64,000 nt of DNA from Amphiscolops sp. MND2022 (lineage: Eukaryota): the NCBI GenBank assembly GCA_964187785.1, contig OZ076409.1:48360001-48424000 (forward strand), given 5' to 3'. The notes under the pieces were generated by a model, which was given only the letters and a program-made list of their open reading frames with translations, was not told the DNA's origin and did no database searches. Position numbers and translations under genes: made by a program. This document shows, piece by piece, positions 1 through 64,000 of the stretch (position 1 is its first letter; each line of letters begins with the position of its first letter).

Positions 1-3000
1 TCTAAATAATAGCAAATCGAAACCTAAAAGAAAATGCTACGGAAAATCGAAGCAGGCCAAACGAAAAAAAATCGACCCCTTAGGGTATCGAAAAAAAAAC
101 ATCTACAGCGGGAAATTTTCAAGATTTGAAAAGAAACATAACATCTACAATTATGGAAACAGGATTTGTTACTTTAAACAGGTAAAACTATGTAATGAAG
201 ATCTCTGACAATTAAAATTTCGAGCGAGTGATTAAGGGTGGTACAAAAACCTTGATAGGTCTGCATGAAACAAAAAGCAGAAAGACATAAGGAAAAGATG
301 AAAATGCTTCGAGTTAACATACTCAGTCAGTTGAGACTACCTACGACTGTAAACAGCAATACTGGGGCTTCCGACAAAATCCATCTCATCTTACGCAAAA
401 AGATCACCTTAAGTCTCATTTCGTTGTCAGAAATGAAACACTCTCATTTGATTTATAAACTCTGAAGTAAGTTTCCTATTATCCTCAATCAAAAATCAAT
501 TCTGAAAAAAGACCCGAAGTGAGTCAAGAACAATGGAAAACTTAACCTAAGTAACTCGAAATTTACTCGAAAGTAAACGATATTTACTCGAAATATGTGA
601 CTTTTCTGGAGACTTGGACTTACAATGGATTTTCACATTTGCATTACCACAAAATCGCTACATCAATTTAATTTTCAGACCTTTCATACCGGGTATCAGC
701 TCGACTGAGGAGCTTACTTTGAATCCACCTCGTGCACAGTCGTGTTATCAACGCCGAAAGCGAAACGCTCGAACACGGAAAACGAGCTCAGTTTAGAGAA
801 AAAGAAGTTGACTCGAAAAAGGTGAAACCAATGGAAAGGGGGCTTCTAGCCAGAAAACAGACGAAATCGAAATCTTGCAAAATCTTTCAATTTGAAAAAA
901 AAACTACCCATGTACAGGACAAAGTTAGGGCGAAAACACTTTAAAGTTTAGAAAAATGTCGAAGTCCGAAATTTAAACATTTATTGTCTACAAAGTCTCA
1001 ATATCAATTCTAACTTTCAATCTGTTTCCGAATTACCAGTTCCAAAGCAATTTCATTTGAAACTGTTCGACTCTACAAATGGAAGCTTATTTGACAAGGG
1101 AACTTTCAGAAAGTATCTTTATTACTGAAACTTCCGACAATTACGCCGGGAAGCTCTCCAGAAATAACTGGCTGAAACAAAATAGTTCACACTCAAGGAA
1201 CAAATGATTCAACTCCCACCTAAATTGTAAAACTAAAGACCTAGTCTATTGAAATCTTCACAGAAAGTTTTCATCTGGTTCAACAAGATGATGCCATATG
1301 AATGAATAAACACGTGTCCATCTCAACTCAAAAAACACAAACAAAAACGACTCTATATGTACAAAACAAGAGACAAGTCACTCAAATGCAACCTTGGAAA
1401 ACTGAAAAAAAATGTATTATTCAAAATCGCTGCAGTTGGTTCTCAAGGGCGAGACGGAAAGCAAGTTGCTTGCTCTTATAGGTTAGAACTTGTAAACATC
1501 ATTATCTGATCATCAAATACCCAATACCGAATTGGTATCGAAAATTCATTCTACTCCATTTGTTTAGTTTAAAATAACCTGAGAAACTGTACTTTAAGGA
1601 TGTAAACTTACACTTACCTGATGAAGCTGACATGTGATCAATGTAGGAAAAAGACGAAACGAAGTTGGAGTTGAACAAACTGATCAAACACAGGTTTCTG
1701 GTAAACTTTCGCCCTCGACACATGTATACTGCACGGATATGAAAATTTTCTGTATGAGTGGACGCACACCGATCAAAACATTTTTTTTTGAACGTTGCAC
1801 CTGGGAATGATAAAAAGAAACTTGGGGCCGTTTTCTTGGTCTCCAAATACTAGCAAGCCAAAAAATAGAAAACGCAACGGATAATCAAAACAGGCAGAAC
1901 GAGATGAAATCGACCCATTATGGTATCAAAAAAACATACAGCGGGAAATTTTGAAGATTTGAACAGAAATATGACTTCCACGATAATGGAAAACAGGATG
2001 TTACTGTAAATAGGGAAAACCACGTAATGAAGACCTCAGAATCAAAATTTTGAGCGAGTGATCAGGCGTTAAACAAAAACTTCACTAGTTTCGCGTGGAA
2101 CGAAATGCAGAAAGATTTCAAAATACGATTGCTTCGATTGAAATTAAACAGTCGGTTCAGAAAACCAACGACTGAAAAACAGCAATACTGAGGATATCGA
2201 AATATTCCGTCTCATCTTACGAAAAAGATCACCTTAAATCTCTCAATTCGTTGTCAGAAAGTCAGAAATGAAACACTATAATTTGATTTATAAACTCTGA
2301 GTGGCATTTGCATTACCACAAAATCGCTACATCAATTTAATTTTCGGACCTTTCATACCGGGTATCAGCTCGACTCAGGAGCTTACTTTGAATCCACCTC
2401 GTGCACAGTCGAGTTATCAACGCCGAAAGCGAAACGCTCGAACACGGAAAACGAGCTCAGTTTAGAGAGAAAGAAGTGACTCGAAAAAGGTGAAATCAAT
2501 GAAAAAGGTGCGGCAAGATAGTTTGAATCAATTGGTCAGCTTTCAAACGAACTTAACAAAACAGTTATTGGGATGGAAAACCGACAACGCACTTCACCAA
2601 GTGCACAATTGCAACGTTCGAGCCTGTATAACTGATCCAAACTGTATCCGCTTCTCTCACGATGCATGATGGCAAGCCTTGCAGTCTTATTCTGTACGAT
2701 GAGCGGTACTATACAGGCACGAACTCGAAAACAAGAGAATGATTTTTCAAAAGAAGTGCTAAAAATAGATCTACTGGATATATTAAGCAGAAACAAAAAG
2801 ACTCCTTGGTGGCTTATAGCCAGAATACAGATGAAATCGAAATCTTGCAAAATCTTTCAATTTTAAAAAACATTTAGCCAAGTACAGGAAGAAGTTAGGG
2901 CGAAAACACTTTAAAGTTTAGAAAAATGTCGAAGTCCGAAATTTAAACATTTATCGTCCATTTTCGAACCACTTTTTCTTCATATCAGAAGCAAAACATG

Positions 3001-6000
3001 AGGATACACCAAAAGTATTCAACATTCATTGTCTCAAACAAAGAGGAAAAAAATTCAAGTCTCAATATCAATTCTAACTTTCAATCTGTTTCCGAATTAC
3101 CAGTTCCAAAGCAATCTCATTTAAAACGGTTCGACTCGACGAATGGAAGCTTATTTGACGAGAAAATTTTCAGTTTTCTAGATGTATCTCGATTACTGAA
3201 ACTTCCGACAATTACGCTAAGAATCTCTCAGAAATAGCTAACTGAAACAAAGTCCATTGAAATCTTCACGGAAAGCATTCATCTGGTTCAACAAGGTGAT
3301 GCCATATGAATGAATAAACACGAGTCCATCTCAACTCAAAAAACACACAAAAACGACTCTATTGTACAAGACAACAAGAGACAAGTCACTCATATGCAAC
3401 CTTGGAAAACTGGAAACAATGTATTATTCAAAATCGCTGCAGTTGGTTCTCAAGGGCGAGACGAAAAGCAGGTTGCTTGCTCTTATAAATTAAAACTTGT
3501 AAACATCTTCATCTGATCATCAAATACCCAATACCGAATTATTATCGAAAAATTAATTCTACTCCATTTGCTTGGTTTGAAATAACCTGAGAGAAACTGT
3601 ACTTTAAGGATGTAAACTTACACTTACCTGATGAAGCTGACATGTGATCAATGTAGGAAAAAGACGAAACGAAGTTGGAGTTGAACAGACTGATCGAACA
3701 CAGGTTTCTGGTAAACTTTCGCCCCCGACACATGTATATTGCAAAGATATGAAAAAAATTTTCTGAATGAGTGGACGCACATCAATTAGAACATTCTTTT
3801 TGAAAGGTGCACCTGGAAAAGATAGAAAGAAACTTGGGGCCGTTTTCTTGGTCTCCAAATAGTAGCAAGCCAAAAAAACAGAAAATGCAACGAAAATCAA
3901 AACAGGCAAAACGATATGAAATCGACCCATTATGGTATCAAAAAAAAACATACAGCGGGAAATTTTGAAGATTTGAACAGAAATATGACTTCCACGATAA
4001 TGGAAAACAGGATGTTACTTAAATAGGGAAAACCACGTAAACCACCTCAGAATCAAAATTTTGAGCGAGTGATCAGGCGTTAAACAAAAACTTCACTAGT
4101 TTCGCGTGGAACGAAATGCAGAAAGATTTCAAGATACGATTGCTTCGATTGAACTTAAGCAGTCGGTTCAGAATACCAACGACTGAAAAACAGCAAAACT
4201 GAGGATGTCGAAATATTCCGTCTCATCTTACGCAACGATATCACCGGAAGTCTCTCAATTTGTTGTCAGAAAGAAAACACTTTCATTTGGATCATAGACT
4301 CCGAAGTAAATATCCTATAATCCTCAATGATAAAAATAAATCTGAAAAAAAAACAGGACTCGAAGTGAGTCAAGGACAATGGAGAACTTAGCCTAATTAA
4401 CTCTCGATCTTTACTCGAAACACGTGATTAACTTTTCTGGAGACTTGGACTTACTGTGAATTTTCACTCACTGACATTTTCATTACCACAAAATTGCTGC
4501 ATAAATTTAATTTTTGCTCCTTCCAATGAATACAGAGTATCAACTCGACTCCGGAGCTTACTTTGAGTCCACCTCGTGCACAGTCGAGATATCAACGCCG
4601 AAGGGAAACACTCGAACATGGAAAACGAGCTGAGTTTAGAGGAAAAGAAGTGACCCGAAAAAAAGCAAAACCAATGACAAATGTGCGGCAAGATAGTTTA
4701 GATCCAAGGATCAGCTTTCTAAACGAGGAACTTAACAAAACAATTAATGGGATGCAAAACCGACAACGCACTGCACCAATTGCAACGTTCAAGCCTGTAT
4801 AACTGATCCAAACTGTATCCGCTTCTCTCACGATGCATGATGGCAAGCCTTGCAGTCTTATTCTGTACGATGAGCGGTGCTTTACAGACACGAACTCCAA
4901 AATCAAGAGAATGATTTTTCAAATGAATTGCTAAACAGATCTACTGGATATGTAAGGCAAAAAGTAAAAGACTCATTGGTTGCCGATAGCTAGGATACAG
5001 ATGATATCGAAATCTTGAAAAAACGACTATCTTTCCAGATAAATAAAACATCTAACGAAGTACAGGAAGAAGTTAGAGGCGAAAGCATTCTAAAGTTTCG
5101 AAAAATGCCAAAATCACAAATTAAAATATTAATCGTCAATTTTCAAACCACTTTTCCTTGATATCAAAAGCAAAACACGAAACACGGGGGTACACACATG
5201 AATTCAACATTTATTGTCTCAAAAAATGAGGAAAAGTAGAAAGTCTCAATATCAATCCTAATTTTGAATCTGTTTTCGAATTACCAGTTCCAAAGCAATT
5301 TCATTAAAAACTGTTCTACTCTACAAATGGAAGCTCATTTGACGAGGAAATTTTCAGTTTTCTAGATGTATCTCGATTACTGAAACTTCCGACAATTACG
5401 CTAAGAATCTCTCAGAAATAACTAACTGAAACAAAGTCCATTGAAATCTTCACGGAAAGCATTCATCTGGTTCAACAAGATGATGCCATATGAATGAATA
5501 AACACGAGTCCATCTCAACTCAAAAAACACAAACAAAAACGACTACTGTACAAGACAACAAGAGACAAGTCACTCAAATGCAACCTTGGAAAACTGGAAA
5601 CAATGTATTATTCAAAATCGCTGCAGTTGGTTCTCAAGGGCGAGACGAAAAGCAGGTTGCTTGCTCTTATAAATTAAAACTTGCAAACATCTTCATCTGA
5701 TCATCAAATACCCAATACCGAATTATTATCGAAAAATTAATTCTACTCCATTTGTTTGGTTTGAAATAACCTGAGAGAAACTGTACTTTAAGGATGTATA
5801 CTTACACTTACCTGATGAAGCTGACATGTGATCAATGTAGGAAAAAGACGAAATGAAGTTGGAGTTGAACAGACTGATCGAACACAGGTTTCTGGTAAAC
5901 TTTCGCCCCCGACACATGTATATTGCAAAGATATGAAAAAAATTCTGAATGAGTGGACGCACATCAATTAGAACATTCTTTTTGAAAGGTGCACCTGGAA

Positions 6001-9000
6001 AAGATAGAAAGAAACTTGGGGCCGTTTTCTTGGTCTCCAAATAGTAGCAAGCCAAAAAAAAAAACAGAAAAGGCAACGAAAATCAAAACAGGCAAAACGA
6101 GATCGACCCATTATGGTATCAAAAAAACATACAGCGGGAAATTTTGAAGATTTGAAAAGAAATATGATTTCCACGATAATGGAAAACAGGATGTTACTTT
6201 AAATAGGGAAAACCACGTAATGAAGACCTCAGAATCAAAATTTTGAGCGAGTGATCAGGCGTTAAACAAAAACTTCACTAGTTTCGCGTGGAACGAAATG
6301 CAGAAAGATTTCAAGATACGATTGCTTCGATTGAACTTAAACAGTCGGTTCAGAATACCAACGACTGAAAAACAGCAATACTGAGGATGTCGAAATATTC
6401 CGTCTCATCTTACGCAAAGATATCACCGGAAGTCTCTCAATTTGTTGTCAGAAAGAAAACACTTTCATTTGGATCATAGACTCCGAAGTAAATATCCTAT
6501 AATCCTCAATGATAAGAAAAAAAAATCTGAAAAAAAACAGGACTCGAAGTGAGTCAAGGACAATGGAGAACTTAGCCTAATTAACTCTCGATCTTTACTC
6601 GAAACGTGATTAACTTTTCTGGAGACTTGGACTTACCGTGAATTTCCACTCACTGACATTTTCATTACCACAAAATTGCTGCATAAATTTAATTTTTGCT
6701 CCTTCCAATGAATACAGGGTATCAACTCCACTCAGGAGCTTACTTTGAGTCCACCTCGTGCACAGTCGAAATATCAACGCCGAAGCGAAACACTCGAACA
6801 TGGAAAACGAGCTGAGTTTAGAGGAAAAGAAGTGACCCGAAAAAAAGCAAAACCAATGACAAATGTGCGGCAAGATAGTTTAGATCCAAGGGTCAGCTTT
6901 CTAAACGAGGAACTTAACAAAACAATTATTGGGATGCAAAACCGACAACGCACTGCACCAATTGCAACGTTCAACCCTGTATAACTGCTCCAAACTGCAT
7001 CCGCTTCTTTCGCAATGCATGATTGCAAGCCTCGCAGTGTTATTCTGTCTGATGAGTGGTGCTTTACAGACACGAACTCCAAAATCAAGAGAATGATTTT
7101 TAAAATGAATTGCTAAACAGATCTACTGGATATGTAAGGCAAAAAGTAAAAGACTCATTGGTTGCCGATAGCTAGGATACAGATGATATCGAAATCTTGA
7201 AAAAACGACTATCTTTCCAGTTAAATAAAACATCTAACGAAGTACAGGAAGAAGTTAGAGGCGAAAGCATTCTAAAGTTTCGAAAAATGCCAAAATCACA
7301 AATTAAAATATTAATTGTCAATTTTCAAACCACTTTTCCTTGATATCAAAAGTAAAACACGAAACACGAGGGTACACACATGAATTCAACATTTATTGTC
7401 TCAAAAAATGAGGAAAAGTAGAAAGTCTCAATATCAATCCTATTTTTGAATCTGTTTTCGAATTACCAGTTCTAAAGCAATTTCATTAAAAACTGTTCGA
7501 CTCTACAAATCCGTCTCAACTCAAAAAACACAAACAAAAACGACTCTATTGTACAAGACAACAAGAGACAAGTCACTCAAATGCAACCTTGGAAAACTGG
7601 AAACAATGTATTATTCAAAATCGCTGCAGTTGGTTCTCAAGGGCGAGACGAAAAGCAGGTTGCTTGCTCTTATAAATTAAAACTTGTAAACATCTTCATC
7701 TGATCATCAAATACCCAATACCGAATTAATATCGAAAAATTAATTCTACTCCATTTGTTTGGTTTGAAATAACCTGAGAGAAACTGTACTTTAAGGATGT
7801 AAACTTACACTTACCTGATGAAGCTGACATGTGATCAATGTAGGAAAAAGACGAAACGAAGTTGGAGTTGAACAGACTGATCGAACACAGGTTTCTGGTA
7901 AACTTTCGCCCCCGACACATGTATATTGCAAAGATATGAAAAAAGTTTCTGAATGAGTGGACGCACATCAATTAGAACATTCTTTTTGAAAGGTGCGCCT
8001 GGAAATGATAGAAAGAAACTTGGGGCCGTTTTCTTGGTCTCCAAATAGTAGCAAGCCAAAAAAAAACAGAAGACGCAACGGAAAATCAAAACAGGCAAAA
8101 CGAGATGAAATCGACCCATTATGGTATAAAAAAAAAACACATTTAGCGGGAAATTTTTAAGATTTAAATAGAAATATGACTTCCACAATAATGGAAAATA
8201 GAATGTTACTTTAACTAGGGAAAACCACGAAATGAAGACCTCAGGATCAGAATTTTGAGCGAGTGATCAGGCGTTAAACAAAAACGTTACTAGTTCCGCG
8301 TGGAACGAAATGCAGAAAGATTTTTAAAAGATAAAAATGCTTCGAGTGAACCTAAACAGTCGGTTCAGACTACCTACGACTGAAAAACAGCAATACTGAG
8401 GTTTTCGACACATTCAGTCTCATCTTACGCAAACATATCACCGGAAGTCTCTCAATTTGTTGTCAGAAAGAAAGACACTTTCATTTGGATCATAGACTCG
8501 GAAGTAAATATCCTATAATACTCAATAAAAAGAACGTAAGTAAATCTGAAAAAAAAACAGGACTCGGAGTGAGTCAAGGACAATGGAAAATTTAACCTAA
8601 TTAACTCTCGATCTTTACTCGAAACACATGACTAACTTTTCTGGCGACTTGGGTTTTCTTTGAATATTCATCCACTGGCATTCCAAGAAAACTGCTAAAT
8701 AAATTTATTTTCGCTCATTCCAATGAATACTGGATATCAACTTGACTTATAACTTCTCCAAACTGAATTCCGCATCTTTCACCATGCATGATTGCAAACC
8801 TCAAAAAGTTTTTCTGCAGCTAAAAACCAAGCCTGCAAGGAAAGAAAAAGAAACTTAAATAGTCGAGTGGTACTTTGAACGCTTACTTAAAACACAGTCG
8901 GATGAGTGGTACTTTACAGACACGATCTCGAAAACAAGATATTGATTTTGAAATGAATTTAAAAAAATAGATATACTGGATATAATACGCAAAAACTGAA

Positions 9001-9320
9001 AGACTTCTTGGGAGGCTTATAGGTAGCAGACAGATGATATCGGAAACTTGCAAAAACGACTATCTTTCAAGTTAAATAAAACATCTAGCGTAGGAACGGG
9101 TACAGGACGAGGTTACAGTCAAAAAGTTTCAAAAAAACGTTTAGGAAAGTGTCAAAATCTCAAATTCAAACATTTATCGCCAACTTCCAAACCAATTTTT
9201 GAGTGTACACCAAAAGAATTCTCAACAATAAATATGTCTCAAACCAAACTGAAAAGTAAAAATTCTCCATCTCAATCCTTATTTCGAATGTGTTTTCAAA
9301 TTCCCAATGAACAACTAAAA
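1..9320. repeat. Tandem array of ~1.8-2.2 kb units, about 5 copies (starts before the window; last copy degenerate)
   Basis: The anchor GAGCGAGTGAT recurs at ~222, 2052, 4063, 6245 and 8257 (spacings ~1830, 2011, 2182, 2012). The same short ORF-track peptides recur in each unit (MCRGRKFTRNLC..., MNKHESISTQK..., PPRAQS.YQRR). Copies 3 and 4 are nearly identical apart from a deletion at ~7510. Confidence 0.95.
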
Positions 9321-9889
9321 CCTATCTAAGAATAGCAAAATGATCTCAGTGGAACCTGATATAATAATTCCGTTTTGAATGAAACCTCAGACTTTCTCAA
9401 ACGACTGTGGAAAATTCGAAGGGAAATGGAATCTCCAACTTATTGTTTGAGTTCGCTTTAAACTTTCTGTCTTGAGAAAAACTCAATTGAGTCGTCGAAA
9501 CGTGGTACTACTTTCAGATTTCCAACAAGGGAAAATCTTAAGTATGCTGGAGAATGCAACTGAAATCGGTCGAAGAAATAACTTTGTCAAAAACGTTGTC
9601 ACAAAACAGGACATTCACACATGCTGAGGGTTCAAAAAATCCCATGGAAGCAAAAACGACATCAACCACGCCCAGATACAATTCGCAGTCCATCCATAAC
9701 TTGCGTAGTGAACTGAATTCGAGTACATCCGAGGATACTCTGCATGGATTTCTGTACGAAAAAATTCAATGAAAAGCGAAAGAAAACAAAATCGAACAAG
9801 CATGGGATTTCATGCCAAGACAAACTTGGGCAAAAGATCTACAAAAATACAAGCATCAGATTCTAGACTAAAAAAATTCTCAGACGGGA

Positions 9890-10340
9890 AACGTTTTCTA
9901 CTAGTTTGTGCCAAATTTCGAAAAATTTACGGCGAGTATACGTTTACTACGATGTCATGATTTGGGCGAGAATTGGATACAACAGTACAACTGATCTGCA
10001 ATTCTGCTGTTGTACAATGAACTATACTACCAGAAGGTCATTCGACAGTTACATGCCATTCTATCGACAATATTTTATTCTGATGGAAGACAATGCATAT
10101 GTATCAGCACTTTGAAGAAGCTTCCTGGTAATTTTTTGCACCCCACTAGATTGCGATCCGACAAAAAAATGTCAGACATTGCTAGCCAAAAAGATTGACA
10201 TTGGAGGAAGAAGACATGATGATACTGACTTAGTAAAAGCGATAGAAGATACCATATCGACCTTGACAGAAAACTTTTGAATTCCCAATTGACTCATCGA
10301 AGTTGTGGCATCAAAAGGAGGGCACATTTTGAAGTAGTAA
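9890..10340 (+). mobile_element. Degenerate Tc1/mariner transposase, C-terminal part
   Basis: Frameshifted pieces VMIWARIG...FILMEDNA...VVASKGGHILK* resemble the Tc1 motifs VMVWG, FQQDNA and VI..KGG.TKY. No TIRs were identified. Confidence 0.6.
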
Positions 10341-11190
10341 AAAGGCGAACTGTTTAACTTCGGGCTATTCTAAGTCTATGGACTCTTAGTTCCATTTCCA
10401 CATACGTTTGATTGCGCTAGTGACTGCTGTATGTTATTCATAATGATTAATGATGACTTATAAAAGTTCTACGATTCTAGTGTTCATAGGCCATTTCAAT
10501 TACAATTCATGAAATACCAGTCGAAAATTTGGTTTTCCACAAAAAAGAAGTTTTCACATACGTGAGACAAACTTTAGTTCTTTAAATAACTGAGTTTTGA
10601 GACACTAATTTTTGAAAAATGACTTTTAGCATTAGGAAATTTTAGGTATTCTGATGCAAAAAAAAACTACCGAAACGTATTCGATGTCATACTCCTCCGG
10701 AAATGTTTCTCAACTTTGAAAGGGAAATACTCATGATAAAGACTTTTTGCATTCACTTTTTAGAAAACTGAGCAAAATATTAATTAGCTAAAAGCCAAAA
10801 TTTGCCCTACTACTATTATGATCTCTTAGATATATCAGAACCGGTAAGTGCAAAGTTTGCAAATTTGTGGAATATTGTGCCCATGTTAGCATTATCTACC
10901 CATGACTACCAGACTCAAAAATAGTTCAACGGCAGTACCCAGAAAAAAAGCCTGAACTACACCACGCATTGAGAAAAACAACATTTTCCCCCAAATAACA
11001 TGACGCGGGAACAAAAGTATGCAGCGAGAACAGGCATCACGTACCATCATCGTTCTCATCCTGAACGGAGAATATAACTTAGATTTTTAGATGCAGAGAA
11101 AAATTTCAAAGCCTAACATTCGGCGAAATATTTGTTCATAGTTTACATGCGCAAAAAAAGTACTCAAAAAGCAAGAAAAAACTAGCTAAC

Positions 11191-11480
11191 CTGGACATAA
11201 TTATTCTGGATTGCTTGATCTCCAACCATTCCTTTGGGATATATATGACTAGCCCATCGAACTCCACCGAACTCAAAAATGGGACTTTCTAGCTTCTCAT
11301 CTTGCAAACAGACAGAAAAATTTTCAATAGACCACAGAACAGAATGACACTTCACACTCCGCTTCGAAACGTAATGTTCATTGGCTTCCAAGGAATGACA
11401 ACGTTTGAGACTGCACGACTGACCGGTACAGCTCACCTTGTCATCCACGCTGACTACTTTCATCGCAGTCATGGGGAGAT
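11191..11480 (-). CDS. Internal exon of a MATH-domain protein (SPOP-like N-terminal MATH)
   Basis: HSVLWSIENFSVCLQDEKLESPIFEFGGVRWASHIYPKG fits the MATH pattern W.I.NFS...S..F......W....PKG. The exon is bounded by a tttttttcag acceptor (11481-82) and a CAG|gttag donor (11189-90). Other exons were not securely found. Confidence 0.75.
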
Positions 11481-11999
11481 CTGAAAAAAACATACATACA
11501 ACACATTCAGGGTACTGCACTCAAAAGTGATAACGAGTAAGAGACAACTTTTCAGAGACCAGAGATGAAACGAATTTTAGATATATCATATCATTCATCA
11601 TAGTTTTTCTTACATTATATCAAATAACAGAATAATCAAGCATAAGCACTAAAGTAGTAGTAGGAAGCCGCGATGGCCGAAAGTTAGTAATCGGCATTTC
11701 GATTTATTATTCGATCGCAATGGAAGCTGACCAAATATTAGTTTATGGAAATGGTTCAATTAACCGACAATTATTTGGAGTGTATTTTAACGTGTGTTTA
11801 CTAAACGTGTAGTACAAAACCATTTGACGCCTGCACTTTCTACTCACATTGTTCGCCGATTTTGTTCACACTTTTTACATTCCCATTTCAGTTCCTGAAG
11901 ATTTCGGAACAAAAAACTGTCCAAATGGCAGTGAAAAGCAAATCAAAATGAATTGATGTTGATAAATTACGTGAAAACACTATATTATTTTAAGGGGAT

Positions 12000-12705
12000 A
12001 GCTGATAGCTAACCATACAATAAGTGTAAATGACTTATGCAAGCATAAGTAGTTTTCTCAAAATTTCACAAACAATTTTGAAAAAAAGGACACAAGCTTA
12101 TTTGAAGCGGAAATCACTGTTATTGGGGCTTATCCCCGTACTTTATTTCCGTTTACGGAGTATTTGGATGATGTTTGATCTACTTTTTTTAAAACGTGAA
12201 ATCAGAATTGGATCGTCATCAATCAGCGTTTTTTTTGAAAAAACGCTTCTTTATTCATCATGTGCCCCCAGCCCGGGCGACAGACAAAAAAACTCCAACC
12301 AAGATACGAAACAAAAAGAATTGAGAAACGAGATCATGCAACCTGAGAGTTCAATGGATCGAGGACATTTCAATTCAGACTCACTGAAACTCGTGAAAAG
12401 GTATCAATTATGAAGCAAAGAACACATAAATTTCTAGATTAAACAAAACGGTCATTGAACACAGATTTACAAGTAGTAAAGTTCGCTTAAGTGGTCTTGG
12501 TCCCGAACCGTTCCAACTACAGCTGATAGCTAACCATACAATAAAAGTAAATGACTTATGCAAGCATAAGTAGTTTTCTCAAAAGTTCACAAACAGTTTT
12601 GAAAAATAGGACACAAGCTTATTTGAAGCGGAAATCACTGTTATTGGGGCTTATCCCCGTACTTTATTTCCGTTTACGGAGTATTTGGATGATGTTTGAT
12701 CTACT
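12000..12705 (+). repeat. 185-bp direct repeat pair (12000-12184 and 12521-12705)
   Basis: Near-identical agctgatagctaaccatacaat...gatgtttgatctact, separated by ~336 bp. Confidence 0.9.
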
Positions 12706-12777
12706 AGATCTGTATTTTAGAACTTATTCCCCAAATACAATGTATTTCAGTTAGACACCTTTTTGGACCTCGGAAGT

Positions 12778-13126
12778 GGATGGGCGGAAGTAGGTCGAAG
12801 GAACGGGATCGAAAATCAGAGTTAGTCCTGAGGTAGACATACCAAATTTTTGTATGGGATCGAAACAACTCGGATCGAAATTTTTATAATGTAGTCAGAT
12901 ATGTTCACATACCCTTAGTGCCCTGAATGCAGGAGCGAAGCGAAGCGGAGCGACGTGCCATATGGCCATGGCTCAATGTTGCTACTTGGCGAAGGGAGCG
13001 AAGCGACCGAGTCATAAGACAAATACGATAAAATTCGACCGCATTCCATTCGATCCCCGCAATTCGATCAAAAGGTTCGACAACTGTCCTTTCGACCAGA
13101 AAAATTCGACCTATTTACAGCCAGCC
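12778..13126 (+). mobile_element. 349-bp MITE (shell 1, core B), 9-bp TSD, Mutator/foldback-like
   Basis: TSD CTCGGAAGT at 12769-77 and 13127-35. Imperfect TIRs (GG.TGG.C.G.AA.TAGGTCGAA) rich in TCGAA. Same length and sequence family as 48279-48627. Confidence 0.9.
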
Positions 13127-13289
13127 CTCGGAAGTATGTAGGAGGTAGCAGGAATGTATGTTAGGAACCTAGGATTCGTTTTTACAGGCTTGTGGGGCGT
13201 GTCCGGACTTTGAGAGTGCCGGCACGTCGCCTCGGAGCTCTAACTAGAGAAGCCTCCTTAGACGATAGAAAAGTCAGCTACGTGGAATC

Positions 13290-13742
13290 AGGTCTAATGA
13301 AATAGATCTAAGAGAGGGAGCAAAACTGAGATCTAAATAAAGTGATCTAAATAATCAGGTATAAAAATCTCTTCTAATTTGATCTAATTTGAGAAAAAAA
13401 ATGAGTGAATTAGGATCTAAAACTAAAAAGTGATATAAAGTATATAACATGCCTCGGATATGTCTCCATTTCCTCTAGAGCCCCGCGGCCCCTTGGGGCC
13501 GCTTATATTCCCATCTTGCCAAGCGAGGTCGAACAGGAGCAAAGACCTAGCGGGAACGGAGATCGTAGTGGGAGCTGGTCTTTGCGACGGTGAGGGCGAG
13601 CGTGCATACATCGCATATGCCCCACATTATATTTTCGCTTTCAGAACGCATATTAGATCATAAAGGGGTTAGACCTAAGTATTTTAGATGAAATTAGATC
13701 TGAAAGTTAGATCTAACAGTTAGATCTAATTCCACTAGACCC
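13290..13742 (+). mobile_element. Foldback-type MITE (GATCTAA-repeat shell, core A)
   Basis: The left arm has GATCTAA repeats and the right arm TTAGATC repeats. Ends are GGTCTAATGAAATAGATCTAA / TTAGATCTAATTCCACTAGACC. GC-rich core A lies at ~13449-13630. No clean TSD. Confidence 0.7.
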
Positions 13743-13923
13743 AAGCAATTATATCAAAGGCGTACACTCCATAAAAGTCCCCCTTGGAGACCATTTTGTG
13801 ATCAAAAACTAGTACCTAGGGATGTAGTAAGACAACGGTCTCCTGCTCAAGCAATTAGGCATTGTCCTTCTTCCTAGATGTGCGTCGCTAGCCGGTCGTT
13901 ACATCTACTTGGGTGGTAACTAC

Positions 13924-14333
13924 GGGGACGGTTCAAATCGTAGAATATTCAAAGCGTCGAAAGCAGTTTACACGCAGTAAATACTGCGCGTCATAGTCAC
14001 GTGACCAAACTTTCATTAAATGAACCAATCAAATTCAGTCAAATGAATACAGCACAAGCGACGAACTAATTACGATAACACGTAGTCAGCTATGTCCACA
14101 TACTCCTAGTGCCCTAAATGCAGGAGCGAAGCGAAGCGGAGCGACGTGCCATGTGGCCATGCCTCAATGTAGCTACTTGGCGAAAGGAGTGAAGCGACCG
14201 AGCCATTACAACAAACATGCTAACCTCTTCAAATTGTAACCTGAAAATAATCACTGCTATGGAATTCTTTCGACGCTTTGAATAGCTTTGATTTTTTCGA
14301 CGGTTTGAATATTCTACGATTTGAATAGTCACC
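13924..14333 (+). mobile_element. 410-bp MITE (shell 2, core B), 9-bp TSD
   Basis: TSD GGTAACTAC at 13915-23 and 14334-42. TIR GG.GAC..TTCAAATCGTAGAATATTCAAA.CGTCGAAA at both ends. Core B at ~14075-14215. Confidence 0.9.
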
Positions 14334-14799
14334 GGTAACTACATTTGACTCTTTTTCCAGATGAATTTTCTAACAACTTTTGAATACATGTAGGCTCACA
14401 CTTGGATCTCGCATATGTAGCGGTAGTGAGTTCCACTTCAGTGAAGCACAATGAAAAAATGATGACTAAGAAGTTGAAACATGAAAAATTACCCATACAG
14501 ATAACTTGATTGGTACGGGAATTTCATCGATATGTTGCTGTAGGTAAGTAATTTCAACTGATTTTGAAAAGCTTTATTTCTGATTATCAATGTACTGAAA
14601 AACGTATATCAGAGATTTGAACATAATCGAGTGACGTATACTAATTATACCCTTGTTTTTCTCAATTCATAAGATGACTCGATAACAAAAAAACACGCTC
14701 TTCAAAGCCCAATTATTCGGTTTTTCTAGTGAAAGCAATGAAAAGAACTAATTTTGAAGAAAAACAGTAAAGATGATTCATCATAAGTGCGTGGAAAAG

Positions 14800-14967
14800 T
14801 GTTGTGTATACTGATTTATTCCTTTATTATATATTGACTTATAATTGCTGTAATTGACTCATGTTTTATTTTAGATGTCGATGTCCCTTTGATATGTGCT
14901 TTGATAACTGCCGTCTACAGATTACTAACCTTTATAGCAAGCGTTTTGATCAACGGGAAACACGACA
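14800..14967 (+). repeat. 5' LTR
   Basis: tgttgtg...cacgaca; matches 18842-18999 with several substitutions and a ~10-bp indel. Confidence 0.95.
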
Positions 14968-15775
14968 ATTGGTGTTCAGACCAGGATTCATTTCAAGGTT
15001 AGCATGCTTAAAATTATTGCTGCCAGTTCCTTGTACAACTCAATTGAAAAACTTCAAATCCAGTTGCGTAAACAACTACGAGAACTCGTCCACGCCGATC
15101 CCGGTTTTAGCCTGAACCCAGAGTCCGTGAACAAGTCAAAAGACGTTTACAACTATCTAAAGTCTGAAGAACCGAGAAATACGAGAATAATCCTGTAGCA
15201 CGATCTGATTAATAATACTATCACACTCCACAAAAGTAACAACTATCAACCGCAAAGTGTAAATCAGCTGGTGGCTTCATTGAGATGTCTAACAAACTTA
15301 TGCGGCATAGTTTATTGTCAACGTACAGGGTCCCCGAATTTTTTTGAAGACCTGAGAACATTGGACTGCCCAATCATCCAAGTCGCGACAGATATTTTGA
15401 GCAAGTCAGAGCAGCGCAGTGAAGTACTCGTCGAGAAGTACAAAGCCTTACATCAATCCAGCGATCTCGAACTCAGATCCCTAGGCGTAGTTCTACATGG
15501 TTATCCGAACCTGCGGAAGATCTTGAAAACAAGAGGCACCAAGCGAAGAACTCACGAGCAACGAAGAGAGGCTAAGAGAAAAAGAGAAGACAACTAAAGG
15601 TGAGCTTTTAGAGTCTCGGACTCACAGCCGTTGTTGTTACCTCTTTATAGCTTTTCGAATTAAAGGTGAGCTTTTAGAGTCTTGGACTCAAAGTCCCCTT
15701 TGTAATTCTTAGCCCTTAAGACTCAAATTGTTCGAATCGTGTTTTTTTTTCAAGTCATCACCAAAATCAATGAGT

Positions 15776-18700
15776 AAACCGGAATTGAACCTCAAGGAAC
15801 CCGATCAAGCACTTATGTGGCTCAAGACGTTCGAGGCGCGAGCGCGTATTGAAAAGAAACGGGATATCGACGCAACACCTGGAACTAGTGGACCGCCAGC
15901 TGTGGCTGCCATAGCAAAAGATTATCTAGTGACTGATTTCTTCATGAGCCAATGCGGCCTCGAAGCGTTGATAAAGCTCAGTAGCCTCGCCGCGCCGAGA
16001 AACATTGAAGACATGCATTTCGCGAACTGACGGGAAAACCTATCGAAAATCAAATGCATCAGTGTACCATACTTGTGAAGAACTAGAATTTGATAATTCC
16101 GCCTCTTCTGAGGAAACCATGTGTTATGCAGAACAAGTCGCAACTGTAGCCGAAGTCAATCACATTGGAAGCAAAGCTGAATTTCATAGCATCAAGATAA
16201 ATGGTCATGACGTTCCAATGCAGAACGACACTGGATCTTCAGTGACCATTATTTCAACAAAAATTTGATGGGAAAGTGGCTCTCCTACCTTGAGCACTAG
16301 CGCCCGATGGATTGAAGCATATGATGGACACAGAATGCTTTATCTTGGTCATCTAAAGTGTGAGATCCCTTGGAAAAAGAAAACTCAATGCGTTGACGTT
16401 GCAGTTATCGAGTCCGAGAAAGAATTCGGATTGATCGGCAGAGACGTGACCCGAGTTGATCACATTCACAACGCGTCTCTGTCTGATGTAAAAGTCTTGC
16501 CTGCAATTAAAGGAGTTAAAGCCACTATCAAACTGAAGCCTGACGCAAAACCTGTTTTCTGTCGCGCTCGGAAAGTTCCACTTGCCTTGGAAGACCAGGT
16601 CAAGATTGAATTGGCGAACCGTCAGGCACAAGGAATCCAGGAGGTGTCATGAATGCCTGGCCAGTCGTGTGGCAAAGGAAGAATGACGGATCTTTTCGGC
16701 TTTGTGCAGACTTCAAAGTTCATGTGAACGATAAGATCATGATTGAAGACTACCCTCTTCCCGACATGGAAACATTATTTCACGAGCTGGAAGGATCAAA
16801 GTTTTACGTCAAGATTGACTTATCATCTGCTTAATGTCAAATAATGCTGGATGATGCAGCGCAGGAAATTTGTGAAGATCGCCTTGTCAATAAAATCGGA
16901 AAATCCATACTCCTCAATGTGTTAAGGAAGTCGAACCTTTTTGTGGATTGGTCAACTTCTACGGCCGGTTCATCTCAAACTTCACGTCGAAAATTGCCGC
17001 AATATCTGATCTGAGGAAGAAGTCGGAGGCTGATTTCCAGTGGACCGACAAATGTCAACGTGCATTTGAAAGGCTGAAATCTGAGCTAGCATCGAAACCT
17101 GTTGTTCAGCCCTATTCTCTGAAAAAGGAAATAACGATCACAACTGATGCGTCTGAGAAAGCTACTGGCGGAGTCTTATCTCAAGAGGGGCACCCTGTCT
17201 TTTATGTATCGAAGACATTGTCTCAACCTGAGCAAAGGTACTCTAACATTGAGCGAGAAGCCCTAGGGATTGTTTTTGTGGTAAAACGCTTGAAGCAGTT
17301 TTTACTTGGCCGGAAATTCAACCTCGAAACTGATCATCGTCCCCTGGAATTCATTTCTGCTCCAAACAAGGAACTCCCAAAAACCGTATCAGCAAGAATC
17401 ACAAGATGGGCAATTTCGCTCATGGCCTTCGATTATGAGATTAAAAAGAAAGAAGGTTCCTCGATTCCTCATGCTGACGCCATGAGTAGGCTGAACTTCG
17501 ATAAGGATGACGACGAGTGCAATCTAGTCGACTACTTAAGTTCCAATCTTGATGAATTCTGTGTTCATTTTGCCGAGCATAAACTCTTTCCATCCGAAGA
17601 GTTGTGGAGTGAATGTGAACGCGATGAATTGGCGAAGCGAATTATCAGGCGGGTAATCGATGGCGATTGGAAAGCATGTACTCAAGTAGAGAGTATTTTC
17701 AAGAGAGTATCTGGTCTCCTCACAGTCGAGAACGGGCTACTGTACAATGGAACTAGACCTTACATTCCACCAAGAATGCGGAACATCGTAATTGAACGAG
17801 TCCATGACACGCACCCTGGTGTCCAGGCGACTAAAATCATGGTGAACCTAATGTCTTGGTGGCCTGGGGTCGGAAAAGATGTTGCAAAATTCGTAAGTGC
17901 CTGCTCTAAATGTGCAAAAATCCGACCACGAACTGAGAAATCGATCGATACTTGGCCAGATGCACAACCATGGGAGAGACTACACATGGATTGGGCTTAT
18001 ATTCAAGAAGTAGGCAACATTCTTATCATTGTCGACGCTGGTTCTGGTTGGATAGAAGCGATCAAATGCGGCGATCGGCCCACTGAAAATGTCATGCATT
18101 GTCTGTCCGCCATTTTTCGGAGATTTGGGGTCCCACACTTTTTAGTTTCCGACAATGCAAAAGAATTTATCAACGACTAAGTTGTCACGTGGTTACAGGC
18201 TCAAGGCTGCACCAAATTAGAGAGCCCAATCTACAATCCAAGGAGTAATGGACTTGCCGAACGGGCTGTGCAGACTGTAAAGAAAGCAATGAGGGCATGG
18301 AACTTGTCTCTTAGTGTCAGTTTCCATGCATTTCTGCTGCGAGTCTTGTTCACACACCGTACCACTTCTTCCGTGAGAGGGAAGACTCCCTCAGAAGTTC
18401 TGCTTGGAAGGAAAATGCGACTTCGTGCTGTCATCAATTATGCCATCGGAGAGCGCGTAGTTTTTCGTGCTGGACCTCACGCTGAGTCTTTTCCTGCGAG
18501 GTATGTCGTTCGGAAGGGCAATAATACAGCATGGCTCACTAAGGAAGATTCAGACGGGTCCGAGAGAACAATTCTAGCGAGTACTAGTCAAATTGCTCCC
18601 TTTGCTAGTCCAACTACCGCTACCCCTAATCGAGTGACGGCTAAATCAACTACAGATGGTACTACGACCACGGGCGTGGCGGAACAAACTTCGACATGCG

Positions 18701-18819
18701 TTTTTAGTAGAGGCTCGTCTTTGGTTGTAGAGTCTTCTACTACTCCCGAGGTCCAGCTTAGGAGGTCTGCACGAGTCAGGAAACCGAACCCAAGAGTCAA
18801 CGACTTCATTTGCAAGTAG
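15776..18819 (+). pseudogene. Broken gag-pol of the gypsy element
   Basis: gag (MSKPELNLKEPDQALMWLKTFEAR), protease (DTGSSVTII), RT N-terminus (RLCADFK...YPLP...KIDLSSA) with the YxDD region deleted near 16870, RNase H (TTDAS...YSNIEREALGIV...TDHRPL), integrase (H..HPG, CSKC, HMDW, SDNAKEF, GLAERAVQT). Contains stops and frameshifts. Confidence 0.92.
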
Positions 18820-18841
18820 CTATGAACTCTTGGAAGGGGGA

Positions 18842-18999
18842 TGTTGTGCATACTGATTTATGCCTTTATTATTTTTTGCTGTAATTGACTTATGTTTTAT
18901 TTTAGATGTCGATGTCCCTTTGATATGTGCTTTGATAACTGCCGTCTACAGATTACTAACCTTTATAGAAAAACGTTTTGATCAACGAGAAACACGACA
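18842..18999 (+). repeat. 3' LTR
   Basis: Preceded by the PPT and followed by the TSD AAAAG. Confidence 0.95.
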
Positions 19000-19029
19000 A
19001 AAAGCATAAGTACTCCTGTTGGGGAACTG

Positions 19030-19560
19030 TGGTTTCAAACACAGTTTCAATAGTTTTTGCACCGACTGCCATATTTTTAAACACCTTTTAACTTGTGTTT
19101 GGAATCAAAGGTGTTTATCAATGGTTACAAGTTTATCAAGTAATTGCAATGGTCTGACTTCTTTACTATGGTGGAGTCTACAGTAACTGTCTCTAGGTCG
19201 TTGAGGCGTTTATCATTTTTGAGGGAGAAGGTAATGAATTATGTTTCACCTGCATTCAAATTCAGTTAATTGAGATAAAAGTAATATTCTTCTACCTTAT
19301 AGATATTGTCTTGTAATACTTCAAGAGCAATCCCGGATTTTTCATCACCATAAAAAAGTTAACCATCGTCAGCATATTGTAAAGTTTCGCTCAGAAGTTC
19401 TAGAAGAACATTCACATACAAGTTGAAAAATTACTTTGCTATGAGTGTTCCAGAGGAAACTCCTTGTTTCACTTCAATCCATTCCGATAGAACACCATTT
19501 ACAGACACTATGTGCTTTACTGGATGAGTCCAACAATCCAAACTACAAGCAAGTCAATTT
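19030..19560 (-). mobile_element. Degenerate LINE (CR1/L2-like) RT fragment
   Basis: The minus strand reads VSVNGVLSEWIEVKQGVSSG...FNLYVN...LQYADD. Confidence 0.7.
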
Positions 19561-21326
19561 GCCACTGTCTAATGAATGACAAGTAAATGCTGCAACTTCA
19601 AGGTGCGTGGTTAACCCTCCTGTCCCAGTGGAAGCCAATATCGACGGCGTGGATGTTTCCTTTGGGAGTATGTTCAGTTTCCCATTGAAGACGTTGTTGC
19701 AATCAGCAAAAAGGAACACGTTGATGAGCCTGCGTAACTCGTGGTATCATTCACAACAACCGACGCTGCAACACTAGCCCTGCAGGTGTATCAATAATGG
19801 CGTTCCCGCTTACACCAGATGGGCAATGCAAGCAAGCACTATGTTACGACCATAGGGTGTTGACATGGACATGTACTCTGCCAACAGCGAAACCTTCAAG
19901 ACCTTTTGCCTTGCTGAACACATGAAATGAGAGAAAATCTGTTGTTGACAAATCTATTGCAAACCAACCTATCTAAGAAAAGATTTAGAGCTGACAGGAT
20001 TCTAACCTATTCTTCCAAGTCGCGACCTGACGAGCTGGCCATTACCATACAGCTCCGATAATTGAACAATCCGTCTACACTTATTAATCAAATTAGTAGT
20101 TGCTATATTTGAAGACCAGTTGAATTAAAAACATAAGAGTCTTCAACAGAACGTTGCGCTCCATCTGTCGGAAAAGGAAACTTTTTTTCAGTTGAAGGCT
20201 CTCAGCAGGCAACTTGAACTGCGGAACAAGGGACTTGAAGACCTAAAAACCTAAAAGATCAGTGGAATCTGATGAGAGAGTGTGCAGATGACACCAAAAT
20301 TCAGTTGAAGATCTACAGCGTCGAAATGGGAAATCGCTGCAGCAAATCGATCGCTTACTAGATGACTATGAGCGTGCCATTAGGGACCTTGAAGAGAAAA
20401 GGCAGCAGCATAGCTACCTAACACTAAAGATGCCAGCTGCGATGCAATGGGACACCATCATACCCTTTATTAATTGTTCCCCAGAATCATCAGCGGCGCA
20501 GATAACCTCCCATATTCGAAAATAGCCCCTCCGGGGCACGCTAATGTTTCACCTTTAATCGTTCAATAATAATAGAATCACATTTGGAGTTCCAATACAC
20601 TCCTGTTTAATCATTATTTAGCGCAAAATTATTCATTGGACTAGTTTATACCGCTGTTAAATTTCGGAATGAAGCAGACACAACTTTTTTTTAGCGTAGA
20701 CGAAGTTTCGCATTGGCATTTGAATGCAGGCGAAGCTCTCCGCGAAAAAATTATTAAAACTAATTTGCTTCATCTCAAAAATTCGGCGCGCGAAATCTAA
20801 TTACGAACATTCGCTCGCTCATTCTCAATGACGTCAGCGTACGAAAGCATAATTACAACTCACTCGTTCCCATCGCACGAGAATTGAAATGTCGTCGGCA
20901 GCTTGAGAAATTTAATTCACACGCTCGTAGTCACTGCTGAAGAAAATATTTGAATTTTTCAGTATCACGACGAAAATTGTACTAAAAAAGTAGACATCTT
21001 GAATTTCCAATAATATTCCTGCTATTCCAGAAATAGTTAAAACTGAGTGTGCTAAGTCATCCCGACAAAAACTGAGACGTGGAGATGTTTAAACGGCTCC
21101 AGCAAGCAGAGAGAATACTCGGAATTCCAACTGCTCCAACAACTCATGATGACGAAGGAATAGAGGAAGCACACGCTCTTTGTCAACTTATGAAAGGACT
21201 AGAAATTTAGTTTACTGTTCTCTGTTGTCAACTCCTCTCAGGGAAGGGAACAATACAGAAAACCTATCTAAGGACTTTTGGAAAAGTTAGAAACATTTGA
21301 ACGCCAAACGTTCAGACTGATTTACG

Positions 21327-24200
21327 ATGGGATATGAAACATTGTTATCAGGCATATCAGGTATATCAGGCAAACCAGAGAGCACGAGTGAAGACTGGGA
21401 CTTCACCACCAGGTGGGACGCCTACACGACAGCCACACACATAGCCAACCAAGATGCCACTTTGCAGCTCCTCGAATGTTGTGAAGAGGGTCTACGCAAG
21501 GAATTCTACCGCTCCCACACAAACATCGCCACGGCAACCGAGACAAATGCTCTGGCAGCAATCAAGACTCCAGACGTGAAGGCTGAGAACGCCGCGGTGA
21601 GCAGGATGACTCTCATGACAATGACACAGGACAGAGAGGAGGGTGTTGGGAGTTTTGCCGCTCGCTTACGAGGTCAAGCTAAAATCTGTAAGTTCTCGAA
21701 AAACTGCTCTCACAACCCATCTGAAGCGGTCAATTACACCGACGTCATGGTCCGTGACGCCCTCATTGAAGGATTTGGCGACAGCGATATAAAATAACAT
21801 GTACTGGGACATTACGACCAGGACATGACCCTGGATACGATCAGGATACGAACAGGAATATAGAGGCTAAAGAAGCTGGTAAACGATCACAAGCAACTCT
21901 CCAGAATACAAGTGCCGCGACAGTTTCCTCGTATGAACAGGCGGACAACGACCAACACGTAGTCTAATGCCGAAATTGCGAAAAACCAGGCCATGGTGAT
22001 GGCCGTATTACACAGCCTAGGAAGGAGAAAGCCTATGACGAAATTTGCTAAAGTGTAACAAGAAGAACCACTTAGCGAACGTATGTTAGGTTAAACTTAA
22101 CAGGTTGGTGAAAGGACAACGAATAATGTGGATGAATCCAACACTGGTTTTCACAAAGTTTGCAACATCTTGGTAGCCTGCACGGTCACCTCTCATAGAA
22201 CCGGTCCTTGACCACCACAATGTCGACGATAGAAATGGCCGGATCACGAAACCGTCGTCACCACAACCGACAGTTCATCTCACCGCCAGCGATCACTCAA
22301 ACAACTATGAGGAGCCTTCACACAGGGACACGCCAGGTTACGATATGCTTGACAGCTGATATTGGTGGTCAATATGGCCTTCTTAAAATCAAAATCATGT
22401 ACAGGCTGAGTTTCTCAAAATTGAACCTCATCCCCGTAAACACAAAAACGTCGACGATGAATCCGGACGTCATCACAATTCTAAAGGAAGCTATCCTGTC
22501 ACTGTCCGGAAAGTCACGGTCTGGCAATGTACTAGAGAGAGCACAAGTATGCTTTGTGAACGACGTGATAGAAACTTCATACCTGCGCCTAGAAGCCTGT
22601 GCAGCACTGGGAAGACACAGAGAGACTTCCCGCTCATCGAGTCAGCCACTCAGCAACCCACGTTATTTACCGCAGCTGCATCAAGCCCACCCGAATTGGA
22701 GCGCGACTGCTCCTGTTCCATACGCACCAAGCTGCCATCATTACCAACTGCTCTACATTTCCCAGCAACTGACGCCAACTGACACGCTCTCCAGAATTGG
22801 ATACTAGACAGATACTGTTCCAGCACTTTGAACACTTGCGAATGCCAAACACTCCGGCTAATGGAGAGCCCGCCGTTGGAACTCCACGTCGACCCCTAGG
22901 CCAAACTGATCGCAGTCAACAAACCCAATCCAGTACCTCCACACTGGCAGCAGAAAGTCAAGGCGTCTATCGACAGAGATATCAAACTCGGGGTCTGAAG
23001 AATAGTCACGGTTCGGAAGGTAAACGCCGAGCCACGGCGCACAGTGGACATGCAGGTGATCAACAATTATGCTGTCCGTGAAACACAGCACATCCAATCC
23101 CCGTTTAACCAGGCAACGCTGGTACCTTCATAAACCAAGAAAACGATCACCGATGCTTGGAACAGGTATCACAGTGTGCCAATCCGAGAAGAATATCCCC
23201 ACCTCATTACTTTCATCACGCCCTGGGGTAGGTACCGATACAAAACTTGTCCACAGGGCTACGCAGCGTCACAGGAAGGGTACACCAGAAGATTCGACGA
23301 GATTGTCAATGACTTTTCCAACAAAACCAACTGCATCGATGACATGCTTATGGGCAGACACTCTCGAAGAAAACCTTTTTCGAACATATTGCTGGCTAGA
23401 CATTTGCGGTCGACACGAAGTTATGCATATTCCCAGAAAATTGCATTTGGCTCCGACACGATGGAGTTTGCCGGCTTCGTGATCACTCCGACAGAGAACC
23501 ACCCCAATGACAAACAATTCTGCGCAATCCATGACTTTCCTACACCACAAAACAGACATCCGATCTTGGTTCAGCCCCTTCAACCAAGTGTCGTAATGCG
23601 ATTCCCTCTGAACGATATGACACCTTTACGCGAGCGTCTGAAGCCGTCGTCGACGTTCTATCGGGATGATCAGCCACAACAAGTCTTTAGGCAATCCAAG
23701 GCTGCTATGTTGGACAAAATCACCGAGGGTGTCCGGATATTCGACTCCAAACGTGTCACAGGTCTCGCCATAGATTGGTCCTAGAAAAGCATCGGCTTCT
23801 GGCTCCAAAGCCAGAAATATACTTCTTCAAACGCATCTTCCAGAAAAAGGTCGATATGAATAGCCATTGAGAACGTTGCTTCGAAAAGCTGCCAGCTCGT
23901 TGCCCGTCGGGCTTGCAACATAGAAATTTACAGAGACCCCTAATGAAATGTTCACTGCTCTTGCCTGAAGAACATGTACTTCCATTGCCACAACCGGTTG
24001 AAAATTGTATCAATTATCTAGCAATTCGCAATACTTCTCAATTTTACGTGCTTCAACGGTGGTCACAGGATTGCATAAGGAACCTTGACTCAGGCGACTG
24101 GTTGCAAGAGCGGCCACAACCGTGACATCACACACCAGCTATTTACCGGTTCCCTAGGGTATCATGGCAACACCATTTGGCGTTTGCCATCAAATAGGTA
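21327..24200 (+). mobile_element. Decayed Ty3/gypsy element, second family (gag-PR-RT-RH remnants)
   Basis: gag (RWDAY...QLLECCEEGLRK...FAARLRGQAKICKF...MVRDALIEG), RT (PIREEYPHLITFITPWGRYRYKTCPQGY...FDEIV...CIDD), RNase H start (DWS). Many frameshifts; LTRs not found. Confidence 0.88.
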
Positions 24201-24329
24201 CAGTCCATGCAGCGCAAGCATTGGAGGCAAGTCAAGTCCAAAGTTCCCATTGTCTGCTTTTCGAGAGAATTGAGTGTAGCATGACGTGAGAAGCGACCAG
24301 CAATTTTGGCGCAAGGAAGATCATGTAAA

Positions 24330-27300
24330 CTGTTTTGTTCAACTCTTTTATCACAGTCGCACGTATGCGCAACACAGATTTTGGCTTTGAGACGTAACTA
24401 ATTGGAATCTGAAGCTGCTGATCATCAAGTTTCCGGCCTTGATCTGGTACTGGCCAGGAACACCATTCAACCATTGAGACCCCAACTTGTTTGATGAGTG
24501 TACAAAGTTGAAAACTCTCTTATAACAGATTGTGAAAAATGAAGATGTTTGTTTAAAGTTTCACCTGATTTAATTGGAAGTTTATATGAAATAGGTGTTT
24601 TACTGACACTGTTTCTACAAATGGAGGTTTTTAAAAAATCCTCCAATTTCAGTAAGTAGACGAGCAACTTGTGCAAACTACAATACAAAGATCCTGCAAA
24701 CTACAAGGTTAACCCTATCCTGCTAGTTTGGTCTTTATCTAATTCAAGTGTCTTTTCTCAACGTCCAATTTTCTCCAAAATTTTTCCGCCCAAAAGCGTC
24801 TAAAGACCCACGCGTGAAGACTGGGAGTTTTTTATCATCAGGTGGGATGCTTACAAGACGAAAACCGATATACATGCTCTGGCAGCAGTCAAGACTCTAG
24901 CTGTGAAGGCTGAAAACTTCATGTTGAGCAGGATGACTCTCATGACAGTGACACATGAGAGAGAAGAGAATGTTAGTAGTATGCGAGGTCAGGGAAGATG
25001 GTCTGCTAGTTCTTTAAAATTTGCTCTCGCAACCCATTTGAAGCGGTTAATATTACCAATGACATGTTCCGTGACGTCCTCATAACAAGATTTGGCGGCA
25101 GCGACATCCAGCAAAGTGTACTGGAACACAACGTCAAGGACATGACCCTGGAGGATACGATCAATTTGATGGCAGCCAAAGAAGCTGGTAAACGATCAGA
25201 AGACACTATCCTCGGTAAAACAGGCGAATAGAGACCAAGATTTAGTCAAATGGCGAAAATGCGGGAAACCAGGCAATTGTGGTGGACGCGATACACAGGC
25301 CTTGGACAAACGTTTTACAAAGTGTGACGAGAAGAACAACTTCGTCAACTTCTTTGGGTCCGACAGCAAACAGACAGGTGAAAACACAACGATAGATGTG
25401 GATGAATCCAACACTGGCTTTCACAAAATGTGCAACATCTCGGTTGCCTGCACGCATGACAACTTCTCGAAAAACCAATCAACGGGCGGTCGTCCTTGGC
25501 CACCATAGTTTCGCCGACAAAAATAGCCGGATCACGAGAATGTTGTCCCCTCAACCTATAATTTATCTCACCGCCTGCAATCATTTGAAAAACTATGAGG
25601 AATTTGGGTACCGCCTTCACACAGAGACACGCCAGATTACGATATCCATGACATCTGATACTGGTTGTCAATCTGGCCTTTTTGAGATCAAAATCATCCA
25701 CAGACAGGGTTTCATAAAATCGAACCTCGTCCACGAAAACACAAAAACGTCGACGATGATTCAGGACGTCATCCCAATTCTAGGGGAAGTTATCCTACGA
25801 CTGTCCGGGAAGTCAGGTTCTGGCAAAGTACTAGAGACAGCACAAGTGTGCTCTGTGACCGACGTGACAGAATGTTGCATACTTGAGCCGAGAAGCCTGT
25901 GCAGCACTGGGAGTCATCCCGAGCGACTTCAGCTGCGGAAAACCCACACGGTGAGGAGTGCGACTGCTCCTACACCATACGCACAAAGCCGCCACCATAA
26001 CTAACTGTTCTACCATTCCCGGCAACTAGCAACATTTCTGCTCTCCAGTATTGGATACTAGGCAGATACCGATCGAGCCCTTTCTAAACTTGCAAATGCG
26101 TCCCCCAGAGATGAGAACGAGCCTTGACTGGACATGGATATAAAGCCCCACATCTTTTCTTCTAAATCACCCTAAAAGGTGTCTAATTGTTGTGATAAAC
26201 AAATGAACCGGTTCACCTGACAAAGATTCACCTCTAGATTCCACTACCATAGGTTGTTTTTCGAATCCAAAATGTGAGTCAGATCCTGATTGGAATCCGA
26301 GATTGAAGCAGGTCCCTGAAGATTTGAATACTGAATCCCTGTAAAAAGGAAACTTGGCTGACATTACGCCAAATGTGAGTACTAATAAACTTCAATTTGG
26401 ATTTCAAAAGTTTTCTCGAGCTTGAATTATTGATTTATTGAATAGTTTTCAAAACCAATTTTTAAAATCACGTTTCCTTTGGGCTGGTGGCTTTCTGTCA
26501 AAGCACAGAAAACTAGGAAATATGAGAGGCCAATTCGTCCTGTGCCTGCACCTACTTGTCTACTTCCGTATTTTGCTTGACATGATTCGAAGACATGATA
26601 GTTGGCACATTTTGCGGACAAGCAGCAAAAAGTATTGCGTAAAGCGATTGGATAAAGTCCTCCATTGCGTTTTTAGCGCAATTAATTTCGCACCAAAGAT
26701 GTACGGACGAAGTTCGAACGTACTTTCCTGCGATAATCACTTTAACAACATTTGTTGACGCTCTGAGAAAGGTCTATCCACTTTGTCCGTTCGAATTGAC
26801 AGTCAAATCTTTCAAAACTTGAGGCGAAATGCCATACAAACTTGCACCAGAGCTGTTGGGGGCGGATGAGAGCCTTGTGGACGAAGATTTCCGAGGTTTG
26901 AAATCACAATATCTGTGAGGTCCAGAACGTAGCAAATATCCCTATGCAGAAGTTTCAGCTTGAAGGTCGCGCAAATTCTGACCCCGAAACCTGCAATTTT
27001 GTTGTCCCCTACTGTCATTCTGATTCCGGCTTCTACATTAGTTCATCTAATTTACTGCAAATGGAAGGCAGTCGTTGTTCTAAGTCGCTTTTTTGTTCCG
27101 GTTTCCTGTCGCGTTTCTGTTATTCCTCAATGATACCATCCGAATACGCTTGTTGATAAATGTTTTAAGTGATGACGTCTGATGTTTACTTCCTTGAGGT
27201 GGTTTTTCCAAATTAACACTTTGAGAGGAGGGAAAAAAGCACCACAAGGCAGTACAGTCAAACTTCGATTATTCCGTACCCGGAAAATTCGGATCTTCTT

Positions 27301-27400
27301 TGTTTTCGTATACATCTGAAACACCCATTTGGCAACAGTTAAAGAAATATCATCTGGTTTTTTCATAGTTCTCACTAGTTTTACTTTTTTATTAGGTCCC
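24330..27400 (-). mobile_element. Old CRE-like non-LTR element on the minus strand, split by a gypsy fragment
   Basis: 26100-27000 gives GISPQVLKDL...IFGAKLIAL...AKCANYHVF...RQVG...VILKIGFEN. 24330-24790 gives the downstream part (CSLHKLL; GSQWLNG; KLDDQQL), colinear with the 44-52 kb copies. Confidence 0.75.
24800..26110 (+). mobile_element. Truncated second copy of the 21.3-kb gypsy family (gag/protease remnants)
   Basis: Homologous to 21390-22860 (gaagactggga..., RMTLMT.T, gtggatgaatccaacactgg, AAKEAGKRS). Confidence 0.85.
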
Positions 27401-27869
27401 TAGCGATACAAAATTGGCGAGTTCCACTGTATTTGATAGGGCTTCAAAAACATAGTTAACTTTGGATGTCAAATTTTCAGCTAGGGAGATCCGTGAATTA
27501 TGAGGAACTCTTTCCAAGTAAACCACGCCTGATTTGAAAATATTGTCCGGTCTAAATGTTCCATAATGACACTAAAGGAAATTGTTCCTTGAAGAGCACC
27601 TACAACATATAACTTCGGCAAAGGTTCCGTGCCTCCAATTTATAACAATTAGCGAATTTTAATTTGAGTCATCCGTTGCATAGCCTACAACTCACCCAGT
27701 CTATCAACCCTGATGGTTTCGAACACTTAGGAGCTTTTGCACGTTTGGTTGCTATTTATCGAAACCAAACCTCAAAACCTAACCAAGTGCAGAAATGCCA
27801 CATTTTGGTGTGTGCTAATCCCCTCAGAAAATCACAGTGAAGCAATTAGTAAATGAAAAAACCATGAAT

Positions 27870-30528
27870 TGATAAAGGGAATAGTGAATGGAATTATCTC
27901 ACCGGGTTCGGTAATTCGGTTGGATGTCGCGATCAATAATCTGCCATACCTAGCGTTCTTCCAGCTACATGCTCTACCTCAAATTCAAAGGGTGTTAGTC
28001 TATCTACCCATCTTGTTTCTCCTTTTGAGAAGGTTTTCCCCCCTATTTCGGTTGAATACCGACTTTAGCTCTTTGTGATCTAAAATAACGTTAGACTGTA
28101 TACAAAACTTTCAAATTGTCCAACTGCCTATACTGTTACAAGAAGCTCTATTTCGTTAATGCAATATTCGGTTTCAAAGTCAGTTAAGAATCGTGATGCG
28201 AAGCATAATGGCCTCCATTCACCGTCATCTTGTCTTTGTTGCAAAACTGCGACCCACCCTTGTTTGCTTGCATCACAGGTATTTCTATTTTCTTGATTCT
28301 TTTTAAAATGTGATAATTCTTCAACGTTCTTGATTTTTTCGTTTATCTTTTCAAACGCTTTCTCATGACTGTCATTCAATTGCCACTCTGCATCCTTCTT
28401 CAAAAGTGATATAAAAAGTAAACTAATTGAAGCTAAACTAGGTATAAACTAAAATATTCATTGACTGCCCCCAAAAACGAGCGTAAACGGTTTAAATTGG
28501 TCGTTCTCAATCGTTCACGTATGCCCTGGGATTTTGTATTAACCGGGGTAATGCCTGTTTGTGGTAACTTGAAACATAGTCATTCTATGCTCTTTTGAGC
28601 AATTTTTCATTTTCCCGCCTCTATTTGCAAATTGGCGTCGTCCAGCACTTTAATTATTTCCCTCACTGCAGTTACATGCTCTTGCTTGGTTCCCTTAGTT
28701 ACAATTAAAATGTCATCTATGTACACAAAATACACTATTAATATTGGCCAGAGTTAGATCCATTTGTTTTCAAAATTCAGTTGACATTACTGTAAGGCCA
28801 TAAAATCCTGTTGTAGAACAATTCGTTCCGGTAGATTTTCCTTCAACTATTTGAAAAAAAAACAATGTCTTTTTGTCCGTTCGTGTAGCGGGAATTGTCC
28901 ATATGCATAAGTCAACAGGTCATGTCTACAGACGAATACGAGGCTTTTAATGGCCTTTTCTTTTTTCTAATTCCTCCGCAATCATGTTGATCAATTTATC
29001 TAAATTGGGCATTTAATATCTGTCTTTAGCTATTGATTTATTTAACGCACGTTCCTTATCTACTCAATTTCCTTATCTACTTGCTCTTGCAATTGAATTC
29101 GACGACTTTTTTGTTGTGTAACTTTTGTATTCCCTTTCATATTGATTTTAGTTTCAATATTCTTTACCCCACCTTTCCGTTTGAACAAATATGAAAATAT
29201 TGGGGCTTGACTTTTCTACGCGACTTATCTCATTTACCGTTTCTGTGCACTTTGCAAATTTAGTGTTTACTTTGCACTCACCTCTTTCTATTGGTTGACT
29301 ATTTTTGTAACGCAGAGCAATTAGCCAATCAGGGCCCATTACAGATTTTCCACTGTTTTGTGTAACCAACACTCTTGTCTTCGAAACTGCTACACCGGCG
29401 ACTTCTAGGTGATAGCCAAATAACTCTAGAGGTCTTTTATTGTACTACCCTGATAACAACCTTTCTTTCGCCGATGATCTTTTGCAAATATCGTTTGGTA
29501 AAAATAGACACTGAGAACCCGGTGTCGATGATAGCTTTAAAATAGATTCCGCACATGTTTCCTTTCAAATAAAAGGAGTTGCTTCCAATTCCGTCAATTT
29601 GGAGAACTAATTGCTTTTTGTTGTCGTCAGATACTTCATCATCGCTCTCCTCATTTATATAGTTCACTCTTCGCAACCCTTGAGTGTTGTTGTTTTTGAA
29701 CTTCAACAGCTCCATCATTTGTTTGTGTCGCTGGGGAAACTTCTTGTTACGGCATTTTTCTACATGCCCCACATTTTTACAAAATTTACATCGGTTGTTT
29801 GTAGCTGTGCAGTTCTTTATATGTTCCGGGGTAAAGTTTGATTCCCCTTATCTGAAGCATTCCCGTGAGTTGAATGATTTTCTAATCGCATATACTGGTT
29901 CGGTTTTCACCGTAGCTCTAGGGGTTTTTGTATTAATTTGTATTAGGTTGTATTAAGTCTCACCTTTAGCTTCCAGACGGTTGTATGGGGATAATTATCA
30001 TTGAATTGCTTTCTTGCCGCCTCTCCAAGAGATAGGTACATGACGCTGACTACCTTCTTGTATGCAGGGTCTTCGTCCAGATCCCCTAACAAAGCGCGAA
30101 CCCTTGGATTCTGCTCGTTCACCCCGCGAGTAAATTCCGTGATGGAGATCAAAAATTTTGTCATGCCGCCTACTTGGAATAGATCCAGCCACTTGTCCCA
30201 ATCCATCCAGGTGATGATGTAGCTCCGTGCCAATAAACAGGCAACCCAACGAGATGAGACATCGCAGTAGTTGACAATGTCAAGGAGGAAGAAGAATAGC
30301 TGCTTTCCGCTCGCAACACCATGTTAACGTTGGAACTCAATAGAATGAATGTAAAAATGTGCAGAGGATTGAGAATGTTTTGTTGTATACTGAATTGAAA
30401 AATTTATTGAAGTTGTTTCTTTTTATCAAGGCTCTCAGGCAAATAGCAATAGCGTGAGAAACTCGAGCTAGACATTTGACACTTATTTTCATAACATATT
30501 CACAACTACGAACTTTCACACGTTCACA
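27870..30528 (-). mobile_element. 3'-truncated Ty3/gypsy element, third family, with its 5' LTR
   Basis: LTR at 30322-30528 (TGTGAACGT...ACGTTAACA) followed by PBS TGGTGTTGCG. Then gag (WDKWLDLF), a CCHC region, protease (IIDTG), RT (VYIDDILI) and RNase H (DASKQG...QQRQDDGEWRP..FASRFL). Integrase and 3' LTR are absent. Confidence 0.88.
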
Positions 30529-31431
30529 CGTCTACCGCAAACCAGTTGGGGATAAAGTTCGTTCATTCTTCCCTTTATTCATGAAGTTTGAAAGCCATTG
30601 CCGAATGAACTTGATCATTTTACAAACTTAAAGTTGATACAAACTATCACTGATTTTGAAGTCTGAAAATCACAGTTAATCCCAATTTTGCACAATTTGT
30701 AAAACTTTAATCGCCTGAACATTTGAAGCCGTTTTTATTTGCTTTCTGTTTTTAGATCCCATCATTTCCACGAAACTTTTGAAGTTTAACTTTTTGGCCA
30801 ATTTAAGCAATTTTTGTGGTTGAGATGCAATTTCTCGAAACTGGTTTCAGCTATTACCATTCCAATGCCAGGTTTCTGTAGCTCTGGTTCTCTTCTATGA
30901 AGTTTTTGCCGAAACAAAAAATATCGGAAATGCAATATATCATTGATATTCATCGTTAGATTTCTAAAAGCGGAGTAAAGTTCATTTGCTATTAGTCTTA
31001 TTAGCATTTGCATGAAAAACGTGGCACTGCTATAATCTTATGATAGAAATTGCAACTGAATTTTGTCCCGCATTTAGAAAACTAACGATGAATAAAGGAC
31101 GGATCTCGTTAGTAGATACTTTACAAGCTGTCATTTCGTGTTGATTGTTACTATACAAGCGACATGCATTTTTGACAAATTGCTTACAAAATAGAGATTG
31201 TTCTTATATCGTTTGCTATTGGATTGCATATTCAGGCAAATGCTTCCGCAGAGTTGAGGAAGTTTGAAGTCAACATTCCTTGACACGAAAGAGAAATAAC
31301 AGACTTGGGTCAATTGATAGCAGTGAACCAGAAAGACTCAAGAATTTCGGACAATTTAAGCTTTGGACAAGCACTCTGACAACTGGTCGACATTTTCAAA
31401 ATCCCGAATTTGAATTATTCATCTGCTCAAA

Positions 31432-31602
31432 ATGCGGTTTCACATGTCATTCCTTCTGCTGACTATTACCATAGTGGGATGGGCATGTACTTTCATAGCT
31501 CTAGTTCGTCAGTTTTCAGCGAATCAACTCCTCCTAACGGAAATGGACTTCATTTTCTCCTCTAAGGCATCAAAAACAATGACAGATGCCTTCACTACTA
31601 AA
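31432..31602 (+). CDS. FUT8: Alpha-1,6-fucosyltransferase-like, coding exon 1 (type II signal-anchor)
   Basis: MRFHMSFLLLTITIVGWACTFIALVRQF is a hydrophobic N-terminal anchor. Phase-0 donor AAA|gtatg joins the exon at 32016 in frame. Confidence 0.7.
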
Positions 31603-32015
31603 GTATGCTGCTAGTTTTTTCTTAAACAGCTGTACAAATTATGATATAAAAACTCTTCAATATTGGAAATCATATCAAGTGGGAGCTGGAAAACCCAAGA
31701 TGCAGTGAATCGGCAGATGAACTAAAACTAATCAAAACTGTTTGTAAATTAGAGAAAAAATTAAAAACTTGGTTTGCGAACCAAATATTACATGAAGAGG
31801 TATTGAAAGTTAATTTCCCCAATATTTGTCATAGAAGTTTCAAACGAACACGAATGTAAACTACATTAATTTTCACGAAACTTTTATCGAAGGCATTTTT
31901 CTGGAATATCAATACTTTAAGATATATGGGCAGGAAATGAAGCGTTCCAAACATCATTATCAATTAGTGGTTCCATTCTTTTATCACACGACTGTAATGT
32001 GGTGTTATTTTGAAG

Positions 32016-32375
32016 GTAGCTACAACTGCAGAAAAAGAAATTAGCACGAAGGAGACTATGAAGGACCAAGGAGCCTCTTATCTGAGAACTCAACGTGGCA
32101 ATGCAGAATATGTCAACGGCGATGTTCCAATATCTACTAGTGTTCTCAAGAGCTTATCTTCTACATGGATGGAGCTGCGCAACAATATTATGGAATTGCA
32201 ATACTTTCTCAACCGAAGACGAAAAGGTTGGAATCCCCGTGAAACCCAGTTCATGGAAGATCTGGTGAAATATTTATGGACTACGGTGCATAGCTCCCGG
32301 GAGAAACTCATTGACAGGGAATGTACCAAGACTCTTCGACTTACTTCAGAGGACCTCCTTAAGCATCTTGAAAAG
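32016..32375 (+). CDS. FUT8: FUT8-like exon 2 (stem/coiled-coil region)
   Basis: Open frame with WMELRNNIMELQYFL, resembling the FUT8 stem ..ENGAKELWFFL. Acceptor tttgaag, donor AAG|gtatt, phase 0. Confidence 0.75.
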
Positions 32376-32702
32376 GTATTGTGATGATAGGTTCCATGAA
32401 CGCTTAATAACGATTCGGAGCTTATACTGAGACTGCCTAATACCCTATGTATGCTCATTGCCGATTTTCAGTCTTCATTTTTGTTTTTGATTTCTTCTGT
32501 TTGCAAGTTGATGATGTCAATCGAATGCACGTGAAGTCGGTGATTTCAAATTTTAGTAGTTACGGTTTCGCCACCTCGAAGCCTAACGCTACAACAAGCA
32601 AGATGTCGTTTTCAATCTTAAATTGCATTTGTATTGTATTTTACAGAAACAGTTTTACACACTCATTAACCAATGCAGAGGATCCCAATCTTATGATTTC
32701 AG

Positions 32703-32933
32703 GTCCAACACAAACGAGATTGTCATAACAAGCACAATAAACTGGCAGTTTGTGACGTGAGGGTCCAGTGTGGACTGGGCTGTCAACTTCATCACATTGC
32801 ATGGTGTTTTATTTTGAGTGTGAGTCTGAACAGGACCATGGTGTTAGATGATACCAACTGGATGTACAGCAGAACAGCAGGTTGGAGTGAATTCTTCCTG
32901 CCAGTGTCCAGTTGCAAGCTGCCAAATGGAAAC
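32703..32933 (+). CDS. FUT8: FUT8-like exon 3, truncated by the assembly gap
   Basis: VQHKRDCHNKHNKLAVCDVRVQCGLGCQLHHIAWCFILSVSLNRTMVLDDTNWMYSRTAGWSEFFLPVS matches FUT8 LQNPKDC...GCGYGCQLHHVVYCF...RTLIL...W..GWE.VF.PVS. Confidence 0.9.
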
Positions 32934-33133
32934 NNNNNNNNNNNNNNNNNNNNNNNNNNNNNNNNNNNNNNNNNNNNNNNNNNNNNNNNNNNNNNNNNNN
33001 NNNNNNNNNNNNNNNNNNNNNNNNNNNNNNNNNNNNNNNNNNNNNNNNNNNNNNNNNNNNNNNNNNNNNNNNNNNNNNNNNNNNNNNNNNNNNNNNNNNN
33101 NNNNNNNNNNNNNNNNNNNNNNNNNNNNNNNNN
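32934..33133. other. 200-N scaffolding gap
   Basis: Run of exactly 200 N. Confidence 1.
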
Positions 33134-33713
33134 TGAGTGTGTTGCAAACAGTTATGTAGTCCCCCAGATCGGTTGATATGATTAACACCAGTTGTGTGTT
33201 GGTGCTTCAAATACTTGCCCGAAAGACCAGTCCGGTCTCATTTGTCAATTAACACATGCAATTTGTAGATGTATTATGCATGTAACGTTATTTGATGTAA
33301 GTTTGTTTAGCTTACTACTGGGGCACGTGCCGGCACGGGATAGCTGACATTCCCCAAATACCAGCAGTGCAAATATTATAGTAGATGTTGTTTGAAGTAA
33401 CGCGTGCTATTTGAATGCCTCTCAATCCCATCAAAGCAGGAATTTAAACGGCCGCGTGACCTTGCTACTACAATTCAGCGGCACTTTGATGTTTGAATGT
33501 ATATGATCTGATCAGGTGCTTTAGGAATGTAGTTATGACATTTTTTAAAGTTACTACCATGCTTTTCCCACCCAAGGGAGTATATATAGGAGCTACTTCC
33601 TTTGAGTAGACACAATTTCGAAAAGCTCCTCACAATCAACTTGATAACAATCTGTTAACAATTACTGTTTTCCGGACCTGATTAATTTAATTCTTCAACC
33701 CGGTTTAGTCTCA

Positions 33714-34300
33714 ATGCCTACAACGAGAAAGCAGAAGAAGACTAGAAAGTCTAGAGGATTAGAGATCCTTTCGGATATTGAAAACCTAGATATAATGCTA
33801 GGAAACAACCACTTTAACGGGATTGAAAGAGAAAGGAGTTTAGATAGTAATTCAGCTAGGAGGAGGAATAGTGTTGCAAGCGACAATCAAGAGAATGAGG
33901 ACGAAAGCCTATATTCTAATTGTAGGAACAATGAACCCAGGACAAGTGCCGACTTGGGCCAAAACTCAGCTGAAGCAAACTCACTTGCAGAGATAAACAG
34001 GTTGTCAAGCGAATTAAATTCTAGGATCTCGAGAGAGATGGACGATATGCTTAATAATGTTAGTTCACAGATCCAAAGGGCCATCAATGAGGCTATAAAT
34101 AGTCAAGTGTTGCCTCAAATTCAAAATGCCATGATGGCCGGATCGGTCCATGGGACTAGAAGAGGATGGGAAGTCCCGGCTGAGAGACCGGAAACGGATG
34201 CCGAAGAACAGCGCAACTCGAACGCTAGGACTAACTGTAGGAATGAACGACATGATGTACGCCAAAAGGGTGGAATATCTAACCATAACGTTCATGACAA
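33714..34300 (+). mobile_element. Truncated repeat-associated ORF (probable retroelement 5'/gag-proximal ORF)
   Basis: 206-aa intronless ORF MPTTRKQKK..., with a basic N-terminus and a coiled coil (INRLSSELNSRISREMD...QIQRAINEAI). Homology-like sequence ends abruptly in a (TAT)n tract. Family assignment is from recall and unverified. Confidence 0.45.
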
Positions 34301-34649
34301 TTATTATTATTACATAGTATTGTATTATTATTAACTGCACGAATAGCTCCGTTATTCCGTAAGTACGTATTTATATAAGTGTACAATAATACTAATATGC
34401 ATATATTTATTTATTTAATTACTTCAAATTTATATTGTTTATCTCCTTTGTTTCTGATTGTTTGTCAGCTGTCTATTTCCTCTTCTTTTGTTCTTTTCCC
34501 AATTTATTCTTCGAAGACTGGGTTGTGTTTGTTGCAGTGCTCGCAGCTCAGGCGGGGCTGTGACATCCTCATACTGGGTTTCAGTTCGGCAGATGATGTC
34601 ATGTAACCTTGATTGGAGAATGCAAGACGAGTGAAGTTTTTTAGAGCGA

Positions 34650-35650
34650 CAAGATACGGTGGCAGTTTAAAAAAAGATCCGATACACAAATTCATAATAC
34701 TTTAGTTAATTCAGCTCTAATATTTCAAGATCTCTGAAGAGTTTCACCTTTTTTTTTCAAACAGCTAAAATCGAAACCGATCCTGATTAATTCATTATGT
34801 CGTGCTAGCAGTATTCTTTCCAAATTAGGGTCCTTCAGAGTCAGTTCAGCAGTTCAGTGGTGATCAAGACTATTATATTGAGGATTAAACAGCCTTTGCA
34901 ATGACAATGCGTGCTACTCAAACTAATCCAAAAGTTACAAGTATGTTCCGAGTTCTTTTTTATTGATACTACCAAGACGCCGAGTTTCCATCACATTTAC
35001 AGAGCAGTTCAGATCGCAGAATACAAATTCCACTTGTCATCTCGCCATGTATCAATGGAAAAACCGGAATTCATTTCTTCCAGTCCTGATATCTTGCTTA
35101 TACAATGATAGTTTTCGCCCTCAGTCTTGTCGTTTCAGACGACTGCCATTTTAGTGCATATGGTTCTAAAGATTCCACAAAAATTTTTTGTGAAATTGTT
35201 TTCATTCCATGAATTTTTTTACTTCCGGTTCCGTTTTTGAGTTCATTTAGCTTAGAAGTTTCTTGGAGATCATCCAAGGCTGAATTTCTTCTAACGCACG
35301 AATTGCAAGTATAGAAGTTATCAGCTGAACGATTTTTTTCCGGTATTTTTAGAGAGTGAATCTGAAGCCAAAGAAAGCACTTTTTACATTGAATCCAGTC
35401 CTCTATTTGTTGCTTTTAATGGCAGACGGAACAGAGTCCATGATCCACAAACTTTTGTCCAAGAGACCACTATTTGTGAGAACAATCATCAAGTTTCCAT
35501 CTGACATGAACTTATTCCATAACTTTATCACAACAAATAGGGTTTGGCCAGCGCGAGCGTGCAAACTGCTTTACCAATGCTCGCCGCCAAGGATACCTTA
35601 TTTCAAATCATCTCGCCTTCTGAGTTAGTTTTTGCAAAACATTGCGCATG
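34650..35650 (-). mobile_element. CR1-type LINE ORF1 remnant with a PHD finger
   Basis: The minus strand reads CSVCH*KQQIEDWIQCKKCFLWLQIH...YTCNSC (PHD pattern), followed by TRRLG...RNILVTF...LERILL-like ORF1 segments. Confidence 0.6.
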
Positions 35651-35989
35651 CAAAATGTTTTACTTTCTATTAGCGGCTCCCAAGTCTATATGGCTCTCCT
35701 GCCTGTAACAACTGATAAGTGGCATTTATTTGTTGCGGGGACTATTATTTGTTTTATTCATTATGAATTCGGCTGCCGTGGTTACCAGGGTTTTAGCTTT
35801 TATGAAAAATTTTGAGAAAAGCATCAGTTCACAATCTCCATGAAACTCAGATCACTTTGTTGAACTTCGTTTGAAAAATGTTTCCAGAATGAATCTAGTA
35901 GCCGTGATGTTGGAGAAACCTAAAGAAATGGGACTTTTGCTCGCGGACAGGCTCCCATATACCAGCAAGACCAATTTGCCCCTGTGATA

Positions 35990-36440
35990 ACACTCTACCT
36001 CTGAGTCTTTTTTTTCAAACTAACGTTGCATCTAAGTCTAGTTCATTTCTGTACAATAGTATAGCAGGGCGTCTTAGTTCCTTCATTTCAGAGGCCTCAA
36101 GTGGGTAGTCCTTGTTCTCTTGGTCCGAATTTTTATTGTTCGATGCGCGAACTCCTATAAATTTTGGATCCCGTTGGTAGCGTATTTAGTGCTTCAATCG
36201 TTTCCGACCTAGGATTTGTAACATTAGATAAGCTTTTGTTGGTCCTGATTTCTTCTGGAATCGCTTCAAAAATGTTATCCATTTCTTCTCTCATCTTTAC
36301 GATTCTATCATTGTTCTTTTGCTCGATGAACTTTGACCACACTTGGATTTCGTAGCTAAGTTGACTAGGTTCATTTAGCTGGTTTTCCAAACTAATATCT
36401 CTTAAACTTTCTTGAACATTAACATTAGAATCAGCAAAAA
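35990..36440 (-). mobile_element. Retroelement-associated ORF fragment
   Basis: Coiled-coil ORF SLENQLNEPSQ...KNNDRIVKMREEMD...TNPRSE with a decayed continuation. No splice context. Confidence 0.4.
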
Positions 36441-37149
36441 GCAATCTTTTTGTTGCTTGTCAGTTTTTCCACAATCTGGATGTAATGCGCTTCCTTTGTT
36501 TCCATGTTGTATTTGCTGAAGTCTACTATTGGCAAATTGTCGCCCCGTCTTATCTCACTATCTTCTTCCGCATCGGCAGCCTCTATTTCCAGGTCGCCTT
36601 CTTCAGTTGCTGGCTGTTCTACAAAGTGTCATCGAGACTTCATTTGAACCTTTTAATCACTCAGAAAAACGGAGTGCGGATAGAGACTTGACAAGGGATA
36701 AAACCTGATAATTATTTGCAGCGAACACCCTCTTGAGACATTTCCAAAACGCAATTCTTTGTTCAGTATGATTGCCACGTTCCCAAGGGTTTGCAATGAT
36801 GCGGTCGTGCTCAGTTCTTTTTTGACCTTGGCTCGATGCTTCCGAAGAACCGCGTGATTTTGCGGCCGGCTTGGATGTTCGTTTGTATGGACTATCTGTG
36901 CATCAGTCTCAGGTACTAAGTTGTATCAGCAGACCCATGCAGGAAATTCTGCAATGTTTCGTCACAGTTTGTTGGAATACCTCTTCGATTCACGTCGCTT
37001 GTCATCTTTTTCCAGTTCAAGTTTCAGACCTGCATTTGGCTCTTTACAAATTGCAAGGGAGTAGTCATGAACTCTATCTTCTAAACTGTCACGCCATTTC
37101 TTCAAATACTATCGTCAAGTTCGAACTCTCTGAACATTTCGGTTTGGAA

Positions 37150-38150
37150 TGAGCACGGCAGATCTAATTTCGAGAATACAGGAACATGCCCACAACTGAG
37201 GTTAGCAAATCGCCTATAGATTATTTCAGTGTGAAATGTCCTATTCCAGTTCGCAAGTTGGTTAGATAGTTGGAAGAATGGAGGGGGTGATCAAAGTCTG
37301 AGCATTCAGCATAATCAACTCGCTTGCAATTCTGCTTGATCATGGGAAACTAACTGTCAACCGGTTTGATTTTTCAGGATTCAGAAATGCCTTAATGTAC
37401 ATATTGCCAGAAAAAAATCCACTTTGAGACTTTTTCTGGAACCGTACCAATTGATTCACATCAGTAATTGAGGGATGCCATACTGTGGAGCAGTACAAAA
37501 ATATAGTCACTCTATCGATAGAAACGCTTTTTTTCATAGAAATGGCAGTTCGACACAAGAAACTGAAAACTTAGTCGCATTTTGCTAACTCAGCTCCAAC
37601 GTGAGCAGACTATTTTTGGTTAGAGAGAGTTAAACTCCAAGGTCGATCAATTCGCGAGCAAGAAGTGTCAAGGCACCCTTGATAGTAAGTCATGGCAGTT
37701 ACAAATTAAACATTTGCACTTTTCTGTGCGAAACTTAATACCTTTTTCACCTGCCCAGATGTTTGGCAATTGGTTTCAACTTGGAACAAAACAGCTTCTT
37801 TTAATGAAATGGTTTTCAAATGCCATAATGCAGAAAACAGTTTTTGAAGGATATAGGTTATGTCGTTGAGAAACTACTTTAGGAAACTGGGTTCCAGCCG
37901 CTTCGCTGTGGAATTTCAGACGTGACATCTAATTATTTCCAGATGGTTGAGTTGATTTTAACGTTTTGGGTACGTCCAGAGAAACAAGAGTCTATGAAAG
38001 ACTGCAAAATGTTTTCGGAACAAAAGGTGAAAAGCATTCTCAAAACCCCATCACGGGCAACGTAGTCACACGCTTCCATTATGTCGAGGTAGATGCCTAA
38101 ACAATCGGTGTTTGTATCCTGCAAACCAAAAAGGAGGTTAACATAGTGTA
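37150..38150 (-). mobile_element. Degenerate CR1/L2 LINE RT fragment
   Basis: GIYLDIMEACDYV...SCFSGRTQNVKIN (YLD..KAFD.V and R.Q.V.IN motifs), then LYCSTVWHP...QLVRFQK. Confidence 0.7.
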
Positions 38151-39074
38151 GATTTAGACGCTGAAAAGCGTGCTGCGTTCTTCCATTAGGCCATGCTGCT
38201 TCAAATAATGGTTTCCAATCTCAGGATAGGAAAAAAAGAGGAGACGTTCGAATGAAAGAGACAATTTGCTCAAACTATATATGGTCGATAATTCTCAACA
38301 TCACTGCTAGGTACCGAAGTGTGTGAAGCTGTCACAGAGAAATGTTTCCATCCGGTGCCAAGTGGAGCTACTTTCGCTGCCTTAGAAGAGAGCCTAAAGG
38401 GTTGTTGCTAAAACGCTGAAAAAGAATTTGATATAGAAGAATGTATGTTGTCTGGTCCTGTTCTCAAAGACTCATCGCAAACATTCAAAAGAAGTTCAAC
38501 ATCAGTGCCAAAAAATCAAAGTGTTTAATGAAAATGTCGCAACTGATGTCCATGCAATTCACTAGTTTGAGATAGTTTGTGACGTTTATGTTGACCTAGA
38601 AGCGACTGATAATTGAGATTGTTTTCACGAGTTCTACACACACACTTACTTAGTATTATATCATAATTAACCACAGCTGATACAAAACGGCTGTTGAAAA
38701 CAGTCAAATATAAAAATGAGTCTCTTGTAGAAATTATTATTGAATTAGATGTTTTCGGGGCGCTTGGGTCTACGTTGCTTGAGGAAGTTTCAGGCGACTC
38801 CAAACTAATTGATGGCAACCAATTCCGGTATTCAACAGCCCTAACCCCTGTTGGAATTCAATTAATGAGTTGTTTGAATTTGAACATTCCAAACGAAATC
38901 TACGAACTTCAAAAAAGATAGTGAAAACCGGAAAATTTCACCAAATTCAACAATTTTTCGGGTAAATGATGAACGCGAGATTGTTGTGAACAGTATTTTC
39001 AGTGGTGTCACCACAATTGATCGAATAATAGAGTAGTAATAATGATTCTGATTACAATTGGAAAAAAAACAGTA

Positions 39075-39225
39075 TCATTGTTCAAATCTGTATTGAAACG
39101 TTTCCAAACCACTCGGGGTAATCATCAGCATATCATCTAAAAAGATAGCACCGATCCACGGAATGTAAATAAAGTAACAAAAAGGAAGAATATAATCAAT
39201 GAACCCAAATGTTAAAGTTTTTAGT
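39075..39225 (+). repeat. Dispersed ~140-bp repeat, second copy at ~52350-52485
   Basis: Both sites share tcatcagcatatcatctaaaa...acggaatgtaaataaa...aaggaa.gaatata. Confidence 0.8.
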
Positions 39226-39269
39226 TGTGACCAAATGTCACAACAATTGAAATTGTTAAGTGAGTTCCC

Positions 39270-41330
39270 CATTGTGGTACTACTTGCGCTGGTTGAGGGC
39301 CGGCGTCATGTGCGAAATGTATAGCGCCTCCAAGGTAAGTAACTTTTATAAATCTAAAGATCTGTCTACAACTTTCGTCGTCAAAACCCGTTTGTCCGCT
39401 CCAGATTCTTGGAAATGGCTTCCCATCGGTGACACGCCCTTCAAATGCTCTGCGAGCCTGGATGACAGGTTTCTAGTTGTTTGGCCGAAATAGCAGGAGT
39501 GACATCCTGGACATTCGTTTTCGTAAACCACCCGACTCGTAAGCATCTTTTTGAATGGACTTTTCAAACTGAGCCTGCATTTCTTTAATTTTCAGATGGT
39601 GAATATCGTGGATAATCCAAGTAACTGTATCTTCTTCGCAAAGCAATCTTGTTCCTCTCCATGGTATTGAAGAACAAAAGTGGGTCTGTGAGCATTGCTT
39701 CTTTCTACGTTAGAAGTCCACTTGTGGTCTCCAAAATGGCCACCTTCTCCACAGTGCTTCTCACTATCTCTTGCTAAAATGGAAGGGGTACTTGTTCTCT
39801 TCAAATGGGTTTGTTGCCTTTTGCACACCTCCATGAAACTCTTGCCAGTCTGATGAAGCTTGGCTAATTCAAGGGATCGTCCCTTCATTTATGTTCCTCT
39901 TGTACAGGACAGGGGCACAACTGTGAAAACCCAGCATTTAACCTGTATCAGTGGGATTTGAATGCCATTATTCTGAACCTTGTTGATATTGTCTGCTAAC
40001 CCACCTAACTGAGAAAGCCATCGCACAATCTTTTTCCGTTCCAATGATAAGTTGTGAGTTGGGATGTAATTTGTTAGCCATCACTAAAACCTTGTTAGCA
40101 TCTAAAAAACACACTGTTCGACTAATGTCATTGACATATGTAGCAAAAACTTTAGTTTTACTTGTCGGCTCATATTTGCATCCACACGACCATGTATCAT
40201 CCGCTGGAATTTTTATCTGTTCATCAGTCAGATTGGTACATTTACGATGGTACCACCGGTCACAGTTTTCACAATAAACTGAATTACCAATGTTACCTTC
40301 ATTTTGGTGGCATTCCTCAATGAAATATTTCAGCAGCTAGATCATGTGGCGTTTCATTGATAATTTCTAAGCGGGTTTCAAAGCCTTTCACCCAAATGCT
40401 GGCTAAGATAACCGAAAAGTGCAGAGCTCATAGCCAAACCATCAACTTGTGAACACCATTAAAAACTTGCCATTGCACAAAGAAGCACCGTTAGTCACCG
40501 CGAGCTTCATCAGACTCCTAAATTTTCCGCTTGTCGACTGGAGGAATCTTCCTCCGCTTGTAGAGCAAATCACATGTCAAATTATTAGACACTTCTAGTG
40601 TATAAGCTCTTGACATCCAATGATATTAACACTTCACCGGGGTCCAAAGCAATAGATTGAAGATTCTCCTTGATGGGTTTCGCGGACGTCTCACTTTTGG
40701 CCTCGCTGATATCCGGTAACTTCCTTGGTAAGCTTCTCTTAACAACTACCAGGGAAAGAAAAAACCGGTTTCAATGGGGTACCCTGTTTGTGCACCTCAG
40801 CTAAGCCATACAAGCGAGCCGTCTGAGCTCGTGTTCATTTCCCACGTTTGTACCTTTCTTGTGCTAATTTACCATCCCGAACCAGGGACATCAGTCTTCT
40901 ATTAAAAGCAGACTCGATTGACAGTTTATCCTCGTTAGTTTCATCAACCTTTTGGAATTGAGAGCAAGGAACCTGCTCAGTGAGTTGGTTTGCATAATCC
41001 TCCACCGGCATCAGCCAGGAACTCTTTCCTTTTTTAAAGGACACTGCTTTCAAGGCGTTAACTCGCAGGTACTTATCATCTTTAGAAGCAATGGTGTCGT
41101 GTCTTTGGTTCTTCATCAGATTCAAACACCTGAACGCGATTGCTTTCAATTTCATTGAGTGTGTTTGCATCATCATTTCTCTCTTCAATGTCAACTTAAA
41201 ATCTATCGACGTCTCATTTTTGGCCTCGCTGATAGCCGGTAAGTTCCTTGGTAAGCTTCTCTTAACAAATACCAGGGAGTGATAAATTCGGTTTCTCCTG
41301 CTCTTGCGAAAGGTTCTCCGGCTTCGAGTT
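39270..41330 (-). mobile_element. Decayed Penelope-like element (RT + GIY-YIG endonuclease)
   Basis: RT motifs SLDVKSLYT and DGLAM-like, followed by VVYENECPGCHSCYFGQTTRNLSSRLAEH (GIY-YIG). Internal ~65-bp duplication at ~40690 and ~41215. Confidence 0.85.
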
Positions 41331-41412
41331 CTGTCGCTCAACCACGCTAGTGCGTTCGTTGCTGAGACCCAAACGACAGTGACTAAGTGGTCATGCGGCT
41401 CAAAGTTACCTA

Positions 41413-41874
41413 GCTCAAAGTCATTTGGCTTAATTCATTTGGTCACTTGGGTTAAATTTTTTCAACCAAATGTCTTCGATAATGGTCACTTGGCTTAAAG
41501 TCATTCGGTTTAAAATAAGCAAATTGCAAACGCGTGGCAGATTTTGTCAAAATAATTATTATAACGTAGTCAGCTATGTTCACAAACCGCTGGTGCCGTA
41601 AATTCAGGAGTTGAGCGGAGCTAGGTGCCATATGGCCATGAATCAATGTTGGTATTCAACGAAGGGAGCGGTGCAACCGAGCCTCACAACAAACAAGCTA
41701 ACCTCTTCGAATAAATTCTACCAGCCGTTCTTCTACTTTCTAGATATTTCGTTGAGTTTCATTTTGTTTCAGTATTTCAGCCACTGCCGGAGTTAGAATG
41801 GACTTTAAGCTTTTTAGGACAAAACTCAACATAAACAATAACGCAAATGAATTTAGGCCAAGTGACTTTTGACC
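41413..41874 (+). mobile_element. Degenerate MITE (shell 3, core B)
   Basis: Ends gctcaaagtcatttggcttaattcattt / aaatgaatttaggccaagtgacttttgacc form an imperfect TIR. A diverged core B lies at ~41560-41700. No TSD seen. Confidence 0.65.
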
Positions 41875-42074
41875 TGACAGGGACATACAAATGTCGGTTC
41901 AACAAGAGAACCTTTAGTTTATTTCTTAAAGTCTATAGTCTTTGTTTTTTCTTCAACAGACTGAAGTCTTTGACAATTCTTTGCGCAGCAGTCGTTGTGG
42001 AACATATGCACCATCATTTTGCTAAAACAGTTATTTTCAGGAGCTCTGGAGGGAACGAGGAAATCTGGCTCCGC

Positions 42075-42350
42075 AGATCGGCAATGCTGCCTGTGTTCTA
42101 AAAATTGTGAGCGACGGAGATGCGTTTAAAGAATATAATTACATATAGCCTTTTTTTCTAAACCAGTATATCATTCCCCTTTTTTAAAATTTTGTTTCTA
42201 CCGGTCGACTGGGATAGTGGCTCGTATGAGAAGGGTTTTGTTTTATTGTTCCTGTTCTTGTTTAGTGAGATAGTGGCAGGTTTGGGGGGCCACGGGCGTG
42301 TTTCTTCTCCCCCAACATGAACCTTGATTGACACACGTGGCAACTAATGA
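42075..42350 (+). mobile_element. Isolated 3' end of the CRE-like element
   Basis: cagatcggcaatgc...tacatatagcct...ccggtcgactgggatagtggct...cttctcccccaacatga matches 51975-52240. Confidence 0.85.
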
Positions 42351-42630
42351 TGATCCTTGATATATGAACGAAAAGTCACAAAGTTGGCAAGGGACTTCTT
42401 GAGGAAGGCAATTTGTTCTTCGTTGTGTAGTGAAATCGTTCGCTGGTACTCCAAATATTGAATATTGAATATATGTCTTAATCTTAAAGAGCTCCTATTT
42501 GTGAGCAGCTGCACAAACAAAGTTCAATTCAAGCTCAAGTTCTTCTGGGTTTTATGAGAATTGAATCTGCCGGTTTCAATGATAGACCTTTCCAGAATTG
42601 GGAATTGCAGAGCGTTTCGGAAGGAGACTT

Positions 42631-42825
42631 CTATTGTCCACATTTTTCATTGCTCAGAGTAATCCATACAATTGCAGTGGTAAAGTGGTAATGTTCGACA
42701 GTTTGTTCGTAGTATCCGCACGTAGATTTCGTAGATTCGGCCTTCCAAATCTTGTACAAGAAGCCATTTAAACTGCAATGACCAGATGTGAGTCGGAAAT
42801 TGAGTGTTCCAGTTCTCTCAAGCAA
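42631..42825 (-). mobile_element. LINE ORF2 C-terminal zinc-knuckle fragment
   Basis: RLTSGHCSLNGFLYKI...TCGYYEQTVEH fits TGH..LN..L..I....C.CG...T..H. Confidence 0.6.
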
Positions 42826-43109
42826 GTTTACTCATAATAGCATTATTGCCTAGGGGAATTGCGGGAATTTCGCACTGGTTTGTCCACAAATTCCACCACA
42901 GCTTAGTTTCATAGGGATCGATTTCTGATGTTTGTGTAAGCTAAGGTGTATGGAAATAGCTCCACCAGAGTAATACATCTAGTTGAACGCGCTTTGAAAT
43001 CCCAAGCTAGGAAGCGTTTGAAGGATTCAGCGTCAGCACGGACTTTCGATTTTTTTTTCTGGTGGCTTATCAAAACGAAATTTACCAGATCATCGTCTGT
43101 TGTGAGAAT

Positions 43110-43588
43110 GGTGGGGTATTTTGGGACCGAACTTTTGTGTGATCGAAAACGAAATCGGAAATGGATCGAACGTTTTGAGATCAAATTAATCAGTTTTTGC
43201 TAAGTGTTTGCTCCTGCAAAGCAGTAAAAAGCTTTTAGAGTAATTTAGGTAATATTCCCCACCTAGTTTGTGGTCCTTTACGGTGTATGCACGCTCGCCC
43301 TCACCGTTGCAAAAACCAGCTGCTACTACGATTGCGTCGCGATCTCCATTCCCGCTAGGTCTTCGCTCCTGTTCGACCTCACTTAGCAAGATGGGATCAG
43401 AAGCAGCCCCAAGGGTCCGCGGGGCAATAAAAGAAATGGTGGCTTATCCGAGGGCCAAATCATTGTTATTTGAAAACGCTAGGTATATGAAAACATTGAT
43501 TCGATCTCATTTTCTTCGACCATTTTACTTCGATCTCAGTGACAGATTGCATATTCGCGCAACTTGATTCGATTCAAACATCCACCGC
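43110..43588 (-). mobile_element. MITE (GATCGAA-repeat shell, core A in reverse)
   Basis: GATCGAA repeats on the left and TTCGATC repeats on the right; GGTGG...CCACC ends. Core A reverse complement at ~43268-43455. Flanks tgtgagaat / cgtgagaac may be a decayed 9-bp TSD. Confidence 0.65.
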
Positions 43589-43649
43589 CGTGAGAACTTT
43601 GGTCAGTGGATTCATCTTAAGTTCGATGTTTTTTACTGCTGGTTTGTAG

Positions 43650-44050
43650 GACCCTCCGTTGCGGTGTGTAATATTGCGTTCTGTACTTGGGCAATTTTAT
43701 TCAGGTTTCGAGTGTTCCAAGCGTGAAGGCCGTGGAGCATTTTGGGCTGTAGAACAGATTTGTATATTTTCAGGATGGTACTGCTTTTAAGTCCAGATTT
43801 CAGCTGACAGCACTCTCACTTTCGCCCATTCTGGCCAGCCGCAGTCAATGTCTCTTTTTTACCACCGATAACAGCTGTCGCAATCAAAGTGTTACTATTT
43901 TTGTGTTTCTGTTTCGTCTTTCGCTGCACTGTATTCATCTTCTGTGCAATTTATTGGCAGGAAAACAGTTTTGCTGACAGTGATTTTTATACGGTCCTCA
44001 AAACACCATGTCTGAGTTTTGTTCATCGCTTGGGCGTTCTCATCTAGGCA
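43650..44050 (-). mobile_element. LINE RT C-terminal fragment
   Basis: The minus strand reads GLKSSTILKIYKSVLQPKMLHG...QVQNAIL..ATEG. Confidence 0.55.
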
Positions 44051-44081
44051 TTTATAAAATTATTAAATAGTTTCATATATT

Positions 44082-44486
44082 ATGGCAACCACTTCTGACG
44101 ACGACGTAAACGATACCTCACACAGCGAGGAGGGAGGACGAACTCGACTGGAAAGCGACAGCGCGAAATCAAAGCTGGAGAGTGCTGGCCCTGGATACTA
44201 CCCAGTCGTGAACGAGCTCCTGAACGCTGGCAACGACGCTCTGGAGGCCCGTCTCAGGAAGATGACAAAGGCATACCTGCTGTGTCTAACACGTGAACTC
44301 GCCTCACAACTACGCGACACCAAACACCAACTACTGGATGAAAACAAGATAAGTGAATCATTATTGCAAATTACTTCCGATGTTAAAGAACTGAAACAAA
44401 ACTCAGCTGTTCAAACCAAAAAAGTGCAGCAGCAACCAATCATAGTATCTGTTCATGATAACTCAAATGTTACAGAACCGTTTTGA
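44082..44486 (+). CDS. 134-aa ORF of unknown function, possibly a LINE ORF1 N-terminus, fused to a CRE fragment at ~44470
   Basis: ATG start, coding-like composition and a coiled coil (LLQITSDVKELKQ). The last codons overlap CRE sequence tacagaaccgttttgaaagatctc. Confidence 0.35.
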   Translation: MATTSDDDVNDTSHSEEGGRTRLESDSAKSKLESAGPGYYPVVNELLNAGNDALEARLRKMTKAYLLCLTRELASQLRDTKHQLLDENKISESLLQITSDVKELKQNSAVQTKKVQQQPIIVSVHDNSNVTEPF

Positions 44487-46697
44487 AAGATCTCAAAAAA
44501 TTGTTGAAGCGGAAAAAAACGCTGGGATTCAAAATTAAACCCACTAAATGTGAATTTTTCTTCCTTGGACACATCACTGAAACACACAAGCAGACTTATT
44601 GGAGAAGAAAATCAATGAACTGGAAAAAATTAATGGAATAGTTCAAAAGCTAGATGCGCACTATGGTTTTTTATGTTGAAAAATTGCCTCAGTCTGCCAA
44701 AGTTGTTTTACTTCCAGAGAACCAATACATCTTTTAATCACGCATCTCTCTTGGAAAGTTATGACAAAACCGTACGCGACGGGCTTTCCAAAGTGTGTAA
44801 CGTGAACTTCGACGATATTTTGAGTACTCAGCTGGCTCTGCCCGCTGAAATGTGTGGTCTTGGGGTGTCATCCGCATCATTATTAGCACTTCCAGCCTTT
44901 TTTTGATCTCAGCTTTTGATGCGAGTGACTTTCTCACGACGATTTCTTCGAAAACATCCGTAGATGTTTCGTTTAGAAAAGCGCTTGAGAAAGGTTTGAG
45001 TTTGACGGAAGAACAGAAACGTCCTCTCGATGGATCCAGAAAAATTGGACACAACCTGTCTTCGTCAGAACCGCCCAAGAATTGATTTCTAGAATGGATG
45101 ACAAATGTTCAAAAGTTTTCAACGCTTGTCATGGCAAACTCGGGTCTCAATGGCTGAACGTCGTTCTTTGTAAAAACCTAGGCCTAAAATTAGCAACTTC
45201 GGATTTCAATGGTTTACGTCTCGGTGCCAACATTGGTGCCATCTTTGGTGCGAAACTTAATGCACTGAAAAAGTTTGATGGAGGACTTCGTCCTATTCCT
45301 GTATTACACCCTGAAGTTTATAAGTACTCACACTCGGCGTACAGTCAATCAAGTTTTCTTTTTTACGGTGATTCAGTAATCAATATTTGTGAAGGGACCC
45401 AGCAAGGAGATCCTGAGTCTCCAGCTGTGTTTTAGGATTCCATTCAGGATCTTATTGACAGTTTGGAGTCGAAAATAAACTTACGGTACCTTGGCAATGG
45501 AATTTTAAGTGATGACTACAGAACCGTTTTGAAAGCTCTCTAAAAATTGTAGAACGGAAAAAACGCTGGGATTCAAAATTAAACCCACTAAATGTGAATT
45601 TTTCTTCCTTGGACACATCACTGAAACACGCCGATTGACAACTTTAGCATTTGTTGAAAAACTGCCCTGAGATCAAACCACCAGGGAAAGATGAACTTAT
45701 CATTCTTGGTTCACCGCTCGGCCCGAATTCACAAGCAGACTTATTGGAGAAGACAATCAATGAACTGGAAAAAGTTAATGGAATAGTTTAAAAGCTAAAT
45801 GCGCACTATGGTTTTTTTATGTTGAAAAATTGCCTCAGTCTGCCAAAGTTGTTTTACTTCCAGAGAACCAGTACATCTTTTAATCACGCATCTCTCTTGG
45901 AAAGGTATGACAAAACCGTACGCGACGGGCTTTCCAAAGTGTGTAACGTGAACTTCGACAATATTTCGAGTACTCAGCTGGCTCTGCCCGCTGAAATGTG
46001 TGGTCTTGGGGTGTCATCCGCATCATTATTAGCACTTCCAGCCTTTTTTGATCTCAGCTTTTGGTGCGAGTGACTTTCTCACGACGATTTCCTCGAAAAC
46101 ATTCGTAGATGTTTCGTTTAGAAAAGCGCTTGAGAAAGGGTTGAGTTTGACGGAAAAGCAGGAAAATCCTCTCGATGGACCCAGAAAAATTGGACACAAC
46201 CTGTCTTCGTCAGAACCGCCCAAGAATTGATTTCTAGAATGGATGACAAACGTTTGAAAGTTTTCAACGCTCATCAAGGCAAATTTGGGTCTCAATGGCT
46301 GAACGTCGTTCCTTGTAAAAACTTAGGCCTAAAATCAGCAACTTCGGCTTTCAATTGGTTTACGTCTCGGAGCCAACATTTGCGTTGTGCATACGTGCCA
46401 CTATGGTAAGAGAGTTGAACGGGATGGTTTACACGATCTTTCTTTCGCCAAGAGTGCTGGTCGCTTCTCACGTCATGCTACTCTCAATTCTCGCATAAAG
46501 CAGACGTTGGGATCTGGATCTCTCGACTTACCTTCAATGCTCGAACCGCGTGGACTGTACCGAACCGATGGCAAACGCCCAGACGGTGTTACCATGATTC
46601 CTTAGGAAAAGGGTAAACAGCAGGTGTGGTATGTCAGAGTTGTGGATGCTCTTGCACCTAGTCGCCTGAATCAAGGCTCTTTATGCAACCCGGGAAC

Positions 46698-47197
46698 GGG
46701 TGGCTGAAATAGGTCGAAGTTTTCTGGTCAAAAGGACAGAGGTCGAACCTTTTGATCGAATTGCCGGGATCGAATGGAATGCGGTCGAATTTGATCGGAG
46801 CCTTAGAGCCGGAAACGTTCTTTGTTTGCCTCAAGTCGATTGACTATCATAATGTGGGGCATATGCTGTGTATGCACGCACGCCCTCAACGTCGCAAAGA
46901 CCAGCTCCCACTACGATCGTTTCGCGATCTCCGTTCCCGGTCCGTCTTTGCTCCTGTTCGACCTCGCTTAGCAAGATGGGAACATAAGCGGCCCCATGGG
47001 CCGCGGGGCACTAGAGGAAAGGGGGACATATCCGAGACACATATCCGGGGACATATAATCTGCGGCAATTCGATTTGTTTCCCATAAATCAAAATTTCGA
47101 TCCGAGTTGTTTCAATCCCATTCAAAAATTTGGTATGTCGACCCGAGGACTGACTCTGATTTTCGATCCCGTTCCTTCGAACTTTTCCCGCCCACCT
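46698..47197 (-). mobile_element. 500-bp MITE (shell 1, core A) inserted in the CRE RLE region, 9-bp TSD
   Basis: TSD CCCGGGAAC at 46689-97 and 47198-206. The empty site atgcaacccgggaaccaccgcc is present in the paralogue at ~51750. Confidence 0.92.
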
Positions 47198-47246
47198 CCC
47201 GGGAACCACCGCCACCGAGGCTGAAGTGCGTAAAATTGAGAAGTAT

Positions 47247-47409
47247 AAAAACCCAAGCTCGACATGATTGTGAGAAAATAACCATTACAGGACTCGAACC
47301 TGCATCTCAAGACAGATCTAGCTAGCAGTCAAGCGCCCTAACCCTTAGACCAAATGGCTTATTCAATCTCACCAATCATTCGACTTATCACTAACAACGC
47401 CGTTGTTAT
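47247..47409 (-). mobile_element. tRNA(Ser-like)-containing SINE-like insert
   Basis: Minus strand 47359-47280 folds with an acceptor stem AGCCATT/AATGGTT, A-box TGGTCTAAGGG, CT-GCT-AG loop, long variable arm ATCT/AGAT and T-arm GCAGG-TTCGAGT-CCTGT; the anticodon stem is broken. Followed by TTTTT. Flanks agaagtat / agaagcat look like a TSD. Confidence 0.7.
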
Positions 47410-47858
47410 AGAAGCATCGCAAATTAATAGACATTGGATACCATTTTCAACCGGTGGCATTGGAAGTACAGGGTTCTTTAGACGAGAGCAGTGAAATTTT
47501 CATCACGCGTCTCTATAAAATGCTCTGTCGTTCGCACGACGATCAACGAGCTGGCAGCTTTTTGAAGCAGCGGGTTTCAATGGCTCTTCAGATCGGCAAT
47601 GCGGCCTGTCTTCTAGGAACTGTGAGCGACAGAGATGCGTTCGAAAAAATTTATTACATAGTTAATTTTTTTGGAAAAAAATGTCTATTTCATTTCAGTT
47701 TTAAAAATATCTAACAGTCGACTGGGATAGTGGCTGGTGTGAGTAGTTTGTTGATTGGTATTTTTGTTACTGGTCTACTGGGATAGTGGCTAGTATGTGG
47801 TTCCTTTCGTTCGTTGCAGACCACGGGTGTGTGTCTTCTCCCCCCAACATGATGATAC

Positions 47859-48665
47859 GGGAACAGGACGTTTCGGCAAAAGAAAAAATCGAGACGTTTC
47901 GGCAAATTTTTCATGCCGAAACATCCCATATTATCTTGGTTTTGTTTTTGTTTTTCTACAAACTGGTTAGGTCCAGTTTGTAGAATTCTGGAATTGAAGA
48001 AAAACGATAAGACAATGTAGGAATGATGGAAAGCATAAAACGTGCCTAGGATATGTCCCCATTTCCTCTAGTGCCCCGCGGCCCCTTGGGGCCGCTTTTA
48101 TTCCCATCTTGCTAAGCGAGGTCGAAAAGGAGCGAAGACCTATCGGGAACGGAAATCGCGAAGCGATCATAGTTGGAGCTGGTCTTTGCGACGGTGAGGG
48201 CGAGCGTGCATACACCGGATATGCTCCACATATCATACGAAACGTTTCGGCAAATGTTTTTAGCCTGAGACGTTTCGGGGGTGAGCGGAAATAGGTCGAA
48301 AGAACGGGATCGAAAATCAGAGTTAGTCCTCAGGTCGACATACCAAATTTTTGAATGGGATCGAAACAACTCGGATCGAAATTTTTATAACGTAGTCAGA
48401 TATGTTCACATACCCCTAGTGCCCTGAATGCAGGAGCGAAGCGAAGCGGAGCGACGTGCCATATGGCCATGCCTCAATGTTGCTACTTGGCGAAGGGAGC
48501 GAAGGGACCGAGCCATGCAACAAATACGATAAAATTCGACCGCATGCCATTCGATCCCTGCAATTTGATCAAAAGGTTCGACCTCTGTCCTTTCGACCAG
48601 AAAAATTCGACCTATTTACAGCCACCCACGTTTCGGCATATTTTTTTGCCGAAACGTCCGGAATC
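47859..48665 (+). mobile_element. MITE (ACGTTTCGGC-repeat shell, core A), 9-bp TSD, hosting a nested MITE
   Basis: TSD TGATGATAC at 47850-58 and 48666-74. TIR GGACGTTTCGGCAAAA / TTTTGCCGAAACGTCC. The empty site caacatgatgatacacatggc is at ~52226-52246. Confidence 0.92.
48279..48627 (+). mobile_element. 349-bp MITE (shell 1, core B) nested in the previous element
   Basis: TSD ACGTTTCGG at 48270-78 and 48628-36. GGGTGAGC...GCCACCC ends. Confidence 0.92.
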
Positions 48666-50515
48666 TGATGATACACATGGCACTTGATTGATGAGGATCC
48701 ATGATATCTGATTGAGGGAAGAAAGGATGTGCAATCAGACTTTAACAGAGTTGTGTCATCTGCATATTTGCATTGGTAATGAATAGATTGATCAACAATG
48801 TCAACACCGAAGATTTAAAAAAGCAAAGGTGATAGAATGCTGCCTTGTGGGCACGCCAATATTGACCAAAAATCTTCAATGAATCGTGTCGTGATAATGT
48901 CTCAGCCCAAAGAATACGTAATTTTGAAAATTGACTTTGAAAACGCTTTCAATTCGTTAAACCGGCAATTCATGCTAGAGAAAGTTTTTGAAATACACCC
49001 TGAAGTTTATAAGTATTCACACTCTGCGTACAGTCAGCCAAGTTTTCTTTTTTACGGTGATTCAGTAATCAAATCTTGTGAAGGGACCCAGCAAGGAGAT
49101 CCTGAGTCTCCAGCTTTGTTTTCGGATTCCATTCAGGATCTGATTGACAGTTTGGAGTCGAAAATAAACTTACGGTACCTTGGCAATGGAATTTTAAGTG
49201 ATGATTACAGAACCGTTTTGAAAGATCTCTAAAAATTGTAGAACGGAAAAAACGCTGGGATTCAAAATTAAACCCACTAAATGTGAATTTTTCTTCCTTG
49301 GACACATCACTGAAACACGCCGATTGACAATTTTAGCATTTTTTGAAAAACTGCCCTGAGATCAAACCACCAGGGAAAGATGAACTTATCATTCTTGGTT
49401 CACCGCTCGGCCCGAATTCACAAGCAGACTTATTGGAGAAGACAATCAATGAACTGGAAAAAGTTAATGGAATAGTTTAAAAGCTAAATGCGCACTATGG
49501 TTTTTTTATGTTGAAAAATTGCCTCAGTCTGCCAAAGTTGTTTCACTTCCAGAGAACCAGTACATCTTTTAATCACGCATCTCTCTTGGAAAGGTATGAC
49601 AAAACCGTACGCGACGGGCTTTCCAAAGTGTGTAACATGAACTTCAACAATATTTCGAGTACTCAGCTGGCTCTGCCCGCTGAAATGTGTGGTCTTGGGG
49701 TGTCATCTGCATCATTATTAGCACTTCCAGCCTTTTTTGATCTCAGCTTTTGGTGCGAGTGACTTTCTCACGACGATTTCCTCGAAAACATTCGTAGATG
49801 TTTCGTTTAGAAAAGCGCATGAGAAAGGGTTGAGTTTGACGGAAAAGCAATAAGAATTGATTTCTAGAATGGATGACAAATGTTCAAAATTTTTCAACGC
49901 TTATCATGGCAAATTCGGGTCTCAATGGCTGAACGTCGTTCTTTGTAAAAACCTAGGCCTAAAATTAGCAACTTCGGATTTCAATGGTTTACGTCTAGGT
50001 GCCAACATTGGTGCCATCTTTGGTGCGAAACTTAATGCACTGAAAAAGTTTGATGGAGGACTTCGTCCTATTCCTGTATTACACCCTGAAGATTATAAGT
50101 ACTCACACTCGGCGTACAGTCAATCAAGTTTTCTTTTTTACGGTGATTCAGTAATCAAATTTTGTGAAGGGACCCAGCAAGGAGATCCTGAGTCTCCAGC
50201 TGTGTTTTAGGATTCCATTCAGGATCTTATTGACAGTTTGGAGTCGAAAATAAACTTACGGTACCTTGGCAATGGAATTTTAAGTGATGATTACCGAACC
50301 GTTTTGAAAGATCTCAAAAAAATTGTTGAAGCGGAAAGAACGCTGGGACTCAAAATTAAACCCACGAAATGTGAATTTTTTTTCCCTGGTGACATCACTG
50401 AAAAACGACGATCGACAATTTTAGCATCTTTCCAAAAACTTTGCCCCGGGATCAAAACACCAAAGAAAGATGAACTTATCATTCTTGGTTCACCGCTCGG
50501 TCAGAAATCACAAGC

Positions 50516-51079
50516 AGACCTATTGGAAAAGAAAATTAATGAACTGGAAAAAATTAACGGGATTGTTGAAAAACTAGATGCGCACTATGGTTTTTTTATG
50601 CTGAAAAATTGCTTCAGTTTGCCAAAGTTGTTGTACTCCCTGAGAACCAGTACATGTTTTAATCATCCAGCTCTCTTGGAGAAAAATGACAAAACCGTGC
50701 GCGACGGACTTTCCAAAGTGTGTAACGTGAACTTCGACGATATTTCGAGTACTCAGCTGGCTCTGCCTGCTGAGATGGGTGGTCTTGGGGTTTTGCGGAT
50801 GAAACCCCAAGACCACCCATCTCAGCAGGCAGAGCCAGCTGAGTACTCGAAATAACGTCGAAGTTCACGTTACACACTTTGGAAAGTCCGTCGCGCACGG
50901 TTTTGTCATATTTCTCCAAGAGAGCTGGATGATTAAAACATGTACTGGTTCTCAGGGAGTACAACAACTTTGGCAAACTGAAGCAATTTTTCAACATAAA
51001 AAAACCATAGTGCGCATCTAGTTTTTCAACAATCCCGTTAACTTTTTCCAGTTCATTAATTTTCTTTTTCAATAGGTCT
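50516..51079. repeat. Foldback inverted duplication, ~277-bp arms with a 10-nt spacer
   Basis: 50516-50792 is the reverse complement of 50803-51079, with only a few mismatches. Centre: ggtcttggggtt-ttgcggatga-aaccccaagacc. Confidence 0.95.
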
Positions 51080-51290
51080 TTTCCAATCATTATTAGCACT
51101 TCCCGCCTTTTTGGCCTCAGCTTTGGGTGCGAGTGACTTTCTCTTGATGATTTTCTCGGAAACAATCGAAGATGTTTCGTTTACAAAAGCGCTTGAGAAG
51201 TGGTTGAGTTTGACGAATGAACAGGAAAGTCCTCTCGATGGAACTCAGAAAAATTGGACACACCCTGTCTACGTCAAAACCGCCTAAGAT

Positions 51291-52049
51291 TTGATTTCTA
51301 GAATGGATGACAAACGTTCGAAAGTTTTCAACGCTCATCAAGGCAAATTCGGGTCTCAATGGCTGAACGTCGTTCCTTGCAAGAACCTAGGCCTGAAACT
51401 TGATGATCAGCAACTTCGAATTTCAATTGGTTCGCGTCTCGGTGCCAACATCTGCGTTGCGCATACGTGCCACTGTGGTGAAAGAGTTGAACGGGACGGT
51501 TTACACGGTCTTTCTTGCACCAAGAGTGCTGGTCGCTTCTCACGTCATGCTACTCTCAATTCCCTCATAAAGCAGACGTTGGGATCTCTCGACTTGCCTT
51601 CAATGCTCGAACCGCGTGGACTGTACCGAACTGATGGCAAGCCCCCAGACGGTGTTACCATGATTCCTTGGGAAATGGGTAAACAGCTGGTGTGGGATGT
51701 CACGGTTGTGGATGCTCTTGCACCCAGTCGCCTGAATCAAGGCTCTTTATGCAACCCGGGAACCACCGCCACCGAGGCTGAAGCGCGTAAAATTGAGAAG
51801 TATCGCGAATTAATAGACAATGGATACATTTTTCAGCCAGTGGCCTTGGAAGTACAGGGTTCTTTAGGCGAGAGCAGTGAAATTTTCATCACGCGTCTCT
51901 GTAAATTGCTCTGTCGTTCGCACGACGATCAACGAGCTGGCAGCTTTTTGAAGCAACGGATTTCAATGGCTCTTCAGATCGGCAATGCGGCCTGTGTTCT
52001 AGGAACTGTGAGCGACAGAGTTGCGTTCGAAGAAATTTATTACATATAG
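51291..52049 (+). pseudogene. Uninterrupted 252-codon CCHC + RLE domain of a CRE copy (in-frame TAA just upstream)
   Basis: ORF track 51291..52049 has a non-ATG start. The preceding codons read GCC TAA GAT where the paralogues have GCC CAA GAA. Confidence 0.85.
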
Positions 52050-52595
52050 CCTAATTTTTTTGACCTTTATCAAAGCAGCTATAAAAAAAATTCACCGGTC
52101 GACTGCATAGTGGCTGGTTTGAGTAGTTTGTTGGTGGTTTTTTTGTTACTGGTCTACTGGTATAGTGGCTGGTATGGGGTTCCCTTTTTTCGTTGCAGAC
52201 CACGGGTGTGTGTCTTCTCCCCCCAACATGATGATACACATGGCACTTGATTGATGACGAAGATCTATGATATCTGATAGAGAAGAAAAAAAAGATAATG
52301 TCTTCTTCAAAAGTTTCCAAGTCTAAAATATTGATGGGATAATAGTTGGAAAACAGTATCAATGTTCAATCCACTGGGGGTCATCAGCATATCATCTAAA
52401 ACAGTAGCATTGATCTACGGAATGTAAATAAAAATAACAAAAGGAAAGAATATAAACAATCAACAAAAAGTTAAAAGATCATATCACAACTACCAAAATC
52501 GTAAATTGTAGTTATGATGCTTTCAAGTCTGCTACTACTCCTATAATCAGTAGTTATTTGCCAGTGTTTGATAGTGATTGATTTTCAGATTGTTG

Positions 52596-52714
52596 ATGGG
52601 TGTGTTCCAATTTTTGTTTTGTACAGCTGTCTTGACTGTGATCTTTCTGACAACGTTCGTTTTTTCAGTTGAGAAGCACAATTTCAAAACTTGCCAAGAC
52701 AGTAGTTTTTGCTT
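52596..52714 (+). CDS. GANAB: Glucosidase II alpha subunit (GH31), coding exon 1 with signal peptide
   Basis: MGVFQFLFCTAVLTVIFLTTFVFS-VEKHNFKTCQDSSFC matches VDRSNFKTCEESSFC. Donor TT|gtaagt. Confidence 0.85.
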
Positions 52715-53227
52715 GTAAGTATGTTTCTAATTGTTTCTGAAGAAAAATCATTACCCACTAAAATGCGTACCAAATAGAGGCGGAATTTAGTCGAAATAGT
52801 AAATCTTTTTGTCACATCGACTTCATGCAATTCTAAACTTGGCGGCACAGCGAACACTTCCGAGAATCAGCTTAATAAGTGTGGTATGTTTTGATGGAAT
52901 ACGCCGCCGCCGAATTGAAAGTTTGATTCAATTCCGAAGAAAATCATTTCTAGTATGACAGAGTACACTTGAAATAAAACGCTTTATAATTATGAAATTA
53001 AGAATCATCGATGTGATAGAGTCTGATGATCCATAAAACGACAGTTTAATGGAATGTCTCAGATGTCATCCCGAACCTGTCTGCACTATTTTGCTGAATC
53101 GTATCAGACACGCTCTGGTACAAGTTTTTGGTGTTTGGTGGAAACAGCTAAATTGTGATACGGTCGATACCAATTGAACATATTTCTGCCATATATATTT
53201 GAGAATTGGGTTTTGTGTTTTTTTCAG

Positions 53228-53461
53228 ACGGCACAGAAGTCAGGCTAAGCATCAATTTCCTTTCGCGGTGTCGAAAGTTGTCCATATCAGCAAAGAAAGT
53301 ATCACCTTAGAAATAAGTAGTGGAGAGAACACTTCGCCTCTATCATTGTCCATAAATGTCTTGAGTGGGCCGATATTCCGGTTCAAAGTTAATGAAATTG
53401 AGCCCTTGCATCCCAGATTTGAAGTGCCTTACGTGTTGGAACAGCTACCCCAACAGCAATC
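53228..53461 (+). CDS. GANAB: GANAB-like exon 2
   Basis: RHRS...IFRFKVNEIEPLHPRFEVPYVL resembles [21 protein letters not shown]. ttttcag / gtaagt, phase 2-2. Confidence 0.88.
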
Positions 53462-54428
53462 GTAAGTTTGAGAAATATAAAGAACAATGAATTTAAAAGC
53501 ATTTCGATCATCTGATCATCGTCAGTTAATTAACTAACATTTTATCTGTAACAAAAGGAATGATGAGTTTCAACAATATATAATGCCATAAAGGCCTAAT
53601 ATATAACAACAGCACGCTGATAGATAATAATGTTGAACATGTTGAAGGGGGGGGGTCCGGGAGTCTTCTAGAATGCAAAAGATAACCTTCTGCTACGAAA
53701 TTCCTCTTTCGTGTTCAGTTCCGGTTTCTGACGTCTAATATATAGAGTTTCAAGTGTCAATAGCAATGAGTCAATAGTTGAGACTCATTTCACAGGTTGC
53801 GGTTCCAAGCTATCAATGGATGATGTGGAAGTTCTAGATGCCGCCAATAACTTGAAAATGCTATTGATACTTGGATCGTAAGTTTGTTTCCCTAGTAATT
53901 TTTTCCTTAGATTTTACAAGAATGTAGGTCAGTATTTTCCTGTGCGGTGTTTTTTTACTTCTTGTACTTTTTGTTTTATTAGAATTTTGCTAGATTTATT
54001 AGAATTTTGCGTGCATTTATTTGCTAGATTTTCCGACGATGAATGTCTAACATGATATTAATGCAGTAATTGAATCCCCCTCCACTTATTAAGGTTTTCA
54101 ATATTTTTATTTATATGGGGCCATTACTGACACTGCAAGGAGGCTCTGCAGCTTGTAGCGCATACGACACAACTCTCTCACCCTCCTTTTAACACGGGCT
54201 CCTTTCGTATTTGTCCCAACATGAAAAATGGATTTCAGTACGCACGGTTCTTTTTTGTTGCTTGTTTAAAAAAAGATTGAATTGGTTTTATTAGAATATA
54301 GATCAGTTGTGAATTGTTGTCTCAACATACGTGGTACTGAATCATCTCTTTCGAAGAAAATGGTTGTTGAAATTGATGATTCAGTGGCTCTAATCTTTTC
54401 CATGTGATAACTGGCATATTATTTTTAG

Positions 54429-54599
54429 ATTCACAGTCGATGAAGACACCGCGGATCGGATAGTTTTGAGCTATGGCGCTGACGTACAGTGCGTGATTGT
54501 GAAAGACCCTTTGCTGGTTTCGATTCTTCAAAAGGGCGAAATAATCGTACAGCTAAACCGAGATGGAATGCTGAAGTTTGAAGAATACAGAACAAAACC
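54429..54599 (+). CDS. GANAB: GANAB-like exon 3
   Basis: FTVDEDTADRIVLSYG...KDPL...VQLNRDGMLKFEEYRTK resembles ...RPFRLDL...SVNARGLLEFEHQR. ttttag / gtgagt. Confidence 0.88.
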
Positions 54600-54817
54600 G
54601 TGAGTTGATTCATTATTTTGTTGTTTTATTCGAAAAGATCTGCATGTAATAGTATCGTGACAGACATTTTAAAACTATTTTCGAACCTCATCCTTTAATG
54701 TGAAAAGTTTTTAAAATTATTTGAATAACAAACCCTGAAGGATCTGAAGGGATATGTTTTGCCATTAAATACTTGGATGAGGCCTATCAATTAATACAAA
54801 GTGTCATTATTGTTTAG

Positions 54818-54917
54818 AACCGTAAGTGGAGGCGATACAGTTTTACCAGACGACGAGGACAAAGAAGAGGAAGTCGACAATGAAGATAGGGAAGACGATG
54901 AAGAGGCCCCTGTCGAG
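54818..54917 (+). CDS. GANAB: GANAB-like exon 4 (acidic linker)
   Basis: In frame between exons 3 and 5: TVSGGDTVLPDDEDKEEEVDNEDREDDEEAPVE. tgtttag / gttagt. Confidence 0.7.
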
Positions 54918-55023
54918 GTTAGTCTACTATTCGAGGTTGAATCAAAACGTATTCATATTATTGAATGCGTCGTTTTGTCTGCTGCAATTTACCTTGTGAT
55001 GAAAAGTTATCTATTTGTTGCAG

Positions 55024-55226
55024 CCTTCAGAAGAGTCAGAGGAAGAGAAGATGAAGAAAATCAAAGAGAAGTTTGAGAAGGGTATGTGGGAGGAATCTTT
55101 CAAGAGTCACAAGGATTCCAAGCCTAGGGGACCCTCCTCTGTTGGCATGGATATCGCATTTCCCGGATTTGACCATATCTACGGAATCCCGGAGCACACT
55201 GACTCGTTGAATTTAGACAACACGAA
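55024..55226 (+). CDS. GANAB: GANAB-like exon 5
   Basis: [39 protein letters not shown] matches GAWEETFKTHSDSKPYGP.SVGLDFSLPG.EHVYGIPEH. Confidence 0.95.
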
Positions 55227-55462
55227 GTGAGTATACGAGATTTTTAAAAAATTGAATTACGTCTAGTTGATACTTTCGCCAATATCTTGAAAATGGCGAA
55301 GTGGTTCGGCAAATTTATTGATGAAGATAAAAATTATGAAGGGGAATGTTTTCAAGTATTTTTAGAGGTAGTACAGTTCAAACTCGTACTTTTTCTTTTA
55401 CTTTCTTGATTTCTTGTAGTACCTGATGGCAAATATGACGTTTTAACAATTTTTTTCACCAG

Positions 55463-55643
55463 GCAAGGGGATCCTTACCGTCTCTACAATCTAGACGTAT
55501 TCAAATACGAAATTGACAGCAGAATGGCTTTGTACGGTGCCATTCCTTTCGTGGTGGCTCACAACAAGAAGAGATCCGTGGGCATGCTTTGGCTCAATGC
55601 CGCTGAAACCTGGATCGACGTCGATAGACCCTCCGAAAATAAG
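55463..55643 (+). CDS. GANAB: GANAB-like exon 6; the catalytic GH31 domain is not in the window
   Basis: DPYRLYNLDVFKYEIDSRMALYGAIPFVVAH...GMLWLNAAETWIDV. caccag / gtataa. Confidence 0.95.
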
Positions 55644-55849
55644 GTATAATATACACCCACTGTATATTGTTCGTCAACCCGCCCGCAAATCAATAAGGGA
55701 GTCCTTTATAAGTGCCATATATTCACGTTACGAACCTTCGAATGAAACTAATCGTGTGATCAACCTTCTGACGAACAATAAAACTGTGATATGACAGTGG
55801 GGAAAATGAAAATTTGCTATTATCATTATAACTTGAGAAAAGCGTTCCC

Positions 55850-56010
55850 AAACACTGAGCAACTGAATGTCATTTGAACTTTGTGAATGAGATCGCCAGA
55901 ATGAAAAATGAAAACATTTCCACCATCGGTGATTTTAATGCTCGAAAAAGTGAGATCGGAATTATCAAGTGGAATCATAAACCAGGCCGATTTTGATGCG
56001 GTTGCAATAT
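55850..56010 (+). mobile_element. LINE APE-endonuclease fragment
   Basis: NISTIGDFNARK (GDFNA motif) in a short, decayed frame. Confidence 0.45.
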
Positions 56011-58499
56011 AATAGTGAATCCGGACAAACGCTAATATTTTGAGTCATCACCCATGGTTTATGAAACGTACAAAAAACATTGAATGTGAAGACTTTTTTT
56101 CTTAATTTCATTGCACATTGTAAGAAAATCCAATTCGGGGCTTGGAGAGAGTTTTACCTCCAATTGGAAGCTTAACAGACAAAAAGGTTGTTTTAGTGAG
56201 TTAGCCGATTCTTTTGTTGTTACTGTCAATTTCTCTCTCCAGATTTGCTCTATCGGCTCGCGTCTATCCAAAAACTTCAAGTAATGGAATAATACAATTA
56301 CTTCTGTATCGCAAAAATAACACTAATTAATTCAAATCGTTCAAACTAACTAATATTCATCAATCAAAGCAACAATCTCGGATTCAGCCAACTACAGTTC
56401 TATCACAAGTCCCGGACTTGTCAGCGGATCTATTCGGCTAGCGACAAAGTATTCTTCTAGAAGGGTCTCTTGTCTCCGCAAGACTCAACCTTCTTCTAGT
56501 CCTCTTACTCGCTCGTCGAGAAGCGCGAGTGTTAATCTGAACAAGTATCTTGTCTCCTCGAGACTCAACTTTCTCTCAGCGTTCTAACTCGGTTCTGTCT
56601 ATTCAAGTATATTCCAATTCCGCCTCAATTATATTTGTTCATCGCCCGCATTTTTGTTGTACCGATGTCGCTCTTTTATTTGCATGCTTTTACCTTCATG
56701 TAGTTCCATTCCTTTTATGGCACGGCGGCGCCCTTTTTATATTTCGGTCAGACATACTTCGCCGCCAACGGCAAATAGTTGAATAAATGGTTGTACAGAG
56801 TTTACATTTCAATAATAATTCAAGTCAACCGAGATATTTCCAATATCGAGACAATCGTTCAATGACCTTCAATTACATGGTTTACATGCTCTCTACGCGT
56901 AAGGGGTACTTTTCCGTCCTTTTGGAGCGCAATACCTCGCGAATTCTCTTGCCTGACTGAAATGCATAAATTATCACCTAAAGACACTGATTTACATGTT
57001 TTATCGTAAGTTTCTCTATAGGTTCCGGGGTTGCATCTAAAGTGACCTTGAGGTCCATCGGTGACCTTGAAGTTATTTGTCCTCACCCAAAGTTGCTGCA
57101 TGCCAAGTTATGTCATTGTAGGGTCAATGGTCTTCGAGTTACATGATATGCGTATGGTTTGTTTACCTAAGGCGGTCACCCCCGCATGGGTTGCAAATAC
57201 GGTTCCGTTCTTATCAATCGACTATATTCGTTATTCCGGTCCGTTTGAGGTATTACAAGCCAAGGTCAAATGTCATTTATCGGTCGGGCCCGCGCGTCCG
57301 GTCCCGCGTGCCTTAAACAAACATTACTCCGCGCGTGGTGTATCGATCGATGTATCTTTCATGTATATTACTTAGGGTTACTAGGTGAAAATTTTGGGTA
57401 AGTTTCATGATCTTCGGGTCATCCGTTGGCGATTTACATAACGTTCGGGTTTATTTACTTAGGGTCCGTGCTCCTCCTACACGCGTCGTAGGGTTCCGAA
57501 AACATTCGCAAACGGCTTAATATATGGGCTATGGATCCTATATATAATACGACTTTTTCCGTGCTTGGCCGACGAGTTCATAGGGGGGTCGACCTAGGTC
57601 ACTTCCGGCGCTAATAGCCCGGGACTGGGGGGTCTCGGCTCGGTTCCGTTTTCATAGGCGGGTAGCTTAACACCTCAGGTATACGTGTGCCTAATTTCAG
57701 CGGGATCGGTTCAGTAGTTCACCGGGACGGGGGGGGTGGTGTTTTTTTACTTCCTCTCATTTTCTCTCAAAGGAAAAACTTAGTAATATTCGCTCTTCGA
57801 GATGGATTCTGTCTTAGCATGATTCGAACGATTTCGTTGCTGACGTCACTCGCTAACCTGTTAATTTTCGCCTAAGAAGTTTCGTTTGCCAAGTAAACAT
57901 CAGGTTTGCCAAATGAGTTGTAATAAAACACGCTATTGTCAGCCTTTTCAGCTGTTTTCACTATTCCGGCGGTCTAAAAACGTAATTAGGATAGTTTTGT
58001 TTATCATATGTACTTCGCGCAAAAGCAAGGGGTTTTCGTGGACGCCAAAAACTAAAATTTCCACACACATGTCTACACAACGACTATTTGGGTCTGTGCG
58101 ACGAAAAAAGTGTTCGTATGGAAACATTCCGAGAAAACTTGCAACAGCTTAACGAAGAACCTTCATCGGTTCTCGGGAATCTGTTGCTGGTGCTATCAGT
58201 GGAGATTTCACAAACTCATAGGTGATCCAAACCGTCTCAAAGGTGAAACCGTTAGCGCAGACGAGATTATCGACGAAGACGAGCACCTTCATCGTTTACC
58301 AGACAAAACCGTTAAAAAAACAGTCCAAAGTTCCCCAATTAAATGCGTTTCCAGTTTTTTTCCATCTCACGAATTGAGTAAGTGCCTTGGTCGAATGCTT
58401 CCTACAGAAATTTTGATCACGTTATGAAATTTTCGAGAAAAAGCCTCAGTCAATATGATGCCCTGGAAACGCCCCCCCCCCCCCTCTCCGTTAGCAGGA

Positions 58500-59800
58500 A
58501 GGTTCCGGGTTAAGTGGGGGAGAATTTTTTAAATCTAGAAACCCACTGTTTATGATAACAAATTACCAGAGCAGCATTGTGCACGGTTTCAGATAGAACA
58601 GTATTTCAAAATTCCGGTCAATTTATTTACAACAAGACACAGAAACAACATTCAAAAGTTCAGCTACCTCTGATGCTCAGGAATACCAAACGTTTATGCG
58701 CATCTTGGGAGAAGCACTACGAGGCCTTTCTTGTCGTAACATTGAACTGCCCCCCAGCAAGAATTCTTTTAAACTTGACTTGGACTTCACTATTTGACTG
58801 TTCATCTTCAAGAAGGTAATTGTTCGTAGTTTCCTCTGAATTGTCCATTCAAAACAGTTCCATATCTCGATTCGAAATCTGAGGATTACCCGCTTCCCCC
58901 GCTGTTCTCCCAATATTGTTGTTTTCGAAGTAATCCAGCAGTGTTTGAATTTTTAATCCTCGTATATGAGCTGTAGGCTCTCGAATCGCAACATCTCTTG
59001 GCAGAAACGACAAGCAAGTGAGCATTTAAATCTTTGCTGGAGCTGCACACTAGTGCAATCTTCTTGAGTCCGAACAAGCTACTGTAAATGGCGGTAGACA
59101 GAGACGAGATGAAAGAAGCAGTCATTGATCATAATTTTGTTTATTCTTTTGGAAGCATTACTGGCGTCTACTTCAGAGTCGAGACATGTGTTTTGGATAA
59201 TACTTGAATACGGCAGTTTTTTATTTAGGTTTGGTCGTTCTTATTCGGTAATTGCGCAAAACCTAAATGTATCCTCTCCTTCAACGAGAGCTTCTACAAA
59301 GTTTTCAAAAATCGTGGACGATATCTAAAATTTCCGAATATGCGTTCTAGACGGTGTCCAAGTTGTCCGCTGTTGCGAAAATTAGAATCCTTTCCAGATC
59401 ATCGCCGGTGTCGAAATGAAGAAGTGCTTGCCTGAAGTGTGTTCTTTCCAACTCCTCGCGTAACGAATTTCAAAGTTTTATCTTCAATCTTCTGCTGAAT
59501 TTCCTGTCGGACACGGTTGATCACTCGTTTGTTGGAAGTGTATTACGGTACTGACGGTTCCGAATCGACGGTAACTATTTGTTGATCTGTCAAAGTAACG
59601 TTCTTGGTATTTTCATTTAATGTTGCTCTTGCATTTTTTCAGTGCGGAATTGTTTTTCGGATTATGGCTGATGGCAATGCTCACTCTTATTGATCTCGTT
59701 GCCAACGGTAATTCGGCCCCGGTAAATTTTATTCAGACACCTCCATGACTCCGTTTCTGTTTGAGGTTCTTTGCTTTCCGATGTAAATGCATGCTGACTG
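58500..59800 (-). mobile_element. Probable highly decayed LINE (ORF1 end / APE endonuclease)
   Basis: The minus strand gives FCAITE* and FHLVSVYR, loosely resembling APE motifs. Many stops. Confidence 0.35.
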
Positions 59801-60559
59801 TAAGTCATAATATCTTAGTGATGATTTCCATTTCACTGTTAATAAATTAAAAAGGTAGTTCTATATCAACAGGTGTTAAATTGTCACCTTCGGTAAGACG
59901 CAGTCGCGTGTGATGTGTAATTAAGTAAGTGCGATTAGTATTAATTAGGTGTGAAAAAATTGCCACTCAATTGTAAGGGCTTCTTTTTGGGTCACTTTTG
60001 TCTTTGGAAAATGGACGCTTTTATCCGGACACGCCTTTCGCTGCTGCTGGTTAGTATGCCGAGGTTACCGTGATAAAAACGAAAATATTAGGGATCAGCT
60101 TATCCTGAAAGCACTCTGAACATGAAAACAGTCAATTTCAGTCGAGTCATGTTGAGACTTTGTCAAACTAAGCAATCATGATTACTTGTACCTTACAAGT
60201 TTAAGCCAGTCTACGAAGTTGGAGTGATTCTGTCCACATTCGAAAATTACAAAACGCTCAGTGGGATTACGTGTTAAAACTTGCAACAACAAAAAACTCC
60301 AGGAGACTGTTTTTAAGTGTTCGGCCTTCGTTGACTCTATCGTTTCAAATCTTGATGTGGACTGTTCCACATAAGTCTTAAACATCAAAAGGTTGTTATT
60401 CCTATTCCCGGTTCGATGATTTCGAGAACATGCCAACGTCAGGATTTTGAAATACAATCATGGTGTCTACCCTAATTTGTGCAGCTAGTTTTAGCAACTT
60501 TTCTCAACATACATTGCTCTTCGATCAGCAGTAGTTGGTTATTATATCTAACTAACAAA

Positions 60560-60700
60560 TCGATGGGGGGGTTAGTTTGACAAAACAAAATTTCATTTCT
60601 ACCAAAGACTATGAGTCCCTCCCGGGACTCGAACCTCACCGGTTGAGATGATGGACCAGCGACCTATCCACTATGCCACGAAACCATCTCAACCAGTACA
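60560..60700 (-). mobile_element. tRNA-derived SINE-like head
   Basis: The minus strand has A-box GTGGCATAGTGG and B-box GGTTCGAGTCCC at Pol III spacing, but no full cloverleaf. Confidence 0.55.
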
Positions 60701-61964
60701 TACAGGTTCTATATAAACCCAATACGTTCCCAGTGAGCACCCCCCCCTTCACACTCTACATGCAAAAATTGAGAAATTTTGAAAATCTTACAAAAACTCG
60801 AGAAAGTATCTGGAACAATCAGAAATAGAAAAACCGCATCGTTGACATCAGAACACAAAAAAAAAGATAAAAAACTGTCAAACATGTAAACACCCCCCCT
60901 ACACACACTACATGCAAAAAATTGAAAAATTTTAAATTTTTCAAATATCCCAGAAATGGTGCGAAACATTCAAAAACTTGTTAAAAGCGTTGCAATCATC
61001 AATATTGAGCGGAAACGGTCCCAGCACACACTGCCTCAGGACATATAAAATCTCAAAAACGAACAAAAACAGAAAACGGAACTTGCTTCAATTTGGAGTT
61101 TTGCAGCAAGTTTTTGATCGTGGAAGACAACTAAAACTAAACTATTGGAAATATTCTTTCTGTAAACCTCATTCCACCGGCAGCCATTCATCGGAAATGA
61201 GAAACCCAAATTCAAGAGTGCCAATGGTTGACTTGTAATCTCATTTAATTCCGCTGGTTGAATAACTGAATGGATTCAAGCCGCATTGTGCGGTTCGATA
61301 GGAAGCAAATTATGCATTTTACAGAAATCCATACGGAGCAAATGGGTCGAAATACATAGAACTCTAAGGCCTTAAAAAAAACTTGGTTCATTTTTATTTG
61401 TCTAGTTTTAGGCTCTAAATGGCAAGATTCTTGAACCCATCAAGCGAGACTTTACCAGTCGGCTGTCTACCGCTAATACTATTCGTCTCATATTCTAAGC
61501 TTCCAGGCGTTTAGTATTTCAGTTAATTAGAAAATCAGATCAAAAATATCTCCTAGTGAAATCACCGAGTTTTAAGTTTTCAAGAGAAACAGTTTACGCT
61601 ATCAAAACTTCAAACCCTTGTCCTGCTTCTCATCTCAATTCTTGGGTATCGTGTGGCCCAGTGTAACTGTATATTCAATTGCAGGTCTAGTTTACATCCA
61701 CTGCGCCAATTTTAGTACTGGATTTCTAAGCAAAAAGTAAAACAGATAGTAGTCAATTATACTTAGATCAAATTACCCCCAGGTCATATCAAGTAAATCA
61801 AGCGAAGATAAATCAAGTTACTTGTTTTCTGAAATTTGGAAAAGCTGTATCGATACTTTTCCAAAATCAAACCCTACATCTCAAGCTGTACAGCCCTGCA
61901 ATGATTTCGCCCAACTGGAGAATAAATTCCATATGCCCAGGGATACTGGGTTTCATTGTGTTCA

Positions 61965-62470
61965 AATTCTTAGCTACTTTAGACCTTTTGTATGGTCCTG
62001 TATATTCAAAGTTAGGTCGAATATGAGGCCTATTCAAATGTGTTCATCGTATGTTACCTACTTTAGACCTTTAGTATGTTACTGTAAGATGAAAGATAGA
62101 TCAAATATGTGGCCAAAACAAGTGTGTTCAAGAAATATCAGCTACATTAGACCTATAGTATGGTACTCTATATTAAAAGAAAGATCCAATATAATTCCTA
62201 CACAAATGTTTTCATCGAATATTAGCTACTTTGGACCTTATAAGACGGTACTGTATTTTGAAAGATGTGTCAAATACAGGTTCTATACGACCGTGTCCGT
62301 CGAATATTAGCTACTTTAGACGTATAATATGGTACTGTATGATGAAAGATAGATCAAACACGAGGCCAATACAAATGTGTTCATGGAATCTTAGCTACTT
62401 TAGACCTATAGTACGGTACTGTATCTTGAAAGATAGGTCGAATACAGGTCCAATACGACCGTGTTCATCG
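61965..62470 (+). repeat. ~84-bp minisatellite, 6 diverged copies
   Basis: The unit ttagctactttagacc...gtactgtat..tgaaagatag.tc.aata...gtgttcatcgaat recurs at ~84-86-bp spacing. Confidence 0.92.
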
Positions 62471-63069
62471 AGTCGTAGCTGAGGCATCAATTTTCTAGAA
62501 ACTTCAAAATTTTAAAGTGAGCTCCCTGAAAACTTGGAAGCTAGTACGAATATAACCAAGCATTTCTGGAAACGAGGGATCGAGGAGTATCTTTTGAAGC
62601 ACCGTTTGCGACCCAAATGGTAATACATATCGGACAGAATTTACGGTAGATCACCTGTGTATCTTTTCAGTAGATTTCTACATAGTCAACTATTTCCCAA
62701 TGTCTAGAGCTCTATTCACAAAGTCCGCAAAGTCTAAATTTTTACATGGATTTAGAGCTCTCGGCTAATTATCTCTTCCTTGATGCCGAGCATTACATAG
62801 ATTGTTTGGAAGAACGTACTTTGCTATTTTCATCAGTCATGCCATCTCAACAACATGAGACTAACAACATTTGTCTGTTATAAAAGCAACTCTGAAGTGA
62901 GTCAGGTTGAGTACGCAAAAACTTCACTAAACAAGCTGACGCACGTTCAACGGCTGTACTAAACATTCACACATACTGTGTCGGTATCGCTTTTGAGCTT
63001 ATCCAGCGTCGCGCTTTACAGAGTCTGTTTGCCTAATTATTTTCAGATTGTTTGACTCACTTTAAAAAC

Positions 63070-63310
63070 AAATGCCACTGAAGACAAGCTTATCGAAGCT
63101 ACTGTTTAGTGAATAATCACAAGTACAAAGGGCCGACGTCGCTTTCATGTTTACACAGCGTGTCGCTCTGTTTGAACAATCTGGAATTTGTAACTACGGA
63201 GATCTATATGCCACTCTGGACACGCTTCTTGAAGCTACTGTTTAATAAATCAATAAATACAAAGTGCCGGCGTCGCTTTCATGTTTACACACCGGGTCGC
63301 TTCATTAATC
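63070..63310 (+). repeat. Degenerate ~140-bp tandem duplication
   Basis: gaagctactgttta...tacaaag.gcc..cgtcgctttcatgtttacac occurs twice. Confidence 0.8.
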
Positions 63311-63714
63311 AATGTGTAATTGGCAACCACAGCGATCTATTGATCCAATATCAATCTTGCATCCAGTGTGCTCGACCGAAACAAAAACAATCCATAGTAA
63401 ATTTGTCTACGATGAACTAGCGAATAGAAATGTTTTGAATTTTGAGGTCTCGATTCTGTTTCAATCATTAGTATCTTGTTTCAAAACATTCATCAAAATT
63501 AGTGATAGAAAAAAAATAGGAAACCATTTCGTTGGTGTTGAGGTTTTGTGCCTGATGAACATTGTTTTGTATGCAACGAGTTCTCTGTTGTGTCAAATGT
63601 CATTGAGCTTCAGTTTACTTCAAGTATCTTGTTAGTTAGTTTTTTTCAGACATTTGTCTTGAGATCACCGGTAGCACAGCATAATCACCAGTCAAATTGT
63701 ATCAGAAATCAGCC

Positions 63715-64000
63715 ATGACTTCCAGCTCTCTCACATCCTCAAAAGATCTCGAGTTTGGAGATGCCCATATTGACGTGGCATCATCTGATAAACGACTTGT
63801 CCGCGTGACCACAAACACATATAAAGACAGTGGTCTTACATACATCAACATCAAGTTGTTCAAGAAAAAAGAAGGTCAAGATGACTTTCGCATGCAACAG
63901 AGAGTGGGTCTCACTGTCAAGGAGTTTCAGGAAATTATAGCGAATGTAGAAAATATTAGCATGGGCCCTCCCAGTCCAGACGGCAGTACGGGGGAGAAAA
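63715..64000 (+). CDS. PC4/SUB1-like ssDNA-binding-fold protein, 3'-incomplete (runs off the window, so absent from the ORF track)
   Basis: agccATG start and 95 open codons: ...KRLVRVTTNTYKDSGLTYINIKLFKKKEGQDDFRMQQRVGLTVKEFQEII. This follows the PC4 pattern (R.V.V..F.G..YIDIR........GI.L...QW..L). Confidence 0.55.
   Translation, partial: MTSSSLTSSKDLEFGDAHIDVASSDKRLVRVTTNTYKDSGLTYINIKLFKKKEGQDDFRMQQRVGLTVKEFQEIIANVENISMGPPSPDGSTGEK

Follow-up and report, generated by a model that had tools for sequence, protein, structure and literature searches.

The window, a stretch of 64 kb of DNA, contains eight small transposons in which unrelated ends enclose one of two recurrent internal sequences. 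Six mutually unrelated kinds of terminal arms (shells 1-6) were distinguished, each of which has core A or core B inside, and shells 1 and 3 hold both, A and B being found in different elements. These elements are MITEs, i.e., non-autonomous Mutator-like transposons. Their cores probably pass from shell to shell when one element inserts into another and internal deletion or faulty gap repair ensues, a process referred to here as re-wrapping, to which we assign a probability of roughly 60%.

All eight TIR elements reported in the preliminary description exist, and each of its pairings of a shell with a core was recovered by self-BLAST of the window and a motif search (3 exact matches, 0 expected). 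The elements, with their cores and target-site duplications (TSDs), are as follows:

12778-13126, + strand: shell 1 + core B MITE of 349 bp; core B at 12891-13015; perfect 9-bp TSD CTCGGAAGT
13276-13770, + strand: shell 4 + core A MITE of 495 bp with GATCTAA-repeat arms; core A at 13431-13630; TSD 8/9
13924-14333, + strand: shell 2 + core B MITE of 410 bp; core B at 14082-14206; perfect 9-bp TSD GGTAACTAC; 40-nt TIR
41405-41880, + strand: old shell 3 + core B MITE, its arms being those of the autonomous MULE L074; core B at 41554-41712, with left extension 41525-41716
43110-43589, - strand: shell 5 + core A MITE with GRTCGAA-type arms; core A at 43281-43453; imperfect TSD
46698-47197, - strand: shell 1 + core A MITE of 500 bp; core A at 46845-47040; perfect 9-bp TSD CCCGGGAAC
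47859-48665, + strand: shell 6 + core A MITE with CGTTTCGGC-repeat arms, host of the element at 48279; core A at 48024-48237; perfect 9-bp TSD TGATGATAC
48279-48627, + strand: shell 1 + core B MITE nested in the shell 6 element; core B at 48392-48516; perfect 9-bp TSD ACGTTTCGG

These elements vary in length from 349 to 807 bp and are non-coding; none of the 12 ORFs of at least 150 aa in the window overlaps with them. In self-BLAST, the two shell 1 elements with core B (12778-13127 and 48279-48627) are 94% identical over 350 bp. Shell-1 arms are found again at 46698-47201 (107 bp at 90% and 102 bp at 92% identity), where they enclose core A and not core B; thus, the reported occurrence of core B in two copies of this shell and of core A in the third was borne out. 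The five perfect TSDs described earlier were likewise retrieved (elements at 12778, 13924, 46698, 47859, and 48279), and self-BLAST revealed no core copies in the window beyond the eight listed, in agreement with the earlier statement that neither core is found there outside a TIR shell. One start position, 13290, had to be corrected to 13276. The copy at 41413 is old, with identities of 77-81% to its relatives and a poorly defined left end. An assembly gap (32934-33133, 200 N) lies between the two clusters of elements; it touches none of them, and no comparison depends on continuity across it.

The elements have been mobile. Using a relaxed TIR/TSD finder, perfect 9-bp duplications were detected in five window elements and in about 40 sampled elements; the duplications vary in sequence, and the termini begin with GG or GGG. 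For two of the window elements, an unoccupied paralogous target site is available:

51755-51763, + strand: unoccupied paralogous target site for the 46698 element, with a single CCCGGGAAC
52229-52237, + strand: unoccupied paralogous target site for the 47859 element, with a single TGATGATAC

Furthermore, at the 12778 element, exactly 358 bp, i.e., its 349 bp plus 9 bp, are missing from contigs of four public runs, and public contigs skip 504-505 bp at the 13276 element. Shell 1 with core A, a minority combination, has been amplified, its junction being spanned in at least 39 other places in the genome. The C1 family is very young: its cores are 99.5% identical, and all copies have perfect duplications. 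Nesting of elements, which was directly seen, is common in this genome.

For two shells, autonomous MULE partners were identified, which supports the earlier assignment of the elements to the Mutator/foldback group. These MULEs are compact, i.e., 2.2-2.6 kb with a single ORF for a PF10551 transposase of 472-528 aa, and have arms in common with the two shells. One of them (L074:2924-5109) contains a 528-aa ORF between shell-3 arms, the left one of ~150 bp and the right one of ~95 bp, and has a TSD matching at 8 of 9 positions; identity between the shell-3 arms and the arms of the autonomous MULE is ~78-90%. In the second case (L068-L071), a 472-aa ORF with a PF10551 match (E 4.6e-14) lies beside a stretch of 87 bp that is 96-97% identical to the L3R3 shell arm. 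Besides the partners of shell 3 and L3R3, none was found for shells 1, 2, 4, 5, 6, and C1 in the small part of the genome that was sampled. A core is absent from all sampled copies of the autonomous MULEs at six genomic loci (L068-L071, L073-L077). A possible resemblance of the left extension of core B to the 5' leader of the MULE with shell-3 arms was dropped, as the identity was only about 47%.

Core A is about 200 bp long and core B about 130-215 bp. The two are homologous at the head (41 bp) and at the tail (26-45 bp), and none of 2000 shuffles reached either score; the left-end motif previously noticed in both cores is therefore real and extends into a longer head, with a common tail in addition. 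Core B lacks the hairpins of core A, and the RNA fold of core A is not better than that of shuffled sequences (z-scores of -1.8 and -1.6 for the two strands); neither folding nor the Rfam scan described below points to a structured RNA gene. The GC content of the cores is 56-58%, whereas that of the arms is 36-43%. In a genome sample of ~250 kb, gathered largely by searching with the cores, they were present in at least 12 shells of eight arm-motif classes, and their identity was 85-100% between shells whose arms do not align. Candidate places in the genome number at least 1531 for core A and at least 513 for core B. A search with the head motif did not reveal a third type of core in the sample, which is biased towards A and B, and an exact 29-mer of core A is absent from public metagenome contigs. 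The sequence L021:344-583, a candidate for an empty shell 1, is an internal deletion that retains both ends of core B, not an unoccupied shell.

Could the cores be separate small mobile elements, e.g., SINEs, Helitron-like elements or tiny TIR elements, that insert into MITE interiors by their own means? Such a secondary unit, colonizing MITEs, had been suggested in the preliminary description. The edges of the cores are fairly sharp across shells, A and B share a head and a tail like members of one mobile family, and the opposite strand of core A displays a GC hairpin followed by CTAG, reminiscent of a Helitron end. However, conservation extends beyond this CTAG, and the shared extent depends on the shell, varying from 125 to ~235 bp for core B and from 190 to 283 bp for core A. 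TSDs around the cores were also looked for, but the 20 shell representatives examined showed no direct repeats next to the core (p > 0.08 in every case). Free-standing copies, i.e., copies clear of recognized shell arms, nested insertions or truncations, were likewise lacking among the 136 core hits of the 250-kb sample. For this analysis, the 108 full-length hits were inspected arm by arm; for shell 1, with its short and imperfect TIR, the score for inverted repeats between the flanks is insensitive. The cores matched neither Rfam entries (E <= 1) nor tRNAs. With no core having its own duplication and none free-standing in the sample, the self-mobile core was rejected as very improbable. The tRNA/Rfam scan did show two tRNA-like sequences elsewhere in the window, outside the cores.

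Elements of the Mutator superfamily are known to capture GC-rich fragments, and separate MULE lineages might have independently captured the same GC-rich host or repeat sequence by Pack-MULE-like transduplication. The difference in GC content between cores and arms and the existence of autonomous elements without cores would fit such a scenario. We nevertheless regard it as improbable. More than 10 independent captures with nearly the same end points are not to be expected, and neither a parent locus nor coding similarity was seen in the sampled sequence, where every core copy lies within a shell. Moreover, the interiors hold pieces of the arms of other shells and of the other core, which argues for transfer from MITE to MITE rather than for origin from a host locus. 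Thus, L020-type elements have the same junction and retain 15 bp of the MULE-derived L3R3 arm, and L043-type elements retain ~60 bp of the inner arm of shell 4, including one GATCTAA unit. In shell 3 with core A, the left extension of core B and the first 16 bp of core B itself are retained ahead of core A. In shell 1 with core A, the junctions are located beyond the limits of the core, adding ~30 and ~55 bp of foreign sequence. The two arms are always replaced as a pair, and every amplified family of the sample has matched arms.

The tree of core A is a star with near-zero internal branches, and the consensus sequences of the families are almost identical. The copies do cluster by shell, with 15 label changes against a minimum of 13 and an average of 27 for shuffled labels, as would be expected if all families descended from one ancestral MITE and the arms merely evolved fast, without any exchange. 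This explanation is extremely improbable, however, given that the family-level cores are almost identical while the arms are unalignable, that the same shell holds A in one family and B in another, and that the arms of two shells match different autonomous MULEs as described above. Simple descent from one family, which would have undermined the initial interpretation, is thus contradicted.

A further explanation is that homologous recombination or ectopic gene conversion via the core, the only stretch that the families share, is the main route of exchange and keeps the cores uniform. The star-like tree with its near-identical consensus sequences is consistent with this, and the head and tail common to A and B could act as conversion end points. 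Also, in each of 14 pairs, similarity was higher in the core than in the co-inherited flanks. As the comparison of cores with arms is biased on core-selected loci, it was redone on bystander copies only: in 12 copies of shell 1 with core B that were not core-selected, divergence was 3.35% in the arms and 1.81% in the core (p = 0.004), i.e., the core diverges about half as fast. However, a single crossover in the core predicts mismatched arms, which is at odds with the matched arms of the amplified families, and both the junctions of shell 1 with core A and the donor-arm remnants lie outside the core. Altogether, recombination or conversion via the core is unlikely to be the main route. Gene conversion among the thousands of copies could still account for the lower divergence of the core without selection, as could mutation or alignment bias affecting the repetitive, AT-rich arms.

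The paired change of the arms, the remnants of other shells in the interiors, and the star-like core tree together support the earlier proposal that MITE families exchange cargo by recombination-type events. In the re-wrapping that we favor, several lineages of compact autonomous MULEs in the same genome would mobilize the MITEs, and the shells would be the arms of those MULEs. The middle is foreign to the MULEs: core A and core B, which still have head and tail in common, form the two branches of a single ancient lineage of internal sequence. A core-bearing MITE may end up inside another MULE or MITE, whereupon, as we infer, internal deletion or abortive gap repair would strip the interior of the host and the arms of the guest. 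New arms and the old core would then be left, at times together with a remainder of the previous arms. This combination may go on to amplify as a family of its own, and the lineages that keep the whole core would be those that spread. The intermediate, i.e., a whole core-bearing MITE in an autonomous MULE that is later trimmed, was not caught in the sample.

The whole 196 bp of core A is kept in 12 of 12 core-A shells, in a sample drawn largely by core searches in which families with badly eroded cores would be missed. The edges of the core are thus tighter than random deletion predicts, which points to selection or to some end-defining mechanism, and the apparent spread of lineages with a whole core suggests that it may help propagation in cis. 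The idea that the core is a conserved cis-element, put forward in the initial description, fits the observations in so far as the core exceeds the co-inherited interior in conservation and an eroded core was seen in none of the amplified core-A families; an actual benefit is suggested rather than proven. Tentatively, the core might even be a long-lived selfish cis-module that raises the amplification of the surrounding MULE arms and outlives transposase lineages through repeated moves into the arms of whatever MULE is active at the time. Such a module might act as a transposition enhancer, as an anti-silencing or open-chromatin element, or as a small transcription unit that starts from the TATA-like head.

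The origin of MITE interiors and the birth of new MITE families are long-standing open questions, for which this genome constitutes an unusually rich natural experiment: it offers at least 12 Mutator-type shells, two homologous cores, very young families, identifiable autonomous partners, and remnants that give the direction of transfer. If the core boosts transposition, it would be a portable cis-element useful for transposon vectors, and selection among MITEs would act not only on the ends but also on the interior.

Sharing of cores by these Mutator-type MITEs is unusual rather than new in kind, and a case in Acropora corals has already been published. The CMITEs of these corals comprise several MITE families with different TIRs and a common internal region that is more conserved than the TIRs (Wang, Zhang, Meyer, Matz 2010, PLoS One 5:e10700; PMC2872659). 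Their interior is not derived from an autonomous partner, past mobility was shown by an empty allele, and the authors suspect that the interior aids transposition (PMC2872659). CMITEs are piggyBac-type elements of ~100 bp with a TTAA duplication, CCYT termini, a 75-bp core, and 13-14-bp TIRs, and they form six families with ~1600 copies (PMC2872659). Here too, the interior is more conserved between families than the TIRs, a likeness at the level of organization. In contrast, the elements described here are of the Mutator type, with a 9-bp duplication, arms of 100-250 bp consisting of subterminal repeats, and a length of 350-800 bp, and they carry two homologous cores in at least 12 shells, with remnants that trace the transfer from shell to shell. 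Given their varied 9-bp duplications and GG/GGG termini, without TTAA or CCYT, they work like CMITEs but are not members of that group.

With Mutator-like MITEs and foldback elements, they have in common the 9-bp duplication, imperfect TIRs starting with GG, arms built of short motifs, and partners with a PF10551 transposase. However, in known MULE-derived MITE families it is the shared ends that define the family, the interiors being unrelated or parent-derived, whereas here the interior is shared across unrelated ends. Like Pack-MULEs, the elements contain foreign GC-rich DNA between MULE arms, with aberrant repair or template switching as the likely origin, but their cargo is one recurrent non-coding module, passed among transposon families and present in thousands of copies, and probably not a fragment of a host gene. 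In CORE-, V-, and Deu-type SINEs, which are retrotransposed RNA elements dependent on LINEs, a conserved central domain persists while the flanking enzyme-recruiting modules are exchanged. The elements described here consist of DNA and depend on MULE transposases, so the likeness is one of logic only; if the core is indeed a selfish cis-module, it would be the DNA-transposon counterpart of those conserved central domains.

The eight small TIR elements that the preliminary description had placed in the window were seen again by self-BLAST and direct reading, and beyond them self-BLAST found no further copy of core A or B in these 64 kb of the 1.07-Gb eukaryotic assembly. By the same two approaches, the shared interior pieces were located at:

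12891-13015, core B
13431-13630, core A
14082-14206, core B
41554-41712, core B
43281-43453, core A
46845-47040, core A
48024-48237, core A
48392-48516, core B

As claimed, shell 1, a pair of TIR arms of ~107 and ~101 bp with 90-93% identity among copies, holds core B twice (elements at 12778 and 48279) and core A once (46698). The element assigned to 13290 does exist, but its start was misplaced: skips in public contigs and family alignments revise its ends to 13276-13770, with a duplication matching at 8/9 positions. The 48279 element, which has its own duplication, sits nested within the 47859 element. A 200-N assembly gap (32934-33133) lies between both element clusters; it touches no element and is used in no comparison.

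The elements are real transposon insertions. All five perfect 9-bp duplications claimed were found, and empty targets of the 46698 and 47859 elements are present as single 9-mers at 51755-51763 and 52229-52237, respectively, in paralogous copies of the surrounding repeat. Such empty sites are available because 44467-52300 is a duplicated block, built of repeats of roughly 1.1 kb and of segmental duplicates with 88-98% identity; a near-perfect 278-nt palindrome lies inside it at 50516-51079. Furthermore, in public contigs from four runs (all of one study, with only two samples among them), exactly 358 bp (349 + 9) are missing at the position of the 12778 element, and public contigs skip 504-505 bp at the second element.

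Several other features of the window were recorded. A 410-aa ORF (16948-18180) with RNase H, integrase zinc-finger and integrase core domains is a fragment of a Gypsy-like LTR retrotransposon, unrelated to the MITE cores. Two tRNA-like sequences (Rfam RF00005) on the minus strand, at 47279-47359 (42 bits; no anticodon assignable by ARAGORN) and 19986-20056 (31 bits), may be SINE heads or pseudogenes. A small, coreless hairpin-like inverted repeat at 30947-31094 (58-nt arms, 32-nt loop) may be a different type of MITE. Positions 1-10000 have a strong A-over-T skew (0.19-0.21) and 36% GC, and differ in this from the remainder of the window.

Genome-wide, there are at least 513 candidate places for core B and at least 1531 for core A. 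The summed contig depth of the cores, which does not equal copy number, exceeds that of unique flanks by two to three orders of magnitude. A largely core-based search yielded 58 loci, which together with the window contain 60 full copies of core A and 48 of core B. Their flanks split into many unrelated clusters, and ~40 of the elements have a perfect 9-bp duplication and imperfect TIRs starting with GG. Eight classes of arm motif were distinguished (GRTCGAA, GATCTAA, CGTTTCGGC, CACTTGGC, CAGCAGAA, TTCAAA-type, AAGTTCGAA and AAATGACAT). Core A occurs in at least nine shells and core B in at least five, with shells 1 and 3 holding both. The minority combination of shell 1 with core A is a family in its own right, since matches across its 121-bp junction occur at 39 or more other places; shell 3 with core B is old and rare. 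C1 (693 bp), the largest family with core A, has cores that are 99.5% identical and duplications that are perfect, which indicates very recent activity. Coreless members of a core-bearing arm class also occur, as illustrated by a 260-bp foldback MITE (L018:2237-2496) with GGTCGAA-repeat arms, a 45-bp loop and a perfect 9-bp duplication.

Alignment shows cores A and B to be homologous. The common left-end motif noticed earlier extends to the first 41 bp (~76% identity), and the last 26-45 bp align as well; the scores of 19 for the head (shuffles, 6.5 ± 1.3) and 13 for the tail (5.1 ± 1.0) were each reached by none of 2000 shuffles. The middles are unlike, and the GC hairpins of core A are absent from core B. 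The cores match no Rfam family or tRNA, and fold no better than expected by chance. The suggestion that they are a secondary mobile unit had to be abandoned: every one of the 136 core matches in the sample, 108 of them full-length and examined arm by arm, is associated with recognised shell arms, a nested insertion or a truncation, and in 20 shell representatives the core has no direct repeats on its flanks. Thus, the cores are not an independently inserting element.

Two of the shells have autonomous partners. The genome contains more than 150 matches to PF10551 (MULE), many in open frames of 400-528 aa, and the proposed search for MULEs with shell TIRs succeeded for shell 3 and for L3R3, a shell from the sampled loci:

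L074:2924-5109, autonomous MULE of 2.2 kb; 528-aa ORF, duplication matching at 8/9 positions, arms homologous to those of shell 3
L068-L071 and L073, 472-aa PF10551 ORF adjoining 87 bp of L3R3 arm (96-97% identity)

In the former, ~150 bp of the left arm and ~95 bp of the right arm are homologous to shell 3, and the right arm hardly differs from that of the MITE combining shell 3 with core A. Other MULEs (L075-L077) are equally compact, with ~100-bp arms of roughly 15-bp repeats and, in one case, a perfect 9-bp duplication. No core was found inside the autonomous elements inspected at any of these loci. The shared arms and the coreless autonomous elements together identify the shells as arms of MULEs, to which the cores are foreign. 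The 472-aa transposase gene lies in head-to-tail tandem arrays at two loci, G000:C10:484321-505762 (L068-L071) and G000:C13:37422500-37432499 (L073), with periods of ~3.5 kb and 4.26 kb. The last unit of the C10 array has a complete core-B MITE within the right arm of the MULE; the remaining units contain just the first 87 bp of this MITE, followed by a 169-aa ORF without a Pfam match.

How, then, do cores reach new shells? The tree of core A copies is star-like, with hardly any internal branching, and the copies cluster according to shell (15 label changes; possible minimum 13; average with shuffled labels 27), which indicates that acquisition of the core by each shell was recent, happened once or a few times, and was followed by amplification. 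This tree rules out common descent combined with rapid evolution of the arms. In the sampled amplified families, the left arm always matches the right, which speaks against single crossovers within the core. The stretch shared between pairs varies from 125 to ~235 bp for core B and from 190 to 283 bp for core A, and remnants of former surroundings persist: elements of the type at L020 keep the exact L3R3 MITE junction and 15 bp of MULE-derived inner arm, those of the type at L043 keep ~60 bp from the inner arm of shell 4, including one GATCTAA unit, and shell 3 with core A carries the left extension and first 16 bp of core B ahead of core A. Nested insertions are common. The simplest account is re-wrapping, in which a core-bearing MITE would end up within another MULE or MITE, after which internal deletion or abortive gap repair would cut the composite down to the new arms and the old core. 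No intermediate was seen among the sampled loci. Abortive gap repair is an established source of deletion derivatives (Rubin and Levy, 1997, as cited in PMC2213677), and MITE birth mediated by microhomology has been described (PMC3814204). Of the exchange between MITEs proposed initially, the exchange itself is upheld by the core tree, arms and remnants; the trimming step we infer.

An intact core may be favored, and the cores may be the conserved cis-element that was also suggested initially. The whole 196 bp is retained by each of the 12 core A shells, though their junctions lie just 0-60 bp outside, and internally deleted copies occur as scattered single events. Similarity is higher in the core than in the co-inherited interior for all 14 inter-family pairs compared (e.g., 99% vs. 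92% and 98% vs. 85%). In 12 copies of shell 1 with core B that were not chosen by core, divergence from the consensus is 3.35% in the arms and 1.81% in the core (p = 0.004). Between A and B, head and tail remain alignable and the middle does not. These observations are consistent with selection, at the level of the element, for a complete core; as alternatives, they may stem from gene conversion among thousands of copies, from mutational bias of the AT-rich arms or from the core-based sampling.

The nearest parallel in the literature is provided by the CMITEs of Acropora, six families of piggyBac-type MITEs with differing TIRs around a 75-bp interior that is more conserved than the TIRs and of unknown origin (PMC2872659). 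The logic is alike, but the superfamily here is Mutator, and the present system differs in its long, repeat-built arms, its two homologous cores, its larger number of shells and its traces of the transfer route. It has neither the TTAA duplication nor the CCYT ends of CMITEs and therefore does not belong to that group. Thus, the shared-core logic was already known from corals, and the Mutator-type case with transfer traces described here is a variant of it.
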